Shown here: in pieces, positions 1-64,000 of the stretch | Position numbering within the stretch: position 1 is the first letter of the stretch | How the letters are laid out: each line of letters opens with the position of its first letter | IMG/VR virus record: IMGVR_UViG_3300032245_000624 | Source of the DNA: a virus | Taxonomy: Duplodnaviria > Heunggongvirae > Uroviricota > Caudoviricetes | Length of the DNA stretch: 64,000 nucleotides | Strand: one strand, 5' to 3' | Notes under the pieces: model-generated | Database searches by the model: none | Seen by the model: the letters and a program-made list of their open reading frames with translations, nothing else | What the model was told of the DNA's origin: nothing | Position numbers and translations under genes: made by a program

Positions 1-1598
1 ACCGCTGCCTACTCCAGTTGCAACTGCGGTAGAGTTACTGGCAATCATTCCAGCGGCGTTGATGTTTTTAGCAACACCTAACCCGCCACTAACAACAAAC
101 GAACCAACAGTTGGTGCAGTAGATTCTGCAACAGAAGTCAATCCCATTGAACCACCAACGTTCAAGTTACCGCCAATACCAAGTCCGCCGGCAACAACCA
201 TGGAACCAGTTGTGGACGAATTACTGTCACTGGCCAATGAAACAGTCAGTGCTTTGTTTATTACCAATCGTTGACCACCACCTAGTGTGCCAACAGGATC
301 AGTGTGGAAGTATTCAATGTTAGCGTTTACGTTGTCAATGCTGATACCACCACCATTGGCTAGTGTACCAGTGGTTGCGCCTTTTGCAACAACAATCTGT
401 TTGTCTACAATGTTTAATACACTGGACTCGATGATTGCTGTAGCACCCTTAACATCCAAATTACCAAAAATTGTAACACCTTGGCTGCTGTCAATGACCA
501 TGGCTGGCTGAAGACCAGCGATACCATCTCTCTTGGTAGCAATTACAACATTACCACCAAGACCTGCGGTTGTATTAGTTCCGTTTGCATAAAACTGTAC
601 AGAGCCAAGTTGTTGGAATGCGCTGATGCCAACACCGGCACCAGCAAAGCCCATGGCATTATAGTAACCAATCAAGTCGCCATTGGCCACTCGCTCGGTG
701 TCACCTAGGGTAACTGCTACACCAGCAGTTGGGTCTGTTACTCTTGAGCGAGAAACTGTGTAACCTGCGCTCTTGAGGTTGGCTGAATTATTGTCACCGT
801 CTTCACTGCTTAGGTACGAAGTAACGGCACCACGTATGCTTAATGTATCTAGTCCGCTCTTGATACCATCAATGGTGTCAGACACAGAAAATATGTTACC
901 CCAGCCTAGTTTTAAGCTAGGTGTTTCATAACCTGTTTCATGCCCAGTGCCTGAAAGACCAGCACCAATGTTGGTAAAATAAAAATTAGGATCACGGAAT
1001 ACTGGATTACCTTTTGTGAGCTCTCTTACGAATACTGTTTGTCCTGAATCAGTACTGGAGAATTCAAAAATATAATTCCCTGTTTCGCCAAATGTAATTT
1101 CGTAACTGCCGGACTTGTTGCGTAGACCGGGGATAGCACTCAAGTCGGTTACAATGCTACTTGGCAGTTGCATTTTGTGTGTCAATGATGATACAGTAAC
1201 GTATACCAATACCCTTGACCATTGTAAGCTGGTTGGCCAGTTTTTAATAACTGAGTTAATACTAATAGTGTCAGATGTATAAATCTTATGCACGTTACCA
1301 AGAGCTAGGTCCAGTACAATGTCGCCTGAAGTAATACCCCAGTCGTACAAGGTTTCTGAATAGTTCTTTAACTGTACATTTTTGATCTGACTGCCCAAAA
1401 AGTTGTTGTCTAAGCTCAGGCCTGTCAGGGCAGATTTTAGAACAGCTTTGGACTGTAAATCTTCAACTTCTGTTTTGATAAACGTAAAGTTGTTGCGAAT
1501 ATTGGTAAAATTGTCGCGAAAACCTTGACTGTCATTGTCTTGGCCCGCAATCGGGAAATTACCGTTAATGTTTGATGGATTGACTAAACTTGCCATTA
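1..1598 (-). CDS. Tail fibre-like structural protein, C-terminally truncated by the window edge (start ATG at 1598-1596)
   Basis: Open minus frame runs from the ATG at 1598 to position 1. It is Gly/Asn/Thr-rich. The N-terminus (MASLVNPSNINGNFPIAGQDNDSQGFRDNFTNIRNNF) shares a module with the fibre genes at 11738 and 18553. Confidence 0.55.
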
Positions 1599-4500
1599 TG
1601 AATAAACTCCGGTCTGTGGAAACTTCAAGTATTTATCATAAGCGTCCGTATCGCTTACGTAAGCATCTCGAGGACTGCTAAATCTTGTGCTATTTGTATC
1701 AAACACAGTTGATGTGGTGCTAGCATTTAACTGTGTGGTTAATTGTGTATAGGTTGGAACGGTTTTTCCTGCCTGAATTGTGGGATTATATACCAACTTA
1801 TTGCCTTCTTCGATTACTGTAACGATTTGAGTTAGCTGTATTTGACGTACAAAATTCAATGATACAATATTGTTCTCATCAATATTTACTTGCCAAATAC
1901 CAGCACGTTTATTTGATATTGAGCCGTCAAGTTGGTTCTCAGTGAATCCTGGAACCACAGTATAGTTATCAAATAATCCAGCATCAAAACTAGCTTGTAA
2001 TTCAGCGGCGCCAAATGGAGTGGTATACAAGTTCCAGCCTTCATTGCTAAATTCACTGCCTCGGAACTGCGATGAGTCAAATCCTTCTTGCTGGGCAAAA
2101 ATCAGCTCATCGCCTTCTTCTACACCGTACCCTAGAACTTTTAGATCAGCAAGAGTTCTGTTATTGAACAATTCAAATGTAATGCCTCTAATAGCCCAAC
2201 GCACCGTGAAGTTACTGCTTTGGACTAAAATTGTACCCTTTACACCGACTGCTACTGGTTTTGCAGGCTGATGATTGATTGCTAACAGTGCAGTCTTGGT
2301 GTTACTGTCTCGACGATACCATTCGGTACCACTTTCACTGTCTAATATTGTGCCATTGTTGCCTACAGCAACATACTGGTTGTTTACATAGGTAACATCA
2401 TTGAGTGTGTCTGTAACACCACTGTCATATGATATCCATTCATCCCTGTCAGTGCTTAACAGCACTGTGCCTTTTTGCCCAACAGCAATCCATTGGCCTC
2501 CGGTGTATCGAACAGCCTTTAGATCTAATGTGGTAGGGGAATTGATGCGAGTCCATGTATTTCCATCTTGGCTTTCAATTATAAAACCGTTGTCGCCAAC
2601 TGCTACAAAGTATCCATCGTGATAGTCAATACTCTGCAAAATACCGCGAGCAGGAGTACCAATTGGTGGAGACCAATCACGTAAATTAGTTGATCTTGTT
2701 GCAACCCCTTCGCTTCCCACAGCTACATAATATGCACCGCCTTTGACAACAGCATATAGGTCACCATATGGAGTAGCTGTGATTTGTGTCCAGTTACCTT
2801 GGTCGTCTCTAGATACAACTAGTCCTCGACCACCAACTGCGACCCAAACACCTGAAGCATAGGTAATCCCGTTGAGCTCATTGGTGGCTAGGCCAAATCG
2901 CACTGCATCATCAAAGCCAATTTTAAGATCAGTTTTTAACGGCGAGCTTAGTGTTACACTGGTTGCAGTCTTGCTGGTAACAATAGTGCCAGGATAAACC
3001 ACATCATCCAAACGCATGGTCAACGAAGCTGGTGTGAGCAAGTTGATTATATCGCCGGGGTTGACTGACTGAACTGCGGTGTTCAAGAATACTCTGTTGT
3101 TTGCATATTTTCCAATTACTTGCACTCGGTCATTGAGAACAATGTTAGCACTGGTTACACGGTCATTGAGATAAATTTTGTCAATGTCGCTTACTGTCAA
3201 GCTGGTTATCTGTGCAGAGGATGTTGCTGTATTACTCCAGATAATCTCTGAAGTGATTGCACTAACCGTTCTAATAGGATTACCATACTTGGCATTCTGT
3301 ATAGCAACACTATCACCGTCGCTTACAATGTTTACGTTACTGTCAATAACAGGTCCTACTAGAATTGAGTTATTGCCGGTGAACTTGGTAATCACAGTTG
3401 TTTTATAATCAATGCTAATATTAGATGCAGTGACATAATCATTGACATTAACATTGGTCAAACTATCCAATGCAATCAGCATGGTGTTAGCAGACCCAAT
3501 AATATAAGAGCTATCTCCGGCCGCAGTTTTGACTTCTTGTGTTACTCCAACTGATGCGAATGAAACTTGAATATGTGTATTTGATCCAATGGACTCCACA
3601 GTGGTTATAACACTGTCTTTAGGGAGACTATTTGCATTAACAGTCATGCCAACAAATGGCCTGATACCCACAATATCTGCACTTGGTACAGTGATGTTTG
3701 CACTAGTGCCGGGATAATAGATGTCATTCCAGGAAGCAGAATCCAAGCTCACTGTTTCTTTTGACTCGCCGTATACAACACTACCAATACCAATTCGTTC
3801 AGTACTACTGAAATTGATCACAGTATCGTTTATTAAACTATCAGCTGTGATAACATTCTTAAAGAAAACTTCAAGTCCTTGAGGGTACTGTGTAGGAATA
3901 GACTGATTTAAATTTACAACAGTGTATAAAGATTGTACTCTTGTGCCTACTGCAATGTTACTCAGTGTAACAGCCCATCCACTCTTTACATTTCCGTTAG
4001 AGGCAAATACCAATGAACTAGTCCCGGCATTTGCCACAGAAGTGGTTATCAATGATACCACATTACCTGATAGATCATCAAATGTTACGCTGGTGCCTGA
4101 AGGAATAGCATTGCTCAAGGGTTTGGTTAATGTAATGGTGTTCACACCAACTACAGATGTTGCACAAGCATTTGCTGTGTCAATGCCCTTGATCTGCATG
4201 GTGTAACCACGAGACAGTGTAGCAATGTTGGCAAAAACCATGTTAGAGTTTCCAGTAGTCACAGTCTGCGCCAATGGTAAACTAAATCTAGTGCCAGTGA
4301 ATGTAATGAATTCAATTTGTGTTCCAGCCGGAACAGTGCCAACAACAGCCTCACTAGGAGTTATATAATAGCCCACTGAAGTAATATAGGTTTCTGGAGT
4401 ATAACTGTATGCCACAGTATAAACATCGTGATCAACTAGTTTATCCCCTGCTGAAAAGTCAGTACCATATGGGAACACCAATGCAGTTGACAGAAAAGAT

Positions 4501-7079
4501 GCTGTGTTGGCTAATGCGGCTTTGTATGACAATTGAGCGTATTGCTTGGCGCGAGTCCATGTTTCTCCGCTGCCGCTGGTAATAATAACAGAATTTTGTC
4601 CCACAGCAATGTATTCGTTATTGCCATAATCAATTGAACTAATTTGTTCTGTTACGTCAACATCTTGCGCTACCCATGGCCCTCTATCAATTTTACCAAT
4701 GCTTGGAATACGATCAAATGAAGTTGTTCTAGCACGAGCAAATTTTTCAGTATCAACATTGTAGTTCAATGTCATTGAGCGATCTAGTCTATAACGATCT
4801 GCTATAAACGAATATTGATTGATCAGTGCGTTAACGCCAAAGCCTGAAGTTGTTTGATTGGTCACATATCTAAATGCCAGTTGCTTACCGTAGCCTGGCT
4901 TACAGTAGGCCAATACCACTGCACGAGTGAATCCCAATGCCTGGCCGGTGTCGGGTTGAACACTTTCCATCCACTCAGGCAAGGCACCCTGGAACTCGTA
5001 GCCGATGCCTTGAATAAGTTCTTCGGTCATGTTACCAAAACTGTTTGAGCCACTTAAACTGGTTCCAGTAGTCAATGATTCAACTACAGTTCCGTAATCT
5101 TCGGCTGTGGTAACAAGTTCTCCTAGTTCAATTAAATCAACTGCACTGGTAGCAACGTTTCCTACACTACCGCGTTCTTCATAGCGAGACAGTGTGGCTT
5201 GTTTGCGACCACTACCGGCTGTGTTTTTAGCAGTGTTGTTGTAGTCGTTTACTTCAAAATAAACTACTTCGTACTTGGGATTATAATTTTCATCCAGTGC
5301 CACTGCCCACTTTAGATCATTGAATGTGATTTCTTTGTCTTTGTGGAATAGCACCATGTTCTGAATATACTCAGCTGGTGTGTTTGGTCTAAGTCCTACC
5401 ATGGCCAGGAACTTAAAGTCTTTGGGAATTCCAAACCACGGGTCGTCTGAGCGATAGATAACTTCTGTACCATCACCAATGGTGCTCACGCTGGATAACG
5501 CTGTACGGAATGTATCTCGCAGACGCTGTGGTAAGAATGCAGGGATATATAGATTTTCAAATGGTTTCTTATTAACATTACGAACAGTTAGAGTAAACTG
5601 TTTGAAGCCGTATATGTAACCATCTTCTGTTTCTGCGGTAACAGTAAATGTATAGAATGAATCAAATGTGGTTTTACCTAGATCAGTGGTTACTAGTCTA
5701 GCTTGTCGATCCATACTGAAATAATCAAATGTAGTACGACCTGCAATGTGTCCGGTGCTGAGTAGACTCAAGCCCTGCGGTAAACGACTGTACTCTCCAG
5801 ACCTGATGCTGTACTTTAATGGCAAGTCAACAGGCATGCCAGCTTTTAACACATGTGCTCTTATGTCCAAGGTGCTGATTCGCCCGTTATCAATGATACC
5901 AAGATTGGCCGCGGTATCCCACTCAATCATATCATTGACACTGTCAAGTATGTTTAGTTTAAATTGTACCGGGCGACTTTCGCGCACACTAACAGCAGTG
6001 GCACTGATAGGAACTTCTATATAGGCCACAACCTGGAACGTATACACATTGTTTCGAGCAAGTACTTCACCGATGGTTCCCGTTAACCATCCTGTTTCTT
6101 TGTCTAGTACTAGTCCGTTTGGTAAATTAAGATCGTCTTGATCGTAGCCAACAGTGTCAAATGGGATACCCATTTGATCAAAAGTTTCTCCATTGGAGTA
6201 ACTGCCTGGGTATGTGCGCCACTTGACCTTGACATTGGGATTTGGGTAGTAGTAATTAAATTTAAATGCGTAGTTTCTATTAGAACGCACTGGTACAAGA
6301 TCTGTTGGATCAGTTATCACCACTGGGTAAGTATAACCGTCTTGGTCAACTGTGAATTCTGAATCTGCTGTGATAGCAGAATTGTCAATTAAGAAATAGC
6401 TCTTGGCTGTGATTGTGATCTGATATTGTTTGTCTGTGTATAATATACCATCAAACAAACGCACTCGGAACTGATAGCTACGAGTAAGAGTAGCACCTTC
6501 AAAGTCCCAAGAATAGATATCATAGTCACCTACATCCCATGCGGCTGAGCCAGCAGGGCCACCAACCGGGGGTGCAAGTGCATAGCCTTGTATGATACCT
6601 TCTTGTGTAAGCTCAAGGCCAGCTGGTAATTTACCCGAAGCAATGCTCCATACCAAGCTGGATCCAGCGTTGGTGTCTGCATACAGTAGTCGAATTTTAA
6701 CTAGATCACTGTCATAGTATGCGCCAAGATCTTCTACGCCAAGTAACTGCGGTGGAATAATACTGTTGATGCGAATTGTAAATGTTCTGTCGGCCAATTG
6801 TCCACGTGCGTTGCTTGCACGTATTGTAAATGTAAACGGTCGCGCTGTGTCGGTGCCAGCTTCAAGAACGTTGGGAATGCCGTAGAGTCTTCCGTCCTGA
6901 TATAGTTGCACACCAGGAGGGAGTTTTCCAGTAATAACACGGAATATTAAAGCACCAGTGGCTGGGTTATTAGCCTGTAGATTCAGACTGAACTCTAAAC
7001 CTTCAGCGTAAGTGCCTAGGTCACCAGCTGGTGTTACCCAGCTGATTTTTCCACTTATTGTTGTACCATTAGTTGCCAT
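1596..7079 (-). CDS. Large virion structural protein (1827 aa) with BNR/Asp-box (S-x-D-x-G-x-T-W) repeats, likely a fibre or receptor-binding propeller
   Basis: Long ORF with repeated motifs SGSGETWTR, SRDDQGNWTQ, SQDGNTWTR, STDRDEW and SESGTEWYR, typical of sialidase-like beta-propellers. Confidence 0.75.
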   Translation of the reverse strand: MATNGTTISGKISWVTPAGDLGTYAEGLEFSLNLQANNPATGALIFRVITGKLPPGVQLYQDGRLYGIPNVLEAGTDTARPFTFTIRASNARGQLADRTFTIRINSIIPPQLLGVEDLGAYYDSDLVKIRLLYADTNAGSSLVWSIASGKLPAGLELTQEGIIQGYALAPPVGGPAGSAAWDVGDYDIYSWDFEGATLTRSYQFRVRLFDGILYTDKQYQITITAKSYFLIDNSAITADSEFTVDQDGYTYPVVITDPTDLVPVRSNRNYAFKFNYYYPNPNVKVKWRTYPGSYSNGETFDQMGIPFDTVGYDQDDLNLPNGLVLDKETGWLTGTIGEVLARNNVYTFQVVAYIEVPISATAVSVRESRPVQFKLNILDSVNDMIEWDTAANLGIIDNGRISTLDIRAHVLKAGMPVDLPLKYSIRSGEYSRLPQGLSLLSTGHIAGRTTFDYFSMDRQARLVTTDLGKTTFDSFYTFTVTAETEDGYIYGFKQFTLTVRNVNKKPFENLYIPAFLPQRLRDTFRTALSSVSTIGDGTEVIYRSDDPWFGIPKDFKFLAMVGLRPNTPAEYIQNMVLFHKDKEITFNDLKWAVALDENYNPKYEVVYFEVNDYNNTAKNTAGSGRKQATLSRYEERGSVGNVATSAVDLIELGELVTTAEDYGTVVESLTTGTSLSGSNSFGNMTEELIQGIGYEFQGALPEWMESVQPDTGQALGFTRAVVLAYCKPGYGKQLAFRYVTNQTTSGFGVNALINQYSFIADRYRLDRSMTLNYNVDTEKFARARTTSFDRIPSIGKIDRGPWVAQDVDVTEQISSIDYGNNEYIAVGQNSVIITSGSGETWTRAKQYAQLSYKAALANTASFLSTALVFPYGTDFSAGDKLVDHDVYTVAYSYTPETYITSVGYYITPSEAVVGTVPAGTQIEFITFTGTRFSLPLAQTVTTGNSNMVFANIATLSRGYTMQIKGIDTANACATSVVGVNTITLTKPLSNAIPSGTSVTFDDLSGNVVSLITTSVANAGTSSLVFASNGNVKSGWAVTLSNIAVGTRVQSLYTVVNLNQSIPTQYPQGLEVFFKNVITADSLINDTVINFSSTERIGIGSVVYGESKETVSLDSASWNDIYYPGTSANITVPSADIVGIRPFVGMTVNANSLPKDSVITTVESIGSNTHIQVSFASVGVTQEVKTAAGDSSYIIGSANTMLIALDSLTNVNVNDYVTASNISIDYKTTVITKFTGNNSILVGPVIDSNVNIVSDGDSVAIQNAKYGNPIRTVSAITSEIIWSNTATSSAQITSLTVSDIDKIYLNDRVTSANIVLNDRVQVIGKYANNRVFLNTAVQSVNPGDIINLLTPASLTMRLDDVVYPGTIVTSKTATSVTLSSPLKTDLKIGFDDAVRFGLATNELNGITYASGVWVAVGGRGLVVSRDDQGNWTQITATPYGDLYAVVKGGAYYVAVGSEGVATRSTNLRDWSPPIGTPARGILQSIDYHDGYFVAVGDNGFIIESQDGNTWTRINSPTTLDLKAVRYTGGQWIAVGQKGTVLLSTDRDEWISYDSGVTDTLNDVTYVNNQYVAVGNNGTILDSESGTEWYRRDSNTKTALLAINHQPAKPVAVGVKGTILVQSSNFTVRWAIRGITFELFNNRTLADLKVLGYGVEEGDELIFAQQEGFDSSQFRGSEFSNEGWNLYTTPFGAAELQASFDAGLFDNYTVVPGFTENQLDGSISNKRAGIWQVNIDENNIVSLNFVRQIQLTQIVTVIEEGNKLVYNPTIQAGKTVPTYTQLTTQLNASTTSTVFDTNSTRFSSPRDAYVSDTDAYDKYLKFPQTGVYS

Positions 7080-7124
7080 TATTGATCCACTTTTATGTAT
7101 TTAGTGGAGTAGCAATAAACGGTT

Positions 7125-10100
7125 TTACGCTTGAGCTTCTGCCCAACGTAGAGTCACAACTGAATTGCCCAGGAACGTAGTGGCAGGAAACGCCACGTTT
7201 GGACTTAATCTTAGGTTGATATACAAAGTATCAGATCCATTAGGGAAAGTACCTGTACCACCAATAGCACTTTGAGTAAGTTCTTTTACACCAAGTAAAG
7301 ACAGTTTGCCTTCTTGCCCTGGGGTAACCACGAATTCAAACAGTTTTTCGCCGCCGCTTGCAAATTGTCCGCTAGTAATAGTACCAGCTGGAGATCCTGG
7401 AATTGCGTTACCATTGGTATCATACGCAACAGTAAATGTTGGAGCTACCGCAACCTGTGTGAAGCTTGGCTGGCTACCCAGTGCAACTTGGTTTAGTGCC
7501 TGCCATGTTTCGCCTGGATAATAGTTACCGGGGTTTAGAATACCTTGCACTAGCACATGAGTGTTGGCTAGTACACTGGTTGACCCAGTAGCTTGATATG
7601 GTAAATTCAGTGAGATGTCTTGCAAAAGAATCTGCGCTCTGTTTAGTAGATCACGGAAACCAAGATCACCAATAACACCATGACTCACACTTGGTGCTAG
7701 TCTAATACCAAAACACGCAGTGGTATTAGATGTAATACTTAGGTTGCCTGTGTAGTTAAAACTGTAACCACGGTCGAAGTCAAAACCACCGTCCATGATA
7801 TACGAACTACCCCAGTGACTAATGTTCACAGTAGAAGTACAACTGACTAATTCTACGCCGGCACCAATATTATGCACTGAGGCATTTGCTCCTTGGAATT
7901 GACGATATGAACCACCAATATACACATTAGCCACTGCTTGACGAGTACACCCAGTTAACAGTGCAGGTACGTTGGTAGTGTTGATTCCGCTGTATCTAAT
8001 AAGTTCATTGTCGATGTATACAAATCCTGAACTTGGAAAAAATGTTGAATCAGTAATAGCAATAGTAGTATCGCCTGGTTGTACCGCAGAACCCGCGGTA
8101 CTAACACTGGTTACACCATTGGCCGCTTCGTTGTTAACTTCATATCGCACCGGCAAGTTAGCAGAGCGCATGGATGCAGTTGGGTTTACGTTGTTTTGTT
8201 TTATACGATGCAGGATAATAAAGTTTGCATCTGGTCCACGTACCATAAAGTCCATAAAACCAGCACCGTACCAGCTGAACTGAATACCAACCATCTGCAT
8301 GTGGTTTGGATCCATTTTGTAACCGCTTGGATTGTTAATATCTCCGGAGCCGTCTACAGTATCCATGTTAAAGTCTTTTTGTTGTATGCGTAGTTCATCA
8401 ACACGCCACACATAGTTGTTGGAAATAGATACGTTACCACGGAAGTCTGGCGCTACAGAAATCTGAGAATCACTGTTAATAAATGTAACACGATGCACCA
8501 TGCCTTTGAGTACCAGCTTGTCACCAATCTTTAATTGTTGTGTGTAAAGGCTGTTGGTGCCGTTGACAAAGTTGCTGTTAGGCGAGAAGCCGTGTGTTCC
8601 AGCAATTTGGCTGGTTGAAGTACGCTTACACACATTAAAACTTAGCCCGTCATATTCAAAGAACATACCATTGGCATCATCGTGCGGGCCTGTACGTATA
8701 CAAGCACCGTGCCAGTTGGTTACAAATAATTTTGGCAATGAAGTTAGTGCGCCAGTAGCTGAAGCCATTCCAACTCCGTTGTTTTGTGCAATACGAATGG
8801 TAACATCATCTTCAACCGTTAACACAGTGAATGTGCCATCATAGCCTGCGGTAGCAACACCACGAACACGCACTGTTGCACCAATTTGTAAACCATGTGG
8901 AACTTGTGTTTGAATACGTATGATACCATTGGCGGTGGTATTACCGTCCTCGGCAGTGATAGAATAGATATCATAGTTAGGAGCAAACATCACACCAGTG
9001 GTGTATAACATGCCCTTACCAGACTGATATCGGAAGTATTTTTTACTCTGACGAATAGTTGTTGCTCCGTGGATTGGAGAACCAGTGCCAAAGATAACAC
9101 CGCCATCGCCTGGTCTGTGCATGGTAAATCCATCATTGCGAGCATAGACAGATATTAAACTTGTACTGGTAGTGTATATGTTGCCAATGTTAGCACCACC
9201 TGCACCCCATACGCTGGCACGGGAGGTCATTTCATAGGTTAGTCCAGTTGGTGTTCCTGCTGAGGTTGCCAGTGCTGAACCACCTATTGATGCTGAAATT
9301 GTGAAACTACAGATTCCGTACAAGGAATAAGTAAGACCAGTTGGTGTTCCTGCGGTTGTTGTAATTGCTGTCCCACCAAAACTTGCAGACAATGTAAACG
9401 TTGTTGAGCCATTGGTAGCAATAATATAATAGTCTTTGGGATTTGTGTAGCCTGTAATAGTACCAGTTCCTCCCAGTGTGCCTGAGATTGTTAAACGTTG
9501 TCCAATATATAGTATTGAGTTAGCTGGAGCGGCGCACGTGAATTGCCCTGCTACGCCAGCAATAACAACAGTTGATAATGTGGTTGGTGCATACAATTGA
9601 GTGACTGGAGTGCCAATCAAATAATAAGTAGTTCCTGCAATATAGCCACCAAACGTACCAGTGCCTGTGGGTGTACCACTAATTTTCAAAGGCATGCCAG
9701 CGTACAATGTGGTCTGAGGTGCTTCCGCTTGCAGTGTACCAGAACTACCAGTGATTATCAGTGATGTTAGGTTTGTACTTGAAACTGTTGGGTTGATCTG
9801 CCCTCGCGCTTGAATAGTAATACGATAAGGATCATTGATAACATTGGCAAAGTAAGATCCGGATAAGGTTTGAGTTGTTATGTTTCCACCCCAGTTTGGG
9901 TTGTTGTTGATAACCAGTGGAAACCCAGGAGTCATTCCGTGCGGGGTGGCAAAAGTCAATACTAATTTGCTTGGATTGCCTTTATCTGTGTCAACCCAGG
10001 TAATTGGCAATGATGCTCCAGAATATATACCAGCACGACGAACGCTGGTTCTTGGAGTATCAATACTGGTCACTGTGGATCCTACCTGTCCTTTAGCAAA

Positions 10101-10835
10101 ATATGTAAAGAAATTGGCGTTGGCGGAAAATACCAAAAAGGATCCTTGAGCACGACTATAGCCAGTGGTGTTAATATCCAACTGCTGAACTGTGACAGGA
10201 CTACCAGCATTAAAACCGTGTGCAACTGAAAATACTGTGATAAGACTGATTGCATTGCCTTGTGTGACCACGTTACCAATGATAAGGTCTGGTGCTACCA
10301 GTTCGTAAATGCTAGGAACTTTGTTTACCAGTTCGTAGCCTTGCCACTTGGTAGGTTGCAATCCGTATTCAAAGTCAGCGTCAATCAGTGCCTGAGGAGC
10401 GGCAATACGAGTACGTTCAATGGCATCTGTACCAAAGTCGTTCCATGGACGAACCATTTGATATTGCTCTTCAACTAGAATACTCAATGAATCGTCGGCT
10501 GAATGACCATCTGCAAGTGCTGACTGGAGTGTGAAGGTTGTTTCACCAATGCCAGAAACAGAAGATTGAATAAGTGCAGTGCCATCATTACCAAAAATAT
10601 CTTTACCGTAGGTAACAACAGTGGTGTCAGAGGCGTTGGTTGGAACGTATCCAGGTTTGAAACTAACAGTTACTGGAGTATTAGCAACGTCAGCAAAGTT
10701 AAAGTAAATAACACCTCTGGTTACGTTAACTACTAACAGAAGTTTTTCCAGGGTGTGTTTTCCTGGAACAACAATGTTTGCTACTCCTGCGCCACCGGGA
10801 GTAAAATAATATTTTTTAATTTGCTTTTTTGCCAT
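7125..10835 (-). CDS. Virion structural protein (1236 aa), tail or fibre associated
   Basis: Long ORF, Gly/Thr/Ser-rich, with an internal duplication (AGTPTGLTY occurs twice). It sits between fibre genes. Confidence 0.7.
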   Translation of the reverse strand: MAKKQIKKYYFTPGGAGVANIVVPGKHTLEKLLLVVNVTRGVIYFNFADVANTPVTVSFKPGYVPTNASDTTVVTYGKDIFGNDGTALIQSSVSGIGETTFTLQSALADGHSADDSLSILVEEQYQMVRPWNDFGTDAIERTRIAAPQALIDADFEYGLQPTKWQGYELVNKVPSIYELVAPDLIIGNVVTQGNAISLITVFSVAHGFNAGSPVTVQQLDINTTGYSRAQGSFLVFSANANFFTYFAKGQVGSTVTSIDTPRTSVRRAGIYSGASLPITWVDTDKGNPSKLVLTFATPHGMTPGFPLVINNNPNWGGNITTQTLSGSYFANVINDPYRITIQARGQINPTVSSTNLTSLIITGSSGTLQAEAPQTTLYAGMPLKISGTPTGTGTFGGYIAGTTYYLIGTPVTQLYAPTTLSTVVIAGVAGQFTCAAPANSILYIGQRLTISGTLGGTGTITGYTNPKDYYIIATNGSTTFTLSASFGGTAITTTAGTPTGLTYSLYGICSFTISASIGGSALATSAGTPTGLTYEMTSRASVWGAGGANIGNIYTTSTSLISVYARNDGFTMHRPGDGGVIFGTGSPIHGATTIRQSKKYFRYQSGKGMLYTTGVMFAPNYDIYSITAEDGNTTANGIIRIQTQVPHGLQIGATVRVRGVATAGYDGTFTVLTVEDDVTIRIAQNNGVGMASATGALTSLPKLFVTNWHGACIRTGPHDDANGMFFEYDGLSFNVCKRTSTSQIAGTHGFSPNSNFVNGTNSLYTQQLKIGDKLVLKGMVHRVTFINSDSQISVAPDFRGNVSISNNYVWRVDELRIQQKDFNMDTVDGSGDINNPSGYKMDPNHMQMVGIQFSWYGAGFMDFMVRGPDANFIILHRIKQNNVNPTASMRSANLPVRYEVNNEAANGVTSVSTAGSAVQPGDTTIAITDSTFFPSSGFVYIDNELIRYSGINTTNVPALLTGCTRQAVANVYIGGSYRQFQGANASVHNIGAGVELVSCTSTVNISHWGSSYIMDGGFDFDRGYSFNYTGNLSITSNTTACFGIRLAPSVSHGVIGDLGFRDLLNRAQILLQDISLNLPYQATGSTSVLANTHVLVQGILNPGNYYPGETWQALNQVALGSQPSFTQVAVAPTFTVAYDTNGNAIPGSPAGTITSGQFASGGEKLFEFVVTPGQEGKLSLLGVKELTQSAIGGTGTFPNGSDTLYINLRLSPNVAFPATTFLGNSVVTLRWAEAQA

Positions 10836-10847
10836 TTTTTAACCTTT

Positions 10848-11738
10848 TTATCCGCCTAGTGCCACTGCAAAAGCGGCAACAATACTATTTACGTAACCCT
10901 TGTTGGTCACATGAAAATTTGATGGTGATGAGCTCACTGTGATGTTTGCAAAATCACCAACCGCTGCTCTTATATTACCTGCAACAACATTGCCTGAATA
11001 AACAGCTTGTCCAGTGGATGAAATATTTCCTACATTCAAGTTAGCGGCAATCACGTTGCCTTGAGCTTCAATTGGCCCGGTGGTCAAACTGCCTGAGGAC
11101 ATTGCTCCGGTGACTGCTAGACTTACCAATGTTCCAACTTGTGTAATACGTGTCTGACTGGCAGTTCTAATAGAACCTACCAGATTCTGACCATTGAACC
11201 AACTTGCACCTACGTTTGCTGTTGCGCCAACACCAGCGGTGATATCACCCTGTGTTGAAGCTGTGCCGTTGATAGTTAACTGACCAGTGCTCACTGGACC
11301 ATTCAATGTTGCAGCCGGTGCATTTATAGATGCCGCACTTAAACTTTCAGATAGCGTTATGGTTTTTGCCCAAACATCTGATAGATATGAGTTTTTCTGT
11401 ACTGCAAGACCACCGGATATTATAACTGCACCAGTAGTGGTTGAAGAAGAACTATCCGGAAATGTAAATTCAGTTTTGCCGCTAACAATACCGCCACCAA
11501 AACTGGTTCCAACAGTTGCAATTTCCTTACCATTGAGCAAGAACAGACCAGTTAGTTGACTGGGTGTTGTGGAATTGATAGTGACATTACTAGTGACTAC
11601 CAGATTTGATGTTGTTAGATTCTGACGTGCCGCATCCAAAAACGCAAAGTTTAAATTGGTTTTATTAAAAGCATCGCGGATGGAATCACCTGTTCCATCA
11701 TTTGGAGAGCCACCAGTACCTATTGTTAAAATTGCCAT
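10848..11738 (-). CDS. Fibre protein (296 aa) carrying the conserved N-terminal fibre module
   Basis: N-terminus GTGDSIRDAFNKTNLNFAFL resembles the other fibre N-termini. The rest is Gly/Asn/Thr-rich. Confidence 0.6.
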   Translation of the reverse strand: MAILTIGTGGSPNDGTGDSIRDAFNKTNLNFAFLDAARQNLTTSNLVVTSNVTINSTTPSQLTGLFLLNGKEIATVGTSFGGGIVSGKTEFTFPDSSSSTTTGAVIISGGLAVQKNSYLSDVWAKTITLSESLSAASINAPAATLNGPVSTGQLTINGTASTQGDITAGVGATANVGASWFNGQNLVGSIRTASQTRITQVGTLVSLAVTGAMSSGSLTTGPIEAQGNVIAANLNVGNISSTGQAVYSGNVVAGNIRAAVGDFANITVSSSPSNFHVTNKGYVNSIVAAFAVALGG

Positions 11739-11773
11739 GTTCTATTCTCTTGTTTCATCTATTTATTGGGTTT

Positions 11774-12118
11774 TTAAAACCCCCAGATTATACTTGCGGT
11801 GTCAACGTAGCTTTTGGAAATTGCCGCGTTACCATCATAAGCATAGTAACTTGTGTTCAAATAAATGTTTCCGCCTGTCATGGTTATATTGCCTACCACA
11901 GTGGCACTGCCTGTTAAAGTAGCATTGCCAGTGTTTAGATTTGCTGTAGTGATATTTCCAATGATGCTGGCTGTGGTACTAACCAAATTACTACTGATCA
12001 AATTTGCTTCTACATTGATGTTACCAACAATCGCATAATCTGGATCTTGATATGCAAGGCCGCCCAGATCCGCATTAGTTGGGACTTGGTTGGGTAGATT
12101 TCCTATTAGGTTACTCAT
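11774..12118 (-). CDS. Small fibre-associated protein (114 aa)
   Basis: ORF rich in GN-I-T-x-N repeats, between two fibre genes. Confidence 0.45.
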   Translation of the reverse strand: MSNLIGNLPNQVPTNADLGGLAYQDPDYAIVGNINVEANLISSNLVSTTASIIGNITTANLNTGNATLTGSATVVGNITMTGGNIYLNTSYYAYDGNAAISKSYVDTASIIWGF

Positions 12119-12127
12119 TTTTTATCC

Positions 12128-15100
12128 TTACTGCCTTGACAGATTTTCAATTTCACTTGTGCTCACCACTGTTGGCCAATATTGTATTCTGCTAATAGTT
12201 CCGTTTAAGTAGTTAGCACCAGGACCAGAACCAATAACTAATCTTGTTACACCAGATGGAATGTTAGCTATGTTATCTGTTATTGCGGCATTGGCATTCA
12301 AACTAAATCCTAGATAATTTAAACTATAGAATGCAGAAACTCTGCCGCTGTCGCCTGTTGCTAGGTTACCAGGGTTACCAAGATTGGATTGGAATACGCC
12401 GCCGGTAATAACCTGCAGATTGGCCCCGCGTAACAAACTTGGTGCAGTTTTATTCTCAGCTACCAGCTGAACACGATTGTCAGCAGTGCCATCATCAAAG
12501 CTCACAATAACATTACGAGTGTTTTGTAACAATGCACTGTTTAGGCGATAACCAACTTCAGCATCTGCCAGGATGGTTCCTCTGGTGTTGTAAACTCCAT
12601 TAAAGTTACTACCAGTCATTGTTAGTATTTCATTGTCACGTGTTACTGTGCTAACAGTTGTTGGAATATAGCTAGTTGGGTGTGTACCTTGTTCTAACTG
12701 CATTCCATAAACAAACGCACCTTTTGCTCCATCTCCGGTATAGGTATAACTGCCGGCAGCGGCCAACGAAATTGTTACATTACCTGATGTATTGGTTTTG
12801 GTAACAGTACTTGAACAGCGATACCAGCTGTTGGCATAAAGCTCCATTGATGATTGATAGTTGGTTCCCGGGCTAGCAACATTGCCAGTGCCTAGGTCAA
12901 ATACGGATGCTGTGCCTTCTCCATCAAATACCATGGTGATCTGACTACGAGTTCCTGACTTGGCAAAAATACTAACAGTATATGATGAACCACTGGTTAT
13001 TGCAGTTGGTGTGGTCACTGCAAAACCATGCTGATTTAAGTTGCTGTCTTCTTGAATAAAATACACACCATTGTTGCTGCCTTCGGGACCACGAACAGTT
13101 GTGGTTGCTACTGTAGATCCAATTGGGCTCCATGCGGCATTGTCAAACGCACTGGAGTAGGTAAAAATATTAGTCCTGGATTCTTCAATTATCAATCCCA
13201 TTGGATTGCCATCGTAATCGTGTGTGAAGCGTGGCTGGTTAGCGGACATAACCACTAGGTTACCAGAACGATCAACACGAGTACCAATACTGTTTCTTGT
13301 AAAGGTCAATCGTGGATCTAACTTTTGCATGTATGCAAAATTAAAGTTAAGTTTTGTTTGACTGCGTGGTCGTAGTGCTGTGGTACCAAGTGTGGTAAAG
13401 TTTCCTGATGACGGAATTGCATTACCAACCGGAGTGTTATTCAAACTAGCCTGTTGAATTGTTGGAATGGTTAGTGTACCGTCAACAATCAATCCACCTT
13501 TGATGTATGTGTCTCCGCCAACGTTTAGATTCTTGGCAATACCTGCACCACCCCAAACACGCAATGCACCACTTGGTATGGTATTGAATGTGGTTGGTGA
13601 CAACGACTCAACGGTACTAGAAATGTTTGCGGCACTTAGAACGTTAAGGTTGCCCTGAATACCAATACCGCCACGGAGTTGTAATGCTCCAGAATATGCG
13701 TTAACACTGTTCACGCTGTTGTTGATTATCAACCAGCTGTTGGCATTTGTGCCGTAACCAACGTTGATGTTACCAGTTACACCAGCGCCACCAAGCACTT
13801 GCAACGCACCTGTTGTGGCACTGGTACTTTGTGCCCAGGTTGGATTGGTTACTGAACCAACTGCAATATTGCCAATGTTACTATAGGAAGCATTTAAGTT
13901 TGCGGTTGTGGTGGTGTAATCAACTTTTAGATTACCGCCCACGCCTGTTAAAGTTGTAGGATTACCCAGGTTACCATAGATGTTACCCACCACGTTTAGG
14001 GCATTGAACACAGTGGTATTACCGCTTAGGCTACCGATGTTAACAGTTTGTGCCGCTAAACCAATATTGAGTGTGGTTGTGGTTGTGGTAAACAGTGCAA
14101 TGCAGGCCTGTGTGCTTAGGAATTCATCGCTTTCAAATACCACATCACTCTTGATGTATGTACGTCCATTGGTTCCGCCAATGTTGGCATTGCCCATGGT
14201 AACATTACCAAGAACAACCATGGTTCCAGTGATATTTGCATTGCCCCCAATATTGGCAATACCACCAATATTGATGTTACCACCAATACCAGTCCCACCT
14301 ACAACTGTGAATGCTCCTGTTGTGGTGCTTGTACTTGGTGTTGTGCCAGAAATGTCTACGTTGGTAGCATGTAGATTACCATATACGTCTCCTGCAGTCA
14401 ACGAACCAGATCCTAGGTTTACCGCACCAGATCCGGTAATACTAATAGTGCTAGCAGACAATTGACCAACTGCAATATTACCTGCGGTTACGTTGCCTGT
14501 TACAGTTGCGTCCCCTGCTGTAACCAAATTGCCTGTGTTGGTAGTGCCAGTGGTACTTATGTTGCCAGCACTGGCATTTCCAGTAACACTCAGTGTAGTC
14601 AAAGTACCAACACTGATAATATTTGGTTGTGCAGTGGTTAGTAGTGTACCTTGAACATTTGTAAACACACCAGTTGCACCGCTGACGTTGCCTGCTGATA
14701 GGTTACCTGTTGCAGTGATATTGCCTGTGGAGTAAACATTGCCAGTTTTAACAATATTTGCAACCACTAGACTTGCGTCAATTTGAGTGCTGGCTAGATT
14801 GCCAGTGGCAATGTTACCTGTTACGTTCAAGTTGGCTGTTGTAGCAATGTTACCAGAAACATCTAAACTGGTCAGTGTACCAACACTGTTTATGTTTGGT
14901 TGTGCATTGGTTTTGAGTGTACCGGTAACTTCGGTAAATGTTGCACCACCAGATGCCAGTACCCAACTAACTCCAGTGATATTACCGGTCATGGTCAGAC
15001 CAACCAGTGTACCTACTGTGTTGATGTATGGCTGGTTGCCATCTAGTACCTGACCACGTACACCATTGGTAAAGTATCCTCGGCTGGCTTGAACATCTGC

Positions 15101-18100
15101 TGTGGTAGAAATATTAGCAGTGGAAATAATCTTGCCAACTTCCAGTTGTCCTGCAGTCTTCAGATTTCCTGCAGAAATGTTTCCTGTGAAAGATGCACTA
15201 GACGGTAGTGCTAGATCTGAGAATGAAGCGTACCCGCCAGTGATATTGCCAACAGTGAGTGTGTTGGTTACACTAGCATTTCCTGACATCAGTACGTTGC
15301 CGGTCAGTGTTGGGGCATCTGTATTTGCTTTGGTTAGTATTGCACTGTTTGCCGCAGTGATGTTAGCACGTAGATCATTGATTTCAGTGCTTTGTCCGGC
15401 TGCATTGCTTTGCAATCCGCTGATAGCTAAATTAGCCGCAGTTATATTGGCATTAACAGTGTCAATTGCTGTGGACTGAGTGGCTGCATTTGAAGTTAGT
15501 GTGCTGATTACAATATTAGCCGCAGTGATATTGGCACGTAGATTAGCAACTTCAACATTGGCCGCTGTGATGTTTCCACGCAGGTTATCAATTTCAACAT
15601 TGGCCGCTGTGATGTTTCCACGCAACCCACTGATTTCTGAAGACAGTATGCCAGCGTTGCCATACAAGTTTACAATGCTTGCATTGGCTGCTGAGACATT
15701 TGCATTGATTATGGTAATTGCGTTGGCATTGTTTACAATGGCCGCATTTGCCGCTGCCACGTTGGCATTGGTTTCAGCAAAGCTACCACCCTCTAGGCTT
15801 TCCAGCGCAGAGTTGGCTAAAAAGAATAAAGCCTCAATGTTGCCGGTGATTGCTGCCAGGTTGCTGGCCACTGCTACATTAGCTGATTCAAGTTGACGAC
15901 TACCGTCACCAAATATCAAAGCCTGGGCAACTGTAATGTTGCTATCAGTGCTGATACTTCCTTTGACTTTTAAACTGTTTGGAGTTAGCCAACCATTGTC
16001 ATTTTGGTTGTAAATTAAATTAGCGTAAGAACCAGCGTCACCAACAAACACACCTGCACCAGATGCCAGTGTGGCAGTTGAAGCATTGTTTGCAAGAATA
16101 ATGTTTTTCTCAGCTGTTACAATTTGTTCAGTGTTGACTGTGGTAGTGTTACCGCCCACATATAAATTACCAGTTACGTAGAAATTATCGCTGACAATAG
16201 CATTGCCAGTTACCGATAGTCTACCTGTAACGTTTAGATCGTTTAGTGTTCCAACGCTGGTGATGTTAGGTTGTGCCGCAGTAATAACTGTACCTTGCAC
16301 ATTTGTAAAGGTACCTTTGGTTCCACTTACATTGCCAGTGCTCACATTGCCAGTTACATTCAATGTGGCTAGAGTACCAATGGCGGTGATATTTGTTTGG
16401 CTAGCATCAAGCAATGCGCCGCGAATATTTGTAAACGTACCAGTGGATCCACTGACGTTGCCGGTGAATACATTTCCTGTTACTGCCAGTGTTGCCAGGG
16501 TGCCTACACTGGTGATGTTTGGTTGAGCACTGGTTTGTATTAGGCCAGTAATATTACCAATCACTGCATTAGTAGCTGTGAGTGTACCACGAACAGTGCT
16601 GTTACCGCTGGTAAGATTTCCTGTGACATTGGCCAGTGGTGCAACAATACTTCCCAACACATATGGCACAGTAATGTTTCCAGCAAACTGAGCAGTATTG
16701 GCAGTGATATTTTGAATCACTGTCACATAGTTAGCTGTGGTTAGGTTGGCATTGATTTTGGAACTGGTAAATGTAGCAGTTGGATTGCTGGCTACAAAGT
16801 TACCAGTGACTGTGAGATTGCCACCTACATTTAATTGTGTGAGTGTACCAACACTGGTGATGTTTGGTTGAGCCGCTGTGGCCAATGTTCCAATTAGGTC
16901 AGTGAATCGTCCAATTGGAGCAATCACATTTCCAGTAGTACTAACGTTTCCGGTTACTGCCAATCCCAATAAGTTACCAACACTGGTGATATTTGGCTGA
17001 CCAGATGTGCGAATGATACCATATACTTTTAATGCAACCGCAGTGTCGGCAGTTACGTTTCCGCTGACAGTGAGGTTACCCAATGTACCAACACTGGTGA
17101 TGTTTGGTTGTGCGCTGGTTTGTAAAGTTCCAAACACATTGGTAAAGCGTCCGTTTGTGGCCGCAACATTGCTAGCAGATACATTGCCAGACACTGTGAC
17201 ATTGCCAGCAGTCACGCTAGGTGCTGTGACTGTGCCAGTGAAGGTCGGGTTTGCAACAGGAGCTCTTAATGCAATAGCCGCATTGGCCGCTGTGACATTG
17301 GCATTGACCTGAGCAATAGCCGCATTGGCTGCTGTGACGTTGGCATTAACCGCAGCCAAACTACCAATGCCTACTGCATTGATAGCCGCATTTGCCGCCG
17401 CAATGTTTGCACGTAGGCCACTGATTTCAGTTTCTTGTGTGGCAGCATTGGCGTTGAGTGTGTTCAATGATACAGCCTGCGTAGCCGCATTTGACTGTAA
17501 TTGAGATAGGGTGATAGCCTGCGCCGAAGCGTTGGCTATCAGTGTGGCAACATTAGATGAGAGGGTGGATATAACTGCGTTGGCCGCAGTAATGTTGGCA
17601 CGTAAACTGGTAGTAGCAGATTCAAGACTTGAAACATTGCCTTGAAGAATTGTAATCTTGGCATTTGCCGCCGCAACGTTTGCATTAACTGAAGTTAAAC
17701 TAGCAGGGTTGAGGTTGGCAATGATTGCGTTGGCCGCTGTGATATTGGCACGTAAACTGTTTATCTGAGTCTGTTGTGATAACGCATTTGAAAACAGAGT
17801 TGATACATTGGCATTGAGTGCATTGATCGATGATGCCTGCACACCAGCATTGGCAATCAAGTTATTGATTTGAGTACCTTGTGTGCCTGCATTGCTTTGT
17901 AGCGCAGCCACATTGGATCCGATGCCACTTAGATCTGGACCACCACCTATTAAGGCATTTGCGGCCGCAATGTTTGCACGTAGGCCAGCAATTTCAATTG
18001 ACTGGCTAGCGGCATTGGACAATAGACCATTGACCTGTCCGTTAATGGTATTTGCAGAATATAGAACACTGTTGTCTGGGAAACGCAATGCTCCGGACAC

Positions 18101-18553
18101 TGTCAACACGCCGCCAATCACTGCATTCTGAGCGACAGATAATGAATTTGTGGTGGTTGCACCAGCAACAGCCAAGTTGGTTAGAGAAGCATAGCTGGTA
18201 CCATAAATTTGTACATTTTGTATGGTACCACCGGTAATATCAGGATTGTTTGGATCAAATGAAACTGCTAGTATCGCAGAGTCTGTATAGTCTCGATCCG
18301 CGGCAGAGTTTGCTGCCATTGCCTGGCGAATCAAAGTTATTTCACCTTCGCCTACCGCGCCTAGTACGTCTTGAACTGCAATCTCTACATTGCCAACTCG
18401 TCCTGCTACACTATAAACAGCGATATTAGCGGCCAGCACGTTGCCGCTGTAGATCTCAGTGAAATTCTGATTTGTTTTATCGAATGCTGTGCGTAGGTCA
18501 TCACCATTGCCTGCGCCCGCGTCTGTGCCGATGTTAATTATTTGCTGAGACAT
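12128..18553 (-). CDS. Giant tail fibre protein (2141 aa) with tandem about 33 aa repeats and coiled-coil heptad arrays
   Basis: Nine copies of AQPNITSVGTLxxLxVTGN. Long runs of LRANITAANAxI. N-terminus GDDLRTAFDKTNQNFTEI. Confidence 0.75.
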   Translation of the reverse strand: MSQQIINIGTDAGAGNGDDLRTAFDKTNQNFTEIYSGNVLAANIAVYSVAGRVGNVEIAVQDVLGAVGEGEITLIRQAMAANSAADRDYTDSAILAVSFDPNNPDITGGTIQNVQIYGTSYASLTNLAVAGATTTNSLSVAQNAVIGGVLTVSGALRFPDNSVLYSANTINGQVNGLLSNAASQSIEIAGLRANIAAANALIGGGPDLSGIGSNVAALQSNAGTQGTQINNLIANAGVQASSINALNANVSTLFSNALSQQTQINSLRANITAANAIIANLNPASLTSVNANVAAANAKITILQGNVSSLESATTSLRANITAANAVISTLSSNVATLIANASAQAITLSQLQSNAATQAVSLNTLNANAATQETEISGLRANIAAANAAINAVGIGSLAAVNANVTAANAAIAQVNANVTAANAAIALRAPVANPTFTGTVTAPSVTAGNVTVSGNVSASNVAATNGRFTNVFGTLQTSAQPNITSVGTLGNLTVSGNVTADTAVALKVYGIIRTSGQPNITSVGNLLGLAVTGNVSTTGNVIAPIGRFTDLIGTLATAAQPNITSVGTLTQLNVGGNLTVTGNFVASNPTATFTSSKINANLTTANYVTVIQNITANTAQFAGNITVPYVLGSIVAPLANVTGNLTSGNSTVRGTLTATNAVIGNITGLIQTSAQPNITSVGTLATLAVTGNVFTGNVSGSTGTFTNIRGALLDASQTNITAIGTLATLNVTGNVSTGNVSGTKGTFTNVQGTVITAAQPNITSVGTLNDLNVTGRLSVTGNAIVSDNFYVTGNLYVGGNTTTVNTEQIVTAEKNIILANNASTATLASGAGVFVGDAGSYANLIYNQNDNGWLTPNSLKVKGSISTDSNITVAQALIFGDGSRQLESANVAVASNLAAITGNIEALFFLANSALESLEGGSFAETNANVAAANAAIVNNANAITIINANVSAANASIVNLYGNAGILSSEISGLRGNITAANVEIDNLRGNITAANVEVANLRANITAANIVISTLTSNAATQSTAIDTVNANITAANLAISGLQSNAAGQSTEINDLRANITAANSAILTKANTDAPTLTGNVLMSGNASVTNTLTVGNITGGYASFSDLALPSSASFTGNISAGNLKTAGQLEVGKIISTANISTTADVQASRGYFTNGVRGQVLDGNQPYINTVGTLVGLTMTGNITGVSWVLASGGATFTEVTGTLKTNAQPNINSVGTLTSLDVSGNIATTANLNVTGNIATGNLASTQIDASLVVANIVKTGNVYSTGNITATGNLSAGNVSGATGVFTNVQGTLLTTAQPNIISVGTLTTLSVTGNASAGNISTTGTTNTGNLVTAGDATVTGNVTAGNIAVGQLSASTISITGSGAVNLGSGSLTAGDVYGNLHATNVDISGTTPSTSTTTGAFTVVGGTGIGGNINIGGIANIGGNANITGTMVVLGNVTMGNANIGGTNGRTYIKSDVVFESDEFLSTQACIALFTTTTTTLNIGLAAQTVNIGSLSGNTTVFNALNVVGNIYGNLGNPTTLTGVGGNLKVDYTTTTANLNASYSNIGNIAVGSVTNPTWAQSTSATTGALQVLGGAGVTGNINVGYGTNANSWLIINNSVNSVNAYSGALQLRGGIGIQGNLNVLSAANISSTVESLSPTTFNTIPSGALRVWGGAGIAKNLNVGGDTYIKGGLIVDGTLTIPTIQQASLNNTPVGNAIPSSGNFTTLGTTALRPRSQTKLNFNFAYMQKLDPRLTFTRNSIGTRVDRSGNLVVMSANQPRFTHDYDGNPMGLIIEESRTNIFTYSSAFDNAAWSPIGSTVATTTVRGPEGSNNGVYFIQEDSNLNQHGFAVTTPTAITSGSSYTVSIFAKSGTRSQITMVFDGEGTASVFDLGTGNVASPGTNYQSSMELYANSWYRCSSTVTKTNTSGNVTISLAAAGSYTYTGDGAKGAFVYGMQLEQGTHPTSYIPTTVSTVTRDNEILTMTGSNFNGVYNTRGTILADAEVGYRLNSALLQNTRNVIVSFDDGTADNRVQLVAENKTAPSLLRGANLQVITGGVFQSNLGNPGNLATGDSGRVSAFYSLNYLGFSLNANAAITDNIANIPSGVTRLVIGSGPGANYLNGTISRIQYWPTVVSTSEIENLSRQ
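15560..15640 (-). repeat. Near-exact tandem DNA repeats inside the giant fibre gene (aacattggccgctgtgatgtttccacgca occurs twice). Many more degenerate repeats lie at 13.4-17.9 kb
   Basis: Direct repeat seen in the sequence. It corresponds to the coiled-coil ANITAANA protein repeats. Confidence 0.6.
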
Positions 18554-18631
18554 TATCCACCCTCATATTTGATATTTATGCGGACTGGATCATTAGCGAG
18601 TTTTGGATTTTTAATGTATGTAGTTAACGAG

Positions 18632-19189
18632 TCAACGTCCGGAGTAGATTCGACGATTTACGACTTCCCAATCAATGATTTTCCAGTGATTTTTGAGATA
18701 AGATTGCTTGTTCCATTTGTAGTCTAGTGCCCAGGCATGCTCCCACCAATCAATCAACAATGCAATGTCTTTTTTGATTGCGTGATTCTTGATTGTTTTG
18801 ATATCCCCTGATCGAGACAGATAAGCCCAACCTGAGCCCTGGATCTTCATGGCTTCTTCTTCAAATGCTTGCTGAAAATTTATATACGAACCAAACTTGC
18901 GATTGATCAAGTCTAAACTGGCACCATGCGGTGTATTTCCGCCAGCTGGTTTTTGTAATTGTGTGAAGTATATGTTATGCAAAAAAGCACCTGCTTCGTT
19001 GAAGTCGGGGTCGCCTTCGCCTGAATTAAAACGCTCTACATAGGTTTTATAAAGATGTCCGTAGTGATAGTCTACAGCATCTTTACTCAAACTAGGGGAC
19101 AGATCATCACGAGCATAGGGCAGTTTGGCCTGCTCAAGATTGTTTTTTGCTTTGCTTTCTACTAGATCAACTAGCTGTCGGAATTCCAT
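18632..19189 (-). CDS. Fe/Mn superoxide dismutase
   Basis: Motifs AVDYHYGHLYKTYV and DWWEHAWALDYK, and a length of about 185 aa, match Fe/Mn SODs. Confidence 0.85.
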   Translation of the reverse strand: MEFRQLVDLVESKAKNNLEQAKLPYARDDLSPSLSKDAVDYHYGHLYKTYVERFNSGEGDPDFNEAGAFLHNIYFTQLQKPAGGNTPHGASLDLINRKFGSYINFQQAFEEEAMKIQGSGWAYLSRSGDIKTIKNHAIKKDIALLIDWWEHAWALDYKWNKQSYLKNHWKIIDWEVVNRRIYSGR

Positions 19190-19193
19190 ACAG

Positions 19194-19415
19194 CTATTTA
19201 TTACGATATGTAATTCTGCCGCGGCTTAGATCATATGGGCTCATTTCCAACTCAACTGAGTCGCCCAACAAAACTTTGATGTTGTTCTGGCGCAGTTTGC
19301 CACCTAGATATGCTATTATTTTGTGCTCTGTTTCGTCGAGCACCACACGAAATGTGGCATTGGGTAGAACTTCTTCCACAACACCTTTCATTGTAATAAA
19401 ACCTTCTTTAGCCAC
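19194..19415 (-). CDS. infA: Translation initiation factor IF-1 homologue
   Basis: 73 aa. [28 protein letters not shown]...[21 protein letters not shown] aligns along its whole length with bacterial IF-1 (S1/OB fold). Confidence 0.85.
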
Positions 19416-19444
19416 AGTGGCATTTGTCCTTAAAAGTTATCCGT

Positions 19445-19825
19445 TTATCCACGGCGCATTTTACTTATGTCTTCAGCTTCTTGATTGCTGAACACAGGCA
19501 CCATGTTTGACTTGTGCATGGTGGCAATACCAACAATCTTGTCGCCGGTATAGACTTTGGGTGCAGACTTAGTGGCATTGCCTAGTCCACTGTCGCGACT
19601 GGGTATGTTGCGACTATTACGGTCTGCAGGAATGGATAATTGATAATCTAGCTTTTGCTTTCGAGGTGCAGGTGCAACTTTAGAAGGTCCGTACTTGGAC
19701 ATTAGAGCTTTCCAGCTTTCATCTAGCTCACGTGCTTTGGCCGCATGAGCTGCCGATGCAAACTTCTTCTTACCACGCTTTTTGCCAGTCAGACTTAAAC
19801 TAGGGTGTGCCAGGTGCATTGTCAT
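19445..19825 (-). CDS. Hypothetical basic protein (126 aa)
   Basis: ORF in the gene chain with a Lys/Arg-rich N-terminus. Confidence 0.45.
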   Translation of the reverse strand: MTMHLAHPSLSLTGKKRGKKKFASAAHAAKARELDESWKALMSKYGPSKVAPAPRKQKLDYQLSIPADRNSRNIPSRDSGLGNATKSAPKVYTGDKIVGIATMHKSNMVPVFSNQEAEDISKMRRG

Positions 19826-20019
19826 TGCTTGGGTCCTTTATGCCATTCATCTCGTGCTAGTTTAGCTTCTTCTATGATTTTTGTCAAGATCTTATAAAAG
19901 GGTATGAACAGCCAACCAACCAAAAACCCACACACAAACCAATCAAATTTAGACCATTCCATTAGTGCATACCTTGTTCTTCGTTGTAGATCATCCAGCG
20001 ACCTTCTTCGTGATTCCAA
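19822..20019 (-). CDS. Hypothetical small membrane protein (65 aa)
   Basis: ATGA-type overlap with its neighbour. One predicted TM helix (FVCGFLVGWLFIPFY). Confidence 0.4.
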   Translation of the reverse strand: MESRRRSLDDLQRRTRYALMEWSKFDWFVCGFLVGWLFIPFYKILTKIIEEAKLARDEWHKGPKQ

Positions 20020-20255
20020 TGACGATTGTCATAGATCTGCAAGGATACACTGTAACCAAATAATGCCAGCTCTAGATTAAGTCCAGCATGGCTCTGTCTT
20101 GTGGTGAATCTAAATTCAAAACCAATCAATTGACGAGTTTGTAGCAGTTCAACTTCCCAATGCTTGTGCTTGAATGGTGTATCGCCTGCCCGGTTCCATA
20201 GATTGGCAAACGGGCGGCCCCAGGGATTGCTCAACCCAAAGCTGATGTGAATCAT
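19962..20255 (-). CDS. Hypothetical protein (97 aa)
   Basis: ORF in the chain. The true start may be internal because it overlaps the downstream gene. Confidence 0.35.
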   Translation of the reverse strand: MIHISFGLSNPWGRPFANLWNRAGDTPFKHKHWEVELLQTRQLIGFEFRFTTRQSHAGLNLELALFGYSVSLQIYDNRHWNHEEGRWMIYNEEQGMH

Positions 20256-20656
20256 ATGCAGTCTTGTGTATCGTTGGCCAGCTTGCTAGCCACTTTGTTT
20301 GTCTTTGCAATGGTACGCTTGTTGCGAAATGCTTGTACATCCTTGCTGGCACTTTTCAGTACTTCGGAATAGTTGAGTGCGGTCTGTGGAGTCATGATGA
20401 TGGAGGCTTCATATTTGACATAGCCTTTTGTAAGTAGTCCCCAAATGACTTGCCATCGGTTTTTGCTCCACCAATTGGTTTTTTGTGTGGTGTATGTGGT
20501 GACTGTGATCCCTGTTTCATCTGCTTCGATGCAGACGTCGTGGGCGCAATCGGAGTTACAGCAGTCACACGGGACCGTATAGAATCGGGCATCTCCAAAA
20601 TCCTTGTGCAATAGAATCCCTTCAGCGGGCGTTTGAGCTTGTAATTTTGTTTGCAA
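20252..20656 (-). CDS. Hypothetical Cys-rich protein (134 aa)
   Basis: CDCCNSDCAHDVC cluster. Coupled to its neighbours. Confidence 0.45.
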   Translation of the reverse strand: MQTKLQAQTPAEGILLHKDFGDARFYTVPCDCCNSDCAHDVCIEADETGITVTTYTTQKTNWWSKNRWQVIWGLLTKGYVKYEASIIMTPQTALNYSEVLKSASKDVQAFRNKRTIAKTNKVASKLANDTQDCI

Positions 20657-20969
20657 GTTTAACCTCTATGTTTCCTTGAATTCCAGAAAATATGTTGTCT
20701 TTGAGTACAAACACTTTCTCTGGGAATCTTTCGATTATGCGTTTTTTAACTTCTTCTTCTGTAACACCCTGCCCTAGAAATTCATTGTTTTCTTTGTCAA
20801 ATGCAAGTATGGTTCCGGAGTCCAAAGATTCCAGTGCAACCACACGTATCATTTTGTCAGCATGTTCACGTAGCTTTTGTACGTTTTGGGTGTGTTCTTG
20901 CGCTCGCAAAAATATCCGTAGCATGAAAAACAAAGCCCACACAATTCCAATAACTGCAAATATGTCCAT
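20622..20969 (-). CDS. Hypothetical membrane-anchored protein (115 aa)
   Basis: N-terminal TM helix. Preceded by a consensus promoter at 20999-21027. Confidence 0.5.
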   Translation of the reverse strand: MDIFAVIGIVWALFFMLRIFLRAQEHTQNVQKLREHADKMIRVVALESLDSGTILAFDKENNEFLGQGVTEEEVKKRIIERFPEKVFVLKDNIFSGIQGNIEVKLANKITSSNAR

Positions 20970-20998
20970 TTTTATAATCTCTGGTTGTTACAGTAGTT

Positions 20999-21027
20999 AT
21001 TATATTACGGAAAAAACTTATAGTCAA
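20999..21027 (-). promoter_or_regulatory. Sigma70-type promoter TTGACT-17-TATAAT (minus sense)
   Basis: Plus agtcaa at 21022-21027 and attata at 20999-21004, with a 17 nt spacer. Confidence 0.55.
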
Positions 21028-21037
21028 CCGGCTCTAA

Positions 21038-21880
21038 TTAGGTCCAAAGCCCGTGACGCACTTTGATCAACCGAATCATCATGGCTTCGTCTTCTTTTTC
21101 AAAACCACGTTCCATGCTGTTGATCATTTTGTGAGCCTTGTCCATACGTTTACGCATGGAAGGATTTCTGTTGCCCAGCATGCCTATGCTTAGTTTGCCA
21201 CCAGCGGCCGCACGTTCTTCTTCGCAGAGCGCACTCCAACCCGAAACTTCGTAAGGGTCTGGACGATTTGGATAGATCTGAGTCCACCAGTTGTACAGGT
21301 CCAGAATTTCTTGTGCTTTTACTGCCTGTGGTGTTGGATCGTCGGCACGTTCTGGGTCAGTGCTCCAGCCTTCGTCACCTACTTTGAGACGACGTTGCCA
21401 TTCCAAGCTGTCCAGGCCTGCTTCTGCACAACGCCAGGTACGCCAACGGAACCATCCTTTAGCCCAGAACGGTGCGTTATACTTTGCAGTTTCTTCTTTG
21501 TCGCTCCAGGCAATGTGATGCCAGGCCAGTTCAATTTCCACAAAGTCTACCAGTTCATTGAACAAACATGGGAGAAAGCGATTACCAACGTCCATCCAAG
21601 TGCCAGGCTTGATATCACGAGGATGAGCAGTAAGCGCATGGGTGCGAGTGACCCAGCGATTATTAACATAGTACTTGATGGCATAGAGTTTGTCCACAGG
21701 CCAGTGAATAAAGTTTTGCAGTGCATCCAGTGCTTCTTCTGCAATCCAGTAGCGGATAGGATGTGCTCGTTGTGCTTCGTCGTTCCAGTCATTCCAACCT
21801 TGTGACGTGGCCGCAGACGGCTTGGCCATGCCTCGAACCCACTCAGCAAATTTTGTGTTACTCCAATAGAATGATCTCAT
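21038..21880 (-). CDS. Hypothetical Trp-rich protein (280 aa)
   Basis: Long ORF in the chain. Confidence 0.55.
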   Translation of the reverse strand: MRSFYWSNTKFAEWVRGMAKPSAATSQGWNDWNDEAQRAHPIRYWIAEEALDALQNFIHWPVDKLYAIKYYVNNRWVTRTHALTAHPRDIKPGTWMDVGNRFLPCLFNELVDFVEIELAWHHIAWSDKEETAKYNAPFWAKGWFRWRTWRCAEAGLDSLEWQRRLKVGDEGWSTDPERADDPTPQAVKAQEILDLYNWWTQIYPNRPDPYEVSGWSALCEEERAAAGGKLSIGMLGNRNPSMRKRMDKAHKMINSMERGFEKEDEAMMIRLIKVRHGLWT

Positions 21881-21881
21881 G

Positions 21882-22154
21882 TTAGTTATACTTCATCAAA
21901 AAATATGTTCGGGCGACTTCTGTGTAGAAATCAATGTGGATCACTGTTTCACCCCAATGGCCGCCATCCATTTTTGGAACCCATGGGCGATGCTCACGCG
22001 GCAGAAATCCCAGTTCGTCACGCATCTTGCTTCGTAGCATGACCATACTGGGTCCATGCTCTGCTCGAATCTGTTCGCGGATCTTGTTCCATTCTGCGTG
22101 AGTTAATTCCCAGTGTTTGATTGGATTTTCCATACTAGCACCATTTGAGTACAA
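21882..22154 (-). CDS. Small protein, distant member of the F-x-LKW paralogue family (ends ARTYFLMKYN)
   Basis: C-terminal similarity to the downstream paralogue array. Confidence 0.5.
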   Translation of the reverse strand: MYSNGASMENPIKHWELTHAEWNKIREQIRAEHGPSMVMLRSKMRDELGFLPREHRPWVPKMDGGHWGETVIHIDFYTEVARTYFLMKYN

Positions 22155-22350
22155 AGGCGGTTAGCTCTGCTTCTGTTTGGAATTTCCAAAGTTGAAAAGC
22201 CATCCGGACTCCAATTTGATTGTTCATTGTCCACTGCATTATAGCATCCGCTTCATCATCTGTCAATGATGATCCATCCAAATGATTTACTTCTATCCAA
22301 ATTGCACTTGGATATTTTTGGACATGAATACGTTTGTAGGCTATAGCCAT
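22135..22350 (-). CDS. Paralogue family small protein 1 (ends AFVLKWC)
   Basis: Shared motifs W-x-x-N-x-G near the N-terminus and F-x-LKW at the C-terminus. 10 nt overlap with the next gene. Confidence 0.55.
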   Translation of the reverse strand: MAIAYKRIHVQKYPSAIWIEVNHLDGSSLTDDEADAIMQWTMNNQIGVRMAFQLWKFQTEAELTAFVLKWC

Positions 22351-22658
22351 TTTAGGGTAAACATCATGGCATCTTCGCTGTTTTTGAACAAGAACAGCAT
22401 GTAGTCTTCTTTGGGATGGGTCATGTACTTGTCGCCGGGCAGTCCAAAGTTCTCCACAGCCCAGGCACAGGCTTCATTCCAAAAGTATGAAGTGTCTTTG
22501 CCTTTTTCCCATTTTAGTTCTACCAAATGCCAGTCTGGATTAGTTTCCATGATAATTTGCCATCCTATATCTTCTAGTATTTCGCGGTCAATTTGTTCAG
22601 CCAGTGCCCGGCCAGCCTGGTCCAGAAAGTCGTCTTGGATACTCTTGTTCACATCCAT
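22341..22658 (-). CDS. Paralogue family small protein 2 (ends MMFTLKWL)
   Basis: Family motifs AWAVENFG and FTLKWL. Confidence 0.55.
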   Translation of the reverse strand: MDVNKSIQDDFLDQAGRALAEQIDREILEDIGWQIIMETNPDWHLVELKWEKGKDTSYFWNEACAWAVENFGLPGDKYMTHPKEDYMLFLFKNSEDAMMFTLKWL

Positions 22659-22906
22659 TTTAGTGTAAACAACACTGCATCTGCATCTTCTGCAAAACAG
22701 AATTTATACAGTTCATACGCATCTTGACCGGCCCAAACGCAGGTCCATGCTCCATCACGATTGACAAATATGTCCCAACGTTTACCAATTTGACTGTTAC
22801 ACCATTGCATGGCATCCAAGTGCTTGGTCTTGTGAATAAACACGCTATGCTCTAGTTTCCGTAGACCGCGGCGTAGTTTGCGTTGTTGTGCTGAGTTCAT
22901 GACCAC
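22649..22906 (-). CDS. Paralogue family small protein 3 (ends AVLFTLKWM)
   Basis: Family motifs MQWCNSQIG and FTLKWM. Confidence 0.55.
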   Translation of the reverse strand: MVMNSAQQRKLRRGLRKLEHSVFIHKTKHLDAMQWCNSQIGKRWDIFVNRDGAWTCVWAGQDAYELYKFCFAEDADAVLFTLKWM

Positions 22907-23148
22907 CTCAATAAAAATACCAACAGATCTTTTTCTTCACGAAACCAAAACTTTGCATTGTTAACATACCAACGCTGACTAGGAGTAAACACGCCATCGC
23001 CACTGGTAGGACCAAATGTTTCAATCATCCAACCAATCATGTCATCCCACTTTTTATGATGTCCGTAGACCCAGTCATCTTCTAGTACAGGATGCACAGT
23101 CCAGTACCGGGCGCCAAATACTCGTCCTTCGGATCGTTCTATAACCAT
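22897..23148 (-). CDS. Paralogue family small protein 4 (ends LLVFLLRWS)
   Basis: C-terminal family motif. Confidence 0.55.
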   Translation of the reverse strand: MVIERSEGRVFGARYWTVHPVLEDDWVYGHHKKWDDMIGWMIETFGPTSGDGVFTPSQRWYVNNAKFWFREEKDLLVFLLRWS

Positions 23149-23321
23149 TTTAACTTAAACACCACAGCATCCTGCTCGTCTTCAAAGTAGTAGGCAACAT
23201 AAGCGCCGTCAATTTTAAATGTGCCAAATATTGTGCAAGACAAATAGCTTGCACAGTTATCTGCCGCCCAGTCTCTGGCTTCCCAGCTGTGCTCGTGTGG
23301 TAATGTTACAGTGTATCTCAT
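23139..23321 (-). CDS. Paralogue family small protein 5 (ends AVVFKLKWL). Likely starts at the internal ATG 23321, which is coupled as ATGA to the upstream stop
   Basis: tcat at 23318-23321 gives a stop/start overlap. The longer ORF 23139..23378 would overlap its neighbour by 61 nt. Confidence 0.5.
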   Translation of the reverse strand: MRYTVTLPHEHSWEARDWAADNCASYLSCTIFGTFKIDGAYVAYYFEDEQDAVVFKLKWL

Positions 23322-23536
23322 GACCAACGTAGTGCAAATAATGTTGCTTCTGCTTCGTCCCCAAAATATAAACCACAAGCTTCTTGTTCGCCTAGTGCAG
23401 TGGGATTACTTTTGATGTACACTTGATATGCACCGTACTCCGCTTCGAGCCAATCCCAAAAGTCATCATCGCAGTGATGTTGTTTATGATACTCTTGTAG
23501 CTTGTCCCAGAAAGGTTCAATGGGTATTGTTTTCAT
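23318..23536 (-). CDS. Paralogue family small protein 6 (ends ATLFALRWS)
   Basis: C-terminal family motif. Confidence 0.55.
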   Translation of the reverse strand: MKTIPIEPFWDKLQEYHKQHHCDDDFWDWLEAEYGAYQVYIKSNPTALGEQEACGLYFGDEAEATLFALRWS

Positions 23537-23748
23537 AGTTCTTTCATGGTCAGCATGGTGGCCCAGGCTTCTGAATCCCCATTGAACATGAATTGCAGTT
23601 CACGTTTGTTTTGATCCACACGCCAGGTGTAGTCTCGGCCCATAACAATACCCTGTTCCTTGAGCCAGCGTGAGATTGTCACACCGCGGTGTGTTTCTTG
23701 TTCTGATGTTCCTTCACGGAATGGTAGAGTAACAGTTTTCATGCCCAT
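23533..23748 (-). CDS. Paralogue family small protein 7 (divergent, ends ATMLTMKEL)
   Basis: Position and size within the array. Weaker motif. Confidence 0.45.
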   Translation of the reverse strand: MGMKTVTLPFREGTSEQETHRGVTISRWLKEQGIVMGRDYTWRVDQNKRELQFMFNGDSEAWATMLTMKEL

Positions 23749-23951
23749 TTTAATTTAAACAACATAGCATGTTTGTCTTCCCGGAATTTAAACCAGGTGT
23801 TCCCAAACATACTATACACGCACCACACACCTTCCACATCGTCGATGGTGTGTTCCCACCCGCCGGGTCCTATATTCTCCCGACACCATTTAATCATTTC
23901 ATCTTGTTGATGATACTGACGTTTGTCAAATCCTACTTCTGTTCTTGCCAT
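23739..23951 (-). CDS. Paralogue family small protein 8 (ends AMLFKLKWA)
   Basis: Motifs IKWCRENIGPGGW and FKLKWA. Confidence 0.55.
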   Translation of the reverse strand: MARTEVGFDKRQYHQQDEMIKWCRENIGPGGWEHTIDDVEGVWCVYSMFGNTWFKFREDKHAMLFKLKWA

Positions 23952-24402
23952 TTTCTTCTCTATCGTGCATGGTTATTCCATCCAGGTGATCCAACTCATG
24001 TTGGTAACACACAGCGGCCATACCTTCTAGTTCTTCCTCGCGCCACTCGCCTTCGATTGTTTGATAACGTGCCCAGATTTTTCTTGGACGGTGTGTTTGC
24101 ACATATTCATCCGGAAAGCTCAAACAACCTTCTTGACACTCAAACAGTTGATCTGTGGTGGCATCGGAGAACTCTGGATTAAAACAAGTTCTAGCAATAC
24201 CATCTACATTTATCACAAACACTCGGCGACTGATTCCCACTTGTGGCGCAGCCAGCCCGATTGCACCTGCACGATCCATGAATTCGTGCATCATAGTGCT
24301 CAGGCGCATGAGTGGGCGAGCATCTTCAAACGTAACCAGCTTGGCTACATTTTTCAGCACTCGATGAGTGAGCTTGAGTTTATTAGGAATGATCATAGCC
24401 AT
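23926..24402 (-). CDS. def: Peptide deformylase
   Basis: Three PDF motifs are present: GIGLAAPQVG, EGCLSFP and HELDHL. Confidence 0.85.
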   Translation of the reverse strand: MAMIIPNKLKLTHRVLKNVAKLVTFEDARPLMRLSTMMHEFMDRAGAIGLAAPQVGISRRVFVINVDGIARTCFNPEFSDATTDQLFECQEGCLSFPDEYVQTHRPRKIWARYQTIEGEWREEELEGMAAVCYQHELDHLDGITMHDREENGKNRSRI

Positions 24403-24581
24403 TTTAATGAAAATAACACAGCGTCTTTGCTTCGGGTGAATATGAATTCATAGCGTGGGGTTTTACTGAACAGTGCCTCGGGCGGAACATTCAAGGTCCA
24501 GTACTTGTAGCCAATGTTTTTCACAGCCCAGGCGCCGGCCTCGGTTGCACGTTCTGGATCAGTTAGGGTTATGGTTTGCAT
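24393..24581 (-). CDS. Paralogue family small protein 9 (ends AVLFSLKWL)
   Basis: Motifs AWAVKNIG and FSLKWL. Confidence 0.55.
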   Translation of the reverse strand: MQTITLTDPERATEAGAWAVKNIGYKYWTLNVPPEALFSKTPRYEFIFTRSKDAVLFSLKWL

Positions 24582-24612
24582 AACTTATTATAGCATAATA
24601 TAACAATTTATG

Positions 24613-24813
24613 TCAATCGTTCCATTTTAGAACAAACCAAGCCGCATGGGATTCGCGGTGGAATATAAAGCAGGTGCTGCCGATAGTATTGTCCAATTCG
24701 CCCCAGTGCCCAGCCCAGATACTCCAGCACCATTCCAATCTTTCGGCAATTTGGTCACGTGTTATTCTTCCACAATTCACGTGCCATTTGTCATTTTTTC
24801 TTATCAGTTTCAT
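24613..24813 (-). CDS. Paralogue family small protein 10 (ends AAWFVLKWND)
   Basis: C-terminal family motif. Confidence 0.5.
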   Translation of the reverse strand: MKLIRKNDKWHVNCGRITRDQIAERLEWCWSIWAGHWGELDNTIGSTCFIFHRESHAAWFVLKWND

Positions 24814-25273
24814 CTATGCACAGGGCTTCTAGTACTTTGTAGTGTTCGTATGCTTGTTTAAGTGCTTCGTATTTTTCCAAACGGGCAGGATCGGGTACCA
24901 GGATAGCTAGACGGTCTTGGATCTTGGCCAACAGGTCAGTTATGTTTACTCCACCCACTTTTAGGGTACCTTCTACCTCAGCATCGCCTGAAACCTTCAA
25001 TGCCGAGTTAGATGTAGCGCCAACGGTTACCATTGGGCTGGTTGCAGTGGTCCAAGTAGGACCACTGCCATTGCTGGTATAGTAGGATCCTGATCCACCT
25101 GTGCCAGTCAAAGTGCTATACGTGTAACAGCCAGTGGCACTGGTGGTTAATGTGATGTTCCCTGTTGGAGCTACGTTTGCGGTTGGGTAAAGATTGCCAA
25201 CTGAAATATTATATGCCATATTGTTGTCCAAAGATTCTGGCAGGTAAGGAGCAAAGCTGAGTAAGCTGGACAA
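24791..25273 (-). CDS. Hypothetical protein (160 aa), Gly/Thr-rich with a C-terminal coiled coil
   Basis: ORF. The start may be the internal MAYNIS. Confidence 0.45.
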   Translation of the reverse strand: MSSLLSFAPYLPESLDNNMAYNISVGNLYPTANVAPTGNITLTTSATGCYTYSTLTGTGGSGSYYTSNGSGPTWTTATSPMVTVGATSNSALKVSGDAEVEGTLKVGGVNITDLLAKIQDRLAILVPDPARLEKYEALKQAYEHYKVLEALCIDETDKKK

Positions 25274-25490
25274 TTGACATCAGACAATTATCAACATACA
25301 AATTACAGAGGACCTAATATTGCCTGGGAACAATAGACAAAGTTTTTGCCCAGGAGCACTAGATCACGAGGCGTTAGCCATTAAGTTCGGTGTCTTTTAT
25401 GAAGACTCCTGTGTGCTTATCATGCTTCCTCTTCTTACCATCACGCCAAGGACAGGCAAGCCTGCCCCACTAAGGGACCAGCCCTTAGAT

Positions 25491-26069
25491 TTATAGCAGT
25501 GCCTCGCGGACGAGAACTGCTTCAACATCTGGAGTTAACTGGATCTCGGTACGAATATTGAGTTCCAGGATTTCGTCGTTGAGTCTTTGCTTCTGCTTCT
25601 TGAGATCACGGATCACACTACGGATGCCGTCAATCTGTTCACTGGACAAAACACCAGTGCTGATTTCATCGCTGTAACCATATAGGTGACCGCGAGCATC
25701 AGCTGGCCGATTGCGAATTTTATCTAACTTACCAGATACAATCGTGATCTCGGTGATTAGATTATCTGCAACAGCCATTGCTTCCAGTTGAGCAATGCGC
25801 TTGTCAACATAGGCAGCGTGACTGAGTTTGTCAGCAATGCCAGACTGTGCATTGCCCTGGCCCACAAGACTACGCAGGCTATAGATGCTCATCAACAGAT
25901 CATTTCTGCGACTATCGTTGGCCAACAAACGACTGTTGGCAGTGGCAATGGCTTCAGCAGGATCTTGAAACTCTGACAGTGCCAGAGTGCATTTAACATC
26001 AATTGATGCCATTAAATCTTGTAGAGATTTTTGCAGGGCAGAAGCTTTGCGAAGTGTAATTTGTGCCAT
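25491..26069 (-). CDS. Hypothetical protein (192 aa), predicted alpha-helical/coiled coil
   Basis: ORF with a consensus promoter directly upstream (26103-26131). Confidence 0.55.
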   Translation of the reverse strand: MAQITLRKASALQKSLQDLMASIDVKCTLALSEFQDPAEAIATANSRLLANDSRRNDLLMSIYSLRSLVGQGNAQSGIADKLSHAAYVDKRIAQLEAMAVADNLITEITIVSGKLDKIRNRPADARGHLYGYSDEISTGVLSSEQIDGIRSVIRDLKKQKQRLNDEILELNIRTEIQLTPDVEAVLVREALL

Positions 26070-26102
26070 GATATATTTCCTTTGTAAGTGAATATTATAA
26101 AA

Positions 26103-26139
26103 TACACAAGGCTGTTTTGCAACCTTGTGTTTTACCGTT
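26103..26139 (-). terminator. Intrinsic terminator hairpin ACACAAGG...CCTTGTGT plus a U-tract. It embraces the -35 of the next promoter (TTGCAA-17-TATAAT)
   Basis: 8 bp inverted repeat at 26113-26139 followed (minus sense) by AUUUUAUAAU. -35 plus ttgcaa at 26126-26131. -10 plus attata at 26103-26108. Confidence 0.55.
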
Positions 26140-26963
26140 TAGATATCGAATCCAATACGAGGATCAAAATCTTTGGCCTGTTGCTCGTATCCGTAGTAGC
26201 CACGTGGGTTGGCAATAACATTGCATTCACCAATCATGTAGTTGCTAGGGTCGTGCATGTGACCATGTGTCCAGAACTTGATCTGTGGACGATCTAAGAT
26301 GAACTCGCTGAGGTCTGACGCATAGCCGCCATTCATGTGATGATCATGTTTGTAATGCTCATGCACACTCATGAAGCTGGGTGCGTGATGTGTACACACC
26401 ACAACATCCTTGCCTGGATGTTTGTCAATTTCATTGCTGAAAAACTCCTTGGTACGCATATGAGTTTCCATAGTGTCTTGTGGAATCAGCTTGCGATACA
26501 CACCATTCTTCATGTGTGTGATAGCACGATAGTCGTTCATGCCATGCTTCAAGGTCTGAATAGTCAGCGGATCGCCTTTGTTGCAGTCAGTCCACAGCGT
26601 GGCACCCAGGAACAGTACATTGTCAATAACCAGGCTTTGATCTTCAAGAACCTCTACATTATCAGGCATTTCCGCACAGATTTCGTGCCAGGTCTTGCTG
26701 TATTTTGTATGATAGTGCTCGTGGTTGCCCATCACATAGATAACCTGACGATACTTGGTACATTCTTCAATGAAGAAACGGATAGCACGATCCAGGCGCT
26801 TGCCTTCGTTGCCGTTGTCACCTAACAGGTTGTTTGGATCATACTTGTACTTGCGTAGGGTACGACTCTCACACGCATCGCCGGAGATCACTAGAACATC
26901 GCCACCTGGTAGATAAAGGTCGCGGAATTCAAGGTGAAGATCAGAGATTACGTTTACACGCAT
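26139..26963 (-). CDS. Calcineurin-like metallophosphoesterase
   Basis: N-terminal MRVNVISDLHLE plus GNHE/GHxH-type motifs. Confidence 0.75.
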   Translation of the reverse strand: MRVNVISDLHLEFRDLYLPGGDVLVISGDACESRTLRKYKYDPNNLLGDNGNEGKRLDRAIRFFIEECTKYRQVIYVMGNHEHYHTKYSKTWHEICAEMPDNVEVLEDQSLVIDNVLFLGATLWTDCNKGDPLTIQTLKHGMNDYRAITHMKNGVYRKLIPQDTMETHMRTKEFFSNEIDKHPGKDVVVCTHHAPSFMSVHEHYKHDHHMNGGYASDLSEFILDRPQIKFWTHGHMHDPSNYMIGECNVIANPRGYYGYEQQAKDFDPRIGFDI

Positions 26964-26992
26964 AATATATCCATTTCAAGGTTGAGCTAGTA

Positions 26993-27385
26993 TTATAGCA
27001 GAGGTTTTGTGTTTTGGTCGACCAGTATCCAGCCTAGTTTTTCCAAATCTTTTTCAATGATAGGAACTACAAAACTTTCAGGCACAAAGTCTGGGTTGAG
27101 CAGTTGTACTCCAGAGCAGTACCAGGTGTCTAACTGGTCTTCGCGTATTTCTGCTACAATATTGGCTGCATAGCGCCAGGTGCAATCCCAAGTTACATTT
27201 TTGAGTATGGCCCACACATCGTATGGTCCGTAGGTGTTATTACACAGGGCGGCATAGAAATTTTGAGCATACACCTGATCATGCCGGATGCGATCCATCA
27301 TCCACCAGGTTTTTTTGACATCCCGTTCAAGATTAAAAACAGGATTGAACAATTCATAATCCATACTAGTATTTAATATGGACAA
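26993..27385 (-). CDS. Hypothetical protein (130 aa)
   Basis: ORF in the chain. Confidence 0.5.
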   Translation of the reverse strand: MSILNTSMDYELFNPVFNLERDVKKTWWMMDRIRHDQVYAQNFYAALCNNTYGPYDVWAILKNVTWDCTWRYAANIVAEIREDQLDTWYCSGVQLLNPDFVPESFVVPIIEKDLEKLGWILVDQNTKPLL

Positions 27386-27410
27386 AAGAAAAGGCGCCCG
27401 AAAGCGCCTT
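27381..27410 (-). terminator. Rho-independent terminator (GGCGCUUUCGGGCGCC plus UUUUCUUUUG)
   Basis: GC hairpin at 27391-27410 with a U-tract at 27381-27391, downstream of gene 27429..27725. Confidence 0.65.
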
Positions 27411-27428
27411 TGTTTAATTCAAATTGAA

Positions 27429-27725
27429 TTAAACTGTGATGCCCAGGCTCTGTGCTTTGTATGCCAAAGCAACCATCTTGCGACTTGCTTCGCCATGACG
27501 GTATTCTGTTACTGTAACGCCATTGCCAGCTTTACGGGTGTTTGCGTAGATCGCATAACCACGTTGGCGAATGTTGCTGATAGTAGCAGTTGGGTTTTTA
27601 ACGCCAAAACGCTTGCTGATTTCAGCGGCGCTCATTGTTTCGCCTTTGCGGACGATTGCGTTGAAGACCTTACCAGTTTTGGTTTCTAGGTCAAAGTTAC
27701 GAATTGATTTCGTTGCATGTGTCAT
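27429..27725 (-). CDS. Putative small DNA-binding protein (98 aa), a candidate autoregulated transcription factor
   Basis: HTH-like segment MSAAEISKRFGVKNPTATISNIRQRGYAI. A perfect palindrome overlaps its own promoter. Confidence 0.45.
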   Translation of the reverse strand: MTHATKSIRNFDLETKTGKVFNAIVRKGETMSAAEISKRFGVKNPTATISNIRQRGYAIYANTRKAGNGVTVTEYRHGEASRKMVALAYKAQSLGITV

Positions 27726-27770
27726 TTTTAAGTTTCCTCTATAAAGTAGCTGTAATCACAGCATGGTCTA

Positions 27771-27821
27771 AGTATAGCTGAAACTTAGTACACAAGCAAG
27801 ACTATTTGGTAATCTTGCTTG
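27771..27821 (-). promoter_or_regulatory. Promoter (-10 TATACT) whose -35 region is overlapped by the perfect palindrome CAAGCAAGA-N11-TCTTGCTTG (27793-27821)
   Basis: Plus agtata at 27771-27776. The inverted repeat has 9 bp arms. The same arm sequence recurs at 29866-29887. Confidence 0.5.
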
Positions 27822-27835
27822 CGGTTTATTAACCG

Positions 27836-28063
27836 TTATGCTTGGTCAACAAACTTCTTCAGTTCCTCGGCCTTGGCCACAATATCCGTACTGGTTGGAA
27901 AGTCTGGCATGGTTGGATAAGGAAGGGTTCCACGGTTAGCATCGGTCAGCTTGGAATGATATTCATCATTGAGGCATACTCGCTTTTGGTGGATTGGCGT
28001 CACAAGAATTTCGTTAGCCATTTTCAAGAGTTCGAGACGGATCTCGTAAGGTGTTTTGCTCAT
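27836..28063 (-). CDS. Hypothetical protein (75 aa)
   Basis: ORF. Confidence 0.45.
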   Translation of the reverse strand: MSKTPYEIRLELLKMANEILVTPIHQKRVCLNDEYHSKLTDANRGTLPYPTMPDFPTSTDIVAKAEELKKFVDQA

Positions 28064-28149
28064 ATTTTTCTCCTTTGTGTGTATGTGTGTTAAACACGAG
28101 CTGTAGCTGTTGCTACAAAAATATTTATAAAGCCTACGGTAGTGGTAGA

Positions 28150-29160
28150 TTATTTTTGTTCAAGATATCTTGCCGAATTCAGTTGCTCTGCTAGTCTTCT
28201 TATAGCATCAGTTCTAGTTAGACGAGTTCGAGCAAGCTCTTGTGCATTGTTGATGATATAGGATTCCAGGGCCGGATCGTTTTTAATCATGTCCACATAA
28301 TCCACAAGATCCGACAAATCTGATTTGATAGGCACATAGTGTACCCAAGGCTTGAGCCATTGGTAAAAATCTTCTTGGTAGGTTCTTGGTTCCATGAAAA
28401 GAACTCTGGGTGCATGTAGTAGAATTTTTGTACGACCAGAATATCCCCAGCCTTCTAGGTCTATTAGGAATCTCCAACGCAACACCTGATCCTTGATACT
28501 GAGCCAGTCAGCTGGAGATTCTACAATTTTGCAATCGTAATCGTGCTGAGCAGACAGAGTACAGAGATCTTTTCTACGTTGAATGATATTGGAGCCACGC
28601 CAGCCCAGAGTGTCATGCAATGCAGGAGTATCCAGTTGCTGGAGCCAATTGGTCAGTTCATCAAAGCTGTCAATATGAGCGCCACCCCATGAATCATAAA
28701 CAAAATCAGGAATACACTCATTCCATTTACTTGATCGGGTTGATGCGGAAAACACTGGGTATTTGATGTCACGAACTGAGTTGTCCGTGACTAGATTGCA
28801 TTCAGGATCCTGATATATGCCAGTACTGGCCACATCATTGGTGTAGGATCGCCAGTCTTGATCATCGTAGCAGATCATTATCCAGGAAAAGTCTGGCACT
28901 AGATATATTTTCACAGCCTGTTCAATCATGAGCTTCATGCTGTCTATACGAGATAGGATAGTAGTATCTCTAGGCACAGGCACATGATACTCCAATTGGT
29001 CATTGATCTTTCTCACGCTGAAAAAGCAACTAGCATTAGGAATAACATGCGGCGGAAGGTCTGGGTCTGGTGTTTGTAGATATAAAAAATTATCTGGCGT
29101 GCCTGCCATTGCTTCTAGATTTTTATATCCTTGTTTAGTATCGGAATGCCATTTGAACAT
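28150..29160 (-). CDS. CAP10/GT90-family glycosyltransferase-like protein
   Basis: Segment WRFLIDLEGWGYSGRTKILLHAPRVLFMEP...HYVPIKSDLSDL resembles the Glyco_transf_90 (CAP10) core. Confidence 0.6.
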   Translation of the reverse strand: MFKWHSDTKQGYKNLEAMAGTPDNFLYLQTPDPDLPPHVIPNASCFFSVRKINDQLEYHVPVPRDTTILSRIDSMKLMIEQAVKIYLVPDFSWIMICYDDQDWRSYTNDVASTGIYQDPECNLVTDNSVRDIKYPVFSASTRSSKWNECIPDFVYDSWGGAHIDSFDELTNWLQQLDTPALHDTLGWRGSNIIQRRKDLCTLSAQHDYDCKIVESPADWLSIKDQVLRWRFLIDLEGWGYSGRTKILLHAPRVLFMEPRTYQEDFYQWLKPWVHYVPIKSDLSDLVDYVDMIKNDPALESYIINNAQELARTRLTRTDAIRRLAEQLNSARYLEQK

Positions 29161-29169
29161 GCGAGTACT

Positions 29170-29194
29170 TATAACAAAGCCCCTTACGGGGCTA
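29170..29194 (-). terminator. Hairpin AGCCCCGUAAGGGGCU plus UUGUUAU (weak terminator or attenuator)
   Basis: Inverted repeat at 29177-29194. Confidence 0.4.
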
Positions 29195-29199
29195 AGTTT

Positions 29200-29394
29200 T
29201 TATTTCTTTTTAGTGTCTTTTTTTGGTTCAGGGTCCGTTGGGTTACCAGTGGTAACTTTATCTGCTTTTTTGTGAACCTTGATAGTTTTGCAAACCTGCT
29301 TGCCGTCTTTTTCGTGGCAAACTTTTTTCATTTCTGCTTCTGCGTTTGCGCCTAATGCAAACATCATGGCAATAACTGCAACTAGATATTTCAT
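29200..29394 (-). CDS. Small secreted Lys-rich protein (64 aa) with a Sec signal peptide
   Basis: Signal peptide MKYLVAVIAMMFALGANA. RBS AGGAGA 6 nt upstream. Confidence 0.55.
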   Translation of the reverse strand: MKYLVAVIAMMFALGANAEAEMKKVCHEKDGKQVCKTIKVHKKADKVTTGNPTDPEPKKDTKKK

Positions 29395-29589
29395 GGTAAT
29401 TCTCCTGGAAAGATTATGTACTAGTATTTACACCAATAAGAAAAATGGAGCTTGTTAGCCCCATTTCTCGTCGTACTTTCTAAGTGCAAGTTGCCTTGCT
29501 AACCACAATCTAAACTTCACATGGTCTGATAGTTCAGGATCTTGATCTACTATCTTACCAAATTCGCTAGCTTTTCGATTACGGCCAAA

Positions 29590-29617
29590 TGTGACCTCAT
29601 CGTCTATTATGAGGTCA
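29590..29617 (-). other. Perfect 10 bp inverted repeat GTGACCTCAT-N8-ATGAGGTCAC, just downstream of gene 29636..29851
   Basis: Seen in the sequence. Candidate RNA stem-loop, terminator or binding site. Confidence 0.45.
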
Positions 29618-29635
29618 CTGTCGTCTAGCCCAAAA

Positions 29636-29851
29636 TTACTTCGCTGGGGTAGTAGCGGCTTTTGCGTCTGCTTTAGGTGCGTCTTTCTTTGCAGACTCAC
29701 TTTTTGCAGGCTTCTTCTCGTCTTTTTTAACCTCTGCTTTAGCAGGTGCGGCTGACGCAGCCGGTGCTGGAGTTGCAGGTGCCTTGGCTGGCTCTGCGGC
29801 AAAAGCGGATAGTGCAAATGTTGTAGCAATCAATGCGATAAGTTGTTTCAT
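29636..29851 (-). CDS. Small secreted Ala/Lys/Pro-rich low-complexity protein (71 aa)
   Basis: Signal peptide MKQLIALIATTFALSAFA. RBS GGAGA. The overlapping ORF 29455..29829 in another frame is judged spurious. Confidence 0.6.
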   Translation of the reverse strand: MKQLIALIATTFALSAFAAEPAKAPATPAPAASAAPAKAEVKKDEKKPAKSESAKKDAPKADAKAATTPAK

Positions 29852-29865
29852 GTTAATCTCCTATG

Positions 29866-29887
29866 TTAGATTTGAAACTCAAGCAAG
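29866..29887 (-). promoter_or_regulatory. Second copy of the CAAGCAAG/CTTGCTTG inverted repeat (6 nt spacer), in the 5' region of the secreted-protein gene
   Basis: caagcaagaacttacttgcttg lies adjacent to a TATATA -10-like element. Confidence 0.45.
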
Positions 29888-29917
29888 AACTTACTTGCTT
29901 GTATATACAACGCCTTA

Positions 29918-30100
29918 CTACGTTCCTGCGTTGACTTGTTTGGATAAACTGATTTCGCCTGCGCCATCAATCTTCCATGTTAGTGTATCGCCGATAACCC
30001 AGCCTAGATCTTTGAGCATTTCTGGGGGTAATGGCATCATTAAATCTCCAGTGTCTGGATCTTCTTCTAATTCCACAATCCAATGCGTTTGTTTTGTCAT
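29918..30100 (-). CDS. Hypothetical protein (60 aa)
   Basis: ORF in the coupled chain. Confidence 0.4.
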   Translation of the reverse strand: MTKQTHWIVELEEDPDTGDLMMPLPPEMLKDLGWVIGDTLTWKIDGAGEISLSKQVNAGT

Positions 30101-30426
30101 TCCACTACCTTTAATTTTGGCTTGCCTTTTTTAGGTTCCGGGGGAGCAGTGTCAAGTGGAATAGATCTTTCCAACAAGGTAATTGGAAAAACAAAACTGT
30201 TTTCATTAGAGTCATCCTCAACACCAAAGTAACGCTCAAGAATTCGCCGACCAAACCATTTGTGATTGCGTATTGGCACCACTACCATGCGACTCAAAAG
30301 GTCATTTGTAGTGGCCTCATTGAGATAACCATGACGAAATAACCAATAAATGGTTTGATGCGTTTGCTCAGTTAACTGGCCCGCATGTTCGTCAATGCTA
30401 AATCGAAATGATTCAATCTTTGTCAT
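30097..30426 (-). CDS. Hypothetical protein (109 aa)
   Basis: ORF with ATGA coupling. Confidence 0.5.
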   Translation of the reverse strand: MTKIESFRFSIDEHAGQLTEQTHQTIYWLFRHGYLNEATTNDLLSRMVVVPIRNHKWFGRRILERYFGVEDDSNENSFVFPITLLERSIPLDTAPPEPKKGKPKLKVVE

Positions 30427-30849
30427 TTACTTTGTTTTTTCATAGGTTTGATTGAAGATATCTATCTTAACCACACCATAGTCGCTAGGACCGTGTCGTA
30501 CAAGAACGTCTTCTCCACTGCGGTAGTATAGCGTTTCTCCCCAACTGGTGTCAACTGATCCATCGTGGTCAGCAATCTTGGCCAACTTCACAATCTTTTT
30601 AGGATAGCACACACCCTTGCCAGCATCGTCTTTGAGTTCACGAAATTTGTTAGGGGGGATTGGATATTGTTCGCCTTTGGGTCCTGTTAGGATATAAAAG
30701 CCTTTGCGGTAGTTGACCGGACCTTCTAGAGTGTTAATAGTACCGTCTTGTTGTGCTATTTCATAGTGTTCGGGATTGGGCTTCTTGTATGCTTTGAAAC
30801 CATTACGAAACCAATCGTCATCGATTGCCGCGATCTCGTTTATTCTCAT
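30427..30849 (-). CDS. Hypothetical protein (140 aa)
   Basis: ORF. Confidence 0.5.
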   Translation of the reverse strand: MRINEIAAIDDDWFRNGFKAYKKPNPEHYEIAQQDGTINTLEGPVNYRKGFYILTGPKGEQYPIPPNKFRELKDDAGKGVCYPKKIVKLAKIADHDGSVDTSWGETLYYRSGEDVLVRHGPSDYGVVKIDIFNQTYEKTK

Positions 30850-30862
30850 AATCTTGTTACCT

Positions 30863-31153
30863 TCACTCCTGTTTTAAAACATACAATGTTACCAAGTGCG
30901 GGTCCACTGCAACCATGTCCATTGGATACTTGAGATATCCGTCACCGCGATATTTAGGACGTACTGGTTGCACCCGCAACATCTTAGGGTTTATCTTTGT
31001 TATCTGGCAGATCTGCATTCCGTGATGGCTCACTGCTACAGTCGTCCCGATCTCCAAAGGGTTTCCTAGCACATCGAAGTGTAGAGGTATCTCTTTTGTC
31101 TTGCTCATTCTTCTTTGCCTTCTTTTCAATTGGATCAGGGAAATGTGGCTCAA
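30863..31153 (-). CDS. Hypothetical protein (96 aa). Alternative to the overlapping ORF 30984..31223, and only one of the two is likely real
   Basis: Two ORFs in different frames overlap by 170 nt. Confidence 0.3.
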   Translation of the reverse strand: MSHISLIQLKRRQRRMSKTKEIPLHFDVLGNPLEIGTTVAVSHHGMQICQITKINPKMLRVQPVRPKYRGDGYLKYPMDMVAVDPHLVTLYVLKQE

Positions 31154-31223
31154 TCACATAATGATTAGCACTCCACCATCCAAACGCACTTATGAATCCA
31201 TATAAAAATATCTCAGCTACCAC
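30984..31223 (-). CDS. Hypothetical membrane protein (79 aa). Alternative to 30863..31153
   Basis: N-terminal TM helix. An 11 nt overlap with the upstream gene fits the coupling pattern of this operon. Confidence 0.35.
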   Translation of the reverse strand: MVAEIFLYGFISAFGWWSANHYVIEPHFPDPIEKKAKKNEQDKRDTSTLRCARKPFGDRDDCSSEPSRNADLPDNKDKP

Positions 31224-31413
31224 AATCCATCCTCCATGGGCATTGGCTCAACATAATTGTACTACAATCATCCTCACCAAAGCAATGAGGTTGGGAAAAT
31301 TCACTGCGCTTCAACCGGATAATGGTGTGCAGTTCTGCTCGTTCTTTTGAGTCGCCACGCCCTGTGTTAGAGAGCATGGCTTCCTCGTTAAGTAGACTCT
31401 GAATCTCTGTCAT
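31213..31413 (-). CDS. Hypothetical protein (66 aa)
   Basis: ORF. Confidence 0.4.
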   Translation of the reverse strand: MTEIQSLLNEEAMLSNTGRGDSKERAELHTIIRLKRSEFSQPHCFGEDDCSTIMLSQCPWRMDCGS

Positions 31414-31591
31414 CTTCTAGTGATTCATCAATACTAGTTGGTGGAACTTCGCTTGCCGGTGGTCTACCTGCTTTACGAGGAGCACCCCAGGGAGTAAATG
31501 ACCCACCTTCCGGTATGCCGCTTACTCCTGGTTTGATTTGCTGTATAACTCCACCATTGGCTAGAAACTCTTTAATTGCTTCATCTGTCAT
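31388..31591 (-). CDS. Hypothetical protein (67 aa)
   Basis: ORF. Confidence 0.4.
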   Translation of the reverse strand: MTDEAIKEFLANGGVIQQIKPGVSGIPEGGSFTPWGAPRKAGRPPASEVPPTSIDESLEDDRDSEST

Positions 31592-31594
31592 ATA

Positions 31595-32395
31595 TTATTT
31601 GCCATTTGTAGTCACAGTAGGAGTAACCACACCATTGATCACCAAGGTCTGCCCTTTGAACTCTGCAATAGCACGGGGCAATGCACGAACAGCGTCTGCT
31701 TCAGCTTCTGCTTTGAGCAAAGGAATTGCCATTGGGTTGGCCTGCATTGACTCATTGCGCTTCTTGGCAGTGGCCACTTTAACTTCTTCGGTCTTGAATT
31801 CGTTTTTAGCCTTAACCAATTCGTTAGCACTTTGCACAACACTGTCAGCCGGTTCAATGTTACGAATCAACACTTGGCTGATAATGATGGTGCCGTCTAG
31901 TTTTTCTTCTGCTAGTGTTTTGATCACTTGCTCTTTGATTTCAGTTTCCATGGCTTGACGAGCATCGCCCATTTCCAATGCTTCAAACTTACGTGCTGAC
32001 TTGTAGATAGCATTACGTGTGGCATTGAACACATAGTTGTACATCAAGTACACATCGCCATCATGTTTGGCGTGAAAACTCTTGTTCTTGGTGTTATAGA
32101 TCTCAGCCACTTGTGCCTGATTGATGTTGTAGGTAATCAAGGCATCAAAGTCTTTCATGGTGCTGTTGTCTTTGGCCAGCGGCGTCATGTTTTCAACTTT
32201 AACAGAGATCTCTTTGGTTGGGAATGTGATAACATCACCAATGATAGTTTGATTAAAACTACCAGGTAGCAGTTCATCGGTTTTGACCTGCTTGTCAAAG
32301 CCCACACGAAGTCCAACCTCACCTGTTTCAATACGAGTACAACCTGTAGCTAGAACAGCGGCGGCGAGAATAGACAGAGTAAAAATACGTTTCAT
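31595..32395 (-). CDS. SPFH/band-7 (prohibitin-like) domain lipoprotein
   Basis: Lipobox LATGC after the signal peptide. The GEVGLRVGF...SPFH-like region. Confidence 0.65.
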   Translation of the reverse strand: MKRIFTLSILAAAVLATGCTRIETGEVGLRVGFDKQVKTDELLPGSFNQTIIGDVITFPTKEISVKVENMTPLAKDNSTMKDFDALITYNINQAQVAEIYNTKNKSFHAKHDGDVYLMYNYVFNATRNAIYKSARKFEALEMGDARQAMETEIKEQVIKTLAEEKLDGTIIISQVLIRNIEPADSVVQSANELVKAKNEFKTEEVKVATAKKRNESMQANPMAIPLLKAEAEADAVRALPRAIAEFKGQTLVINGVVTPTVTTNGK

Positions 32396-32404
32396 TTGTG
32401 TTCC

Positions 32405-32581
32405 TTAAAATAAAATTACAAGAATGGTCATTACCAGCAGAGCCAGCAACGAAACAAGTATACTATACGCAATGGATTTTGTCAAGGTCCATCGTTCCTT
32501 GCCTTCCAACTTTCTCCAGGTTGTGATGCCTAAATGTATCAACACAGCCAATATGGCGAACACTAGCCAAAGTCTAATCAT
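32405..32581 (-). CDS. Unlisted small membrane protein (58 aa, MIRLWLVFAILAVLIHLGITTW...)
   Basis: TAATG overlap with the upstream stop. Two hydrophobic helices. Below the ORF-track size cutoff. Confidence 0.45.
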   Translation of the reverse strand: MIRLWLVFAILAVLIHLGITTWRKLEGKERWTLTKSIAYSILVSLLALLVMTILVILF

Positions 32582-32844
32582 TAGTAATTCCTTGTTAATG
32601 CGTGATAGGTTAAAAACTCTTTAAAAGCATTATAAACGATTTCTGCTTCTCGGTCATCCTGTTTCACAGGAATCCCACGAACATAAAATCCCGTTTTGGT
32701 AATCTTGAGCATTTCGCTTTTTTCAAGGTCGGGGCCAGCATGGAACACAATATTACCAGCTTCGGGCTCGTTTCCTCGCAGTACATACTTGGTATCCGGA
32801 AAGCTAGGATCGCGACTGGCACTGAGCAGTTTCTTTTTGTTCAT
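32581..32844 (-). CDS. Hypothetical protein (87 aa)
   Basis: ORF. Confidence 0.5.
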   Translation of the reverse strand: MNKKKLLSASRDPSFPDTKYVLRGNEPEAGNIVFHAGPDLEKSEMLKITKTGFYVRGIPVKQDDREAEIVYNAFKEFLTYHALTRNY

Positions 32845-33002
32845 TTGGCCATGATCCTGGCTAGAACTTCGTTGGCTTCTTTGAAGTCCTTGTAGTCTAG
32901 CACACGCTCTACAAGATCTTCTTTGAGCTGTTCCATTTGTTTAATAATAAGATTTCCGTCCCACATTGTATAGGGCTGTGTCCATTTGATCTTGTAGTTC
33001 AT
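32841..33002 (-). CDS. Unlisted small protein (53 aa, MNYKIKWTQPYTMWDGNLIIKQ...)
   Basis: ATGA overlaps at both ends (32841-32844 and 32999-33002). Confidence 0.45.
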   Translation of the reverse strand: MNYKIKWTQPYTMWDGNLIIKQMEQLKEDLVERVLDYKDFKEANEVLARIMAK

Positions 33003-33199
33003 ACTGCATCCTCAATTCCAAAGTGAATATCGTGTAGACACTGTGCCGCATCATCGTATCCATTGCTACGGAGTGTACGGATACATTGTTGGATCAATAA
33101 CTCTGCAAAACGCTGTTCAGCCTTATAACTAAAAAAGCCAAGACCAGCATCAGTTTCTTTTCGTGCCTGTAGTAATAGTTCTCTAAATTGTTCGTTCAT
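32999..33199 (-). CDS. Hypothetical protein (66 aa)
   Basis: ORF. Confidence 0.45.
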   Translation of the reverse strand: MNEQFRELLLQARKETDAGLGFFSYKAEQRFAELLIQQCIRTLRSNGYDDAAQCLHDIHFGIEDAV

Positions 33200-33444
33200 T
33201 CTTCAACTCCAAACTTGTGTTTGATTTCTGCCACACAATCCCTGCGAAAAGCATCTTCAATTTGATCACGATAATCCTTGTATCCTGGCTCTATGCCTTC
33301 TACGATGGTTACACACCGTTGCACAATCAACTTGGCAAACTTTTCATGATCAAAGTTGCTGTAGGGATTATAGCACTCTAAGGCTAGTTCTTTAATTTGT
33401 TGGTTCATCAGTTGTCCTCTGTGGATAATAGTAGGTGCAGTCAC
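33196..33444 (-). CDS. Hypothetical protein (82 aa)
   Basis: ORF. Confidence 0.45.
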   Translation of the reverse strand: MTAPTIIHRGQLMNQQIKELALECYNPYSNFDHEKFAKLIVQRCVTIVEGIEPGYKDYRDQIEDAFRRDCVAEIKHKFGVEE

Positions 33445-33613
33445 TACGGCGTATGTCCCAACTGCTGCCTAGGCCGCCCAGATGTTGTAGGCACCATCTA
33501 GCACGGTCATGTGCTTGCGGCACAGCCATGGGCCAAGGCGTGTTGTTGCGGCACTGTATGTACTGCTTGAGATAAACATAACTTTGTTCACGAGCCCACA
33601 TGATCAACTTCAT
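33392..33613 (-). CDS. Hypothetical protein (73 aa), uncertain
   Basis: Overlaps both neighbours. Confidence 0.3.
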   Translation of the reverse strand: MKLIMWAREQSYVYLKQYIQCRNNTPWPMAVPQAHDRARWCLQHLGGLGSSWDIRRSDCTYYYPQRTTDEPTN

Positions 33614-33875
33614 CTATGGGTTGATCAGGGATATTCTCAGTGTCTCCGTCCTGTGCCAACACAAAGCCCAGGTGCAACATGTCTCGCATCTGAGCCACGG
33701 TGATGCTACCACGGAAAACAAACAGTCGGCAGGTGAGATTGTCCTGGCTGTAGTAGACTCTATAGCTCACACGCTCAACACCCAGCAGGTCAGCGACCTC
33801 TTGTAGTGTAACACCGTCAGGCCAGTCTTCGGTCACGCTGTGTCGTGTTTTCTCGTAGTAGAAATCCTGCATCAT
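33588..33875 (-). CDS. Hypothetical protein (95 aa)
   Basis: ORF. Confidence 0.45.
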   Translation of the reverse strand: MMQDFYYEKTRHSVTEDWPDGVTLQEVADLLGVERVSYRVYYSQDNLTCRLFVFRGSITVAQMRDMLHLGFVLAQDGDTENIPDQPIDEVDHVGS

Positions 33876-34090
33876 AGTTCAACTCCTAACAGCCTGGCAC
33901 GATTGGTTTCGTAGATCTCGTTGAACACAATCCTAGCACTGGCGTGACTGATGGTGCCATCTTCCACTCGCTGAATTATCGTGGCCAACTCTGCAGGCGG
34001 CACCAACAAGGTCATCAACTGCCAACGCTGTGTGTCGTTCATTGTGTACGCACAATCCGTGTTACATTGGCTACACGGAAACTGCGCCAT
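33872..34090 (-). CDS. Hypothetical protein (72 aa)
   Basis: ORF. Confidence 0.45.
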   Translation of the reverse strand: MAQFPCSQCNTDCAYTMNDTQRWQLMTLLVPPAELATIIQRVEDGTISHASARIVFNEIYETNRARLLGVEL

Positions 34091-34341
34091 TCCATTTTGT
34101 CCATGCAGAACACACTTAGCGTCTCGGGCTTGTACACACGGGTTTCATGAAACTCTTTGAGTGGCTGTGGTGGTAGCAGTGTGCTATCCAGTGTACAGGG
34201 CATGGTGCGAACTTCTCCATTTACTTTAGTAAAGGTTACCTCACACACGCCGTGGTGTAACATGCTACGGATCTCACGGTTGCGACTGTCCACATCCAGA
34301 TCATCTGGTGCTTGGTTATATACAATTTCCATGCTACTCAT
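34039..34341 (-). CDS. Hypothetical protein (100 aa)
   Basis: ORF. Confidence 0.45.
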   Translation of the reverse strand: MSSMEIVYNQAPDDLDVDSRNREIRSMLHHGVCEVTFTKVNGEVRTMPCTLDSTLLPPQPLKEFHETRVYKPETLSVFCMDKMEWRSFRVANVTRIVRTQ

Positions 34342-34579
34342 TTTCTAATTCCTTTTCTACTTTTCGTATCCACACACTTACATCTTCCATGATTTCAATT
34401 ATTTCATGGCTGTCGTATTCTGCGGCATTATCAAATTCTTCGCAAGCCTCAATAAACGCATGAGCCGCTTGTTGCATCTTTTCAAATGCCCGACTAGGGT
34501 TTTTCATATTATCTCCAGATCCTGTGTTTTTCCGCAACCCACTCAGCGCCATCATACTCATCAATTTCCCAATCAACAT
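34334..34579 (-). CDS. Hypothetical protein (81 aa, likely starting at an internal Met near 34507)
   Basis: ORF. Confidence 0.4.
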   Translation of the reverse strand: MLIGKLMSMMALSGLRKNTGSGDNMKNPSRAFEKMQQAAHAFIEACEEFDNAAEYDSHEIIEIMEDVSVWIRKVEKELENE

Positions 34580-35000
34580 TGGCAGGGATTTCTACAACCT
34601 TGAGTTCTGCGTGACGTCCGTTTGCCGCATTGCCCAGTTCTTCGACCACTGCCACAAGATACGGATCGTCACGTGCTAGATCGCGATCAGTGAACACGGT
34701 GCGGCTGTATGCCGCATTCCATGCTTGACGCTGTGCTAGGCTCATGCTGTGCCAATCCTCTGGGTCGCCTTTGATCTGTTCTTCTGGTGGTACCAAGTAG
34801 TAGATAAATGGAATTAGTCCGGCAAACTTGTCATTGGCTTCGGTCCACACTGGTGTGCCACACTTGTCAAGATATGCCAAGATACCTTCGTGACTGAGTC
34901 CAAAGCCACCGTGGCAGTTGTTGATCACAACCTTACGGATACCTTTAAGATGTGCAATAGTGCGATCGTATTCTTTTAGTACTACATCATTCATACTCAA
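34509..35000 (-). CDS. Hypothetical protein (163 aa)
   Basis: ORF. Confidence 0.5.
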   Translation of the reverse strand: MSMNDVVLKEYDRTIAHLKGIRKVVINNCHGGFGLSHEGILAYLDKCGTPVWTEANDKFAGLIPFIYYLVPPEEQIKGDPEDWHSMSLAQRQAWNAAYSRTVFTDRDLARDDPYLVAVVEELGNAANGRHAELKVVEIPANVDWEIDEYDGAEWVAEKHRIWR

Positions 35001-35188
35001 TCTCCAAAATGGCCACGAATTGCTTTAACAGCGTCTTCCATTGTAGCATCTTTTGGTAGCATGTCAATCACATACAATGTTTCATCTACCACAAGATCAC
35101 CAAAGCTCTGTTGCAGTTTAGAATTAACATTTGGGTAGAGACTACCGCCAGCCATTAGACTGAGTCGTTGTTGTATTTCAGTTTTCAT
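34997..35188 (-). CDS. Hypothetical protein (63 aa)
   Basis: ORF. Confidence 0.45.
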   Translation of the reverse strand: MKTEIQQRLSLMAGGSLYPNVNSKLQQSFGDLVVDETLYVIDMLPKDATMEDAVKAIRGHFGD

Positions 35189-35190
35189 GC

Positions 35191-35466
35191 TTACACCTCA
35201 AAAATATTAGACCAGGTTTTCAATTTCTCACGTTTGGCTTCTGCGGCTTTTTCAATGTTGGTCCAGCTCACAATATCCAATTCCTGCAGGATATCAATCA
35301 TGGCATACAAGTCACCCAGTTCTTCTTCCAGGTGCTCACGGTTGGTCTTGGGCTTGCCGGGCTTGACGTTGTCAATACCAAAGCGCCGAATCTTGCTCAC
35401 TGCTTGGATCACTTCTGCACACTCTTCTTGTAGAATGTCCATCACTTCACTTGTTGTTTTGTTCAT
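35191..35466 (-). CDS. MazG-like nucleotide pyrophosphohydrolase
   Basis: EECAEVIQA...EELGDLYAMIDIL matches the all-alpha NTP-PPase (MazG) fold. Confidence 0.65.
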   Translation of the reverse strand: MNKTTSEVMDILQEECAEVIQAVSKIRRFGIDNVKPGKPKTNREHLEEELGDLYAMIDILQELDIVSWTNIEKAAEAKREKLKTWSNIFEV

Positions 35467-35671
35467 GTTCGTCCTCTAGTTCATCTTCATAGCATTTCAC
35501 AGTACCATTGCAACAATGGAAACAGGTGTAGGGCCGGCCACTTTCGTCCAGGTCCATAAACCAGCCACCACCGCATCGAGGGCAGTCTATTTCTGTGCGT
35601 TCAGCTGTCACAATTTTTCTCCAGGTGCAAATCCACGGAAGCCTTTGAATCGGGGGAAACGCAGGCTCCAT
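35447..35671 (-). CDS. Small zinc-ribbon protein (74 aa)
   Basis: CPRCGGGW...CFHCCNG. Confidence 0.45.
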   Translation of the reverse strand: MEPAFPPIQRLPWICTWRKIVTAERTEIDCPRCGGGWFMDLDESGRPYTCFHCCNGTVKCYEDELEDEHEQNNK

Positions 35672-36936
35672 TCGCCTTCACTGTCTTGATTCTGTGTAGC
35701 GGCATCTGCTCGCACTTCCACTACCTGCCCAATCACAGCCGCCTGGTCTGCCCAAATAGCATCACGCTGTGCATCAGTTAGACCCGAGCCTACGTTGGTG
35801 CGAATAGTTTTACCGTCATCCACACCTTCTACAATCAAGGCACCTAGACGTCCTGCATTTTTGCCTGTGCCTTCTTCCAAGCCTACCACAGTAAGCGATA
35901 CTTCAATAAAGGGCTTTTGCTTGAGCCAGGCCACTGTGCGTTTGGTTTCGTACTTGGCTTCTGGATCCTTGATCATAATGCCTTCATAGCCACGCTTGAT
36001 TGCAGTTTTGTTGATGTCTGCAAACAGCGCACGGCCTTCAGGCTCGTCTAAATCGACCAATTGACGTCCTACCACAGCCACATTAGGCATGTGATCTTTG
36101 ATAGCCGCATACCATACGTCCAGTGTGTGACTGCGATCCAGCTGGCGATGCTCACCACGGCCTGCTTGGAACTCACGCAGAGTCAATATGTCAAACAAGT
36201 GCAACACCGCATCACTGGCAGATACATCACTTTTACGATGCACCTGCTTCATCAAGTCTTGGAATGTGGCACTCATGATCTCGCCATCCAGTACAGTGGG
36301 TTCTGCAAAGAACACGGCATGCTTGGCAATTTGTTTTGCAATGTGATCAAAGTTTGCCAGTACCTTGCCATTGCGACTGTACATTTCAACAGAGTTGGTA
36401 GCAGGATATATCACTGTGATCACACGCACACCATCTAGTTTTACTTCAACTAGTTTTTGTCCAGTGACCTTGCTCTCGTGGTTGGCACCATCGTGTGCCA
36501 GCTGACAGCTAAACACAGGAACCGCAAAATCAGGATGTGACTTGGATACCACACTGTTTACAGTTTTTTCACTCACACCACAGCGCAGGTCCTTGATTAG
36601 AATACGTCGATACCAGTTGTTCCATTCTGTTTCTGTTGCATTAGAACGCAGAGTGTTGATAGTAAACAGAGCTTGATTACCCGTTAGTTTGCGTTCTGCC
36701 AGTTCTTGTGCAATACGCCAGAATGTTTCTGCTTTGATTCCTTTGCCGTCACCAGTCTTGGGTTCCACTTGTTTGACACCAAATGTGATCATTGAATCCA
36801 GTGCGGCACGACAGCCACGAAAGAATTCCGTGTTGCCTGCTTCCGCTTCGTTGCGGATAATCATTTCTTTTGCCAGGCGACTGTTATCTGCTTCTAGTTG
36901 AGCAATAATGTCCCATGGATCATTTAGCTTGTTCAT
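35608..36936 (-). CDS. ATP-dependent DNA ligase
   Basis: Motif I KLDGVR, motif IV EGIMIKD and motif V LKQKPF. Confidence 0.8.
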   Translation of the reverse strand: MNKLNDPWDIIAQLEADNSRLAKEMIIRNEAEAGNTEFFRGCRAALDSMITFGVKQVEPKTGDGKGIKAETFWRIAQELAERKLTGNQALFTINTLRSNATETEWNNWYRRILIKDLRCGVSEKTVNSVVSKSHPDFAVPVFSCQLAHDGANHESKVTGQKLVEVKLDGVRVITVIYPATNSVEMYSRNGKVLANFDHIAKQIAKHAVFFAEPTVLDGEIMSATFQDLMKQVHRKSDVSASDAVLHLFDILTLREFQAGRGEHRQLDRSHTLDVWYAAIKDHMPNVAVVGRQLVDLDEPEGRALFADINKTAIKRGYEGIMIKDPEAKYETKRTVAWLKQKPFIEVSLTVVGLEEGTGKNAGRLGALIVEGVDDGKTIRTNVGSGLTDAQRDAIWADQAAVIGQVVEVRADAATQNQDSEGEWSLRFPRFKGFRGFAPGEKL

Positions 36937-37324
36937 TTTCTACCTCAGTTACATGACGGCATGCGCCACGAAATTTGAATCCAGCACATGTACAATTATA
37001 CACGGAACCATCTTTTTCTACAACATATTTGGCGCCTTTGCTACCCGCAATGATCCAGGTAGTTTCGGCCACTGCTTGTTCTGGGTCAATCCAGTCGTAG
37101 ATGTCATTGCGTACTTCTTCAAACTTTCGGCCACGTGCATCAATTGAAATGGGCTTGCTGAATGTTTGGGTATCTTTGGGATTGCCAAAACGAGCATACG
37201 CATACATCTTGTTTTTGGCATCGTCCATCCAGTACACATGATTGCAGTTGAACTGGGTGTCCGCCCACTCAGTGGTTTCCAAAAATGCTTTCATTACTTG
37301 ACCAATGCGTAGTTCTTGTTCCAC
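36920..37324 (-). CDS. SWIM zinc-finger protein (134 aa)
   Basis: CTCAGFKFRGACRH matches CxCxnCxH. Confidence 0.5.
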   Translation of the reverse strand: MEQELRIGQVMKAFLETTEWADTQFNCNHVYWMDDAKNKMYAYARFGNPKDTQTFSKPISIDARGRKFEEVRNDIYDWIDPEQAVAETTWIIAGSKGAKYVVEKDGSVYNCTCAGFKFRGACRHVTEVENEQAK

Positions 37325-37677
37325 GCACCAATGCTGAGGTGAGTGTAGAAGGCAGTGTGGAAGTAGTCAGTCATTGCGTCTGACTCATCAAAGTAAACAC
37401 GACCGCCTGCACGACCCGGAGCATTGTGCATGATCTCATTGATCTTGATCAGTGCTTCGCAAGCCACAGCATCTTTCCAGTGATCCTTGATCCAGTACTG
37501 GTTTACCTGACAGTAGCCATTGTGCAGATTTTCGCTGAAGTCTGCATCACCTTGCAGGATAGTAACATCAACTGACAAGGAGCCAGCACCTTTGCGAACG
37601 CCAAACTTCCAATTTGGAAAAGCGGCTTTGAGTTCGGTGCGGATTGCTTTAACGTCTTCTGCGGAAATGTATGCCAT
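37294..37677 (-). CDS. Hypothetical protein (127 aa)
   Basis: ORF directly downstream of promoter cassette copy A. Confidence 0.5.
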   Translation of the reverse strand: MAYISAEDVKAIRTELKAAFPNWKFGVRKGAGSLSVDVTILQGDADFSENLHNGYCQVNQYWIKDHWKDAVACEALIKINEIMHNAPGRAGGRVYFDESDAMTDYFHTAFYTHLSIGAWNKNYALVK

Positions 37678-37708
37678 TTGCTTGCTCCTTTTGTTTAACT
37701 TAGCCTAT

Positions 37709-37737
37709 AGTATAGCAAAATGGGTAGATTTGGTCAA
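37709..37737 (-). promoter_or_regulatory. Phage promoter cassette copy A: TTGACC-17-TATACT followed by the conserved leader ATAGGCTAAGTTAAACAAAAGGAG
   Basis: Plus ggtcaa at 37732-37737 and agtata at 37709-37714. The cassette is repeated near-identically at 46.06, 50.82, 53.65 and 53.98 kb. Confidence 0.7.
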
Positions 37738-37751
37738 CCGTTTTTTCCATA

Positions 37752-37780
37752 AAAAAACCCTTGATTTACAAGGGTTTTTT
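37752..37780 (-). terminator. Rho-independent terminator (AACCCUUGUAAAUCAAGGGUU plus UUUUUUA)
   Basis: Hairpin plus U-tract immediately upstream of promoter A. Confidence 0.65.
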
Positions 37781-37800
37781 GTAGTACTTTTGTTAACAGA

Positions 37801-37875
37801 TTAACGATTTGCAATGTACATGGTGATTTCAAAACCATAACGCATTTCTGTTGCACTTGGTGTGGTCCATTTCAT
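37801..37875 (-). CDS. pqqA: PqqA-like peptide (24 aa: MKWTTPSATEMRYGFEITMYIANR)
   Basis: RBS AAGGAG 7 nt upstream of the ATG. Matches the PqqA signature W-x-x-P...R-x-G-F-E-[VI]-T-x-Y, including the Glu and Tyr that form PQQ. Close to Pseudomonas-type PqqA. Confidence 0.5.
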   Translation of the reverse strand: MKWTTPSATEMRYGFEITMYIANR

Positions 37876-37984
37876 AATTTTCTCCTTGAATGATTAAATG
37901 ACATACTTAGGTGATGTCCTAGTATGTATCTCTATTGTACAGGCAAAAATGGTCAAATCATATCCAGGAAATCATGATTGTTGG

Positions 37985-38001
37985 CTAGTGAAATTCACTA
38001 G
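37985..38001 (-). promoter_or_regulatory. Perfect palindrome CTAGTGAA-A-TTCACTAG, upstream of a TTGACC -35-like box (37951-37956) ahead of the pqqA-like ORF
   Basis: 17 nt palindrome seen in the sequence. The loop is too small for an RNA hairpin, so it looks like an operator. Confidence 0.4.
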
Positions 38002-38003
38002 GC

Positions 38004-38201
38004 CTATTGTTCAGATCTGCCACTGGTGCAACTGTCGTTCCAAAGGCCCTGGGCTTGCTTCTTGTACTCGTAGAGCTCAAGTTCATTCTTGTACTCGTCT
38101 TCGGTCAGGCCATGCCATCCACAGCAGTAGCCTGTGGGACTGCGACCACAACCACATCGTCCAATGTCACTGGAGTTTTCTTTTACTCGCACCTGCATCA
38201 T
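38004..38201 (-). CDS. Small Cys-rich protein (65 aa, GRCGCGRSPTGYCCGWHG)
   Basis: ATGA overlap with the upstream gene at 38198-38201. Confidence 0.45.
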   Translation of the reverse strand: MMQVRVKENSSDIGRCGCGRSPTGYCCGWHGLTEDEYKNELELYEYKKQAQGLWNDSCTSGRSEQ

Positions 38202-38599
38202 TTTCCTTTCGTGTCTTGGGCTATTTTTTTATAGCCCGACCAGCTGGGATGAACCTTGTCTGGTTGTAATCCAGTAATGGGTACCACGGTGTCATTGTGC
38301 TGTTCAGCAACTATCTTGACCATGTTTTGAATGTCGGGCTTGATAGCTGGCATGATCCAGTACACTCGATCTGCTTGTACACGAGCTCGTAGTTGTTGCA
38401 ACTCCCATATGGTTCGTACACCAGCATGATCGTTTGATCCAAGGCTAATGATAACTGTTTGACCAGTTAGTTCTTTATTGGCATATCGTTGATTCCAATC
38501 GCGACTGTTGATACCGCCTTTGCTATAACTCACACACTCAGGACGAACCTGTGCTGTGCCTACTGCTATTGAATCTCCAAGTATCAAACAATCTAACAT
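38198..38599 (-). CDS. SGNH/GDSL-family hydrolase
   Basis: Blocks LGDSIAVG, GSND and DKVHPS. Confidence 0.55.
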   Translation of the reverse strand: MLDCLILGDSIAVGTAQVRPECVSYSKGGINSRDWNQRYANKELTGQTVIISLGSNDHAGVRTIWELQQLRARVQADRVYWIMPAIKPDIQNMVKIVAEQHNDTVVPITGLQPDKVHPSWSGYKKIAQDTKGK

Positions 38600-38610
38600 T
38601 TTGTCTCCGA

Positions 38611-39117
38611 TTAACTGTTAAGAACTTTGGCAACACTATTCATAACACTGGCAATGCGGCCAATGTCACGAAGCTGTTCCACAGTGTAGCCTTCTGTCTT
38701 CAATGTTTCGTAATGTGCTTTCACACAGAAGTGACATTTGCCCACAATACTTGCGGCAAGACTAAAAGCTTCAAAGTTTGACTTTGTAGTTCCGCCATGA
38801 CTTGCGATTGCGTTCATACGCAGACCTGCTGGCAGGCCTTTAAGAGCAGGATCATCAGCCATTTCAACATAAGGATACCATACATTGTTTTGGGCCATGA
38901 TCGAGGCCGCTGTCATTGCTGACTCTGCATGTACAGGTGCGTCTGCTAGTATGACTGATAGGATTTTACCGTTGCCAGTTGCAGCCAATGACGCTACAGC
39001 ACAACCCATAGCAACATCAGCATCCAATGTACTACGCAAAAGAACAGCATCAAGATTTAACTTGGTATCTTTTGCGTAGTCTGGCAACGCTGATTTAACT
39101 GCGTCGATGAATGCCAT
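38611..39117 (-). CDS. ahpD: AhpD-like carboxymuconolactone decarboxylase-family protein (alkylhydroperoxidase)
   Basis: CHFCVKAH CxxC-H signature. Adjacent to ahpC. Confidence 0.65.
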   Translation of the reverse strand: MAFIDAVKSALPDYAKDTKLNLDAVLLRSTLDADVAMGCAVASLAATGNGKILSVILADAPVHAESAMTAASIMAQNNVWYPYVEMADDPALKGLPAGLRMNAIASHGGTTKSNFEAFSLAASIVGKCHFCVKAHYETLKTEGYTVEQLRDIGRIASVMNSVAKVLNS

Positions 39118-39656
39118 TACAATGTCTCCCCGCCTACTGTACGGTTACAAGCACATAGTTCGCCAGTTTGTAGCGCATCCAACACACGAAGTGTTTCTTC
39201 TGGGCTACGACCAACGTTCAAGTTGTTCACAGTTACGTGCTGGATAACGTTGTCTGGATCAACGATGAATGTTGCGCGAAGTGCCGCACCTGCTGGAGCA
39301 TAGAATACGCCCAACTGTTCAATCAAACTCAACTCACCACGCTGTGTGTCAGCAAACTGGTTGTGTGTGATCTTCTTCAAGTCAGCGTGGGCATTTTGCC
39401 AGCTAACCTTACAGAACTCATTGTCAGTGCTACCTGTGAGCAATACTGCGTCACGGTCGGCAAAGTCGCCTGTTAGTTTGTCGTAGGCTACAATTTCTGT
39501 AGGGCAAACAAATGTAAAGTCCTTTGGATAGTAAACAATTACTTTCCATTTACCAGCAAAGCTCTCATCTGTGATTTCAAAGAAAGCATCTTCTGGTTGT
39601 CCAGGCTTGACACCTGTGACTGCGAATTTTTCTAATTTGTGTCCAACGGTTTTCAT
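39117..39656 (-). CDS. ahpC: Peroxiredoxin (AhpC/TSA family)
   Basis: Peroxidatic motif FTFVCPTEI. 179 aa. Confidence 0.85.
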   Translation of the reverse strand: MKTVGHKLEKFAVTGVKPGQPEDAFFEITDESFAGKWKVIVYYPKDFTFVCPTEIVAYDKLTGDFADRDAVLLTGSTDNEFCKVSWQNAHADLKKITHNQFADTQRGELSLIEQLGVFYAPAGAALRATFIVDPDNVIQHVTVNNLNVGRSPEETLRVLDALQTGELCACNRTVGGETL

Positions 39657-39689
39657 ATGATTCTCCTTAAAGTAAAAAATTTATTGTAA

Positions 39690-39719
39690 ATTATAACGCA
39701 AACGCACTGATATAATCAA
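39690..39719 (-). promoter_or_regulatory. Putative promoter TTGATT-18-TATAAT for ahpC-ahpD
   Basis: Plus aatcaa at 39714-39719 and attata at 39690-39695. Confidence 0.45.
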
Positions 39720-39734
39720 ATGTTTTGGTTAAAT

Positions 39735-39830
39735 AAGTTTGTCGGGTGATTAACTGGTATGGAAGGATGCTGATCTTAACGGTTTTACCAGTTTCTCGTT
39801 AAGCCCGTCGAAAGCCAAATTCCCACCCGA
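39735..39830 (-). other. Structured intergenic RNA element with nested helices GUCGGGUG/CACCCGAC and CUUAACG/CGUUAAG, plus loop-to-downstream pairing ACUGGUA/UACCAGU (pseudoknot-like)
   Basis: Three independent inverted repeats arranged as a nested/pseudoknot topology between gene 39833 and the ahpC promoter. Confidence 0.4.
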
Positions 39831-39832
39831 CA

Positions 39833-40477
39833 TCAACGTTTCATTAGGTCATTAACAAAGTCTAGCAACAACTGATGGTGATAGCCGTTGTGATAATAAG
39901 GCTTCATGTAGTTGTGCATGTCATACCACCACTGTTCACTCTCAGGATGGCACCCCATAATTCCAATACGGTCTTGGAATATGGCCATTGGGTCACCGTT
40001 TGCATAACGGGCAACAGTGTCAAACTTACTCTCATCACCTGCTAGAGCACAGCCATCGTAGAAGTACATACGCATGTCTTCCCCCTGCCAGTTCACTGTA
40101 CAGGCCTTGGCATGTGGACGGCGTGTGTCTGTGTTTGGTTGTGTGATATACTGTACAGCATCCACACCGTCTAGAATATCAAAATAGTGCGACCCTGCCC
40201 AATAGGCACCCATGCAAATGCCTAGATAGCGGCCGCCGTCTGATATGAAGTTTTTGATTCTTTGTTCGTGATGCTTCATTAGAAAATGATAGCTTTCGCT
40301 GTCCCCATCGCCACCAGGGAAAGCCACAATGTCCACATCGTCAAAGAAATTCTTTTCCATTTCCTGCTTGGTAAAGATTTTGAATTTGTAGTACTCGCTC
40401 AGTGCCTGCATCATTCCGTTTCCACACTGTACACTTGCACGAGGCTGATAGAAAAACAAAGCAATGGTAGGTTTCAT
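39833..40477 (-). CDS. Class I glutamine-amidotransferase-like (BPL_N-like) domain protein
   Basis: VAFPGGDG...GGRYLGICMGAYWAG. Confidence 0.45.
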   Translation of the reverse strand: MKPTIALFFYQPRASVQCGNGMMQALSEYYKFKIFTKQEMEKNFFDDVDIVAFPGGDGDSESYHFLMKHHEQRIKNFISDGGRYLGICMGAYWAGSHYFDILDGVDAVQYITQPNTDTRRPHAKACTVNWQGEDMRMYFYDGCALAGDESKFDTVARYANGDPMAIFQDRIGIMGCHPESEQWWYDMHNYMKPYYHNGYHHQLLLDFVNDLMKR

Positions 40478-40485
40478 AACAGTAT

Positions 40486-40782
40486 TTACTCAGCTCTGAT
40501 TTCGCGCTTTTTTAGTTTCATTCCTGCATAGGTTCCGCAGAATGCTCCTATCACAGCAGGTATAACCAACCAGTGATTTGTGGTGTAGCTGATAACTGCC
40601 ACACTGCCCAAGATATAACAAGCCACGCTCCAAAAACTGGCACCCAGCACGTTGTCATTTGCAACACATCGCAGATAGTAGGTGTACACTATGTCCAGCA
40701 AAAATATAGATAAAAACGTTACTAGGTAGTCCATATTGGTTTTCCTTGTATAAAGAAAGGCCCCGGGGGGCCTTTGTACCAA
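40486..40782 (-). CDS. Small polytopic membrane protein (GtrA-like size; likely starts at MDYLV)
   Basis: 3-4 predicted TM helices. Confidence 0.4.
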   Translation of the reverse strand: MVQRPPGAFLYTRKTNMDYLVTFLSIFLLDIVYTYYLRCVANDNVLGASFWSVACYILGSVAVISYTTNHWLVIPAVIGAFCGTYAGMKLKKREIRAE

Positions 40783-40793
40783 TCATATTATGA

Positions 40794-41348
40794 TTAGAAG
40801 CGGTGAATATAACCAACCTTGGTGATGTTCTGCTCGCTATCGCCACGTTGACGATCGTAACCTAGGTACACAGTACTGGTCTTGTTGATATCGTAACCAA
40901 TCTTGGCACGCCAGGTACGTGTGGTATCGTTTTGACTATCTTTGAAAGCGTCTTGGAAACGATAGCCTAGTCCTGCGCTAAAGCCTAGACCCAGTCCAGC
41001 TGTAACACCTGGCTCAACTGAGTAGTAGCTATAACCTGCGCTACCACTAGAGTAATTCTCGCCGACTGCTACACGAGTGTAAACGCCAACTGGTCCAACT
41101 GGCACTGCGCCAGTAACACCTGCTTCATAGCGAGTTGCTAATGCGTTGGTGCCTTCTGTGCGATAGTTCTTGACCACGATATCGCCAGCAAAGCTGTTGT
41201 TGATTGCTTGCTTGACGCCTAGCTCGTAAACACGTTGATCAGCGGTACCATTAACGCCATTGGCGTTTTGACCTTCTAATCGTACTTCAGCGGCTGACAC
41301 GCCCAATGCGGCCATGGCTAGTAGAGTTGCTAATGCAAATTTTTTCAT
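40794..41348 (-). CDS. Outer-membrane beta-barrel protein (Ail/Lom/OmpX-like)
   Basis: Signal peptide. Alternating amphipathic strands. C-terminal YIHRF ends in Phe. Confidence 0.6.
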   Translation of the reverse strand: MKKFALATLLAMAALGVSAAEVRLEGQNANGVNGTADQRVYELGVKQAINNSFAGDIVVKNYRTEGTNALATRYEAGVTGAVPVGPVGVYTRVAVGENYSSGSAGYSYYSVEPGVTAGLGLGFSAGLGYRFQDAFKDSQNDTTRTWRAKIGYDINKTSTVYLGYDRQRGDSEQNITKVGYIHRF

Positions 41349-41370
41349 TTAATTTCCTTTATTGAAAAAC

Positions 41371-41422
41371 AGTGATTGAGATCACTAGAGCAAGTATATA
41401 TGTTGTGCCCTAGTAAAGTCAA
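41371..41422 (-). promoter_or_regulatory. Promoter TTGACT-18-TATACT with the palindrome AGTGAT-TGAG-ATCACT (41371-41386) between -10 and the RBS
   Basis: Plus agtcaa at 41417-41422 and agtata at 41393-41398. Perfect 6 bp arms. Confidence 0.5.
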
Positions 41423-41424
41423 AA

Positions 41425-41452
41425 GAAAGACAACCGAAGTTGTCTTGCCTGC
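41425..41452 (-). terminator. Rho-independent terminator (AAGACAACUUCGGUUGUCUU plus UCUUUUG)
   Basis: Hairpin plus U-tract downstream of the GT1 gene. Confidence 0.65.
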
Positions 41453-41526
41453 TGGTTACGAGTTCCAGCGCCACTCCATCTTTGTGGTCGATTAAAATTA
41501 TTTATCTTTAAGTGGGTAGTTAATTG

Positions 41527-42531
41527 TTACGACTTTGTTACAAGATTGTCTCGGAAGATTTCCCAGGCCCGTTCCCAACTCCATCTGGCACTGCCTTCCC
41601 AAACACGTTGTCGGTCCAGCATGAGTGCATCTTTCACAGCCTGCTTTAGGTCATCATTCAAACAGCCAGTAACACCTTCGTCCACAACATCCAGCGGCCC
41701 CTGTACAGGAAAAGCCGCTACTGGTGTACCGCATGCCATGGCTTCGACCATCACAAGGCCAAATGTTTCCCATTGGCTAGGAAACACAAATACTTCTGCA
41801 TTGGCATAGTAACGTGCTAGGTCCACACCTGTTTTATAGCCGGTGAAATGCACATCAGGGTATTGCTTGCGATAGGTCTCGAGCATAGGGCCATCGCCTA
41901 CCATGACTTTGAGATATCCAGGGTAGTCTAATTCAAAGAACTTTTCAAGATTCTTTTCTTTGCTCACACGACTCACGCACAGCAGATATCTGCTCACAGT
42001 TTCTACTCTGTGGGTAGGATTAAAAATGTCACGGTCAACACCACGAGTCCACGGAATCACTTCGCCGTCGAATCCATGTGCTTGTAATTCATCAACCATG
42101 GAGTCAGTGGTGGTCAACACCTTGCCCGAGTGCTTGTGGAACCAGCGCACTAGAGGCCAAGTAAGAGCCTCAGGTATTCCAAACAGCTTTCTAATTCCTT
42201 CTGGAAACTTAGTATGATAAGCAGTGTTGTAGCGATAACCGTGTTGGTCAAGATATTGTCTAGCACACAGACCCAAAGGACCTTCTGTGGCGATATGGAT
42301 ATGATCCGGATTGATCTCCTCAAATATCTTGCCCACCGTGCGTTTCCTGGTAAGGGTAATCTTGACTTCGTTGTAGCGAGGGCAATCAACATAGCGGAAC
42401 CGCCCGGGATCAAGATATACAACACGATAGTTGTCGCGAATCGCAAGCGCCTCAATATTTTTGTAGGTCGTAACCACACCATTGATCTGATCCTTTAGGT
42501 TATCTGTTACGATTAAGATTGTTTTTGACAT
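41527..42531 (-). CDS. Group 1 (GT4-like) glycosyltransferase
   Basis: EAMACGTPVAAFPVQGPLDVVDEGVTGCL matches E-x7-E. Confidence 0.75.
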   Translation of the reverse strand: MSKTILIVTDNLKDQINGVVTTYKNIEALAIRDNYRVVYLDPGRFRYVDCPRYNEVKITLTRKRTVGKIFEEINPDHIHIATEGPLGLCARQYLDQHGYRYNTAYHTKFPEGIRKLFGIPEALTWPLVRWFHKHSGKVLTTTDSMVDELQAHGFDGEVIPWTRGVDRDIFNPTHRVETVSRYLLCVSRVSKEKNLEKFFELDYPGYLKVMVGDGPMLETYRKQYPDVHFTGYKTGVDLARYYANAEVFVFPSQWETFGLVMVEAMACGTPVAAFPVQGPLDVVDEGVTGCLNDDLKQAVKDALMLDRQRVWEGSARWSWERAWEIFRDNLVTKS

Positions 42532-42731
42532 TTTGATACTACCTTGAATGATTCAAATTTTAACCAGTATTTTAGACTGCTACGAGCTTGTTCGCAAGCC
42601 TGCTGGCTTTCAAACTCCAGAGTCACTTGTCCTGGATTGTCCTTTGGATCGTTTACGTGTACTGCTAGGATTATCAATAACCACATTGTCACTCTCCTTG
42701 GTCCAGGTAACGATCTCCCAACGACCGTCAT
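42513..42731 (-). CDS. Hypothetical small exported protein (72 aa), uncertain
   Basis: Overlaps the LpxH-like gene in another frame. Confidence 0.3.
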   Translation of the reverse strand: MTVVGRSLPGPRRVTMWLLIILAVHVNDPKDNPGQVTLEFESQQACEQARSSLKYWLKFESFKVVSKCQKQS

Positions 42732-43440
42732 GATGTTCTACCAGTGCTGTGCATGATTCAACCCAGTCGCCGTCATTCATGTACACAATACCGTCTATGA
42801 GTTTTATTTCTGCGTGGTGTATATGACCGCAGACCACGCCATCAAATCCTCGCTTTTTGCAATAGGCTGCGAGGTTCCGTTCAAATTGGAAAATAAAGTC
42901 AACTGCTTTTTTGACCCTACCTTTAAGATACTGGCTAAGACTCCAATAACCAAAACCCATACGATGGCGGATCCAATTAAATTTATTATTAAGTGATAGG
43001 ATAAAATCATACGCTTTGTCTCCCAAAAAGCTGAGCCAAGGTGCTAGTCTGGTAATGCCGTCAAACATGTCACCGTGCGTGACCAGATAGTGCTTGCCGT
43101 CTGCGCCTATGTGCTCGCATTGATTACACACTTCAATCAGACCAAAGCCAATGCCCAGGGGTATAAGCGGTCTTAGGAATTCATCATGGTTGCCTGCAAC
43201 ATAAACCACACGGGTGCCGCGCTTGGCATGACCCATGACTCTGCGTACCACATTGGTATGTGATTGTTTCCATCGCCATTTGTTTTGTTGTATGCGCCAT
43301 GCGTCAATTATATCCCCTACCATGTAGAGTGTTTCGCATGTGTTGTGTTTGAGAAAGTTGTTGAGTTGTTCCGCCTTGCAGTCTCTAGTGCCAAGGTGGA
43401 CATCACTGATAAAGATTGAGCGGTAAGTTTTAGCTGTCAT
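42610..43440 (-). CDS. LpxH-like (UDP-2,3-diacylglucosamine hydrolase-like) metallophosphoesterase
   Basis: IFISDVHLG...GNHDE. Confidence 0.7.
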   Translation of the reverse strand: MTAKTYRSIFISDVHLGTRDCKAEQLNNFLKHNTCETLYMVGDIIDAWRIQQNKWRWKQSHTNVVRRVMGHAKRGTRVVYVAGNHDEFLRPLIPLGIGFGLIEVCNQCEHIGADGKHYLVTHGDMFDGITRLAPWLSFLGDKAYDFILSLNNKFNWIRHRMGFGYWSLSQYLKGRVKKAVDFIFQFERNLAAYCKKRGFDGVVCGHIHHAEIKLIDGIVYMNDGDWVESCTALVEHHDGRWEIVTWTKESDNVVIDNPSSTRKRSKGQSRTSDSGV

Positions 43441-43485
43441 TCTAATATTTACCGCCCAATCCGTTAAAAAAGTGTTACAGTTACG

Positions 43486-43644
43486 TTACACTCTGACAAG
43501 AATCCACTTGGCTGTAAATGGTTTACCTTCGGCCTTATGTTTCAGTATCTTAGAGAACTCTTTTTTACGGAGCTCAGAAATTGTTTCTGTATCATGGTCG
43601 ACGCAAGCCCTGTACAGTTTAGCGAGTAGCTTTTTCTGTTTCAT
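43486..43644 (-). CDS. Unlisted small protein (52 aa, MKQKKLLAKLYRACVDHDTE...)
   Basis: Strong RBS AAGGAGG. Confidence 0.45.
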   Translation of the reverse strand: MKQKKLLAKLYRACVDHDTETISELRKKEFSKILKHKAEGKPFTAKWILVRV

Positions 43645-43668
43645 GGTTGTGTCCTCCTTGACAAATAT

Positions 43669-44253
43669 TTACCAGATTTTTTTGATTCTTTCAAGAATTA
43701 GTTCTACCACACGATTACTAATTACCACTTCGTAGTGATTGAGTTCTAGTTCTACTAGCTCAAAGTCTAGCCTAGCTCTCATGCTTTCCAGTGTGACTAC
43801 TCCATCATTGGGTTCGTGAATCCATGGACTGCCGCCGCGGGTAGTCACAACATTGGTCCAGTTTGGCGGTGCTGATAGTCGTTTGGCTTCTGCCATGGGC
43901 TTGGCCTGCGGACCAATGTCCTTCATCAATTGATTAAATGGTAGAAAGTATTTGGCAAAGTCTGCTTGTCTACTTCCACCGTAGGGTGTGCTAAGACTTA
44001 TACCACCCACTGTGCGATCTTTGTAATAGTTTGCCAAATGCAATGCGTAGATGCCACCCAGGCTGTGACTGATAAAGAACAGTTGTTCTGCGTCATCCAG
44101 TTGTCCTTTCATCTCAGCTAGGTTATAATCAAACCCATCCGCACTGTTGTACTCAAATGCAATGTCTGGAACTTCCACATGATCTCTTACAAACTGTCGA
44201 ATGTGTGTGAAACTTTCTGATGTGGCGCTGGCACCATGTATGTAGACTATCAT
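43669..44253 (-). CDS. Alpha/beta-hydrolase (esterase/lipase-like)
   Basis: Nucleophile elbow ISHSLGG (GxSxG). Confidence 0.6.
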   Translation of the reverse strand: MIVYIHGASATSESFTHIRQFVRDHVEVPDIAFEYNSADGFDYNLAEMKGQLDDAEQLFFISHSLGGIYALHLANYYKDRTVGGISLSTPYGGSRQADFAKYFLPFNQLMKDIGPQAKPMAEAKRLSAPPNWTNVVTTRGGSPWIHEPNDGVVTLESMRARLDFELVELELNHYEVVISNRVVELILERIKKIW

Positions 44254-44265
44254 GCCAATATTTAG

Positions 44266-44294
44266 TGCAAAAAGAAACCCGCCGAAGCGGGTTC
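44266..44294 (-). terminator. Rho-independent terminator ending the tmRNA precursor (CCCGCUUCGGCGGG plus UUUCUUUUUG)
   Basis: GC hairpin plus U-tract. Confidence 0.65.
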
Positions 44295-44547
44295 TGGTTG
44301 TTTAGGTTACAAGGTAAGTCCTACCCCGTGGTGTTCGGTTTTTAAGCGAACGCTGCCTCAGTTGCAGCCACTTTGCTTCCGCCGAAACGGAAACCTTTAG
44401 CGACTGTTACTTTGACACCAGTTTGTGTATTTGCTTTTGCATTTACGTTTTTTGCGTCTACGGCCGGGAATCCCCAACCCTACGGTTTCTGCCTTACCGT
44501 GCTGTCCACTTATCTACTCTTTGCCCTGTCGAAACCAGGTCACCCCC
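44270..44547 (-). ncRNA. ssrA: tmRNA coding piece (5' acceptor strand GGGGGUG, ACCUGGUUUCGACAGGG, tag reading frame)
   Basis: RNA GGGGGUGACCUGGUUUCGACAGGGC resembles the E. coli tmRNA 5' end GGGGCUGAUUCUGGAUUCGACGGG. The tag ORF starts GUAGAC-GCA and ends AAFA-UAA. Confidence 0.7.
44345..44455 (-). other. Putative tmRNA tag reading frame (resume codon GCA at 44455-44453, stop UAA at 44344-44342). It encodes AKNVNAKANTQTGVKVTVAKGFRFGGSKVAATEAAFA
   Basis: Frame chosen by alignment to the E. coli resume context UAGUC-GCA. It is unusually long (37 aa), so the end point is uncertain. Confidence 0.4.
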
Positions 44548-44628
44548 ATCATAAGAAGACATGTATACATATTACAGTTATTAGTGATACTATACAAATA
44601 AACTCATATGCTTTCATAATATCTCCTT

Positions 44629-44694
<66 letters not shown>

Positions 44695-44700
44695 ACTTAC

Positions 44701-44729
44701 AGTATATATTTATTGGCTATCGTCGTCAA
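44701..44729 (-). promoter_or_regulatory. Promoter TTGACG-17-TATACT for the tmRNA precursor
   Basis: Plus cgtcaa at 44724-44729 and agtata at 44701-44706. Confidence 0.5.
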
Positions 44730-44942
44730 GTCTAGGGAAGCCCAAAGTAAATTTTGTCAATGGATCCACCTTCTTCAACATCACAGCGCCTGACGTGGTT
44801 TTGCACACTTGCAAAAGATCACCTTCCTCAAACCGGATCTTCTCTAACGGAAGCTCTTCGTCTAAGATAATGTACTGTCCGTATTCAATGTCAATGATGT
44901 AGTCGAAGTGTTTCATGCAAGTATTTACACACTTGCAAAATT

Positions 44943-44975
44943 TGGTCAAAAGAAAGCCCGCATGTAAGCGGGCTT
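44943..44975 (-). terminator. Rho-independent terminator (GCCCGCUUACAUGCGGGC plus UUUCUUUUG)
   Basis: Hairpin plus U-tract after gene 44996..45325. Confidence 0.65.
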
Positions 44976-44995
44976 TCAGTTGCGTATGTAAACGC

Positions 44996-45325
44996 TTAGG
45001 CAGTTGCTTTGGCCTTGGTAGTAACAGCAGGCTTAGCAGGCGCCTTAACCTTAACACCGGCAACCTTAACAGTTGCGGAACCGTTGTACTTCTCGTCAGC
45101 GGCATCAATTGCCTGCTTGAACTCTGCACGGTTGTAGAGCTCAGAAGTTTTTAAGAACGTAACCAGCTCAGGCTTGGTCATTGCTTGTGGCAGGTCCATG
45201 AGTTCAATCTCAGTGTGACCAGTTTTAGCCAGCACCTTAACACGGGTCATATCATTCGCAAAGCGAACTTTGTATGAACCGGCAAGTTTAGAAACACCAG
45301 CAATTTTAAAAGTTTTATCAGACAT
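44996..45325 (-). CDS. Small protein with a Lys/Ala-rich C-terminal tail (histone H1-like; possible DNA-binding protein)
   Basis: The C-terminus VKAPAKPAVTTKAKATA is low complexity and basic. Confidence 0.5.
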   Translation of the reverse strand: MSDKTFKIAGVSKLAGSYKVRFANDMTRVKVLAKTGHTEIELMDLPQAMTKPELVTFLKTSELYNRAEFKQAIDAADEKYNGSATVKVAGVKVKAPAKPAVTTKAKATA

Positions 45326-45353
45326 ACTAACTCCTGTTTAGATTTAAAAAGTA

Positions 45354-45406
45354 CGGTACACCGTGTACCATACCATTAGTGTACTGCCTTTTTGGAATGG
45401 AGTCAA
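45354..45406 (-). promoter_or_regulatory. Promoter TTGACT-17-TACACT with the perfect palindrome GGTACAC-C-GTGTACC (45354-45368) over the predicted transcription start
   Basis: Plus agtcaa at 45401-45406 and agtgta at 45378-45383. Dyad at +3 to +17. Confidence 0.5.
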
Positions 45407-45437
45407 CCATTATTTGGCGGCAGTTTTACCAAATCTT

Positions 45438-45575
45438 TTACTTGGACGGCTCAGCGTTCAAACGGATAGCTTCCTGTTTGACGAAGTTGACGCCATGGTC
45501 TACATACCGAGCCACGCCAGCCACACCAATTGTTGAAATCACAATACCTGTAATCACACCAGTTAAGAAGTTCAT
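45438..45575 (-). CDS. Unlisted small membrane protein (45 aa, MNFLTGVITGIVISTIGVAGVARYV...)
   Basis: RBS GGAGG. One TM helix. Confidence 0.4.
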   Translation of the reverse strand: MNFLTGVITGIVISTIGVAGVARYVDHGVNFVKQEAIRLNAEPSK

Positions 45576-45576
45576 T

Positions 45577-46026
45577 TTAAGCCTCCACAGTTTCAGTTTC
45601 AAGTGCTTCACTCAACAGTACCAAACGGTTCTTGAATATACCGCTTGTGCTACCACAGTACCATTGACCATTTTCCATCACATAGTAGTACTCGCCGAAG
45701 CAGTTTTCTACACGATCCAGAAATTCTTCAAAGGAGTGGTCCACTTGCCATTCAGTGCCTTCTTCATCACGGTCACGGCCGTAAAAGCGACACTGGGTAG
45801 CAATGTCATCCTCGTCATAAGTGAGACGCTCGTTGAAGTCAATCTTCTCGCCAATGTCTTTGCCAACCATGGAGCAGTCGCCCTGTGCAATCAAAAAGTT
45901 GGCTTTGGTGCTGTCGTAGTAACGGTTGAGCACTTTTCCCAGATAGCCTAAATAACCATCGGAATGCACATAAATTGATTTGCAAACATTACCGTGCATT
46001 ACTGCAACACGAGAACGAGTAGACAT
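45577..46026 (-). CDS. Hypothetical protein (149 aa)
   Basis: ORF downstream of promoter cassette copy B. Confidence 0.5.
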   Translation of the reverse strand: MSTRSRVAVMHGNVCKSIYVHSDGYLGYLGKVLNRYYDSTKANFLIAQGDCSMVGKDIGEKIDFNERLTYDEDDIATQCRFYGRDRDEEGTEWQVDHSFEEFLDRVENCFGEYYYVMENGQWYCGSTSGIFKNRLVLLSEALETETVEA

Positions 46027-46058
46027 TGTTGAGCTCCTGTTTGTTTAACTTAGCCTAT

Positions 46059-46087
46059 AGTATAGCAAAATGGGCCATAATGGTCAA
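46059..46087 (-). promoter_or_regulatory. Phage promoter cassette copy B (TTGACC-17-TATACT plus conserved leader)
   Basis: Plus ggtcaa at 46082-46087 and agtata at 46059-46064. Confidence 0.7.
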
Positions 46088-46099
46088 CCGTTTTTTGTC

Positions 46100-46145
46100 A
46101 GAAAAAACCCCTGCAAAACTGTTGATTTTACAAGGGTTTTTTGTT
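46100..46145 (-). terminator. Terminator-like hairpin(s) with a U-tract upstream of promoter B
   Basis: aaaaacccctgcaaaactgttgattttacaagggtttttt. Confidence 0.5.
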
Positions 46146-46174
46146 GCTTTTTTACAACAGTTGCTAAACTGCTG

Positions 46175-47251
46175 TTAAAAGGCGTAGTAGTTGAAGGGTT
46201 TTTCCTTGTCACGTACCAACACCAGCTGATCGCCTTTAGCGTTGACAAACACAAACTTGCCTTCAGCTGGATCAACCTTCTTCAAGTCGCGCTGGTTGAA
46301 GCGCATGTCGTACCACTCACCGTCGGCGTTATCTGGCTCAGGGTCGTAACCGTAGGTCCAGTTGCGTTCAGTCATTGGATTGCCTTTCCACTGCATACTG
46401 CCTTCCAACTGACGCTCAGACAGTGGTGCGGTTTGACCAACAGGCACCACAGTGACCTTGTACAAGCTACCATCGTCAAACTCAGGCTTGGCGTTGAGCA
46501 TCTGCATGGCTTCTTGTGCAGACTCGTTGTAGCGGTTCATTTCTTCAACTAGAGCTTTGAGCATGTCAAAGTTGAACTCAGCAAACAATGAGCCCACAGT
46601 GCAAACACCATCGATGTTTTTCAAGCTGGCATCTTTGAGATTGTCCATGCAGTACTCGCGGATGAACTCTTGGTCCAGGCCCTTGAAGTCCAGCAGATAG
46701 AAGATACGACCCGGACGATTACGCATGTGAGTGTTCACACGCCACTTGTCATTACAGGTGATCAAGAACAGCTTCTTGCTAGGGAACACACCGTCCAACA
46801 AGGTCAGCATTTCTTCCTGCTCGTCACTGCCGTAGACTTTTTCGAACTCATCAAACAAGATCATGCAGGGCTGGCTGATGTCTTGTAGCAGGCTGTTGAA
46901 GGCCTCGCCGCGCCATGGAGCATTGATCAGCAGGGTTGGAATACCTGCTTCTGCACACTTGACGCTCAAGCTCTTGGCCAGCATGGTTTTACCTGAACCC
47001 TTCTCTCCTGTGAGCATGACGCCTGTACTGACATCGCGATCTTCAAAGGTGCTGAAGATACGATCACGATGGCGTAGTGCATCACCGTAGACCTTGCCCT
47101 TAATCTCAAAAGAATCCACAACCTCCAAGAAGAAGTTACCAAATTGATCCTGTTTCACAATGTAGTTGCCCACTGGCAAACGATCCTGGATATCCAATGC
47201 GTCCTTGTCAGCAACCTTGAATGTGTTGCCAGATTTAATAAAGTAAGACAT
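46175..47251 (-). CDS. AAA+ ATPase
   Basis: Walker A GEKGSGKT and Walker B ILFDEFE. Confidence 0.75.
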   Translation of the reverse strand: MSYFIKSGNTFKVADKDALDIQDRLPVGNYIVKQDQFGNFFLEVVDSFEIKGKVYGDALRHRDRIFSTFEDRDVSTGVMLTGEKGSGKTMLAKSLSVKCAEAGIPTLLINAPWRGEAFNSLLQDISQPCMILFDEFEKVYGSDEQEEMLTLLDGVFPSKKLFLITCNDKWRVNTHMRNRPGRIFYLLDFKGLDQEFIREYCMDNLKDASLKNIDGVCTVGSLFAEFNFDMLKALVEEMNRYNESAQEAMQMLNAKPEFDDGSLYKVTVVPVGQTAPLSERQLEGSMQWKGNPMTERNWTYGYDPEPDNADGEWYDMRFNQRDLKKVDPAEGKFVFVNAKGDQLVLVRDKEKPFNYYAF

Positions 47252-47308
47252 TTTACAACTTTCTGGGACTTCGTAGTCCCTTGCGGGGGCAATGCCCCCT
47301 GGATTTAA
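47252..47308 (-). other. Twin GC hairpins (GGGGGCAUUGCCCCC and GGGACUACGAAGUCCC) between rIIB and the AAA ATPase gene
   Basis: Two adjacent perfect inverted repeats with no U-tract. Possible processing or regulatory structure. Confidence 0.4.
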
Positions 47309-48154
47309 TTACTTGTTGTCAGCTTGTGCGGCCAATGCTGCCTTTACTGCGGCTTCCACAGCAACACGGATCAAGTCAGCAGTTGCGGTATCAGTTGCGG
47401 CTTCTACTTGCACAGGTGCAATAAAAGCCTCGTCCGGATGCACACCCAATTCACCAATAACTTCGTATCGGCAAGTGCGACCCTTCGTTGCGTTGTAGTC
47501 TGCAGGAATGCTTACAACATCTTTAGGATTGATCTTAAGGATCACTGTGCGGCTATCATGCCCACCAAAGTGATTCAAGTACTCCTTGGAGCAGAAGTGC
47601 AGGCCTGTGGAACATGTGTTATTCATGTTGTCATCCACTGCATTGCGTTCCATTTCCACCACAGTGCCAGGAGCATTGCTCATGGTACCTGAGTGGATAT
47701 CCAAGAAGTCAGCACGTACTTTCTTGTAGGCCAAAAAGTGACCATCTGGAGTCAAGGGCAGGTTGCCCTTTTCCAAGAAGCCGTAGAGTTCTTCAACTGC
47801 TCGCTTGGAGGGGTTCTGCATCAAGTTCTCCATGAACAAGATCAGTGGCTCAACTGGAAAGCCTTCTTGGTACATGTCAATCAAGCGAGCAGTGAGCACA
47901 CCTGACATTTCACGTTCTTTGTAGAACACCTTGGAGCCTTGCACAGCCACATGGCCTGCACCATAGCCGAGGATCTCTTTAGCAGGATCCACAACCTGTT
48001 TAACAGTATCCCAGTCATTGTCCTTGATAGCTTGTTTCAGCTTCTCATATCCAATGTGAGTGGATGTTACAGTATAGGGCTGGTTGTCAATGATAACAAC
48101 AATGTTCTTGCCCTGAATCAAATATGGAAATGCCATTTTAAGCCTCTTTGTCAA
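47309..48154 (-). CDS. rIIB: rIIB-like protein
   Basis: C-terminal half (NPSKRAV...TCSTGLHFCSKEY...KDVVSIPADYNATKGRTCRYEV) aligns with T4 rIIB. Confidence 0.85.
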   Translation of the reverse strand: MTKRLKMAFPYLIQGKNIVVIIDNQPYTVTSTHIGYEKLKQAIKDNDWDTVKQVVDPAKEILGYGAGHVAVQGSKVFYKEREMSGVLTARLIDMYQEGFPVEPLILFMENLMQNPSKRAVEELYGFLEKGNLPLTPDGHFLAYKKVRADFLDIHSGTMSNAPGTVVEMERNAVDDNMNNTCSTGLHFCSKEYLNHFGGHDSRTVILKINPKDVVSIPADYNATKGRTCRYEVIGELGVHPDEAFIAPVQVEAATDTATADLIRVAVEAAVKAALAAQADNK

Positions 48155-50315
48155 TCAAGTTGATGTACTGTGCTACTGCCAACGCATTGATGTCGTAGTC
48201 ACGCAAACTGCTCAAGAGTGGATAACGATTACGGATGGCAGTCATTTCACCTGTAATGTTTTGGACAACCGAGTCTACGTCAACTGGTGTTGCATAGTCA
48301 CGGCACAAACGTTCTAAACTGTGTTTCTCAACTTTGACATTTTCGATGCCTCTGAACTGAGTCAAAAACTTCGAGAATGGGCTGTTGCTGTCTACAAGTT
48401 TTACAATATCGCTATTGTAGCGGAAAACTTTATTCACGTCAAGCTGTTTCAGCGCACAATTACGCACAACGGACACATCCAATTTTGCCAAAACTGTGCG
48501 AATGTGATCTTGTACATTGATCCAGTTCTTCTGTGTCTTGATAAACTCGATATCCGATTTACGCACACCGTAGATTGTGATACCATGCAAACCAGGAATG
48601 CCTGACTCAGTAACCATGTCGCTGAACTGACGCAGGTTGTGAATTGAAACGCTGTCAGTGATAACTTCAAAACCTTTGAGTGGCAGGTAGTAGTAGGTTT
48701 CAGTGTCGTCAAAGCTGTCGGCCTTGCCTGCGTCCTTCCACACCAGCTCACGCTCTTTGTGATAGCCACCGTAACCACGACGTTGCAAGCTCATGATACT
48801 AACATTAGCACCCATACCAGTACCGGTGTTCTTGCGTTCTTTTTCAATCAAGTCGCTGGCCAACATGCGTTGGGCCGCAGGCGGTTCACGTAGTTCTGCA
48901 AAGAAGCCCAGCGTGTCCATAGCATGGCCCTTGGTAGCAGGACTTATCACATACACTGTGGTGCTATAACCTGCACCAGGCAATTTGCTACCTTTGCTTT
49001 CTGCATTGCGCCAGTGGTACTTGGCACGGCTCAATGCACCAACTCGGGTATTGTTGGTAATAAAAACATTCTGACCATTGATGTTGAATTCCCACACTTG
49101 TTCAAAGTTGGTGTGAGTCTTGTCGTACACACGGCCGGGCTTGACTTCTGAGCAGGTGGCCGCACTACGACCTTTGTTGAAGGCCAGGATCTCAATGTTA
49201 TAGCGAGAGGCCAAGTCTTTGAGATTGATCTTAAACGGCACTGAGTGCATGTAATTGCCGCGGCTGTTAGGGTCAATCAAATCAAAGCCAGTGTCTTTCA
49301 CATACTTGTGAGCGGCCTGATTCCACAGCATCTCATTGGCTTTCTTCTGCAGGAACTCTACCTTTTCCCAGTCATTGGTGATAGCGCCTGCTTCCATGCC
49401 CAGGTGTACTGCCAACTGTGCATTCAATGCCTCTAGCTTGGCACGAATGGCATTCACAGTCTGTGGAATATAGCTCAAGCCCTCGCGACTTGCTTGGAAG
49501 TCCAACTCGCCAATGTCAAAGTGCATCTCCAAGCCACAGCTCAACAAGTTGGCAAGTTCACCAATTTGGTCTTGGTTAGGCAAGTCAATTGGGTATGCAA
49601 TATTACCCATCACAGCACGACTAGAACGACCACCAGTGTAATGCACACCTGGAATGATGTTCTTGTCCTTGTACTCAACATCACGGAACTTGAACTCACC
49701 GTCACCGCCTGATACCACAGGACGCAGGGCAAAGTAGGTGTACACATGTCGAGCTTCTTCTTCAAACTTGTAGAAGTCGCCACGGCTGTCTACTGCAAAC
49801 TTGACTTCAACACCTGCGGGTTGATCAGTGGGTTCTGAGTGCATGAGCACAATGCTAGGCACGCCTTCGCCGTTGATGAAAGCAGAGTACACTCCACGCA
49901 CACCATCACGGATGGCAGTCACAGTAAAATTGTCTGTGTAACTGAAAGGTGACTTGGAACCCAAGCCCAGGGCACCAATGAACGCATTGGATTCTGTCTT
50001 GGTAGATTCAAAGTAAGTGGTGTAGATGCTTTGCACCTGTTCGTGAGTAAGGCCAGTGCCATAGTCACGGATGCTGAATGTAGGATCAATAGTGTTAGGC
50101 AAGTGTACATCAAACGGTGTTGCCTGCTTGCCTGCGGCAGTATGGCTGTCAACTGCATTGCAAGAAAGCTCGCGGATGATAGCGCGGATCTTGTTTGCGT
50201 ACAAGCCTGAGGAAAGAATGTTAAAGGCCTTAGCAGAATTGCGAATACGGAACTCGCCAATTTCGCCTACGTTAGACAGAACAGCTTCGTGGGCTGGTGC
50301 ATTGTTGATGATCAA
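48138..50315 (-). CDS. rIIA: rIIA-like protein with an N-terminal GHKL ATPase domain
   Basis: 725 aa. YANKIRAIIRELSCNAVDSH...GLGSKSPFSYTD matches the T4 rIIA N-terminus. Confidence 0.85.
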   Translation of the reverse strand: MIINNAPAHEAVLSNVGEIGEFRIRNSAKAFNILSSGLYANKIRAIIRELSCNAVDSHTAAGKQATPFDVHLPNTIDPTFSIRDYGTGLTHEQVQSIYTTYFESTKTESNAFIGALGLGSKSPFSYTDNFTVTAIRDGVRGVYSAFINGEGVPSIVLMHSEPTDQPAGVEVKFAVDSRGDFYKFEEEARHVYTYFALRPVVSGGDGEFKFRDVEYKDKNIIPGVHYTGGRSSRAVMGNIAYPIDLPNQDQIGELANLLSCGLEMHFDIGELDFQASREGLSYIPQTVNAIRAKLEALNAQLAVHLGMEAGAITNDWEKVEFLQKKANEMLWNQAAHKYVKDTGFDLIDPNSRGNYMHSVPFKINLKDLASRYNIEILAFNKGRSAATCSEVKPGRVYDKTHTNFEQVWEFNINGQNVFITNNTRVGALSRAKYHWRNAESKGSKLPGAGYSTTVYVISPATKGHAMDTLGFFAELREPPAAQRMLASDLIEKERKNTGTGMGANVSIMSLQRRGYGGYHKERELVWKDAGKADSFDDTETYYYLPLKGFEVITDSVSIHNLRQFSDMVTESGIPGLHGITIYGVRKSDIEFIKTQKNWINVQDHIRTVLAKLDVSVVRNCALKQLDVNKVFRYNSDIVKLVDSNSPFSKFLTQFRGIENVKVEKHSLERLCRDYATPVDVDSVVQNITGEMTAIRNRYPLLSSLRDYDINALAVAQYINLIDKEA

Positions 50316-50347
50316 TTCTAGCTCCTGTTTTTACTTACTAAGCCACT

Positions 50348-50376
50348 ATTATAGCGGTGTTGAACAAAACGGTCAA
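50348..50376 (-). promoter_or_regulatory. Promoter TTGACC-17-TATAAT for rIIA-rIIB, with AAAACGG/CCGTTTT arms directly flanking the -35
   Basis: Plus ggtcaa at 50371-50376 and attata at 50348-50353. Confidence 0.65.
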
Positions 50377-50382
50377 CCGTTT

Positions 50383-50784
50383 TTACACTTCCTGATTGTA
50401 TTCTTTACGCAACACTTCCAGGCATTGCTCTTTGGTACGTTTGGTCACAACAACCTTGCCGCCAAAGAAGCCCACGTACAGATTGCGGTGCTCCACAAAT
50501 TTTACTTCGCCATCAGCACCGGTATGCTTTTGACGCATAGGAGCCTTAACAACCACTTTTTTGGCCACTGTCTTTTTAACAGCAGGCTTGATGCCCAGCG
50601 GAGTCATACCTGCCAGTGCAGGCACTTGAGGTGTTGCAGGCTTTGCAGGAGGATTGTTGAAGCTGTGCTTCTTGTCGTATTTTGCAATCTGCTCTGGAGT
50701 GAAACCCCAAGTAGCAATCAGTCGCTTGGTTTCAGTGCCAGTGAGTGAATTCCAGTTGATGCAAGAGTCTGTCCAGTTTTTCAT
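50383..50784 (-). CDS. Hypothetical protein (133 aa)
   Basis: ORF after cassette copy C. Confidence 0.5.
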   Translation of the reverse strand: MKNWTDSCINWNSLTGTETKRLIATWGFTPEQIAKYDKKHSFNNPPAKPATPQVPALAGMTPLGIKPAVKKTVAKKVVVKAPMRQKHTGADGEVKFVEHRNLYVGFFGGKVVVTKRTKEQCLEVLRKEYNQEV

Positions 50785-50815
50785 TGCGAGCTCCTTTTTG
50801 TTTAACTTAGCCTAT

Positions 50816-50844
50816 AGTATAGCAAAAACGGGTATTTGGGTCAA
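50816..50844 (-). promoter_or_regulatory. Phage promoter cassette copy C
   Basis: Plus ggtcaa at 50839-50844 and agtata at 50816-50821, with conserved leader and RBS. Confidence 0.7.
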
Positions 50845-50861
50845 CCGTTTTTTTGTTGCTT

Positions 50862-51150
50862 TTATGCAACATTTTGAGCTTGCAAAAACTTTAATACTTT
50901 GGGTTGTATTTTTACAGCAACAGATTGGCTGTTATTTTGCACACGAAATTGCTCAATTTTTGCTTGCACTAGTGCTAGAGTAGTGCTTGGGTGGCAAGGA
51001 AGCTCCGAATAATACAGGGCTTTGTTTACAGGGCACGATTCAAAATTATGGGCACTTATGCGAATAGCAACGGGCGCATTTGAATAGGGAGTTGTTTTAA
51101 TACTAACATTTGCAAAGAGGCGATTGCTTGCTTTTGTAGTAAAATGCACG
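50862..51150 (-). CDS. Hypothetical protein (about 96 aa), probably starting at GTG 51150 rather than the listed ATG 51188, which lies inside the promoter
   Basis: The listed start overlaps the -10 of cassette F. GGAGC lies 5 nt upstream of the GTG. Confidence 0.4.
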
Positions 51151-51178
51151 TTGAGCTCCTTTTTGTTATTGAGCTCAT

Positions 51179-51207
51179 AGTATAGCAAAACGGGTGTTTT
51201 CGGTCAA
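51179..51207 (-). promoter_or_regulatory. Phage promoter cassette copy F (divergent leader)
   Basis: Plus ggtcaa at 51202-51207 and agtata at 51179-51184. Confidence 0.6.
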
Positions 51208-51210
51208 CCG

Positions 51211-51456
51211 TTAGAGATACCCGCGGTCGAAATTTGCGTGGATAGCATACCACTGGAAAAATATGGGTTCATATTCTGCCCAATTGCATACCGCCCATTC
51301 TTCTTCGCGTTCTACTTCCCACGGCCTGAGGCTGTTGCTCAGCAGGGCCATCACGAGCTTTTTGTTGTGCCGTGTGGCCTGGCCCTTGGCCGAGCTCTCC
51401 TTGCCATACATGCCAATCAATTGGCCTGATCCTTTTTTATAAACTACAAATCTCAT
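51211..51456 (-). CDS. Hypothetical protein (81 aa)
   Basis: ORF. Confidence 0.45.
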   Translation of the reverse strand: MRFVVYKKGSGQLIGMYGKESSAKGQATRHNKKLVMALLSNSLRPWEVEREEEWAVCNWAEYEPIFFQWYAIHANFDRGYL

Positions 51457-51852
51457 CTACCAACTCGAATTATAAAACACTTTCATGCCTTGTGTGAGCT
51501 CAGAGCGAGCCTGTTTAATAAAATCCAGATCCTGGGTCCGGTAATGGTCGTCTGAATCATTGCCAAAGAAAAAGCCTGTGGTTCCGGGCAGTTCCTTGCG
51601 CTTGACCACGTACTCTAGTCTATCCAGATCTTCAAAGGTCAACTCCAGCTCATCGCCATTAAAGTCACCAGTATGACCACGTTCATTCCAGAGCTTGTGC
51701 ATCCAGCCATGCAGGTTAGGATGCTTGCGCCAGTAGGCGATTTCACGAGGTTTTTCTACAGGACCCGAATCTGTTTTGTAGTCATAGCTTTCGTAGTAGT
51801 CTCTCATTTGGCCTTCTTTAGCGGCCACGTAAGCATACATGTCTAGTCCCAT
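51457..51852 (-). CDS. Hypothetical protein (131 aa)
   Basis: ORF. Confidence 0.5.
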   Translation of the reverse strand: MGLDMYAYVAAKEGQMRDYYESYDYKTDSGPVEKPREIAYWRKHPNLHGWMHKLWNERGHTGDFNGDELELTFEDLDRLEYVVKRKELPGTTGFFFGNDSDDHYRTQDLDFIKQARSELTQGMKVFYNSSW

Positions 51853-51854
51853 GT

Positions 51855-52139
51855 TTAATCTCCTGAATCAATTTGATAACTATCACCACAATGCACACAC
51901 TTGTAGTTGGTAAGACATCTACCAGCGTTGCTACTTTCATACACATGAACACAGGGCATACCACTGTAGTCTATGTTCACCACACCCTTAGGGCGACCGT
52001 ACATGTACTGGCCACCGCAGTTGCGGCATTCCAGTGTATCGGTATTTGCATCATATCCTGCCAGCACATTCTTGTACTGATTATCTCCAGCAGGCACACG
52101 CCCACTGCCACTGCATACAGGACACGTTCCTTTTTCCAT
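51855..52139 (-). CDS. Cys-rich zinc-ribbon protein (94 aa)
   Basis: CPVCSG...CRNCGG...CVHCG. Confidence 0.5.
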   Translation of the reverse strand: MEKGTCPVCSGSGRVPAGDNQYKNVLAGYDANTDTLECRNCGGQYMYGRPKGVVNIDYSGMPCVHVYESSNAGRCLTNYKCVHCGDSYQIDSGD

Positions 52140-52140
52140 C

Positions 52141-52356
52141 TTAACTCCTTACAACCAATCCAACAATATAAATCAACAAGAGCCCTGCATTGATTGTGAC
52201 CAGGCTCCATTCACGAATACGCACACTCCAAATCAAATACAACAGAGCACCACCATTCAACAACCAGATGTTCAGTGGATCAATCTGCAGGCTTGTACAA
52301 AGTGCGCCACTCAGCGTCACAGCACAGGCTATCCATTTCAGTATTGTATCAGTCAA
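52141..52356 (-). CDS. Small membrane protein (71 aa, 2 TM)
   Basis: Hydrophobic ORF. Confidence 0.45.
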   Translation of the reverse strand: MTDTILKWIACAVTLSGALCTSLQIDPLNIWLLNGGALLYLIWSVRIREWSLVTINAGLLLIYIVGLVVRS

Positions 52357-52439
52357 GGTGTACTCCTGACATCGGGCGTTTGCCCAGCCAGTGGTCTTTG
52401 GTGATACAAACCGATTGTGGAATCAGGTGCTCCTGTTTT

Positions 52440-52763
52440 CTAATTTCTCTTTTTGCGGCCACGCACACTGACTCGCTTGGCATCGGGACTGCTATTTTGT
52501 CCACGAACTGTCCTCTGCTTGTGGTGAGCATGATCAATAGTATCCAATCCATTATTAACTCCAAATTCTCGTTCTACATAAAATTTAACTAGACTACGCT
52601 GAATCATTGTAATCAAGTCACCGTGATCGTCTGCAACAACAAATCTCACAGGACAATGGCCCCAGGTCCGTGAATGCACAAACTCTGCATACCAACGTCT
52701 ATGGTCTTTGTTTCGTGGGTCAAATACCACCCACGGCCGGGCCAAGAATTCCAGTTGTGACAT
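52440..52763 (-). CDS. Hypothetical protein (107 aa) with a basic C-terminus
   Basis: ORF. The overlapping ORF 52349..52564 in another frame is judged less likely. Confidence 0.45.
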   Translation of the reverse strand: MSQLEFLARPWVVFDPRNKDHRRWYAEFVHSRTWGHCPVRFVVADDHGDLITMIQRSLVKFYVEREFGVNNGLDTIDHAHHKQRTVRGQNSSPDAKRVSVRGRKKRN

Positions 52764-52765
52764 AA

Positions 52766-52886
52766 TCTATACGATCTCCCAGGTAATTGCAGTAGGGTGC
52801 ATTGCCTTGCGATTCTGCCAGTAAGGCAATGCCCAGGTTAAATCGGTTTCAACCACAATCAGTCGCTTGTTGAAGTAGACTTTCAT
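52766..52886 (-). CDS. Unlisted small ORF (39 aa, MKVYFNKRLIVVETDLTWALPYWQNRK...)
   Basis: ATGA overlap with the upstream stop at 52883-52886. Confidence 0.3.
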
Positions 52887-53077
52887 GACAACTCCAATTC
52901 CAGTTCTTTGTCAAGTTCACCCAACATGTCATGTAGGCTTTCTACAAATTGTGGCAAGTTGACATCGGTAGGTTCGTAGAATGTACGGAACTTGAGAATT
53001 TCTTTTTCCAGTGCCAGCGCCGCGGACACCAGCTGATTGTATTGTGCATCAATCATTTCTTGCTTCTCTTTCATCAT
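52883..53077 (-). CDS. Hypothetical protein (64 aa)
   Basis: ORF. Confidence 0.45.
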   Translation of the reverse strand: MMKEKQEMIDAQYNQLVSAALALEKEILKFRTFYEPTDVNLPQFVESLHDMLGELDKELELELS

Positions 53078-53334
53078 ACTGCCTCCGCTGTTTTAGGAAA
53101 ACGACTGGTTGCTTCACTGTACCCATCACAAGAGAACTTGCTAGAACCAAATTGGTTGATCACATGCACAAGAATGTCATCATAAGCGGCCCACTCAATG
53201 CACTCTTTGCGAGCTGTTTGAAAGTTGTTGGTAGTCAACAACACTTGTCGACCCAAGAAGTCAACATCTGCATCTTCCTTGGAAGACACCTCAGTGACCA
53301 CTCGGTATTTGTAAGGCATGTTACCGTATCTCAT
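53074..53334 (-). CDS. Hypothetical protein (86 aa)
   Basis: ORF. Confidence 0.45.
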   Translation of the reverse strand: MRYGNMPYKYRVVTEVSSKEDADVDFLGRQVLLTTNNFQTARKECIEWAAYDDILVHVINQFGSSKFSCDGYSEATSRFPKTAEAV

Positions 53335-53615
53335 TATGCAGACTCCAACATGTTAGCAGGCACCTTCCACAGACCCTGCTGAGTGGCCACTGTGACATAC
53401 TTGATAGCAACCTTGCTCACGGTACCAGTCATTGTCACACCACGCTTGGTGCTGTGGAACTTGACCGCATCACCTTTGGTGAACGCACGGATCTTGGTTG
53501 CACGAAGCTGGGCACGAGCATAGTTCACGGCATCGCTGATGCTATTCAGTTGCTCGTTGGTAAAGTTGCTGAACATGATTGAAGTGTTAACTTCTTGAAT
53601 GGTTGCGTATGACAT
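53334..53615 (-). CDS. Hypothetical protein (93 aa)
   Basis: ORF after cassette copy D. Confidence 0.5.
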   Translation of the reverse strand: MSYATIQEVNTSIMFSNFTNEQLNSISDAVNYARAQLRATKIRAFTKGDAVKFHSTKRGVTMTGTVSKVAIKYVTVATQQGLWKVPANMLESA

Positions 53616-53645
53616 GATGTGCTCCTTTTGTTTAACTTAGCCTAT

Positions 53646-53674
53646 AGTATAGCAAAACGGGAATTTCTGGTCAA
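53646..53674 (-). promoter_or_regulatory. Phage promoter cassette copy D
   Basis: Plus ggtcaa at 53669-53674 and agtata at 53646-53651. Confidence 0.7.
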
Positions 53675-53680
53675 CCGTTT

Positions 53681-53947
53681 TTATTCGGAAAATTCGTACA
53701 TGAATTGGACCGTGCTAGGATCCAACTTGATCAGATCACGGGCGGCGCCAGTCAGCGCACGATAGCGAGCTTGTACTTGACTACGAGGCAATTCACCATC
53801 ACAGCTCAAGTTCTCTGGGCTGAGTGCGGCATCAATGCTCTGTGCCACACGTTTGCGACCCTGGGCAGTTTTAACTTCAAACTGCTCGCCCTTGAAGATT
53901 GCGTTCCATTTGTTCTGTTGTTCAATGTATGCTTGAAGTGCTTTCAT
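53681..53947 (-). CDS. Hypothetical protein (88 aa)
   Basis: ORF after cassette copy E. Confidence 0.5.
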   Translation of the reverse strand: MKALQAYIEQQNKWNAIFKGEQFEVKTAQGRKRVAQSIDAALSPENLSCDGELPRSQVQARYRALTGAARDLIKLDPSTVQFMYEFSE

Positions 53948-53977
53948 TGCTGGCTCCTTTTGTTTAACTTAGCCTCT

Positions 53978-54006
53978 AGTATAGCAAAACGGGTAGATTT
54001 GGTCAA
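53978..54006 (-). promoter_or_regulatory. Phage promoter cassette copy E
   Basis: Plus ggtcaa at 54001-54006 and agtata at 53978-53983. Confidence 0.7.
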
Positions 54007-54032
54007 CCGTTTTGTTTGTTGCGAAAAACCCA

Positions 54033-54065
54033 CAAAAAACCCCTGTAAAAACAAGGGTTTAAAAG
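54033..54065 (-). terminator. Rho-independent terminator upstream of promoter E
   Basis: aaaaacccctgtaaaaacaagggttt hairpin plus U-tract. Confidence 0.55.
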
Positions 54066-54088
54066 TAGTACTTTTGTTAACAAAAATG

Positions 54089-55531
54089 CTATTTTTTAGA
54101 TCTGCCGGATTTCATGTTAGCACACCAGTGGTACATTTTTGCCCGTTCTCCACTGGCACGTTTGGCCTTGGCTCTGAGTGATGTTACGGATCCGTCACAG
54201 CTGGCGCCTGCACGGCTTACTCTGCCCGGACGACTCTTGCCTTTGACCTTGCCGTCATGGAAGTTTTCCCACACACGCTCTTCTTCACCGCGGTGCTTGT
54301 CCCAGAAGCCTTTGCCTGCATCTGTTTGATCCCAACTACGATGTATCTCATAGCCCAGTTTCTTAACAAAGTCGTACATGGTACGAGCAATGCCTTGCCC
54401 TTGGTACTTGTCATCCACACGCAGATCCTGTGGGTCTAGTTCTTTACCATCACCGATGTTGAATTCAACGTAGCCTAGTACTTTGTTACCCCAGTCGTTT
54501 AGTGCTTCAACCTTGAGCTTGTATGATTCTTTGCTTACTCGTATGTTCAGCCCTTCAAACTCAACCATCTTGGATTCTGCCAAGCCTCGTCCTAGTCTGC
54601 TTAGTTCGTATATAACTATGTCACCATTGTCGGCACGGAAGGCTCGATATCCCCAAGCACGAGCATAACGCTGTACCAGTCTGTCGTACAGTTTAGCACG
54701 GCTTTCTGGATTGAAGTGTTCAACATTGTCTGCGTCCATGTCCACTTGTTTGCTGGCCGAGAAACTTAGTCGTTGTGGTTTGTATTTTTTGATGTATTTT
54801 TGTATAGCATCTAGTACTGTAGCAAAAATACGCTGTGCATCGCCCTCGCCTGTGACTTCTTGACTGTTGTTTCTATGGAACTCAACTTGCGTGACTTCTT
54901 CGCCTTCGTCACCATACTCCTGATTAAACATGATGTTGAGGTATGTGCCGTCTGGTAATTTTGCGTTTACATCAACGTCACCGTAGTCTGATTTTTCCCA
55001 CTTGCCCTTGTAAGGGTTGTCAAAGGCTTCTGCTAGTTCTTCATCATCTAAAAATGTATCTGCAAATGATTTGCACAGATCACGTATGCTACCATTTTCA
55101 GTTTCCATGATGTTGAAGTCACGATGTTCTTCTTCTTGAGTAGGATCAATATAACCACAGTAGACTTTCTTTACGCCCACTTGGTCAATTAGTTCTGTAC
55201 AGTCAATACCAAAACGTTCGCTCATGTGTTCACTGCATGGACTACATGTTGTGATAATAATACTGCCCTCAGGTATATCGCCATGTGCCTCTTGGTACTT
55301 TTCAATAGCCACACGCTCGGCATGCTTGCGAGTGTCTGTGGCATCATCAAATGTGTTTAGTCCTGCTATAATGCGATTGTCAGGGTCTACCACTGCCGCG
55401 GCCACCATGCCATAAAGTCCTTCACGAGGATCTTTCATGCCTTGCACAACCATGTGACACAACCGAACTAGAATTCGATCTAGTTTTTTATAGTTGTGTA
55501 TCTCTGTGTTGCTGATGTCGCTGTAGCGCAT
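54089..55531 (-). CDS. Fusion protein: N-terminal cytidine/dCMP-deaminase-like zinc domain and C-terminal GNAT acetyltransferase-like domain
   Basis: HAERVAIEKY...TTCSPCSEHM (H-A-E ... PCxxC). C-terminal DKYQGQGIARTMYDFVKKLGY (GNAT motif A). Confidence 0.65.
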   Translation of the reverse strand: MRYSDISNTEIHNYKKLDRILVRLCHMVVQGMKDPREGLYGMVAAAVVDPDNRIIAGLNTFDDATDTRKHAERVAIEKYQEAHGDIPEGSIIITTCSPCSEHMSERFGIDCTELIDQVGVKKVYCGYIDPTQEEEHRDFNIMETENGSIRDLCKSFADTFLDDEELAEAFDNPYKGKWEKSDYGDVDVNAKLPDGTYLNIMFNQEYGDEGEEVTQVEFHRNNSQEVTGEGDAQRIFATVLDAIQKYIKKYKPQRLSFSASKQVDMDADNVEHFNPESRAKLYDRLVQRYARAWGYRAFRADNGDIVIYELSRLGRGLAESKMVEFEGLNIRVSKESYKLKVEALNDWGNKVLGYVEFNIGDGKELDPQDLRVDDKYQGQGIARTMYDFVKKLGYEIHRSWDQTDAGKGFWDKHRGEEERVWENFHDGKVKGKSRPGRVSRAGASCDGSVTSLRAKAKRASGERAKMYHWCANMKSGRSKK

Positions 55532-55532
55532 A

Positions 55533-57458
55533 TTAGTGGAACATTAAAAACTGTCTGCTCACGTCCAAGCGACTTGCGCCTAGATCGCCGTGGCCTGCAG
55601 GGAACACTACCACGTTCCACTTGGGCTTAGGACCTTCTGGAATACGCAACATCTGATCATAAGTGATAATAGTGTCTGGATCAATCTTGTATGCAGAAGC
55701 CAACTTTTGCTTGAACTGATTCCAGTCGTCTTCGCTCTTGACCTGTGTGCGACCTTTTTCATCTTTTACATACTTGCCTTTGGCATCTGTAACAAACAAT
55801 TCACGGAACATGTCTTTAGGCAATGTAACTGCATCTTTAACATGCTTGCCAGCACCACGTTGGAATTCAACTTTTTTGACTTCGCGGTTCTGAGAACCAC
55901 TGGAGAACTGTCCAACTACATTAGGCGGAGCACCTGCATCGGCAGCAAGGTCACCCATCTTGGTATAGAAGTAGAACTTGGCGCCTGGGTTGTTGCGAGC
56001 AACATTCATGGCTAGGTCATAATAGTCCTTGCTGAAGAAATCGCCTGCATCGTGAATACGAACTAGTAGTTTAATGCCTGCTTTGTCTGTGCGTTTTTGT
56101 GCTGCCTTGACCTCACGATCAAACATTGCCATATAGCCTTCTGGATCATTGACCAAGAAGTTCAGTGCCTGTGCCGCGCTCATTGAGCTGGCAGGGAACA
56201 TACGATATCCGCCCTTGCGAGCATAACAGAATATTTGGCATTCGCCTGCGCCCGGGCAGGTCTTGATTTCCACAAAGTCGCCTGTTTCTTCATCCACCAC
56301 AATGCCTGAAAGTGCTGGTAGCGTTAAATCGTACGTCATCGCACCTTCTTCTTTGCTCTTGGCCATTTTAGCGTTGGTGCCAAGAATTTGACTAGGGCGA
56401 GTTGTGATCTGTCTTGCTAGGTCATCCAGGTCCCACTTGTTGTTTGGGTCGTCGCTTTGTATGATTGCCTTGACGTTACTACCATGGATAATAGGCTTGA
56501 ATTTGTCTGATTTGGTCTTTGTGTCTGTTTGGATACGGTCAACATAGCTGTGTAGTTCGTCACGGCTCCACTTCTGTTGTGGTGCATCAAGTTTTAATGC
56601 TTCATCAACTTCTAGGCTTTCATTGGGCACACAGTTACGTACCTGTCCGCCATTCTTGCCCTTTTTAGTGCCTTCTGCGTGTTTGCCTGGCCAGCACTTG
56701 GTATAACCGTTGCTGTCCTTTTGTCCTTTTTTGATTTCATTGAGATTGCCGTGTGATTGGCACATGCCACAATCCGGGCAAGTCATTTCCATCTCAATGC
56801 TTTTGTTGTGTTTTTTCTTGCCAGCACAATGTGCCTTTTGTGAGAATCCTTTTGGATGTGAGCAGTTGATACTTTTCTTGTACTTCTGACTCCACTCTTC
56901 TGCTATTGGCTCGTCATCCACTGTGCCAATATAGTGATGGTCATGTACTTTGTAACCCTTGCGGCGATAGTGTGCAATGGCTTGGTTAATGGCTGCTTCA
57001 CGATTAGAAACGTTTTGTGTGATACGAATTGATTTCTGAATAGTTTCTTTGCGCTTGCTGACCATTGGGTGGTTTGGATCTGTTACTGTCACACCAATGC
57101 GGTGTGTAACCGGCCCCACAGACTCGTCGACACCAACTCCAAATGCTTCTGGTGGGTTTTCCTTTAGCATACGTTCCACTTGGTTAACCCATCCACTAAC
57201 ATCGCTGGAGCCAATTTCTTCTACATCGCCAACCCAGTCAGCAACATCATCAATTGCGGCCATAACTGCTTCTGGACCATACTTGAGTAGGTCATGACGC
57301 TGGCCCATGATGCGACGAGTAATAGCACTGGCTACTGGACTGGGTTCTCCAAATCCTTCAGCAACAGGATCTTTGCTTCCAGACTGTTCAATATCTAGAG
57401 GCTGGACTGCAAATCCGCCTAGCGTCTTGCCTTCTTTAATTAGTTCGGTGTATCTCAT
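55533..57458 (-). CDS. Large hypothetical protein (641 aa) with Cys/His clusters
   Basis: Long ORF with no family recognised by eye. Confidence 0.55.
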   Translation of the reverse strand: MRYTELIKEGKTLGGFAVQPLDIEQSGSKDPVAEGFGEPSPVASAITRRIMGQRHDLLKYGPEAVMAAIDDVADWVGDVEEIGSSDVSGWVNQVERMLKENPPEAFGVGVDESVGPVTHRIGVTVTDPNHPMVSKRKETIQKSIRITQNVSNREAAINQAIAHYRRKGYKVHDHHYIGTVDDEPIAEEWSQKYKKSINCSHPKGFSQKAHCAGKKKHNKSIEMEMTCPDCGMCQSHGNLNEIKKGQKDSNGYTKCWPGKHAEGTKKGKNGGQVRNCVPNESLEVDEALKLDAPQQKWSRDELHSYVDRIQTDTKTKSDKFKPIIHGSNVKAIIQSDDPNNKWDLDDLARQITTRPSQILGTNAKMAKSKEEGAMTYDLTLPALSGIVVDEETGDFVEIKTCPGAGECQIFCYARKGGYRMFPASSMSAAQALNFLVNDPEGYMAMFDREVKAAQKRTDKAGIKLLVRIHDAGDFFSKDYYDLAMNVARNNPGAKFYFYTKMGDLAADAGAPPNVVGQFSSGSQNREVKKVEFQRGAGKHVKDAVTLPKDMFRELFVTDAKGKYVKDEKGRTQVKSEDDWNQFKQKLASAYKIDPDTIITYDQMLRIPEGPKPKWNVVVFPAGHGDLGASRLDVSRQFLMFH

Positions 57459-57835
57459 TCTATAATCTCCGGGTATTCTTTTCCATATAGTTTCATTAGG
57501 TAACCTGCTTCTGCATCTGCTTCACGTTCTAGTTTACTGCCAGGAGGACTATGTCCATGAATGCGACCTTGGGTGCCTTGCTTGACGTGCTTTAGTTCAT
57601 GCGCCACTGTGCGTAGTATATCAATTAGATTTCTATTGCCAGTGTACACATACATGGTATTCTCTTGATGATTGAACCAACCAGTATGGTGCATGTCTTC
57701 TGTTTCTTTTTCAGAACTAAAAGTGATTGTGGGCAACGGACCACGAATGTTTTCTTTTTGGTATACCCATTCAATGAAATGAGCTATCCTGTCTTCGTGG
57801 TTGTTGGGGGCATTGATAATTTCTTCTATTAACAT
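57455..57835 (-). CDS. Hypothetical protein with an HExxH motif (possible small metallopeptidase)
   Basis: TVAHELKHVKQG. Confidence 0.4.
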   Translation of the reverse strand: MLIEEIINAPNNHEDRIAHFIEWVYQKENIRGPLPTITFSSEKETEDMHHTGWFNHQENTMYVYTGNRNLIDILRTVAHELKHVKQGTQGRIHGHSPPGSKLEREADAEAGYLMKLYGKEYPEIIE

Positions 57836-59124
57836 TATTGCCCCTGTTGATTTTGTGAAAGCTGTTTTAGTGCATCTCTAAGACCATCTATTACCACATT
57901 CAAACTGTCTTCATCTGCTTGGTATTTAATGCCAATGCCGCCTTTGGATCTCCAGCTCACAATGTTGGTTCCACGATCGTCAATCAGGATGTTTGGAGTA
58001 CCGTCAGGCTGAGTGGCGTGTTTTTCTTTTCGTGACGTAATGATAATGTCGCGTGGTTGAATACTGAGATTCTGTTGCAACCAGATACGTTTGTGTTCTT
58101 CGCTGTTTGCATGATCACCACGCAGTGGACTTGAGCAGATATTGTAGTGACCAAATAATTTTGTCACTGTGCTTACCAGTGCATCTGTGGTGGGAAACTT
58201 TGGCAAGCGAGAAAAGAAATCTGTTCCTATCATACGATTCAATGTAGGATCAGTCTTGGCAGAAGGAATATTTCTATAATTGTAGCGGCCACTACCATCT
58301 GGTGGAACACCTGCTAGCTTGGCGTACTCTGAGAAGAAGTCGCACAGCACACCGTCCATGTCTAAAAAGATTTCTGGTTTGCTTTTGTTTTCTGGAGGTG
58401 ATGGTAAGCCAGGAGTGTCATCATCTTCGTCTATGCTGAGGTCTCTGTCAGTTAACCCTGTTAGGTGTATACGAATCTTGTCAAGATAACCTTGGGCACG
58501 TAGCAGTTTAAATGCTAGATTCTCAGGACTAAATTCGCCTGCTGTTTCTAGCCCTGTTTTACGCATGGCCTTGACATCGCTCCACACAGCAGTTGCACGA
58601 TCAAGATCTTGACTTATGATTGCTTGATCAATTCTATGCTTCATGTTACTGTACTTTTCACGCACATCCATGTCATCAATGTCTGCACGTTGGCGCTTGG
58701 GCTTGCTTACCCAACGGTCTTCTTTGACACTGTAGATACCCATGCTGTGATGTGCTTGCTCAACGTCCTGGACATAAAGCTCAACATCAAAACCACGCAC
58801 CTTGATATCATGTGTGTCATTGTACTGATACTTTTTGGCATCAAACAGCTGACGTAATTCATCCTCGTGTGCATCAGGAATCATAACCACAAGATGTAGA
58901 TCAATGTCACTGCTGGGTGTATAAGTGTAAGCGGCATTGCTACCCGAAATAGTAATATCCACTAGATCGTAGTTGTCAATGCCCAGAAATTCTTTGAAGT
59001 GATCTGCAATACGCAACAATGCGCGGCGCACTTCTGTTTGCAGACGCTCGTTTTTCCAAAGAGCTGGGTTTAGCTCATCGTGAAACTGTACCGCCTGACT
59101 TAGTTCAAATTCGTTTAATCGCAT
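57835..59124 (-). CDS. Fusion protein: Pol-beta-like nucleotidyltransferase domain plus HAD-family 5'(3')-deoxyribonucleotidase/phosphatase domain
   Basis: GSNAAYTYTPSSDIDLHLVV (NTase G-S...D-x-D) and IFLDMDGVLCDF (HAD DxDGxL). Confidence 0.6.
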   Translation of the reverse strand: MRLNEFELSQAVQFHDELNPALWKNERLQTEVRRALLRIADHFKEFLGIDNYDLVDITISGSNAAYTYTPSSDIDLHLVVMIPDAHEDELRQLFDAKKYQYNDTHDIKVRGFDVELYVQDVEQAHHSMGIYSVKEDRWVSKPKRQRADIDDMDVREKYSNMKHRIDQAIISQDLDRATAVWSDVKAMRKTGLETAGEFSPENLAFKLLRAQGYLDKIRIHLTGLTDRDLSIDEDDDTPGLPSPPENKSKPEIFLDMDGVLCDFFSEYAKLAGVPPDGSGRYNYRNIPSAKTDPTLNRMIGTDFFSRLPKFPTTDALVSTVTKLFGHYNICSSPLRGDHANSEEHKRIWLQQNLSIQPRDIIITSRKEKHATQPDGTPNILIDDRGTNIVSWRSKGGIGIKYQADEDSLNVVIDGLRDALKQLSQNQQGQ

Positions 59125-59224
59125 GTCTGCATCCTGATCAAGTATTTATTGCAAGGTGCAAATGCGGGTACAGTTAGAGATTGCCGGGCTATGAACCCGG
59201 CAATTCCATTGATATCAATGCTGA

Positions 59225-59815
59225 TCAGCGTTTGTCAACCACTGAATCTGCTAGACCGTACGCCACTGCTTCTTGTGCGCTCATGAAAAAGTCGCGTTCC
59301 ATGTCTGGTGCAATTTCATCAAAGGTACGACCCACACTGTTGTGTTTAACATAAACATCTGTTAGATTGCGCTTCATTTTAAGGATTTCACGCACCTGGA
59401 TTTCCATGTCTGTGGCTTGGCCACCAGCACCGCCTGATGGTTGGTGAATCATATGTCGTGCATTGGGTAATATTAGCCGTTTACCCGGTGCACCTGCTTG
59501 TGCTAGTAAACTGCCCATGGAGCAGGCTTGACCCATAACAATGGTACTTACATCAGGTTTAATAAACTGCATGGTATCGTAGATTGCCATTCCAGCGGTA
59601 ACAACACCGCCAGGAGAATTGATGTAGAACAGGATGTCTGCATCTGGGTTTTCGCTTTCTAAAAATAGCAGTTGCGCTACCACAAGGCTGGCACTATGCT
59701 CGTTGACGTCTGTGTCTAAAAGTACAATACGATCTTTGAGCAAGCGGCTATAGATATCATAGGCTCGCTCGCCGTGTGAAGTTTTTTCTAGTACTGTGGG
59801 TACAAAATTTGGCAT
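59225..59815 (-). CDS. clpP: ATP-dependent Clp protease proteolytic subunit
   Basis: Full-length similarity. [10 protein letters not shown] (Ser nucleophile) and MIHQP (His). Confidence 0.9.
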
Positions 59816-59841
59816 ATATGCTCCTAGTTAATCTATAGTCA

Positions 59842-59870
59842 ATTATAGACAACTATAGAGCATTTGTCAA
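59842..59870 (-). promoter_or_regulatory. Consensus sigma70 promoter TTGACA-17-TATAAT upstream of clpP
   Basis: Plus tgtcaa at 59865-59870 and attata at 59842-59847. Confidence 0.65.
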
Positions 59871-60406
59871 CATTTAAATAGATCTTGATGGCGGAACCAG
59901 CGTTTCTGTCCGTGAGCAATTTTTAGGCTAATTCCCCATTCAGCCATGTCAGGGCGCCAATGGTGGAAACTAGGGCCGTGGGCACCTGAATCCCAGTACA
60001 TCTCTCTTCCAAATTCTCTTATGTGGTCCCAGCGATAAATGTCCCATTGCCACTGGTGTACCATCTCGTGTGCTAGTGTGGTACAAAACCACTGTGGGCA
60101 AAACCATTTGTCGTATAGCTCTATTCTACAGTAGGTGCCAGGTTGACCGCGTTTTTGTTTGGTTTCAAGCCAGTTACAACGACCCCAGCATTTTTTTAGT
60201 GTGCCCAGAATAATATCAGGCTGTGTTAGAGCATTGTTGAATATGTGCTTGTTGAGAGCACGGTACAGTGCGTCAACTTCTTCTGGGTGCGGGCGGAATG
60301 GAAGCCGTTTTTGGGTACTGATGTTGGGCAACTCAGCGTTCATGTACTGTGTTATCAAGTGTGGTCTGGCCATAAGAAAACCCTCCGCTAGCGTATTTAC
60401 ATACAC
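59867..60406 (-). CDS. SprT-like zinc metalloprotease domain protein
   Basis: TLAHEMVHQWQW (HExxH inside a SprT-like context). Confidence 0.55.
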   Translation of the reverse strand: MYVNTLAEGFLMARPHLITQYMNAELPNISTQKRLPFRPHPEEVDALYRALNKHIFNNALTQPDIILGTLKKCWGRCNWLETKQKRGQPGTYCRIELYDKWFCPQWFCTTLAHEMVHQWQWDIYRWDHIREFGREMYWDSGAHGPSFHHWRPDMAEWGISLKIAHGQKRWFRHQDLFKC

Positions 60407-60430
60407 TAGGGAGGGCTTAAACTGTAGCGA

Positions 60431-61183
60431 TTATTGCACAGTTGTTTGCCCGATTACAGCACCGGGCTTTTGAAGGGCGGCATCCCGCCGAGCCTTGTAT
60501 TCTTCGTTATCAACGGGCATCAGTGTAATACCTTCTACCTTGCTAACGGGTTTTACTTCTGTAACGCTCTTGCCCTTGTTCATTTCACGATCAAGTTCAT
60601 TCATGCCTGCATCAATAGCATCTTCTTTGAGTTGACGCTCACGTTGCAGTTTGTCTTTGAGCATACGATTAGCATCGCCCATTGGGTAGCGCACCAGCAC
60701 AAAGGTACGATAGCCACGATTTTCGGCTAGCACACGGGTATCTTCCAAGTGCATGCCTGTAACAGCGGTGTCAACAATCACCTTTTTAACGATCAACTGT
60801 GTGCGGTCTGTGCCCACAGTGCCTGCATCATCCTTGCGGTTTTGCTTGACTAGTGCGTTGATAACACCGTTAATCTTGTCCGCTAACTGTACTTGTGCAT
60901 CCAACAGTGCCTTTTGACGGCTCATTGCTAGATCGCTGGACACAGCGGTTCCTGCAATATACACATAGTCTTCGGTGCTAGCAGGTGCCTTGATGTACCA
61001 AGCGGGTAGATCAATTGTTGCGGCATTTTCCACACGACCTTGTGCGGCTAAAGTTTGATCTTTAGTAACAGCAGGCGTTGGGCTGGGCAGTGGTGCCTCG
61101 GCCTTTTTCTGTGACATGCTAGAACAGCCGGTTAAGGCAGTTAAGATACTTGCAGTGATAATCAGACGTTTCATTTTTTTCAT
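60431..61183 (-). CDS. Lipoprotein (likely start MKKMKRLIITASILTALTGCSS)
   Basis: Lipobox LTGC. The listed longer ORF (to 61408) has no signal peptide at its N-terminus. Confidence 0.5.
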   Translation of the reverse strand: MKKMKRLIITASILTALTGCSSMSQKKAEAPLPSPTPAVTKDQTLAAQGRVENAATIDLPAWYIKAPASTEDYVYIAGTAVSSDLAMSRQKALLDAQVQLADKINGVINALVKQNRKDDAGTVGTDRTQLIVKKVIVDTAVTGMHLEDTRVLAENRGYRTFVLVRYPMGDANRMLKDKLQRERQLKEDAIDAGMNELDREMNKGKSVTEVKPVSKVEGITLMPVDNEEYKARRDAALQKPGAVIGQTTVQ

Positions 61184-61223
61184 CCTTTTAAAGGTTACGA
61201 CAGTTGTTATAGTAGCAGTTAAT

Positions 61224-61787
61224 TTAGAATTTGTCAACCACTTGCCACTCTTGATTTCGAACCAAACAAGCGATACCTTGCCATTGGTACAATTGAGTGC
61301 CTTGTGCATCCGTTTCAATAAACCAGCGACATGTGGTATTTTTATAACGGAATGGCTCCGGGTGCTGTGGGTCAATTTGGACTTCACTTTCTTTAATGAT
61401 GTCACCAATTTTCACAGCGGCTCGAACTTTTGGAATGGGTTGATCAGTACACACCATGCTTTGGTCCATGGTAATTTTGGATCCACCCACTGAATCTAGT
61501 AAGTGTGCTTTACCGGCATCCATTGCGCCTGCACAGATCTGTTCTTCACCTAGGCCTCTATCACCTTCATTTACCGCTTCTCCGGTATGCCATTGGTTTT
61601 TGATCTGAGCACGGAATGTTACCACGCACCTTAGTTGATTTCTGGGTAGAGGAACAACACTGCGCTCTACGTCAACAATGCGTTGAATTTTAACAGGCAG
61701 TTGTTTGATTGCCGCACTGCGGCTATAACATTCTGCATGAGCAGAACCAACAGCAAACAGTGCCAGTAAGAGAGCAGTTTTTTTCAT
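61224..61787 (-). CDS. Periplasmic or secreted protein (187 aa) with a signal peptide
   Basis: MKKTALLLALFAVGSAHA. Confidence 0.55.
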   Translation of the reverse strand: MKKTALLLALFAVGSAHAECYSRSAAIKQLPVKIQRIVDVERSVVPLPRNQLRCVVTFRAQIKNQWHTGEAVNEGDRGLGEEQICAGAMDAGKAHLLDSVGGSKITMDQSMVCTDQPIPKVRAAVKIGDIIKESEVQIDPQHPEPFRYKNTTCRWFIETDAQGTQLYQWQGIACLVRNQEWQVVDKF

Positions 61788-62104
61788 CGACAGTACTTGA
61801 GTAGATAATCAATTTTGCCACGGATTATCGCAGTGTTCACACCACGATAGCTTTTGTAACGTTCTGCATAGGTACCATCTGCCATGGTAAGCAAGGTACC
61901 ACTAACACCTGTCATCGCCAGTGCATTGGTCCAGCGGTCCTGTCTGTCAGGCAGTTGCATTTGTAAAAATTCAACCTGTTCCCACTTGCGGTTGCAATCC
62001 AACTTGTAGTTGTCTAGCTCTTCCACTGTGAGATGATTGGTTGTACCCCAGGCCATTGCTAGACCTGGAACTATCAACGATAGACTTGCAATGTAGGATC
62101 GCAT
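61784..62104 (-). CDS. Exported protein (start at the internal Met, MRSYIASLSLIVPGLAMA)
   Basis: Signal peptide begins at residue 7 of the listed ORF 61784..62122. Confidence 0.45.
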   Translation of the reverse strand: MRSYIASLSLIVPGLAMAWGTTNHLTVEELDNYKLDCNRKWEQVEFLQMQLPDRQDRWTNALAMTGVSGTLLTMADGTYAERYKSYRGVNTAIIRGKIDYLLKYCR

Positions 62105-62334
62105 TGTGACCTCAATGTCCAAATTAGATTTTTAGCACGAGCTTGATATTCACGATCGCCGTCGTTGCCGGGCAATCGCATTTGTCTTTCTAAGTATGCA
62201 ATCTGCAATCTTGCATTGCCGCAGTCAGGGCGCATACGTGAAAGATCCTGCATGGGCAAACGTGATTCTGTTGCACAGCCTACTAGTGTAACCAACAGGC
62301 CTGCGAGAGCAAAGACTTTCATGTCAGTCCTCAA
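62074..62334 (-). CDS. Small lipoprotein (86 aa)
   Basis: Lipobox LVGCAT. Confidence 0.5.
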   Translation of the reverse strand: MRTDMKVFALAGLLVTLVGCATESRLPMQDLSRMRPDCGNARLQIAYLERQMRLPGNDGDREYQARAKNLIWTLRSQCDPTLQVYR

Positions 62335-62488
62335 GTTTGTTAGGATGTTTGGGTTTACGCACGTAGGTGCCTCGTTTGTTCTTTACCGTTTTTGGACGAA
62401 ATGGTGAATTTTCGGCAAACAGCACAAAGTGAGCACGAGTACGAGCACGTGGTACTTCAAATCGAATTGTAGTGTTCTTATTCATCAT
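62324..62488 (-). CDS. Small highly basic protein (about 54 aa, MMNKNTTIRFEV...KNKRGTYVRKPKHPNK), probably leaderless
   Basis: The listed start at 62524 lies inside the -35 of the promoter. The first ATG after the -10 is at about 62488, about 7 nt downstream. Confidence 0.4.
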   Translation of the reverse strand: MMNKNTTIRFEVPRARTRAHFVLFAENSPFRPKTVKNKRGTYVRKPKHPNKLED

Positions 62489-62495
62489 AGTCCAA

Positions 62496-62524
62496 ATTAT
62501 ACATGTAAATGGATTATTGGTCAA
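62496..62524 (-). promoter_or_regulatory. Promoter TTGACC-17-TATAAT
   Basis: Plus ggtcaa at 62519-62524 and attata at 62496-62501. Confidence 0.6.
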
Positions 62525-62715
62525 CCGTGTTTGTTTACAGTGACGTTGCTTTTAAACAAACCACCAATCACAACCACTGCCGCCCAGGTTTCCCAAGTGT
62601 AAGGAATAGCCAAGGTTGGGAACAGAGTGTTCATGGACCAAATGGTCAACAACGGGCCTAAAACAATCAGCGCCAATACAAATACCGCAACAGAAACAAT
62701 CTTAATCATTACCAA
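62521..62715 (-). CDS. Small membrane protein (64 aa)
   Basis: Two hydrophobic helices. Confidence 0.45.
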   Translation of the reverse strand: MVMIKIVSVAVFVLALIVLGPLLTIWSMNTLFPTLAIPYTWETWAAVVVIGGLFKSNVTVNKHG

Positions 62716-62912
62716 CTCCTATAAGTTCTTGGGTGGCCGTACAAATTAGGGTTCACCCCATTGTTGTTTTTGTACGACTGGTTGAAACAAACTTCACCGC
62801 CTTGGTCAGCATAGCAACTGCGAGTGCCTGCTAGATCCTGGCTCACTAGAGCCGGGCGTTGACTGGCGCACCCAGTGAGTGCAACCAGCACGAGAACAAT
62901 TAAACTTTTCAT
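62709..62912 (-). CDS. Small lipoprotein (internal start MKSLIVLVLVALTGCAS)
   Basis: Lipobox. The listed longer ORF to 63047 uses a GTG start and overlaps the upstream gene. Confidence 0.45.
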   Translation of the reverse strand: MKSLIVLVLVALTGCASQRPALVSQDLAGTRSCYADQGGEVCFNQSYKNNNGVNPNLYGHPRTYRSW

Positions 62913-63328
62913 TACCAGCGCCTCAATCCACCACCATGATAGGTAGGATGGCTGGGTTGCTGATAAATTATCACTGGCGGAGGTGGTGCATACACTATCT
63001 GTGGCACGGCTTGATAGCAACCTGTACAACAAACAGTATTCCCCCACTGGTCAATGTAACACCCACGTGGTTGGGGCTGTACATACACCTCACGACGTTG
63101 TTCATATGTGTAGCCAAAAGGACGACGAGCTTCTGCTTGACGCTCACCCATCTCATATCCGATCACTGCACCAATTGCAGTGGTTGCGGCTTTACCGTTA
63201 CCTTGTCCAAACTGATTACCAATTGCGGCACCAATCACCGCACCCATCACTGGTTCTATCTCCACAGCCTGAGCAACAGGCGCGGTTAATGCGACCAGCA
63301 TTGACAGGGCTAACAGTTTACGTTTCAT
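62912..63328 (-). CDS. Glycine-zipper (GxxxG array) exported protein
   Basis: Signal peptide plus GAVIGAAIGNQFGQGNG...IGAVIGY. RBS AAAGGAG. Confidence 0.55.
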   Translation of the reverse strand: MKRKLLALSMLVALTAPVAQAVEIEPVMGAVIGAAIGNQFGQGNGKAATTAIGAVIGYEMGERQAEARRPFGYTYEQRREVYVQPQPRGCYIDQWGNTVCCTGCYQAVPQIVYAPPPPVIIYQQPSHPTYHGGGLRRW

Positions 63329-63381
63329 TTTGCACTCCTTTAAGGCAATTTACAGTTCTATTTACTTAACTGTTACCCACA

Positions 63382-63410
63382 GTATATACAAAACGGGCAT
63401 TTGTGTCAAC
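63382..63410 (-). promoter_or_regulatory. Promoter TTGACA-17-TATACT
   Basis: Plus tgtcaa at 63405-63410 and agtata at 63382-63387. Confidence 0.6.
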
Positions 63411-63412
63411 CG

Positions 63413-63442
63413 TAAAAAACGGGCAAAAAGTGCCCGTTTTTC
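63413..63442 (-). terminator. Rho-independent terminator (ACGGGCACUUUUUGCCCGU plus UUUUUUA)
   Basis: Hairpin plus U-tract. Confidence 0.65.
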
Positions 63443-63463
63443 AAGAGGTTAGCAGTTACTAAC

Positions 63464-63622
63464 TTAGTAAGAATCGCGAAATTGCTTATAAGTCCACTGC
63501 TTGTACAGGTGCTCCAAATCCACTGCATTTTGTGGGTTATGGCTTATAACCCAACTTTCAAAGTCAGATGGTTGGCGGAACATTTCCTGTACTCGCTCCC
63601 ACATTTCTTTTACTGTGATCAT
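63464..63622 (-). CDS. Unlisted small protein (52 aa, MITVKEMWERVQEMFRQPSDFESW...)
   Basis: ATGA overlap with the upstream small ORF. Confidence 0.35.
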   Translation of the reverse strand: MITVKEMWERVQEMFRQPSDFESWVISHNPQNAVDLEHLYKQWTYKQFRDSY

Positions 63623-63735
63623 TTGTACAACTCCCGGGCACCCTTGACGTTGCCAGTACGAGCCATGTAAGCCGCGGCTCTAGCGGTACCCCAGGATTCG
63701 CACAGCGACCATATGGTTGCCAAAAATTGTTTCAT
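63619..63735 (-). CDS. Unlisted small ORF (38 aa)
   Basis: Sits between the partial gene and the 52 aa ORF, coupled to both. Confidence 0.25.
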   Translation of the reverse strand: MKQFLATIWSLCESWGTARAAAYMARTGNVKGARELYK

Positions 63736-63737
63736 GA

Positions 63738-64000
63738 TTACTTGGCCTTTGCTGTGGTAGCTGGCTTGAATGCTTCTTTCCAGAAATTGGTGTAGTATTC
63801 TGTAGCCTGGGTAATGTAGTCAGCTTTGGCAGCTTCTTGAGCGGCTTTGGCCACTTCTTTGCCAATTGTGGTTGCTGTGTCAGTTGACACCTTCACTGCA
63901 TCCTTGGCGATTGTTGTTTCTGTATCAACCCAATTTGTCAGGCTTTCGGCGATTGCCTCATGCTTGATAAAAGTCTTGATTGCTTGCTTCTTTGCGGTTT
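63738..64000 (-). CDS. Partial CDS (C-terminal part only; the start is beyond the window), Ala/Lys-rich helical protein
   Basis: Open minus frame to the window end. It ends in KPATTAKAK and a stop at 63738-63740. Confidence 0.4.
   Translation of the reverse strand, partial: TAKKQAIKTFIKHEAIAESLTNWVDTETTIAKDAVKVSTDTATTIGKEVAKAAQEAAKADYITQATEYYTNFWKEAFKPATTAKAK

Follow-up and report, generated by a model that had tools for sequence, protein, structure and literature searches.

Described PlcP-Agt systems and the phage locus

The closest described systems are the bacterial PlcP-Agt pathways of S. meliloti (SMc00171), Phaeobacter (MED193_17359), SAR11 HTCC7211 (PB7211_983/960) and P. aeruginosa (PA3219/PA3218), in which glycolipids without phosphorus take the place of membrane phospholipids. 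An agt homologue downstream of plcP is the commonest plcP neighbourhood (PMC4796936), and PA3218 expressed in E. coli gives monoglucosyl-diacylglycerol (PMC8528852). Aquatic phages carry other host-derived metabolic genes, such as the phosphorus-stress genes pstS and phoH and the desaturases of cyanophages. No publication was found in which a PlcP-glycosyltransferase lipid pathway is recognised in phages.

The DNA of a large uncultured phage analysed here, a stretch of 64,000 nucleotides (the window), resembles the bacterial loci in carrying both enzyme families in the order plcP-agt and in keeping the metallophosphoesterase motifs and the E-x7-E motif of the GT4 enzyme. It differs from them by an overlapping small gene, p57, between plcP and the glycosyltransferase gene, and no Pho box was found near plcP. 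Phage promoters need not contain a Pho box. Neither pstS nor a desaturase or other phosphorus-regulon gene was located within the window.

The genes form what is probably a short minus-strand operon from 44253 to 41527, in the order alpha/beta hydrolase, p52, plcP, p57 and agt, and terminator-like hairpins flank this unit on both sides. One hairpin (41427..41446, minus strand; AAGACAAC-TTCG-GTTGTCTT with a T run) ends the unit, and a matching terminator (44275-44294) lies 3' of the upstream tmRNA gene. The first gene of this probable unit encodes an alpha/beta hydrolase of 194 aa (43669..44253, minus strand) with an HSLGG nucleophile elbow, recognised as such in the preliminary description and matched by Abhydrolase_6 (31 bits); it had no significant match among PDB sequences. 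In about 11-15 viral loci a homologue is encoded no more than 6 kb from plcP, frequently on the opposite strand. The small basic ORF p52 (43486..43644, minus strand), without a family match in profile searches, lies directly upstream of plcP; about 29 of 80 viral loci have a copy with 58-90% identity in the same position.

Identity of the phage PlcP

The plcP gene (42610..43440, minus strand) encodes a predicted metallophosphoesterase-type phospholipase C of 276 aa. In BLAST comparisons the protein was 56% identical to the PlcP of the P. aeruginosa PA3219 locus (E 2e-95) and 49% to that of the S. meliloti SMc00171 locus (E 4e-87). The P. aeruginosa reference locus is presumably PA3219/PA3218, judged from the adjacent adenylate cyclase gene, which is convergent with and abuts the glycosyltransferase gene 3' of plcP and which we take to be cyaB (PA3217); the S. 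meliloti reference protein is presumably SMc00171, from its position beside sinR/sinI. Between these two reference proteins the identity is 47%, the published value for PA3219 with the S. meliloti PlcP being 46% (PMC8528852), and the E-values of the phage protein to both are far below the cut-off of 1e-40 applied with the Phaeobacter PlcP as query (PMC4796936).

The catalytic residues D13, H15, D43, N84, H85, H122, H206 and H208 are invariant. More than 600 viral contigs of IMG/VR, the longest of 367 kb, contain close relatives, whose PlcP sequences share at least 79% identity. The phage-borne copies thereby form a tight group apart from the bacterial ones, with at most 59% identity to the best 80 bacterial hits from a scan of one genome each for 185,579 species. 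Compared with a related viral locus (L001), PlcP is 89% and Agt 82% identical, versus 74% for the DNA ligase and 40% for the barrel protein described below. Together with the invariant residues and the identity across contigs, these values indicate strong purifying selection.

The preliminary description had called this enzyme an LpxH-like phosphoesterase of the lipid A pathway, and public pipelines and databases likewise name the phage PlcP 'LpxH'. The metallophosphoesterase assignment stands (Metallophos, 41.9 bits), and LpxH (UDP-2,3-diacylglucosamine diphosphatase) belongs to the same superfamily, with N-terminal motifs that align. The lipid A role does not: both LpxH equivalog models scored far under their cut-offs (NF003743, 43 against 134 bits; TIGR01854, 31 against 190 bits) and aligned to the N-terminal half of PlcP only, leaving the C-terminal half unaligned. 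Against LpxH structures PlcP reached just E 0.002, again over the N-terminal half only.

The glycosyltransferase partner

Downstream lies agt (41527..42531, minus strand), encoding a GT4 diacylglycerol glycosyltransferase homologue of 334 aa, labelled a GT1 transferase for LPS modification in the preliminary description. A glycosyltransferase domain was confirmed (Glycos_transf_1, 85.7 bits; Glyco_transf_4, 53 bits), and the E-x7-E motif reads ETFGLVMVE. The LPS role was not borne out, as an alignment over the whole protein gives 40% identity with P. aeruginosa Agt1 (PA3218; E 9e-83), while LPS glycosyltransferase equivalogs gave 23-26 bits against cut-offs of 385-618. Its top NCBIfam matches are lipid glycosyltransferases, every one under its cut-off. 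Of the 75 nearest bacterial loci, 53 encode a GT4 enzyme immediately 3' of plcP, and Agt is 37-47% identical to these enzymes. Judged from their sequences, the genes taken for lipid A/LPS enzymes are phage copies of the PlcP-Agt pathway known from bacteria.

A conserved overlapping gene and the neighbours of plcP in related viruses

For comparison, 80 viral plcP loci were assembled, 75 of them with enough downstream sequence. An ORF of 57 aa in the +1 frame, p57 (42513..42686, minus strand), overlaps the tail of plcP by 77 nt and the start of agt by 19 nt, and in the window an AAGGAG Shine-Dalgarno sequence precedes its start. It is present in 75 of the 80 viral loci, with an ATG start codon in 73 of these and a length of 56-58 aa in 71. 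Its codon-position entropy is highest at the third position and lowest at the second, and residues M1, W2, A8, D16, P18, C31 and C53 are invariant. There was no Pfam match, a single-sequence structure model reached a pLDDT of 62, and none of the 80 bacterial plcP loci used for comparison showed p57.

A glycosyltransferase gene (GT4 or GT2) follows plcP in 73 of the 75 viral loci. The pair plcP-p57 is directly followed by a GT4 gene in 24 and by a GT2/GT21-like gene in 44, with a GT4 gene within 1.5 kb in five more. Most phage relatives thus differ from the bacterial systems in using a short GT2/GT21-like enzyme rather than a GT4, and no characterised diacylglycerol-glycosylating homologue was among the matches of this majority partner. 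Further neighbours include a DesA-family desaturase (20 of 80 loci), often right after the glycosyltransferase gene, AhpC/AhpD (13 of 80), rubrerythrin/rubredoxin in one locus (L004), and a bona fide pstS (8 of 80; 413 bits against a cut-off of 339), which is located immediately 5' of plcP in six loci of huge phages. Lone plcP homologues, annotated as LpxH, occur in Pelagibacter phage Mosig, where the gene adjoins a phosphate ABC transporter gene, and in Synechococcus phage S-SRM01.

Other genes between 28150 and 44253

The plcP-agt unit had been described as part of a cell-envelope remodelling island covering positions 28150-44253. HMM family searches upheld most of the domain calls made there, apart from Ail/Lom, GtrA and LpxH, and left the SGNH call weak. 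They also showed the envelope-type genes scattered among unrelated ones. The same 16 kb contain about 15 small ORFs and, missing from the earlier list, an ATP-dependent DNA ligase (35608-36936), MazG, SWIM-like and LPD29 ORFs, SutA-RBD, AbrB/MazE-like and PGDYG proteins, and a minus-strand peroxiredoxin pair, ahpC (39117-39656; AhpC-TSA, 72 bits) and ahpD (38611-39117; CMD, 39 bits; 125 bits against an AhpD-family model, under its cut-off). AhpC and AhpD are 98% and 92% identical to their L001 counterparts. Because unrelated genes are interspersed, and the accessory genes are shuffled or missing in relatives, the term island overstates the coherence of the region. GT90, SPFH, the barrel, AhpC/AhpD, SGNH and the GATase-like gene are a shuffled accessory mosaic, not a single pathway.

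Several members of this mosaic, all on the minus strand, were read correctly. The GT90 (CAP10-like) glycosyltransferase (28150..29160; Glyco_transf_90, 65 bits against a cut-off of 24) is a rare, sporadic gene, with 20 homologues among 5.8 billion proteins and a next-best homologue of 40% identity on a 355-kb contig. Two lysine-rich small ORFs (29200-29394 and 29636-29851), without a family match, have signal-peptide-like N-termini in their translations, in agreement with small secreted peptides. The SPFH/Band-7 lipoprotein (31595-32395; Band_7, 63 bits; signal peptide ending in LATGC) matches PHROG_200 'lipoprotein' (E 8e-30) and co-occurs with a 58-aa membrane partner (32405-32581) in two related loci (L023 and L046). 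The GATase1-like protein (39833..40477) showed GICMG and HPE motifs and matched BPL_N (44.8 bits); about 21 of the 80 viral loci have its gene within 6 kb of plcP, in either orientation. A second cluster at 60.4-63.3 kb does exist: three of its products have a lipobox, two are exported and one is a glycine-zipper protein (Rick_17kDa_Anti, 31 bits). It lies 16 kb away from these genes and beside ClpP and SprT-like genes.

Other assignments were weaker. The short SGNH/GDSL-like hydrolase (38198..38599, minus strand) has visible GDS, GSND and DxxH blocks but scored 24.8 bits with Lipase_GDSL_2, below the cut-off of 32.9. The supposed GtrA-sized membrane protein (40486..40734, minus strand), with three hydrophobic segments, matched neither GtrA nor another family significantly; it is probably 82 aa long, starting MDYLV, was called at that length on an identical public contig, and its gene adjoins the BPL_N gene in relatives.

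The protein encoded at 40794..41348 (minus strand) is a predicted small outer-membrane beta-barrel of 184 aa that begins with a signal peptide and ends in F; it is poorly conserved, at 40% identity to its L001 counterpart. It shares its small size, phage origin, signal peptide and C-terminal aromatic residue with Ail/Lom/OmpX proteins such as lambda Lom, to which it had been likened. These are eight-stranded, however, whereas its AlphaFold model (pLDDT 92) has 10 predicted strands. There was no Ail_Lom match even at E<=10 (Porin_4, 29 bits; OMP_b-brl, 13.5 bits), the best PDB folds in Foldseek were FapF, TMB10 (a designed 10-strand barrel) and KdgM, and Ail/OmpX was absent from the top 50 structural matches. 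The barrel gene has its own promoter-like site, a sigma-70-like TTGACT-18-TATACT (41393-41422, minus strand; a consensus match only). The operator-like palindrome noted there is present just downstream (AGTGAT-ctca-ATCACT, 6+6 bp, 41371-41386, minus strand), but is short and could be due to chance.

Proposed function and alternatives

On balance, we favour the reading that the phage carries an auxiliary module converting host phospholipid to glycolipid, probably with release of phosphorus. PlcP, as a Mn/metal-dependent phospholipase C of the LpxH-related metallophosphoesterase superfamily, would remove the phospho-headgroup of host glycerophospholipids to leave diacylglycerol, which Agt would glycosylate from a UDP-sugar to a glycolipid free of phosphorus, of the monoglucosyl- or glucuronosyl-diacylglycerol type; p57 may be an added third component. 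The infected cell would retain its bilayer and lipid phosphorus would be freed for phage nucleotide and DNA synthesis. We infer these substrates and products, and the supply of phosphorus as the selective benefit. The module resembles the phage pstS, phoH and desaturase genes in that pstS and a DesA-type desaturase adjoin plcP in relatives, and differs from them as a two-enzyme head-group replacement, not uptake or desaturation. The occurrence of pstS with plcP in just about 10% of related loci counts against a phosphorus purpose, and the commoner neighbours (AhpC/AhpD, desaturase, rubrerythrin) suggest a role in the physiology of the membrane or of oxidative stress instead.

A less probable reading is that the same chemistry benefits the phage by retuning the membrane during a long infection, through fluidity, resistance to damage from oxidants or peptides, lysis timing, or blocking of competitor adsorption or DNA entry. 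Besides these neighbours, the lack of a phosphorus-acquisition gene in the window fits this idea, as do the protection that P. aeruginosa glycolipids give against a last-resort antibiotic (PMC8528852) and the proposed effect of lipid renovation on phage receptors (PMC9804370). Six independent loci of huge phages in which pstS immediately precedes plcP, and the phosphate transporter gene in Mosig, speak against it, as does the description of the bacterial pathway as a phosphorus-stress response (PMC4796936, PMC8528852). None of the nine envelope candidates scanned with PADLOC matched an established family of defence or exclusion systems, and the superinfection exclusion suggested earlier found no support in the tests run.

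That an LpxH-type enzyme, LPS glycosyltransferases and an Ail/Lom protein act jointly as an LPS and outer-membrane modification and superinfection-exclusion toolkit now seems very unlikely. The LpxH label of public pipelines, a Lake Baikal viral metatranscriptome that lists 'lpxH' under LPS biosynthesis (PMC9611531), the genuine exported proteins, lipoproteins and barrel, and the glycosyltransferase nature of both GT90 and GT4 favour it. Set against these are the widely missed LpxH equivalogs and the 49-56% identity to characterised PlcPs, the 40% identity of the GT4 to a proven diacylglycerol glucosyltransferase, the 10-stranded barrel without an Ail_Lom match, and the lack of synteny of the set in relatives. 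The family tests largely refute this toolkit; phage functions acting on the host envelope stand, with the PlcP-Agt pathway in place of LPS or lipid A. Hardly credible is incidental co-occurrence of recently captured host passengers (morons) without a role in infection, since, although the accessory genes of this region vary and GT90 is rare, PlcP and Agt are better conserved than the DNA ligase, the added p57 is conserved, and the gap that separates phage PlcPs from the best 80 bacterial hits speaks for a gene acquired long ago and maintained by selection.

Copies of PlcP-Agt, with relatives in more than 600 viral contigs, indicate that these phages probably rebuild the host membrane, the likeliest purpose being to free phosphorus. 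Such a release of phosphorus, if true, would be important to a phage with relatives as large as 345-513 kb.

Identity of the plcP and agt products

The gene at 42610-43440 on the minus strand, previously described as coding for an LpxH-like enzyme of the lipid A pathway, was reassigned to plcP. Both LpxH equivalog models were missed widely (NF003743, 43.2 against 134 bits; TIGR01854, 30.6 against 190 bits), with only residues 7-126 aligned, and the match to the P. aeruginosa LpxH structures in the PDB was weak (E 0.002) and confined to the N-terminal half. Instead, the protein is 56% identical (E 2e-95) to the PA3219-locus protein of P. aeruginosa and 49% identical (E 4e-87, residues 2-249) to the SMc00171-locus protein of S. 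meliloti. These E values, obtained with reference proteins whose identities were inferred from gene context, lie below the limit for PlcP membership, BLAST E < 1e-40 with MED193 PlcP as query (PMC4796936). When bacteria renovate their membrane lipids under phosphorus stress, the process begins with PlcP, a phospholipase C (PMC4796936, PMC8528852).

Both reference loci came from a tblastn search of a plasmid collection, where their presence is due to some chromosomal records being included. The plcP homologue of the P. aeruginosa locus is followed by a glycosyltransferase gene abutting a convergent adenylate cyclase gene, which we take to be cyaB (PA3217), so that the locus corresponds to PA3219/PA3218. 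The S. meliloti homologue adjoins the quorum-sensing genes sinR/sinI, presumably the position of SMc00171. The two reference proteins share 47% identity, close to the value of 46% published for PA3219 and the S. meliloti PlcP (PMC8528852); this supports their identification. The metallophosphoesterase motifs (DxH, GD, GNHD/E, H, GH, GHxH) are intact in the window PlcP, and residues D13, H15, G42, D43, G83, N84, H85, H122, G205, H206 and H208 are invariant in an alignment of 17 phage and bacterial sequences.

The next gene, agt (41527-42531, minus strand), starts 78 nt past the plcP stop. Its product is 40% identical to the PA3218-locus protein over its full length (331 residues, E 9e-83) and combines a Glyco_transf_4 (53 bits) and a Glycos_transf_1 domain (86 bits), with the GT4 fold and an E-x7-E motif reading ETFGLVMVE; by full-length homology, fold and motif it belongs with Agt. 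For comparison, PA3218 and the MED193 Agt share 41% identity, and PA3218 (Agt1) expressed in E. coli yields monoglucosyl-diacylglycerol (PMC8528852). The gene had been described as a GT1 transferase of an LPS and outer-membrane modification toolkit. Its glycosyltransferase domains were recovered, while the LPS role is contradicted by the 40% identity to Agt1 and by scores of only 23-26 bits with LPS glycosyltransferase equivalogs, whose cut-offs are 385-618. The predicted enzymatic identity of the plcP and agt products is thus well supported at the sequence level. A PDB sequence search gave no solved structure for PlcP or Agt. Neither enzyme is represented by a family in PHROGs, and the same is true of the barrel protein, GT90, BPL_N and the hydrolases discussed below.

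The commonest neighbourhood of plcP in bacteria is an agt homologue downstream (PMC4796936), and among the nearest bacterial loci an Agt-like GT4 gene lies directly 3' of plcP in 53 of 75. No Pho-box-like site was found near plcP, the six matches in the window being at chance level; control by PhoB through a Pho box characterises the regulation of the bacterial operons, not the PlcP enzyme. Two terminator-like hairpins, one following a tmRNA gene (44275-44294) and the other following agt (41427-41446), flank five genes: the alpha/beta hydrolase gene, a small ORF (p52, 43486-43644, minus strand), plcP, a second small ORF (p57) and agt.

A small overlapping gene between plcP and agt

The ORF p57 (42513-42686, minus strand; 57 aa) is read in the +1 frame and overlaps the variable tail of PlcP by 77 nt and the start of agt by 19 nt. 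The 72-aa version listed at 42513-42731 was rejected on account of upstream stop codons in the relatives; the real gene begins with a conserved internal ATG (42686), which in the window follows AAGGAG. The ORF was seen in 75 of the 80 related viral loci of the comparison set, with an ATG start in 73 of these 75 and a length of 56-58 aa in 71. Variability over the codon positions follows the pattern of a coding frame, and a Trp, an Asp, a Pro and two Cys residues are invariant. No p57 was detected in any of the 80 bacterial plcP loci compared, and a Pfam search gave no match. A single-sequence structure model reached a pLDDT of 62, too poor for a structure search. In Pelagibacter phage Mosig, a hydrophobic ORF of 72 aa (4692-4910 of its locus) overlaps the 3' end of the plcP homologue; it shows no homology with p57.

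Conservation and neighbourhood of viral plcP

A protein database search with the window PlcP returned at least 8000 matches, the best 120 at 80-92% identity. More than 600 IMG/VR contigs, some of 345-367 kb, carry a relative at least 79% identical, and the best 80 bacterial matches of a genome scan reached only 48-59%. Identity between the window and the 345-kb JGI contig L001 is 89% for PlcP and 82% for Agt, higher than for the DNA ligase (74%) and the barrel protein (40%).

Neighbours were counted by clustering all ORFs of the related viral loci, and genes downstream of plcP were scored in the 75 loci with enough sequence on that side. A GT4 gene directly follows plcP-p57 in 24 of these and a gene for a 238-aa GT2/GT21-like glycosyltransferase in 44; five more have a GT4 gene within 1.5 kb, and the last two another gene. 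A glycosyltransferase gene, directly adjacent or at most 1.5 kb away, is therefore found in 73 of 75 loci, and plcP is linked, in the window through agt, to a gene whose predicted product consumes diacylglycerol. The bacterial PlcP-Agt operon and the phage module are the same operon, to which the phage version adds p57 and the alternative GT2 partner. This operon has been retained long-term by the phage group.

In some genomes a pstS gene stands before the module or a desaturase gene after it. Eight viral loci carry a bona fide pstS (413 bits, cut-off 339 bits), and in six of them (L065 at 4897-5907, L046, L057, L067, L069 and L088) it lies directly 5' of plcP-p57-GT on the same strand. The PstS of L065, the representative scanned, scores above the cut-offs of both PstS equivalogs, and the remaining copies share 54-66% identity with it. 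These genes were detected by neighbourhood clustering only, a tblastn search with the PstS of phage Mosig having returned nothing in the window or its relatives. A DesA-family fatty-acid desaturase (NCBIfam 396 bits, cut-off 400; Pfam 53 bits) is encoded in 20 viral loci (e.g. L013 7894-8607), frequently straight after the glycosyltransferase, and one is also present on L004 (6475-7185). A secreted SNase-type (staphylococcal-nuclease-like) protein lies at most 6 kb from plcP in 14 of the 80 loci (e.g. L050 783-1223) and may be another phosphorus-scavenging function. The genes of an alkyl-hydroperoxide reductase pair, AhpC/AhpD (38611-39656, minus strand), are among the best-conserved of the region, with 98% and 92% identity to L001, and in 13 of 80 loci they are no more than 6 kb away from plcP; on the 513-kb ENA contig L004 the equivalent place is taken by rubrerythrin and rubredoxin. 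Lone plcP homologues, both annotated as LpxH, were found in Pelagibacter phage Mosig, adjoining a phosphate ABC transporter gene, and in Synechococcus phage S-SRM01, near a peroxiredoxin gene.

Relatives and possible hosts

All long ORFs of the window lie on the minus strand, with about 44-46% G+C. Megablast of the 16 kb interval containing plcP (28150-44253) against 50,697 GenBank phage records gave zero matches, and the ATP-dependent DNA ligase encoded there is only 35% identical to those of SPO1-like phages, so no cultured relative is available for comparison. Its close relatives are metagenome contigs only. The gene string at 38-50 kb recurs on L001 with 64-98% amino acid identity and the plcP-agt pair on L004, and phage genes, among them rIIB-like, GP38 and thymidylate synthase genes, are present on both; copies of the barrel protein and the GT90 protein that are 100% identical are encoded on a 101-kb ENA scaffold (ERZ28594238, KRAE22-1 scaffold_46). 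We therefore place the window in a group of uncultured phages of very large size. The genes at 54089-55531 and 55533-57458 (minus strand), considered as candidates for rIIA/rIIB, were rejected as such and encode a dCMP-deaminase/GNAT fusion and a GP88-domain protein; an rIIB-like annotation is found only on the L001 homologue of 47309-48154.

At 44273-44743 (minus strand) the phage encodes a permuted, two-piece tmRNA of betaproteobacterial type (Rfam RF04321, 112 bits; RF01850, 86.5 bits), which has a promoter-like site and a terminator of its own. The tag predicted by ARAGORN, AKANTQTGVKVTVAKGFRFGGSKVAATEAAFA, is unusually long, since GCUAAA stands at the usual stop position in place of GCxUAA. 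The same tmRNA lies upstream of plcP in seven of ten relatives checked, and tmRNAs are already known from huge phages (PMC7162821). On a 207-kb viral contig, a 'Polynucleobacter-1' sRNA motif (L033 5450-5595; RF01718, 102 bits) was seen just upstream of plcP. Together with the beta-type tmRNA and the G+C content of about 45%, this motif gives a hint that some relatives have Polynucleobacter-like hosts.

Other envelope-related genes of the window

The interval 28150-44253 had been put forward in the preliminary description as an island for LPS and outer-membrane remodelling and superinfection exclusion. Several of its envelope-related genes proved real. The GT90 protein (28150-29160, minus strand) matches Glyco_transf_90 with 65.1 bits against a 24-bit cut-off (residues 130-316); it is rare, with 20 homologues found, each with PF05686, the next best being 40% identical, and distant eukaryotic relatives. 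The SPFH lipoprotein (31595-32395, minus strand) matches Band_7 (63 against 23.6 bits) and PHROG_200 'lipoprotein' (E 8e-30), and its gene travels with that of a 58-aa membrane partner. HMM matches likewise bear out the metallophosphoesterase domain of PlcP, the GATase1-like protein (BPL_N, 44.8 bits) and the alpha/beta hydrolase, for which PDB sequences gave only insignificant, lipase-like matches. The SGNH candidate (38198-38599, minus strand; 133 aa) scored 24.8 bits, below the 32.9 cut-off, and its GDS, GSND and DxxH blocks are readable in the sequence.

Other assignments had to be dropped. The barrel protein (40794-41348, minus strand), described as Ail/Lom-like, has no Ail_Lom match at E<=10, and its structure model (pLDDT 92) has 10 strands, against 8 for that family; the solved folds nearest to the model are FapF, a designed 10-strand barrel and KdgM, with Ail/OmpX outside the Foldseek top 50. 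A membrane protein taken to be GtrA-sized, GtrA proteins being of about 120 aa with four transmembrane helices, gave no GtrA match at E<=10; its ORF probably encodes 82 aa, and the sole match is a chance-level one to TauE.

The coherence of the island was overstated: unrelated genes lie between its members, and in relatives the accessory genes occur in another order, are exchanged for others or are absent. Also located in the interval, though not listed in the preliminary description, are genes for DNA ligase, MazG, SWIM-like and LPD29 ORFs, AhpC/AhpD, an AbrB/MazE-like protein, about 15 small ORFs and a 67-aa protein with a SutA RNA-polymerase-binding domain (31388-31591, minus strand; 31.7 against a 29.3-bit cut-off), which may be a phage modulator of the host RNA polymerase. 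Nor was support seen for a superinfection-exclusion role; in PADLOC, the nine envelope candidates scanned had no match to a known defence family.

The second cluster, at 60.4-63.3 kb, does encode three lipobox proteins, two exported proteins and a glycine-zipper protein. No evidence was seen tying GT90, SPFH, the barrel protein or the 60-63 kb lipoproteins to the module or to a role in superinfection exclusion. Two lipoprotein ORFs (60431-61408 and 62709-63047, minus strand) are over-extended at the 5' end as listed; the likely proteins start at internal Met codons with the lipoprotein signal peptides MKKMKRLIITASILTALTGC and MKSLIVLVLVALTGC, respectively, and the former has weak LPAM_1 and LPP20 matches. 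Directly beside this cluster, genes for a ClpP protease (265 bits) and an SprT-like metalloprotease are located (59225-60406, minus strand). The phage ClpP may be connected with the phage tmRNA and its atypical tag.

Proposed function of the module and its significance

That bacteria meet phosphorus scarcity by exchanging phospholipids for lipids without phosphorus is well established, and this response has been treated as a property of the cell. The PlcP-Agt pathway is known in bacteria, and pstS and desaturase genes are known as phage auxiliary genes. A literature search for phage-encoded PlcP, a PlcP-Agt module or phage lipid renovation found no report. A viral metatranscriptome study of Lake Baikal put "lpxH" under LPS biosynthesis (PMC9611531), and a marine megaphage paper describes a patatin-like phospholipase, an enzyme different from PlcP. 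In a study of the bacterial clade HIMB59, an LpxH-annotated gene beside a glycosyltransferase gene in a phosphate island was treated as a lipid A enzyme gene (PMC10734472); it may belong to the same family as the phage plcP.

During infection, PlcP would take the phospho-headgroups off host phospholipids by its predicted phospholipase C activity, leaving diacylglycerol, to which Agt would add a sugar (predicted MGDG/GADG synthesis). The membrane would stay whole while lipid phosphorus is freed. Membrane lipid is a sizeable phosphorus pool of the cell, and a double-stranded genome of 350 kb contains, by simple arithmetic, about 7 x 10^5 phosphorus atoms. We infer that phosphorus supply is the purpose of the plcP-agt module, a benefit supported by the linkage to pstS. 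In a less probable rival reading, the module would instead serve to change the properties of the membrane, in line with the desaturase and peroxiredoxin neighbours and with a window devoid of any phosphorus gene. On the phosphorus-supply reading, we tentatively propose, as a possibility somewhat short of an even case, that a widely sampled phage group with contigs of up to 513 kb and likely Betaproteobacteria-type hosts swaps host phospholipids for glycolipids by means of plcP-p57-GT4/GT2, freeing phosphorus, with p57 as a new accessory factor.

The pathway is one of the best-conserved accessory modules in abundant large uncultured phages, where it has been hidden under the name "LpxH", and p57 offers a new small protein for study. 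If the module works as in bacteria, infection itself would alter the membrane lipids and direct lipid phosphorus into viral DNA, and studies that tally such genes as auxiliary genes of LPS biosynthesis would need correction. Environmental glycolipid-to-phospholipid ratios, together with the plcP counts used as markers of phosphorus stress, would then have to be reread; part of the glycolipid signal ascribed to 'phosphorus stress' in natural waters would, if this is true, be driven by viruses.

Follow-up and report, generated by a model that had tools for sequence, protein, structure and literature searches.

Repeated promoter-leader cassettes of probable PeSL type in a T4-like phage

The window, by which we mean the whole stretch of 64,000 nucleotides analysed here, carries a family of near-identical promoter-leader cassettes on its minus strand, positioned directly before open reading frames (ORFs). 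We read them as PeSL-type early-gene expression cassettes (sigma-70 promoter, terminator and ribosome-binding site) in a phage of the T4 superfamily, with a probability of about 75% judging from the sequence. The repeat is real but largely ordinary: its architecture is already described as promoter-early stem-loops (PeSLs) in T4-type phages. The sole unusual point is the invariant leader.

Anatomy of the cassettes

A pattern search of the window for TTGACC-N17-TATACT gives six minus-strand matches (37709-37737, 46059-46087, 50816-50844, 51179-51207, 53646-53674 and 53978-54006), while 0.02 copies are expected by chance and none of 100 shuffles reaches six. The -35 boxes of these near-identical copies, cassettes 1 to 6 below, start at 37737, 46087, 50844, 51207, 53674 and 54006. 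An independent repeat finder reports a 67-nt repeat six times and a 48-nt repeat eight times, the extra two being 50337-50384 and 62485-62532. A profile search of the window gives seven matches at E<=1e-8, all on the minus strand between 37.7 and 54.0 kb; the seventh is a diverged member of the family, the rIIA promoter at 50376 (E 9e-10). The repeated promoter, leader and ribosome-binding site cassette of the original prediction is thus real. Its absence from the structural region (0-18.5 kb) was also correctly noted, as the profile search over 1-18,500 gives nothing significant.

37675..37790, minus strand: cassette 1, predicted to drive a 127-aa ORF (LPD29 domain); terminator hairpin 37751-37780; A-tract/5' arm AAAACGG 37738-37744; -35 TTGACC 37732-37737; mismatched 3' arm CCATTTT 37717-37723; TG 37716-37717; -10 TATACT 37709-37714; leader 37684-37708; ATG 37675-37677
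46024..46150, minus strand: cassette 2, predicted to drive a 149-aa ORF widely conserved in relatives; long terminator hairpin ~46102-46142; -35 46082-46087; -10 46059-46064; leader with a 1-nt insertion; ATG 46024-46026
50313..50384, minus strand: diverged rIIA cassette; palindrome AAAACGG-TTGA-CCGTTTT centred on the -35 (50371-50376); -10 TATAAT 50348-50353; leader AGTGGCTTAGTAAGTAAAAACAGGAGC; TTG start at 50315
50782..50870, minus strand: cassette 3, predicted to drive a 133-aa ORF; small GTTGC/GCAAC hairpin 50855-50870; perfect 8-bp dyad AAAAACGG/CCGTTTTT; -35 50839-50844; -10 50816-50821; ATG at 50784
51147..51213, minus strand: cassette 4; upstream ORF ends with its stop codon (51211-51213) directly next to CGG-TTGACC; -35 51202-51207; -10 51179-51184; variant leader ATGAGCTCAATAACAAAAAGGAGC; GTG start at 51149
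53613..53683, minus strand: cassette 5, occupying the entire 65-nt gap separating two ORFs; upstream stop TAA 53681-53683 inside the A-tract; perfect 7-bp dyad; -35 53669-53674; -10 53646-53651; exact leader 53621-53645; ATG at 53615
53945..54079, minus strand: cassette 6; terminator hairpin ~54034-54060; perfect 8-bp dyad CAAAACGG/CCGTTTTG; -35 54001-54006; -10 53978-53983; ATG at 53947

All six strict copies have a TGn extended -10 (TTGACC-N17-TGcTATACT). The hexamers match the consensus at 10-11 of 12 positions (5/6 + 5/6 in near-consensus sigma-70 terms) with a 17-bp spacer, an A-tract lies at about -44 to -39, and the cassettes contain a strong Shine-Dalgarno (SD) sequence. In each copy a start codon with GGAG before it is found 29-32 nt 3' of the -10, the gap from GGAGC to the start codon being 4-6 variable nucleotides. 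The start codon is ATG in five copies, GTG in cassette 4 and TTG in the rIIA copy. Cassettes 1 and 6 further have the variable spacer AAATCTAC and the upstream sequence AAAAGTACTAC in common. The hexamers, the spacer, the TGn and the location directly before ORFs, including rIIA, agree with the sigma-70 reading proposed originally. The same holds for the proposed UP-element-like A-tract and for a different class of late promoters, given the T4-late-like ATAAATA motifs 20-30 nt upstream of four structural-gene starts.

It is very improbable that the cassettes instead serve as promoters for a polymerase or sigma factor encoded by the phage. Such a factor could account for the conservation outside the hexamers, that is in the GG, the TG and the transcribed region. 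However, the cassettes have a near-perfect sigma-70 consensus in both hexamers and 17-bp spacing, the genes behind them are of a typical early kind (rIIA, for example), and the families listed for window ORFs include no polymerase or sigma family.

The original prediction also listed looser copies, at 63409, 62524, 59870, 45406, 44729, 41422, 26122 and 21027. Unlike the site at 50376, which is a member by the profile, these are generic sigma-70-like promoters with unrelated leaders (profile E >=0.007) and have only the promoter hexamers in common with the cassettes. Five of them are given below, together with the tmRNA gene.

63381..63443, minus strand: generic sigma-70-like TTGACA-N17-TATACT, leader unrelated to the cassette leader; strong terminator before it (63415-63443); the 3' half of this terminator, GCCCGTTTT, is repeated within the promoter spacer
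59842..59870, minus strand: generic promoter TTGACA-N17-TATAAT before a ClpP-like protease gene
45378..45406, minus strand: generic promoter TTGACT-N17-TACACT; 5-bp dyad AATGG/CCATT around the -35; own hairpin-containing leader; TTGAC promoter retained in 33/38 orthologues
44701..44729, minus strand: generic promoter TTGACG-N17-TATACT ahead of the tmRNA gene of the phage rather than a protein-coding cassette
44273-44743: permuted two-piece tmRNA gene
26092..26137, minus strand: promoter TTGCAA-N17-TATAAT directly after the stop of ORF 26139-26963; 8-bp hairpin whose arms ACACAAGG/CCTTGTGT are unrelated and whose loop holds the -35, then ATTTTAT; by its sequence a compact terminator-promoter overlap

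Stem-loops and the dyad around the -35 box

An intrinsic terminator was originally placed before each copy. Cassettes 1, 2 and 6 do have predicted terminator hairpins of 10-18 bp upstream, but the other three do not: cassettes 4 and 5 adjoin the stop codon of the upstream ORF and have no terminator, while the GTTGC/GCAAC hairpin of cassette 3 is followed by A's rather than a T-run.

The inverted repeat AAAACGG/CCGTTTT, said to flank the -35 box in most copies, is perfect in three of the six strict ones (cassettes 3, 5 and 6; 7-8 bp, arms 14 nt apart). It is reduced to 5 bp in cassette 4 and broken by a C.A mismatch (CCCATTTT) in cassettes 1 and 2. The rIIA promoter has a perfect dyad, but with an arm separation of 4 nt instead of 14 nt. 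Folded as RNA, the stems in the window reach -2.8 to -8.6 kcal/mol with a 13-14 nt loop, and one out of eight, that of cassette 6 (z -3.6), is clearly better than shuffles. Because it has only three G-C pairs, the stem is predicted to be a poor terminator. Across the family, the predicted folding of the -14 to +22 region is stronger than that of shuffles (mean z about -1.1, and z<-2 in 24-26%). In about one quarter of the family copies there is some stem around the -35 box; its sequence varies by copy, as in the 10-bp AAACTAGGGG/CCCCTAGTTT of one relative (L135) or the hairpin at 26122.

Possibly, although we find it doubtful, the dyad does not function as a unit, and AAAACGG and CCGTTTT would then be two independent promoter-strengthening elements, complementary by coincidence, one being the A-tract with the conserved GG/CGG extending the -35 and the other a T-tract leading into the TGn extended -10. 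The GG before TTGAC and the TG before TATACT are kept family-wide regardless of pairing, and the RNA folding of the -35 stem is weak. In the window's own TTGACC clade the sequence of the arms is conserved and they show no covariation: stem length is the same with the native partner as with a permuted one, the mismatched CCATTTT occurs more often than CCGTTTT (about 13 vs 9 of 24), and the compensating AAAATGG occurs in none of the clade's copies. Relatives without the A-tract arm (L207, L101 and L127) still retain the downstream T-tract arm. Coincidence is harder to reconcile with the excess structure predicted around the -35 throughout the family, where the arms are unrelated in sequence, and with the placement of CCGTTTT directly after the -35 at 50376 and in L023, L045 and L001, which keeps the complementarity but not the position relative to the -10. 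The suggestion that the dyad is the site of a phage-encoded regulator finds no support. As an operator it would bind a dimeric protein that shuts off early transcription, the candidate being a 98-aa winged-helix protein (27429-27725; HTH_39, E 7e-5); the window also encodes a SutA-RBD-like RNA-polymerase-binding peptide. The geometry would suit such a protein: the 7-8 bp arms overlap the -35, and their centres are 21 bp (or 11 bp) apart, roughly two turns of the helix (or one). Within the clade both arms are conserved, in contrast to the freely varying 8 nt that separate them. Nevertheless, an operator is quite improbable, as the arms hold almost no information across the family (~0 bits), their spacing is variable, and the dyad is broken in two of the six window copies and in most clade relatives. 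Further, the winged-helix protein also occurs, 51-69% conserved, in phages of the TTGACA type that have no such arms in their cassettes.

The leader and its conservation in relatives

Exact copies of the 25-nt leader ATAGGCTAAGTTAAACAAAAGGAGC lie at 37684-37708 and 53621-53645, and a copy with one mismatch at 53953-53977. Cassettes 2 and 3 carry a 1-nt insertion before the SD, and the leader of cassette 4 has diverged. Family-wide the leader is invariant and predicted to be unstructured: it folds no better than shuffles (z about 0), with an MFE averaging about -2 kcal/mol.

The same promoter and leader are found at 82 IMG/VR loci (about 72 contigs), with 133 unique instances that were collected partly via the leader pattern; there are none in cultured phages and none in 185,579 bacterial genomes. 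In the family profile the GG (-2,-1), TTGAC, TG, TATACT and the leader have 1-2 bits per position, the spacer and the upstream flank about 0 bits. Pointing to functional constraint, orthologues of cassette-driven genes retain a TTGAC promoter in 40/42, 33/40 and 31/39 relatives, while for a gene without promoter there is none in 30/30. Relatives contain the same early genes in differing orders, with a cassette ahead of each, and one (L001) is without exactly 50384-51212, which is two cassette-plus-ORF units between two promoters. A global test gives no significant association of cassettes with rearrangement: adjacency is preserved at 5/33 junctions with a cassette and 47/170 without (Fisher p=0.19).

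An invariant 22-nt leader exceeds what an SD and A-richness need, and a further factor may act on it. The leader, ATA-GGCTAAGTTAAAC-A4-GGAGC, could itself be a regulatory site, which we regard as unlikely: either a DNA operator just 3' of the start site, or the RNA target of a phage or host factor, such as a translational repressor, a ribosome-recruiting enhancer or a GGAG-cutting nuclease like RegB of T4. The leader has 1.1-2.0 bits per position over the 133 instances against about 0 bits in the adjacent spacer, an apparent conservation that is inflated because the instances were gathered partly by the leader pattern. Relatives have a second discrete class, ACACTTACACAC...AGGAGC, linked to TATAAT (59/68), the first being linked to TATACT (96/108), and the absence from the bacterial genomes indicates that the leader was not copied from a host gene. 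On the other hand, gene conversion between the repeated cassettes could also maintain the uniformity, the leader has no match in Rfam, and no RegA, RegB, AsiA or MotA family is present in the first 25 entries of each Pfam and PHROG list covering 87 window ORFs.

Known systems and the proposed role of the cassettes

From its genes the phage looks like a large aquatic T4-type myovirus of an uncultured group. This assignment is based on few genes: an rIIA-rIIB pair, a ligase, the two-piece tmRNA and a cyanomyovirus-like virion protein, 43% identical to that of the T4-like cyanophage S-CAM3. No major capsid, gp55 or DNA polymerase genes were identified among the window ORFs scanned.

PeSLs are described in the T4-type phages RB49/phi1, PST/T4 and nt-1/KVP40 (Arbiol 2010, PMC2839356; Comeau 2014, PMC4122927). 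They consist of a sigma-70 promoter with an AT-rich upstream region that often contains the upstream stop codon, a stem-loop that lies upstream of the boxes, between them or overlapping them, and then the SD and start codon; about 100 bp are conserved, copies cluster among ORFans, and the nt-1/KVP40 stems are A3-4G3-loop-C3T3-4 (PMC2839356, PMC4122927). The cassettes resemble them as intergenic composites of about 100 bp, in the upstream stop codon within an AT-rich stretch, the near-consensus promoter with its 17-bp spacer, the 3'-terminal SD and start codon, the varying placement of the stem-loop relative to the boxes and the many copies among small ORFans. The A-run/G-rich ... C-rich/T-run stems are as in nt-1, and there are examples of indels bounded by cassettes. 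They differ in that the carrier is an uncultured aquatic T4 relative outside the described phage pairs, in the -10-to-SD segment that is invariant over about 72 contigs and falls into two discrete classes in relatives, and in the -35 stem of the window's clade, which is A/T-rich and often imperfect. Further, the global association of the cassettes with rearrangement is not significant.

The early promoters of T4 have an extended consensus with an A-rich upstream region, a -35 and a TGn-type -10, and are among the strongest E. coli promoters. The cassettes are likewise a repeated sigma-70 class, predicted to be unusually strong, conserved outside the hexamers and serving immediate host take-over genes including rIIA/rIIB, but their -35 is TTGACC/TTGACA instead of the GTTTAC type of T4, and a fixed leader is attached. 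In cluster K mycobacteriophages, start-associated sequences similarly form a short conserved motif that recurs directly before many of the start codons within a single phage group; these motifs are without a sigma-70 promoter and belong to temperate actinophages, so it is a resemblance only. The OM43 phage Melnitz and pelagimyophages have an early promoter ahead of a two-piece tmRNA (PMC9004378). This matches the window, an aquatic T4-like myovirus with the permuted tmRNA (44273-44743) directly 3' of a predicted sigma-70 early promoter (44701-44729), whereas the repeated cassette is not in PMC9004378 and a glutamine riboswitch was not found in the window.

As PeSL-type cassettes, the repeats would be used by the host RNA polymerase with sigma-70, starting at the near-consensus promoter (GG-TTGACC, 17-bp spacer, TGn-extended TATACT) whose upstream A-tract resembles a proximal UP subsite. 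Transcription would begin a few bases 3' of TATACT and yield an unstructured, A-rich 5' UTR of about 25 nt, with the AAGGAG Shine-Dalgarno 5-8 nt ahead of the start codon, so that the first small gene of each module would be made strongly and early. Stem-loops, the GC-rich upstream terminator in half of the copies and/or the weaker A4-CGG ... CCG-T4 stem with the -35 in its loop, would shield each module from read-through. Finally, the 65-130 nt near-identical repeats may provide homology for recombination that shuffles promoter-plus-gene modules.

A repeated promoter and leader cassette

Scanning the window with the pattern TTGACC-N17-TATACT gives six matches, all on the minus strand, with the -35 box starting at 37737, 46087, 50844, 51207, 53674 and 54006. 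Shuffled sequences contain 0.02 matches on average, so the repeated cassette of promoter, leader and ribosome-binding site that was originally predicted is real and far above chance. An independent repeat finder recovers the same six copies as a 67-nt family, and a 48-nt family adds 50337-50384 and 62485-62532. With a profile from the wider family, the six strict copies reach E<=1e-8 and the promoter of rIIA, a diverged copy at 50376, reaches E 9e-10; no other site in the window is better than E 0.007.

The seven copies are confined to 37.7-54.0 kb, and the ORFs that flank them are mostly without a family match. As expected from the original prediction, the structural region (0-18.5 kb) holds none: the profile has no notable match in 1-18,500. 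The T4 late promoter TATAAATA is found once in the window versus 1.9 times expected. ATAAATA occurs eight times versus nine expected, i.e. not above chance, with all eight on the coding strand. T4-late-promoter-like motifs, (N)ATAAATA or CTAAATA, are located 20-30 nt 5' of structural-gene starts at 18573-18579, 19195-19201, 11760-11766 and 7098-7104 on the minus strand.

The boxes are near consensus: the hexamers agree with sigma-70 at 10-11 of 12 positions, the spacing is about 17 bp, and an extended -10 (TG one base 5' of the -10) is present in all six copies. Reading the unit as a sigma-70 promoter, leader and ribosome-binding site was thus right, and the quality and conservation of the consensus suggest that host E-sigma-70 would initiate here. 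In every copy the start codon lies 29-32 nt past the -10 and is preceded by GGAG; in all seven, AAGGAG or CAGGAG stands 4-6 nt ahead of ATG, GTG or TTG. The 25-nt leader between them, ATAGGCTAAGTTAAACAAAAGGAGC, is identical in two copies and differs at one position in a third; two further copies have a 1-nt insertion 5' of the Shine-Dalgarno (SD) sequence, and the leader of 51207 has diverged. Such a short leader, predicted to be unstructured, together with a strong SD would favor efficient translation. Leader copies in antisense were not found; every match is minus-sense.

Upstream, an A4-7 tract stands immediately 5' of CGG-TTGACC in five of the six copies. The upstream stop codon, TAA, lies inside the A-tract at 53681-53683, and at 51211-51213 the stop abuts the cassette. 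Cassettes 53674 and 51207 occupy the entire 61-65 nt from the upstream stop to the next start.

Some details of the original prediction need to be modified. A terminator was expected ahead of each copy; a hairpin with a T-run (stems of 10-18 bp) precedes 37737, 46087 and 54006, and there is none at 50844, 53674 or 51207; at 50844, A's follow a small GTTGC/GCAAC hairpin. The sites listed as looser copies amount to ordinary sigma-70-like promoters whose leaders are unrelated. One of them, at 44729, is predicted to drive a tmRNA gene. At another, 45406, a TTGAC promoter is retained in 33 of 38 orthologues. The leader of 45406 (45326-45377, minus strand) contains an 11-bp hairpin and then a T-run (GGTATGGTACACGGTGTACCGTACTTTTT) ahead of ORF 44996-45325, a possible attenuator.

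Exact-pattern scans of IMG/VR gave 218 loci, and promoter plus leader is present in 82 of these (about 72 contigs, 133 unique instances). At least one protein is in common with the window in 68 of the 83 cassette-bearing sources (the 82 loci and the window). Identity at the DNA level is 85-100% for cassettes and 65-83% for flanking genes. The positions conserved over the family are GG just 5' of TTGAC, TTGAC(A/C), TG-n-TATACT and the leader through GGAGC, although the way of collecting the instances accounts for part of the leader's apparent conservation. The information content is close to nil in the 17-bp spacer and in the upstream flank.

Orthologues of cassette-driven genes retain a TTGAC promoter in 40/42, 33/40 and 31/39 relatives, and a gene without a promoter in the window is also without one in 30/30 relatives. 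This pattern argues for working promoters under selection. Among 50,697 phage records, searched with 10 kb (megablast) and with a 72-nt cassette (sensitive blastn), no cassette was found and no cultured phage comes close in DNA sequence; the sole match is a 52-nt tmRNA fragment in Alcaligenes phage vB_Af_QDWS595, where the region is not annotated.

The dyad around the -35 box

The AAAACGG/CCGTTTT dyad, predicted to flank the -35 box in most copies, is perfect (7-8 bp) in 54006, 53674, 50844 and 50376. At 51207 it has only 5 bp, and in 37737 and 46087 it is broken by a C.A mismatch.

The arms in the window, A4-CGG and CCG-T4, may be a weak stem of the kind found in promoter-early stem-loops (PeSLs); the PeSL stems of nt-1 and KVP40, A3-4G3-loop-C3T3-4, are near to them in form. 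They may also be two independent promoter elements that are complementary by coincidence. In the window's own clade, the TTGACC type, the two arms are conserved around 8 freely variable nt. Several observations speak against a paired unit. The arms do not covary. Mismatched CCATTTT outnumbers CCGTTTT here, there are zero compensating copies, and copies without the A-tract arm still retain the T-tract arm. When arms are paired with a partner from another copy, the native stems are no longer than the permuted ones, which is why covariation was rejected as proof of a hairpin for this clade. The predicted RNA stem is weak at -2.8 to -8.6 kcal/mol, and only in 54006 is there a clear gain over shuffles.

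Other results speak for a structural theme. Over the whole family, predicted folding between -14 and +22 is stronger than in shuffles (mean z about -1.1, with z<-2 in 24-26%), and the leader region shows no folding excess over shuffles. The stems around the -35 have unrelated sequences and differing centres, e.g. AAACTAGGGG/CCCCTAGTTT, TAACCCA/TGGGTTA and GTCCAAA/TTTGGAC. In the window itself, ACACAAGG/CCTTGTGT flank the -35 of the promoter at 26122, and ATTTTAT follows. Thus, about a quarter of the promoters have a stem around the -35; it recurs as a structural theme, not as a fixed sequence site, which argues against a dedicated operator.

The proposal that the dyad is a site for a phage-encoded regulator found no support: family-wide the arms carry about 0 bits, and their spacing is 4 nt in 50376 versus 14 nt in the other perfect copies. 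For an operator, both half-sites should be conserved at a fixed spacing wherever the regulator gene occurs, and this is not what we see. A candidate transcription regulator of this phage group is the following:

27429-27725, minus strand: winged-helix protein of 98 aa (Pfam HTH_39, E 7e-5)

The protein occurs in 21 related loci at 51-69% conservation, also in phages whose cassettes are without these arms, and its gene has its own promoter, TTGCTT-N17-TATACT. RegA, RegB, AsiA and MotA are not among the matches listed for the 87 ORFs of the window. A MotA-box reading of TTTTGCTATA was rejected by eye, since it is not at -30 but overlaps the -10, with just 8 nt to the closest TAnnnT. The N-terminus of a 67-aa ORF at 31388-31591 (minus strand) matches the SutA RNA-polymerase-binding domain, with E 1e-7 alone and 27 bits versus a cut-off of 29.3 in the concatenated scan. 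It has an acidic C-terminal tail and homologues in two related loci; its product is a possible modulator of host RNA polymerase.

Two leader classes

Relatives contain a second leader class, ACACTTACACAC...AGGAGC, that is linked to TATAAT (59/68), while the class of the window is linked to TATACT (96/108). The second leader is CA-rich, (T/A)ACACTTACACACACAAAGGAGC, and follows TATAAT in the related loci L191, L134, L181, L115, L189, L206 and others. Cassettes of this class often share a contig with those of the window's class and precede orthologues of the same genes.

In 185,579 bacterial genomes, scanned for exact matches, the leader does not occur, and an origin in the host was rejected on this basis; a literature search did not find the string either. 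It has no Rfam covariance-model match that would make it a known cis-regulatory RNA family: the sole gathering-level matches in the window are tmRNA models, and near the cassettes there are only chance-level ones.

The invariant leader and the second class in relatives are the one feature beyond the published description of PeSLs, and they leave room for a sequence-specific factor. It is quite unlikely, in our estimate, that the leader goes beyond a ribosome-binding region and, with the second class, marks two separate early regulons (TATACT with GGCTAAGTTAAAC, TATAAT with ACACTTACACAC), each read by such a factor. For either class the factor could be e.g. the conserved phage winged-helix protein on DNA just past the start site or, on the 5' UTR, an RNA-binding protein or nuclease. 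If true, a leader-encoded timing code would be common to a large uncultured group of aquatic T4-like phages.

Probable PeSL cassettes in an uncultured, probably T4-like phage group

PeSLs are intergenic cassettes of about 100 bp in T4-type phages (Arbiol 2010, PMC2839356; Comeau 2014, PMC4122927). Each has an AT-rich stretch that contains the upstream stop codon, then a strong sigma-70-like promoter, and a 3' SD with start codon; the stem-loop may precede the -35 and -10, lie between them or overlap either. They cluster among ORFans in hyperplastic regions (PMC2839356; PMC4122927). The published stems act as terminators in reporters, and the cassettes are recombination points that shuffle gene modules (PMC2839356; PMC4122927).

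The window has the same boxes, AT-rich upstream region with a stop, SD and start, and clustering among small unannotated genes. It also has a stem-loop beside or overlapping the promoter (upstream hairpins in 3/6 copies, the 7-8 bp dyad in 4/7, and other arms at 26122). At the level of sequence, every PeSL feature is present, and the cassette appears to be of this known kind, in an uncultured phage group. By analogy with the tested PeSLs, the upstream hairpins and in some copies the stems at the -35 would limit read-through between modules; for the weak A/T-rich stem such an effect is doubtful.

Recombination at the cassettes is seen by example only. The related locus L001 is without exactly 50384-51212, i.e. 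two cassette-plus-ORF units between two promoters, and L023 and L074 skip 54082-55533. Relatives share early genes in differing order, each behind a cassette. Repeated identical sequence might promote such exchange of modules; in a global test the enrichment of rearrangements at cassettes is not significant (adjacency 5/33 versus 47/170, p=0.19).

All genes of the window are on the minus strand, and at 19-64 kb the ORFs are mostly small and without a family match. Encoded are an adjacent rIIA-rIIB pair, an ATP-dependent ligase, an AAA ATPase and very large virion proteins, one of which shares 43% identity with a virion protein of the T4-like cyanophages S-CAM3 and S-CAM1. The closest rIIA proteins are from T4-like phages, at <=45% identity, and related contigs are 144-191 kb. 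Capsid, gp55 and polymerase genes were not identified among the window ORFs scanned. We read this as an early hyperplastic region of an uncultured aquatic myovirus of the T4 superfamily, a family assignment drawn from a few genes only. It also contains:

44273-44743, minus strand: two-piece (permuted) tmRNA (Rfam tmRNA_permuted 112 bits, beta_tmRNA 86.5 bits)

ARAGORN likewise gives a permuted tmRNA here, with an unusually long tag, and its predicted sigma-70-like promoter is at 44701-44729. A tmRNA behind an early promoter has been reported in aquatic T4-like phages, e.g. Melnitz and pelagimyophages (PMC9004378).

Further genes, all on the minus strand, were noted. With the tmRNA, three are related to translation, the others being an IF-1 homologue (19194-19415; Pfam eIF-1a/IF-1, E 1e-20) and a peptide deformylase (23926-24402; E 2e-37). 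The deformylase gene interrupts an array of nine tandem paralogous small ORFs (22135-24813; 60-105 aa) with the C-terminal motif F.F....DA.LF.LKW(L/S/M), whose common DNA was also caught by the repeat finder (22444, 23251, 24511). Oxidative-stress genes encode an Fe/Mn superoxide dismutase (18632-19189), an AhpD-like CMD-family protein (38611-39117) and an AhpC/TSA peroxiredoxin (39117-39656), the last two adjoining each other. A 184-aa ORF (40794-41348) matches a Gram-negative porin (Porin_4, E 1e-6), an outer-membrane-type protein.

The cassettes do not open a new mechanism. They widen the range of PeSL-type cassettes, described in a few cultured T4-like phages, to an aquatic group that is large and uncultured (about 72 contigs), and GGTTGAC-N18-TATACT-ATAGGCTAAGTTAAAC is a precise, searchable signature by which metagenomes can be mined for such phages and their early genes. 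The promoter with its leader could be a compact strong expression module for the phage's host, which is probably proteobacterial. Further, the cassettes flag the genes most likely to be the first to act in the take-over of the host.

Follow-up and report, generated by a model that had tools for sequence, protein, structure and literature searches.

A solitary phage pqqA gene as a candidate source of precursor peptide for host PQQ synthesis

A PqqA-family gene among phage genes

Abundant aquatic methylotrophs (OM43, LD28 and their relatives) are powered by methanol dehydrogenase and other periplasmic dehydrogenases that use PQQ as cofactor, and a phage that carries only the gene for its peptide precursor, PqqA, raises the question of what such a gene could do in an infected cell. 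The original prediction had described a gene of this kind, including the Glu-x3-Tyr signature of PqqA, in the stretch of DNA analysed here (64,000 nucleotides, referred to as the window), and we recovered the same reading frame with identical coordinates, codons and translation:

37801..37875, minus strand: pqqA coding sequence, 24 codons, ATG start, TAA stop; translation MKWTTPSATEMRYGFEITMYIANR

Two profile searches, of which the one with Pfam PqqA had been suggested with that prediction, placed the product above both curated cutoffs, with 35.7 bits for Pfam PF08042 (cutoff 21.1, E = 7.9e-9) and 36.7 bits for the TIGR02107 equivalog (cutoff 20, E = 2.5e-9), the latter matched at full length (model positions 1-21 of 21). 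Since some 1,300 ORFs of 20 aa or more are to be expected across the window (from 101 per 5 kb), the expectation after correction is still ~1e-5. Judged by these two curated HMMs, the ORF is a bona fide member of the PqqA family. Members of the family are short ribosomal peptides of about 20-40 aa whose conserved Glu-x3-Tyr pair is turned into the skeleton of PQQ; the window peptide has the pair at Glu16 and Tyr20 and shares with bacterial PqqA the 24-aa length, the W-x-x-P leader and the R-x-G-F-E-[VI]-T-x-Y core. Its nearest bacterial counterpart, identical at 22 of 24 positions, comes from a betaproteobacterial MAG and precedes confirmed pqqB, pqqC and pqqD genes, with an ORF in the pqqE position that lacked HMM confirmation.

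What distinguishes the window copy from bacterial pqqA is that it is phage-encoded and lies among phage and accessory genes, not immediately 5' of pqqB-C-D-E. As the original prediction had stated, the window holds none of these genes, a tblastn search with betaproteobacterial references being blank for pqqB, pqqC, pqqD and pqqE at E <= 1e-3. PqqB-E likewise had no match in 152 viral pqqA loci or in 160 ligase- or AhpD-anchored loci, in contrast to bacterial loci, where PqqB adjoins pqqA in 97 of 120. Such adjacency is typical of PqqA and not strictly defining, because solitary bacterial copies exist: one methylotroph has pqqA in five copies, of which three are solitary, with transcript levels that follow the rate of PQQ synthesis (PMC9851590), and one bacterial chromosome in our set (locus L474) carries a solitary tandem pqqA pair.

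The window belongs to a T4-like phage, probably a jumbo phage. Viral genes lie on both sides of pqqA and on the same strand (virion and tail proteins, rIIA/rIIB, GP88 and a DNA ligase), an arrangement that qualifies it as a candidate auxiliary metabolic gene (AMG). The nearest cultured relatives of a window virion protein are cyanomyoviruses at ~40% identity, syntenic relatives are found on IMG/VR contigs of 355-374 kb, and a megablast of the pqqA region against GenBank phages gave no match. A beta-type tmRNA and the Burkholderiales-type C-terminus of the peptide (IANR) point to a betaproteobacterial host, and from the same two features we infer that the host has pqqBCDE. The phage could, instead, need extra PQQ for a PQQ-dependent dehydrogenase of its own encoded elsewhere in its genome, a proposal made for a Lake Baikal virus in which methanol dehydrogenase has been reported together with PqqA (PMC7678222); the genomes of the relatives (~355-374 kb) also fall mostly outside a 64-kb window. 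However, no PQQ-dehydrogenase domain was found among the window ORFs of at least 429 aa, the 35-44 kb methylotroph phages that also carry pqqA have little room for such a gene, and their records annotate none near it. We regard this explanation as very improbable.

Upstream of pqqA lies an island of accessory genes:

38004..39656, minus strand: accessory-gene island upstream of pqqA (Pfam)
39117-39656, minus strand: ahpC (Pfam)
38611-39117, minus strand: ahpD-like CMD gene (Pfam)
38198-38599, minus strand: GDSL/SGNH-like hydrolase (sub-threshold Pfam match, 24.8 bits against 32.9)
38004-38201, minus strand: Cys-rich 65-aa ORF

The last two are the flanking genes named in the original prediction, and the hydrolase keeps its name with a score below the Pfam threshold. 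An ahpC-ahpD(-SGNH) cassette with pqqA as its last gene is present in the window and in three further loci (L245, L274 and L118), and in 12-14 of 80 AhpD-anchored loci pqqA is no more than 4 kb away, on the same strand in every case; in L028, pqqA and a peroxiredoxin gene are neighbours independently of this cassette. These arrangements could reflect a module in which pqqA acts with ahpC-ahpD and PQQ serves as an antioxidant or redox buffer, not as dehydrogenase fuel. Most ahpC-ahpD islands, however, lack pqqA, which led us to reject a strict coupling of the two; among the first 122 loci with viral pqqA, only two (L118 and L028) have a peroxiredoxin nearby, and the gene order varies as in an accessory-gene hot spot. 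A redox role of this kind appears improbable, and it would be a variant of precursor supply to the host pathway, since host enzymes must still convert the peptide to PQQ. In this lineage pqqA is sporadic (2 of 80 ligase-anchored loci, in addition to the AhpD-anchored loci above) and therefore dispensable; most relatives do without it, as is the case for a homologue of a host metabolic gene that is unneeded for virion production or replication.

Signals around the gene

In the window, pqqA is a self-contained unit composed of upstream boxes, a TACAAT hexamer, a 5' hairpin, the AAGGAG motif, the ORF and a strong terminator:

37985..38001, no strand: 17-nt palindrome CTAGTGAA(A/T)TTCACTAG, 8+1+8 nt, unique in the window
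37970..37976, minus strand: CATGATT, the form taken in the window by the conserved upstream box [AC]ATG[AG]TTTT
37951..37956, minus strand: TTGACC box, separated by 11 nt from TACAAT and by 17 nt from a poor hexamer, AGAGAT; unreported by the promoter scan
37934..37939, minus strand: probable -10 box TACAAT (TATAAT in 13 of 16 aligned related loci)
37901..37927, minus strand: 5' leader hairpin, ACATACT (37927-37921), 13-nt loop, AGTATGT (37907-37901)
37882..37887, minus strand: Shine-Dalgarno motif AAGGAG, 6 nt 5' of the ATG, unpaired in the predicted transcript fold
37751..37780, minus strand: intrinsic terminator, 12-bp stem, 5-nt loop and U-run, AAAAAACCCUUG-UAAAU-CAAGGGUUUUUU plus U
37709..37737, minus strand: strong sigma-70-type promoter of the next gene, TTGACC-17-TATACT, 10/12 matches, TG present

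The canonical ribosome-binding site of the original prediction is thus in place, and an SD-like motif stands no more than 20 nt from the start in 117 of 122 viral pqqA copies. The strong terminator, also predicted, folds at -16.3 kcal/mol (z = -3.4), with none of 200 shuffles as stable. Related copies that were inspected have a G+C-rich 3' hairpin too, mostly followed by a T-rich stretch, and a hairpin with a T-run was scored 3' of the gene in 63 of 122 viral copies. The promoter of the next gene forms the downstream boundary of the unit; in most related loci inspected a TTGAC-type box comes right after the terminator, in some with a TATA-type -10 box ~17 nt further on.

At the 5' end, the leader hairpin begins 6 nt past the -10 box, at about the expected transcript start. 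In 19 related loci a hairpin occupies the equivalent position, its stem taking three sequences (ACATACT/AGTATGT, ATAAGTACT/AGTACTTAT and GTTTATAAA/TTTATAAAC), and compensatory changes are seen in the stem; this covariation was read from a registration by hand, since loops of 3 to 13 nt put MAFFT/RNAalifold out of register. Viral leaders are more structured than their shuffles (mean z = -1.1, n = 157) and bacterial leaders are similar, so that a structured 5' leader is common to the window copy and bacterial pqqA genes. An Rfam search of the leader matched no family and returned only terminator-like hits below threshold. Since the promoter scan found no -35 element matching TACAAT at 16-18 nt, it is the conservation of this hexamer that suggests a promoter function. 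The TTGACC box to which the original prediction had drawn attention is present in sequence but implausible as a -35 element, its spacing to TACAAT being too short and a 17-nt spacer facing only AGAGAT. A sigma-54 promoter, considered by eye, was discarded because the GG/GC spacing does not fit.

The predicted 17-nt palindrome is real. Its right arm, TTCACTAG, contains CACTAG (37990-37985), which is box 1 of a bipartite upstream element, and while the full palindrome was found only in this window, the box under the right arm recurs in related leaders, where TTCAC/GTGAA repeats and the arrangement CAYTAG-N-[AC]ATG[AG]T are found. Of 129 unique viral leaders, 76 contain the [AC]ATG[AG]TTTT box, compared with a frequency of 3.6% in background windows; the position of the box peaks at -80 to -100 relative to the ATG. 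These motifs do not belong to the general signals of this phage, as the leader motif GATACATACT occurs once in the window and TTCAC/GTGAA repeats elsewhere are at chance level. Two bacterial pqqABCDE operons are preceded by a sequence similar to the palindrome region, ATCATGAAAATCACTAGC, and a similar box is absent from the solitary bacterial copies in L474; an origin of the leader from the host is thus only partly supported.

Occurrence and conservation in other phages

Further viral and bacterial pqqA loci were found with degenerate DNA patterns. The motif was present on at least 120 IMG/VR contigs, every one of which proved to be a true short PqqA ORF, and orphan pqqA genes were retrieved from 171 viral loci, with pqqB-E near none of them; a separate count gave 69 orphan loci, perhaps with a few among them that had gone unchecked for pqqB-E. 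Ten GenBank phage records carry the gene (four of Melnitz, then Venkman, MEP301, MEP401, MEP402, P19250A and one uncultured phage), and these phages, all but the last of them cultured phages of methylotrophs, are of differing morphotypes, with the gene mostly unannotated. Matches in "Acinetobacter phage MD-2021a" were discarded as mislabelled bacterial chromosome with fur, ppk and pqqBCDE. PHROGs holds no family for PqqA; with only 72-75 nt, the gene is missed by gene callers and by viral protein family collections.

The 113 distinct nucleotide versions of viral pqqA encode 51 peptides, synonymous variation being dominant, and entropy at codon positions 1, 2 and 3 is 0.31, 0.25 and 0.89, a pattern from which we conclude that the coding sequence is under purifying selection. 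The 73 distinct peptides that were collected are viral, except perhaps for a few taken from metagenome loci; all match PF08042, and the residues W, P, R, G, F, E and Y do not vary among them. Because the core residues were a requirement in the main scan for viral motifs, only a scan of 32 loci found by the leader half alone is unbiased for Glu and Tyr, and all 32 keep E-V-T-M-Y followed by four residues and the stop.

These data bear on the possibility that pqqA is a neutral passenger, a host gene picked up repeatedly together with its promoter at almost no cost and of no benefit to the phage. Its sporadic presence within the lineage, its site in a variable island beside other host-like genes and the similarity of the leader to sequences upstream of some bacterial pqqA genes would all agree with this. 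However, the gene has been acquired or kept in unrelated types of phage, including every matching GenBank methylotroph phage, and streamlined phages of 35-44 kb retain it; the constraint over the 113 nucleotide variants is strong, and the RBS, hairpin and terminator are likewise kept. We therefore consider a neutral passenger unlikely.

A second proposal of the original prediction was that the peptide is a decoy for PqqD/PqqE. As a decoy or inhibitor it would bind or flood host PqqD/PqqE without yielding PQQ and stop cofactor synthesis. Binding is plausible in that the leader motifs recognised by PqqD (W-x-x-P and R-x-G-F) are retained, and the processing enzymes were not found in the window. 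For a decoy, however, the cross-link residues, their spacing and the C-terminal tail would be superfluous, yet Glu and Tyr are invariant and the copies selected by the leader half keep both the core and the tail without exception; many phage peptides are, moreover, identical to peptides of bacterial pqqABCDE operons. To cut an obligate methylotroph host off from its energy supply would presumably also lower phage yield. A decoy is accordingly disfavoured, and we give it very little chance.

A proposed supply of precursor to host PQQ synthesis

It is likely, in our assessment, that the ORF is a functional phage pqqA, an AMG that feeds the host PqqBCDE pathway with PQQ precursor. This reading is backed by the recurrence of the gene in unrelated methylotroph phages, by purifying selection and by the retention of the cross-link residues, and on the same comparative evidence the boosting of host PQQ synthesis put forward in the original prediction is supported. 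PqqA is the sole component of the pathway consumed one-for-one per PQQ, PqqB, PqqC, PqqD and PqqE acting as catalysts or chaperone. The phage would encode only this 24-residue substrate, on a short, probably stable monocistronic mRNA, in a unit that brings a -10 box of its own, a hairpin at the 5' terminus, a strong RBS and, at the end, an intrinsic terminator. In an infected cell, pre-existing host PqqD, PqqE, PqqB and PqqC, together with a protease, could turn the phage peptide into PQQ. Periplasmic quinoprotein dehydrogenases (for methanol, alcohol or glucose) would thereby stay active or become more so, which may keep the energy supply going as host transcription falls. That the gene is expressed, that host enzymes process its product and that the phage gains from it are inferred.

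Cyanophages with psbA offer a parallel, for there the phage carries only the rapidly turned-over component of a host energy system (D1) and the rest comes from the host. The analogy is functional only, as psbA has no sequence or structural kinship to pqqA, and PqqA is a substrate destroyed to make a cofactor, in contrast to D1, a subunit that is replaced. A precursor-only gene would be an unusually economical way for a phage to support host energy metabolism. Over-expression of pqq genes has brought only a modest gain of PQQ in some bacteria (PMC9851590, PMC7936290), and PqqA supply is thus not always limiting.

More tentatively, the ~300-nt pqqA unit, from the upstream boxes through its 23-24 codons to the terminator, may be the smallest and most widespread AMG of phages of methylotrophic betaproteobacteria, exchanged among unrelated phages with a host-type leader; this we hold to be possible and somewhat doubtful. 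If true, PQQ-dependent energy metabolism in infected cells would in general be limited by the supply of precursor peptide, and much of the pqqA in aquatic metagenomes would belong to phages. Cultured phage-host pairs make the supply of precursor directly testable, and the conserved leader provides a handle on the regulation of pqqA, itself poorly understood.

Viral pqqA as such is a kind of gene already known, PqqA having been reported in 2020 as an AMG of a Lake Baikal methylotroph virus, VP_266 (Coutinho et al. 2020, PMC7678222); what the present analysis adds is that the gene is widespread and under-annotated and has a conserved leader. Like the window, VP_266, which is from freshwater, has PqqA on a T4-like viral contig, where it was read as boosting host PQQ (PMC7678222). 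The Baikal virus has 35% GC and a methanol dehydrogenase, whereas the window has 42-46% GC and no large quinoprotein in 64 kb, and the window differs further in the IANR-type C-terminus of its PqqA and in its lineage, whose contigs measure 355-374 kb. Phage P19250A was said to lack these genes (PMC7678222); contrary to that statement, we found an unannotated pqqA ORF in its genome.

The pqqA gene and its orphan status

The minus strand from 37500 to 38300 reads exactly as the original prediction described it, with the ORF, its AAGGAG ribosome-binding site, its start and its stop:

37875-37801, minus strand: pqqA ORF of 24 codons, MKWTTPSATEMRYGFEITMYIANR, by sequence reading and ORF call; ATG at 37875, TAA at 37803-37801
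37887-37882, minus strand: Shine-Dalgarno AAGGAG, followed by six bases and then the ATG

When PqqA membership was checked with Pfam PF08042, as had been proposed, the peptide scored 35.7 bits (E = 7.9e-9), above the gathering score of 21.1, and the NCBIfam equivalog TIGR02107 gave 36.7 bits against 20 with all 21 model positions covered. The window is expected to contain some 1,300 ORFs of 20 aa or more (101 per 5 kb), and since the E-value is still small after correction for this number, the match lies far beyond chance. A search of PHROGs with the peptide returned no family.

PqqB-E queries were taken from L201, the bacterial locus whose peptide is most similar (22 of 24 residues identical), in which PqqB, PqqC and PqqD were confirmed by NCBIfam and the fourth query was the ORF in the pqqE position, without HMM confirmation. 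At E <= 1e-3, tblastn with the four queries found nothing, whether in the window, among 152 viral pqqA loci or among 160 viral loci anchored on the window's ligase or AhpD-like protein, bearing out the claim that the window lacks pqqB-E. The identical search on 120 bacterial loci was positive for PqqB in 97, PqqC in 84, PqqD in 78 and PqqE in 70. The possibility that the peptide provides PQQ for a quinoprotein of the virus itself is less likely, as no PQQ-dehydrogenase domain was found among window ORFs of at least 429 aa. Overall, the observation of an orphan pqqA is confirmed, and its main interpretation as a gene serving host PQQ synthesis is supported.

Recurrence in phages, bacteria and metagenomes

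Earlier papers have described viral pqqA: a T4-like virus of methylotrophs from Lake Baikal was reported to carry PqqA, with the proposal that it boosts PQQ (Coutinho et al. 2020, PMC7678222), and pqqA was listed among virus-encoded phosphorus-cycling genes in a 2026 survey (PMC13188868). The present analysis extends this by finding the gene in no fewer than 171 viral loci, always as an orphan, by showing that cultured methylotroph phages carry it, for the most part without annotation, and by describing a conserved leader whose 5' hairpin covaries. Searching GenBank phages by tblastn with the peptide matched 12 records, 10 of them true phages, namely the Methylophilales phages Melnitz (four isolates), Venkman, MEP301, MEP401 and MEP402, Methylophilaceae phage P19250A and one uncultured Caudoviricetes. 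Three of the ORFs are located as follows:

KX815270.1 (L002), 28085-28150: pqqA ORF of P19250A, unannotated
MT375522.1 (L558), 9977-10042: pqqA ORF of Venkman, unannotated, antisense to all neighbours in a 212-nt gap
MZ577095.1 (L001), 74882-74953: pqqA ORF of Melnitz-1, with only an opposite-strand ORF annotated under the match

P19250A thus carries the gene contrary to PMC7678222, which stated that these genes are absent from it; in the Melnitz paper, PQQ appears solely as a supplement of the medium. The record labelled 'Acinetobacter phage MD-2021a' (L557, CAKLQF020000010.1) proved to be bacterial chromosome at the locus (fur, ppk, pqqBCDE), and a second Acinetobacter-phage-labelled record with the same peptide match, CAKLQH020000055.1, was set aside too. 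In IMG/VR, a degenerate DNA pattern for E-x-R-x-G-F-E-[VI]-T-x-Y gave at least 120 matches, and every one listed is a true M-W-T-x-P...Y-x-x-N-[KR]-stop ORF of 23-25 codons. All 73 distinct PqqA peptides collected pass Pfam PqqA.

The C-terminal half GFEITMYIANR had at least 120 matches in bacterial genomes, and the named records listed were nearly all Betaproteobacteria (Burkholderiales, Rhodocyclales), the exceptions listed being a few unclassified Pseudomonadota MAGs and three MAGs labelled Bifidobacterium. The small-phage-type peptide pattern had at least 120 matches in metagenomes; among those listed, 7 were bacterial pqqABCDE operons with peptides identical to the phage ones, and at least 69 had 1.5 kb or more of downstream sequence with no pqqB-E detected. 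Two or more ORFs were shared with IMG/VR pqqA contigs by 39 of the 72 non-operon metagenome loci of at least 3 kb, compared to none of the 7 operon loci. Some orphan copies are bacterial: in L474 a tandem pqqA pair (3256-3525) lies on a bacterial chromosome with ClpB, PheT and phosphoglucomutase. Tandem pairs separated by about 130 nt (1.6 kb in L426) and with no pqqB-E nearby were seen in loci L474, L464, L479, L482, L521 and L426, and in L426 a phage-type leader precedes both copies.

Leader, transcript and the proposed mechanism

The signals around the ORF are the following:

37985-38001: 17-nt palindrome, by sequence scan
37990-37985, minus strand: CACTAG, the right arm of the palindrome, 5' of CATGATT
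37976-37970, minus strand: CATGATT, the window's upstream box
37927-37901, minus strand: 5' leader hairpin, ACATACT (37927-37921), 13-nt loop, AGTATGT (37907-37901)
37780-37751, minus strand: intrinsic terminator, AAAAAACCCUUG-UAAAU-CAAGGGUUUUUU + U, -16.3 kcal/mol, z = -3.4, 0 of 200 shuffles as stable
after the terminator: next promoter in the window, TTGACC-17-TATACT, by promoter scan

The fold of 37780-37751 agrees with the strong terminator that had been predicted, and the palindrome is present as described, its sequence occurring just once in the window. The TTGACC box was also found (37956-37951), but it lies 11 nt from the -10 box and was not called by the promoter scan. When the flanks of 19 loci of the window's lineage were compared, one common plan emerged: TTCAC/GTGAA-type repeats and a AATGATTTT-like box upstream, a TATAAT box about 20 nt beyond it (TACAAT in the window, 37939-37934), a hairpin starting 4-6 bases after the TATAAT box, then AAGGAG and the ORF. 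A G+C-rich hairpin ends each inspected copy, with a T-rich stretch after most, and a TTGAC-type box follows the terminator in most of the 19 loci, in some with a TATA-type -10 about 17 nt on.

At the position of the window's 5' hairpin, other loci have the stems ATAAGTACT/AGTACTTAT or GTTTATAAA/TTTATAAAC with loops of 3-13 nt, so that the three versions differ by two pairs changed on both sides. The mean best stem was 7.3 bp compared to 5.96 in shuffled sequences (shuffle maximum 6.94, n=300). Since GATACATACT was not found elsewhere in the window, the hairpin is not a general signal of this phage. In the predicted fold of the ~180-nt transcript (z = -3.2), the 5' hairpin and the terminator form and the Shine-Dalgarno stays open. 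Hairpins at the extreme 5' end protect E. coli mRNAs from decay, and the pqqA mRNA may be stabilised by its hairpin in this way. A structured leader is a design general to pqqA, with mean z against shuffles of -1.1 in viral copies (n=157), -1.2 in Burkholderiales genomes (n=116) and -2.4 in bacterial operons (n=7).

Further upstream, the box [AC]ATG[AG][AT]T[AT]T occurs in 76 of 129 unique viral leaders compared to 3.6% of background windows, with a position peak at -80 to -100 from the ATG. ATCATGAAAATCACTAGC lies upstream of pqqA in two bacterial pqqABCDE operons (L478 and L481), and no box of this type was found before the solitary bacterial copies of L474. Because its right arm CACTAG is part of the recurring upstream boxes, the palindrome overlaps a conserved putative cis element; the full palindrome is specific to the window. 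Counterparts of the leader (37901-38001, minus strand) in loci L118, L030, L245, L274 and L325-L402 have CAYTAG-N-[AC]ATG[AG]TTTT, a -10 that lacks a -35, and a 5' hairpin whose stem changes are compensatory; small methylotroph phages of unrelated types also have this kind of box.

In a methylotroph that makes PQQ, pqqA is present in five copies, of which three are solitary; their transcript levels follow how fast PQQ is synthesised, and reuse of PqqB-D was suggested (PMC9851590). The most likely mechanism, which we consider probable, is that the phage PqqA peptide, made from a compact, probably stable mRNA, would be supplied as precursor to host PqqBCDE.

Selection, the accessory island and the phage

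For the last 22 codons, 113 different nucleotide versions were counted, together coding for 51 peptides, with mean entropies of 0.31, 0.25 and 0.89 by codon position and a ratio of synonymous to non-synonymous codon differences of about 2:1, in a scan set that required part of the core residues. Carriage of pqqA as a neutral passenger is less likely than precursor supply. A second scan specified the leader half only, and all 32 newly fetched loci run on as E-V-T-M-Y, four residues and a stop. This retention of the Glu-x3-Tyr pair counts against a decoy that occupies the host proteins without cross-link chemistry, which is also the less likely reading.

The gene pqqA is last in a cassette with ahpC, ahpD-like, a GDSL/SGNH-like hydrolase and sometimes a Cys-rich 65-aa ORF in the window and in loci L245, L274 and L118; in L274 the cassette is on the other side of the ligase, with pqqA still last. 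Both flanking genes named in the original prediction, the Cys-rich ORF and the hydrolase, are thus seen here.

38611-39656, minus strand: ahpC/ahpD-like peroxiredoxin pair, with counterparts in loci L325-L404
38004-38201, minus strand: Cys-rich 65-aa ORF, CGCGRSPTGYCCGWHG...
39833-42531, minus strand: further host-like island genes, variably present in relatives

At least 597 AhpD relatives were found in IMG/VR, the best 80 at 91-98% identity to the window's protein and several on contigs of 340-357 kb; among cultured phages the only homologue was in one Ralstonia phage (51%). The pair looks like a core accessory function of this uncultured lineage. A redox module joining pqqA to ahpCD is possible but less likely than precursor supply. 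In 12-14 of the loci of the best 80 AhpD relatives pqqA lies within 4 kb; the strand is the same each time, and the gene order varies. A peroxiredoxin was near pqqA in only 2 of the first 122 viral pqqA loci (L118 and L028). We read the neighbourhood as a variable accessory-gene island with pqqA as a frequent passenger. The Cys-rich ORF had no match in Pfam and PHROG searches; its 52% conservation in L274 and its occurrence in 4 of the best 80 AhpD-anchored loci make it probable that this is a genuine small gene belonging to the island. The products of 39833-42531 are BPL_N/glutamine-amidotransferase-like (214 aa), small membrane (98 aa), porin-like (184 aa) and GT4 glycosyltransferase (334 aa) proteins.

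The window (GC 42-46%), with all long ORFs on the minus strand, encodes virion structural and tail proteins (phrog_5838, phrog_5939), rIIA, rIIB, a GP88-domain protein, an ATP-dependent DNA ligase and a dCMP deaminase fusion.

1596-18553, minus strand: three very large ORFs, 1827, 1236 and 2141 aa
44273-44743, minus strand: permuted (two-piece) tmRNA, betaproteobacterial type; Rfam beta_tmRNA 86.5 bits (gathering score 84), tmRNA_permuted 112 bits
47309-50315, minus strand: adjoining rIIA-like (725 aa) and rIIB-like (281 aa) genes, typical of T4-like phages
54089-55531 and 57835-59124, minus strand: dCMP-deaminase/GNAT acetyltransferase fusion (480 aa) and a 429-aa protein

The largest virion protein shows ~40% identity to T4-like cyanomyovirus proteins, with no closer match among cultured phages. 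A 101-kb metagenome scaffold in ENA encodes an identical ligase, and its annotation has no call for the 24-codon ORF; among at least 598 ligase relatives in IMG/VR, some on contigs of 355-374 kb, the closest is the syntenic L245 (80% ligase identity). The 1236-aa protein is virion structural, the 2141-aa protein matches tail and minor-head proteins, and the only domains of the 1827-aa protein are Ig-like and beta-propeller. The 429-aa protein matches a 5'-nucleotidase (NT5C) domain weakly, with a score below threshold, and, with the deaminase fusion, suggests nucleotide-pool remodelling. The tag peptide of the tmRNA predicted by ARAGORN is 32 aa long and looks unusual.
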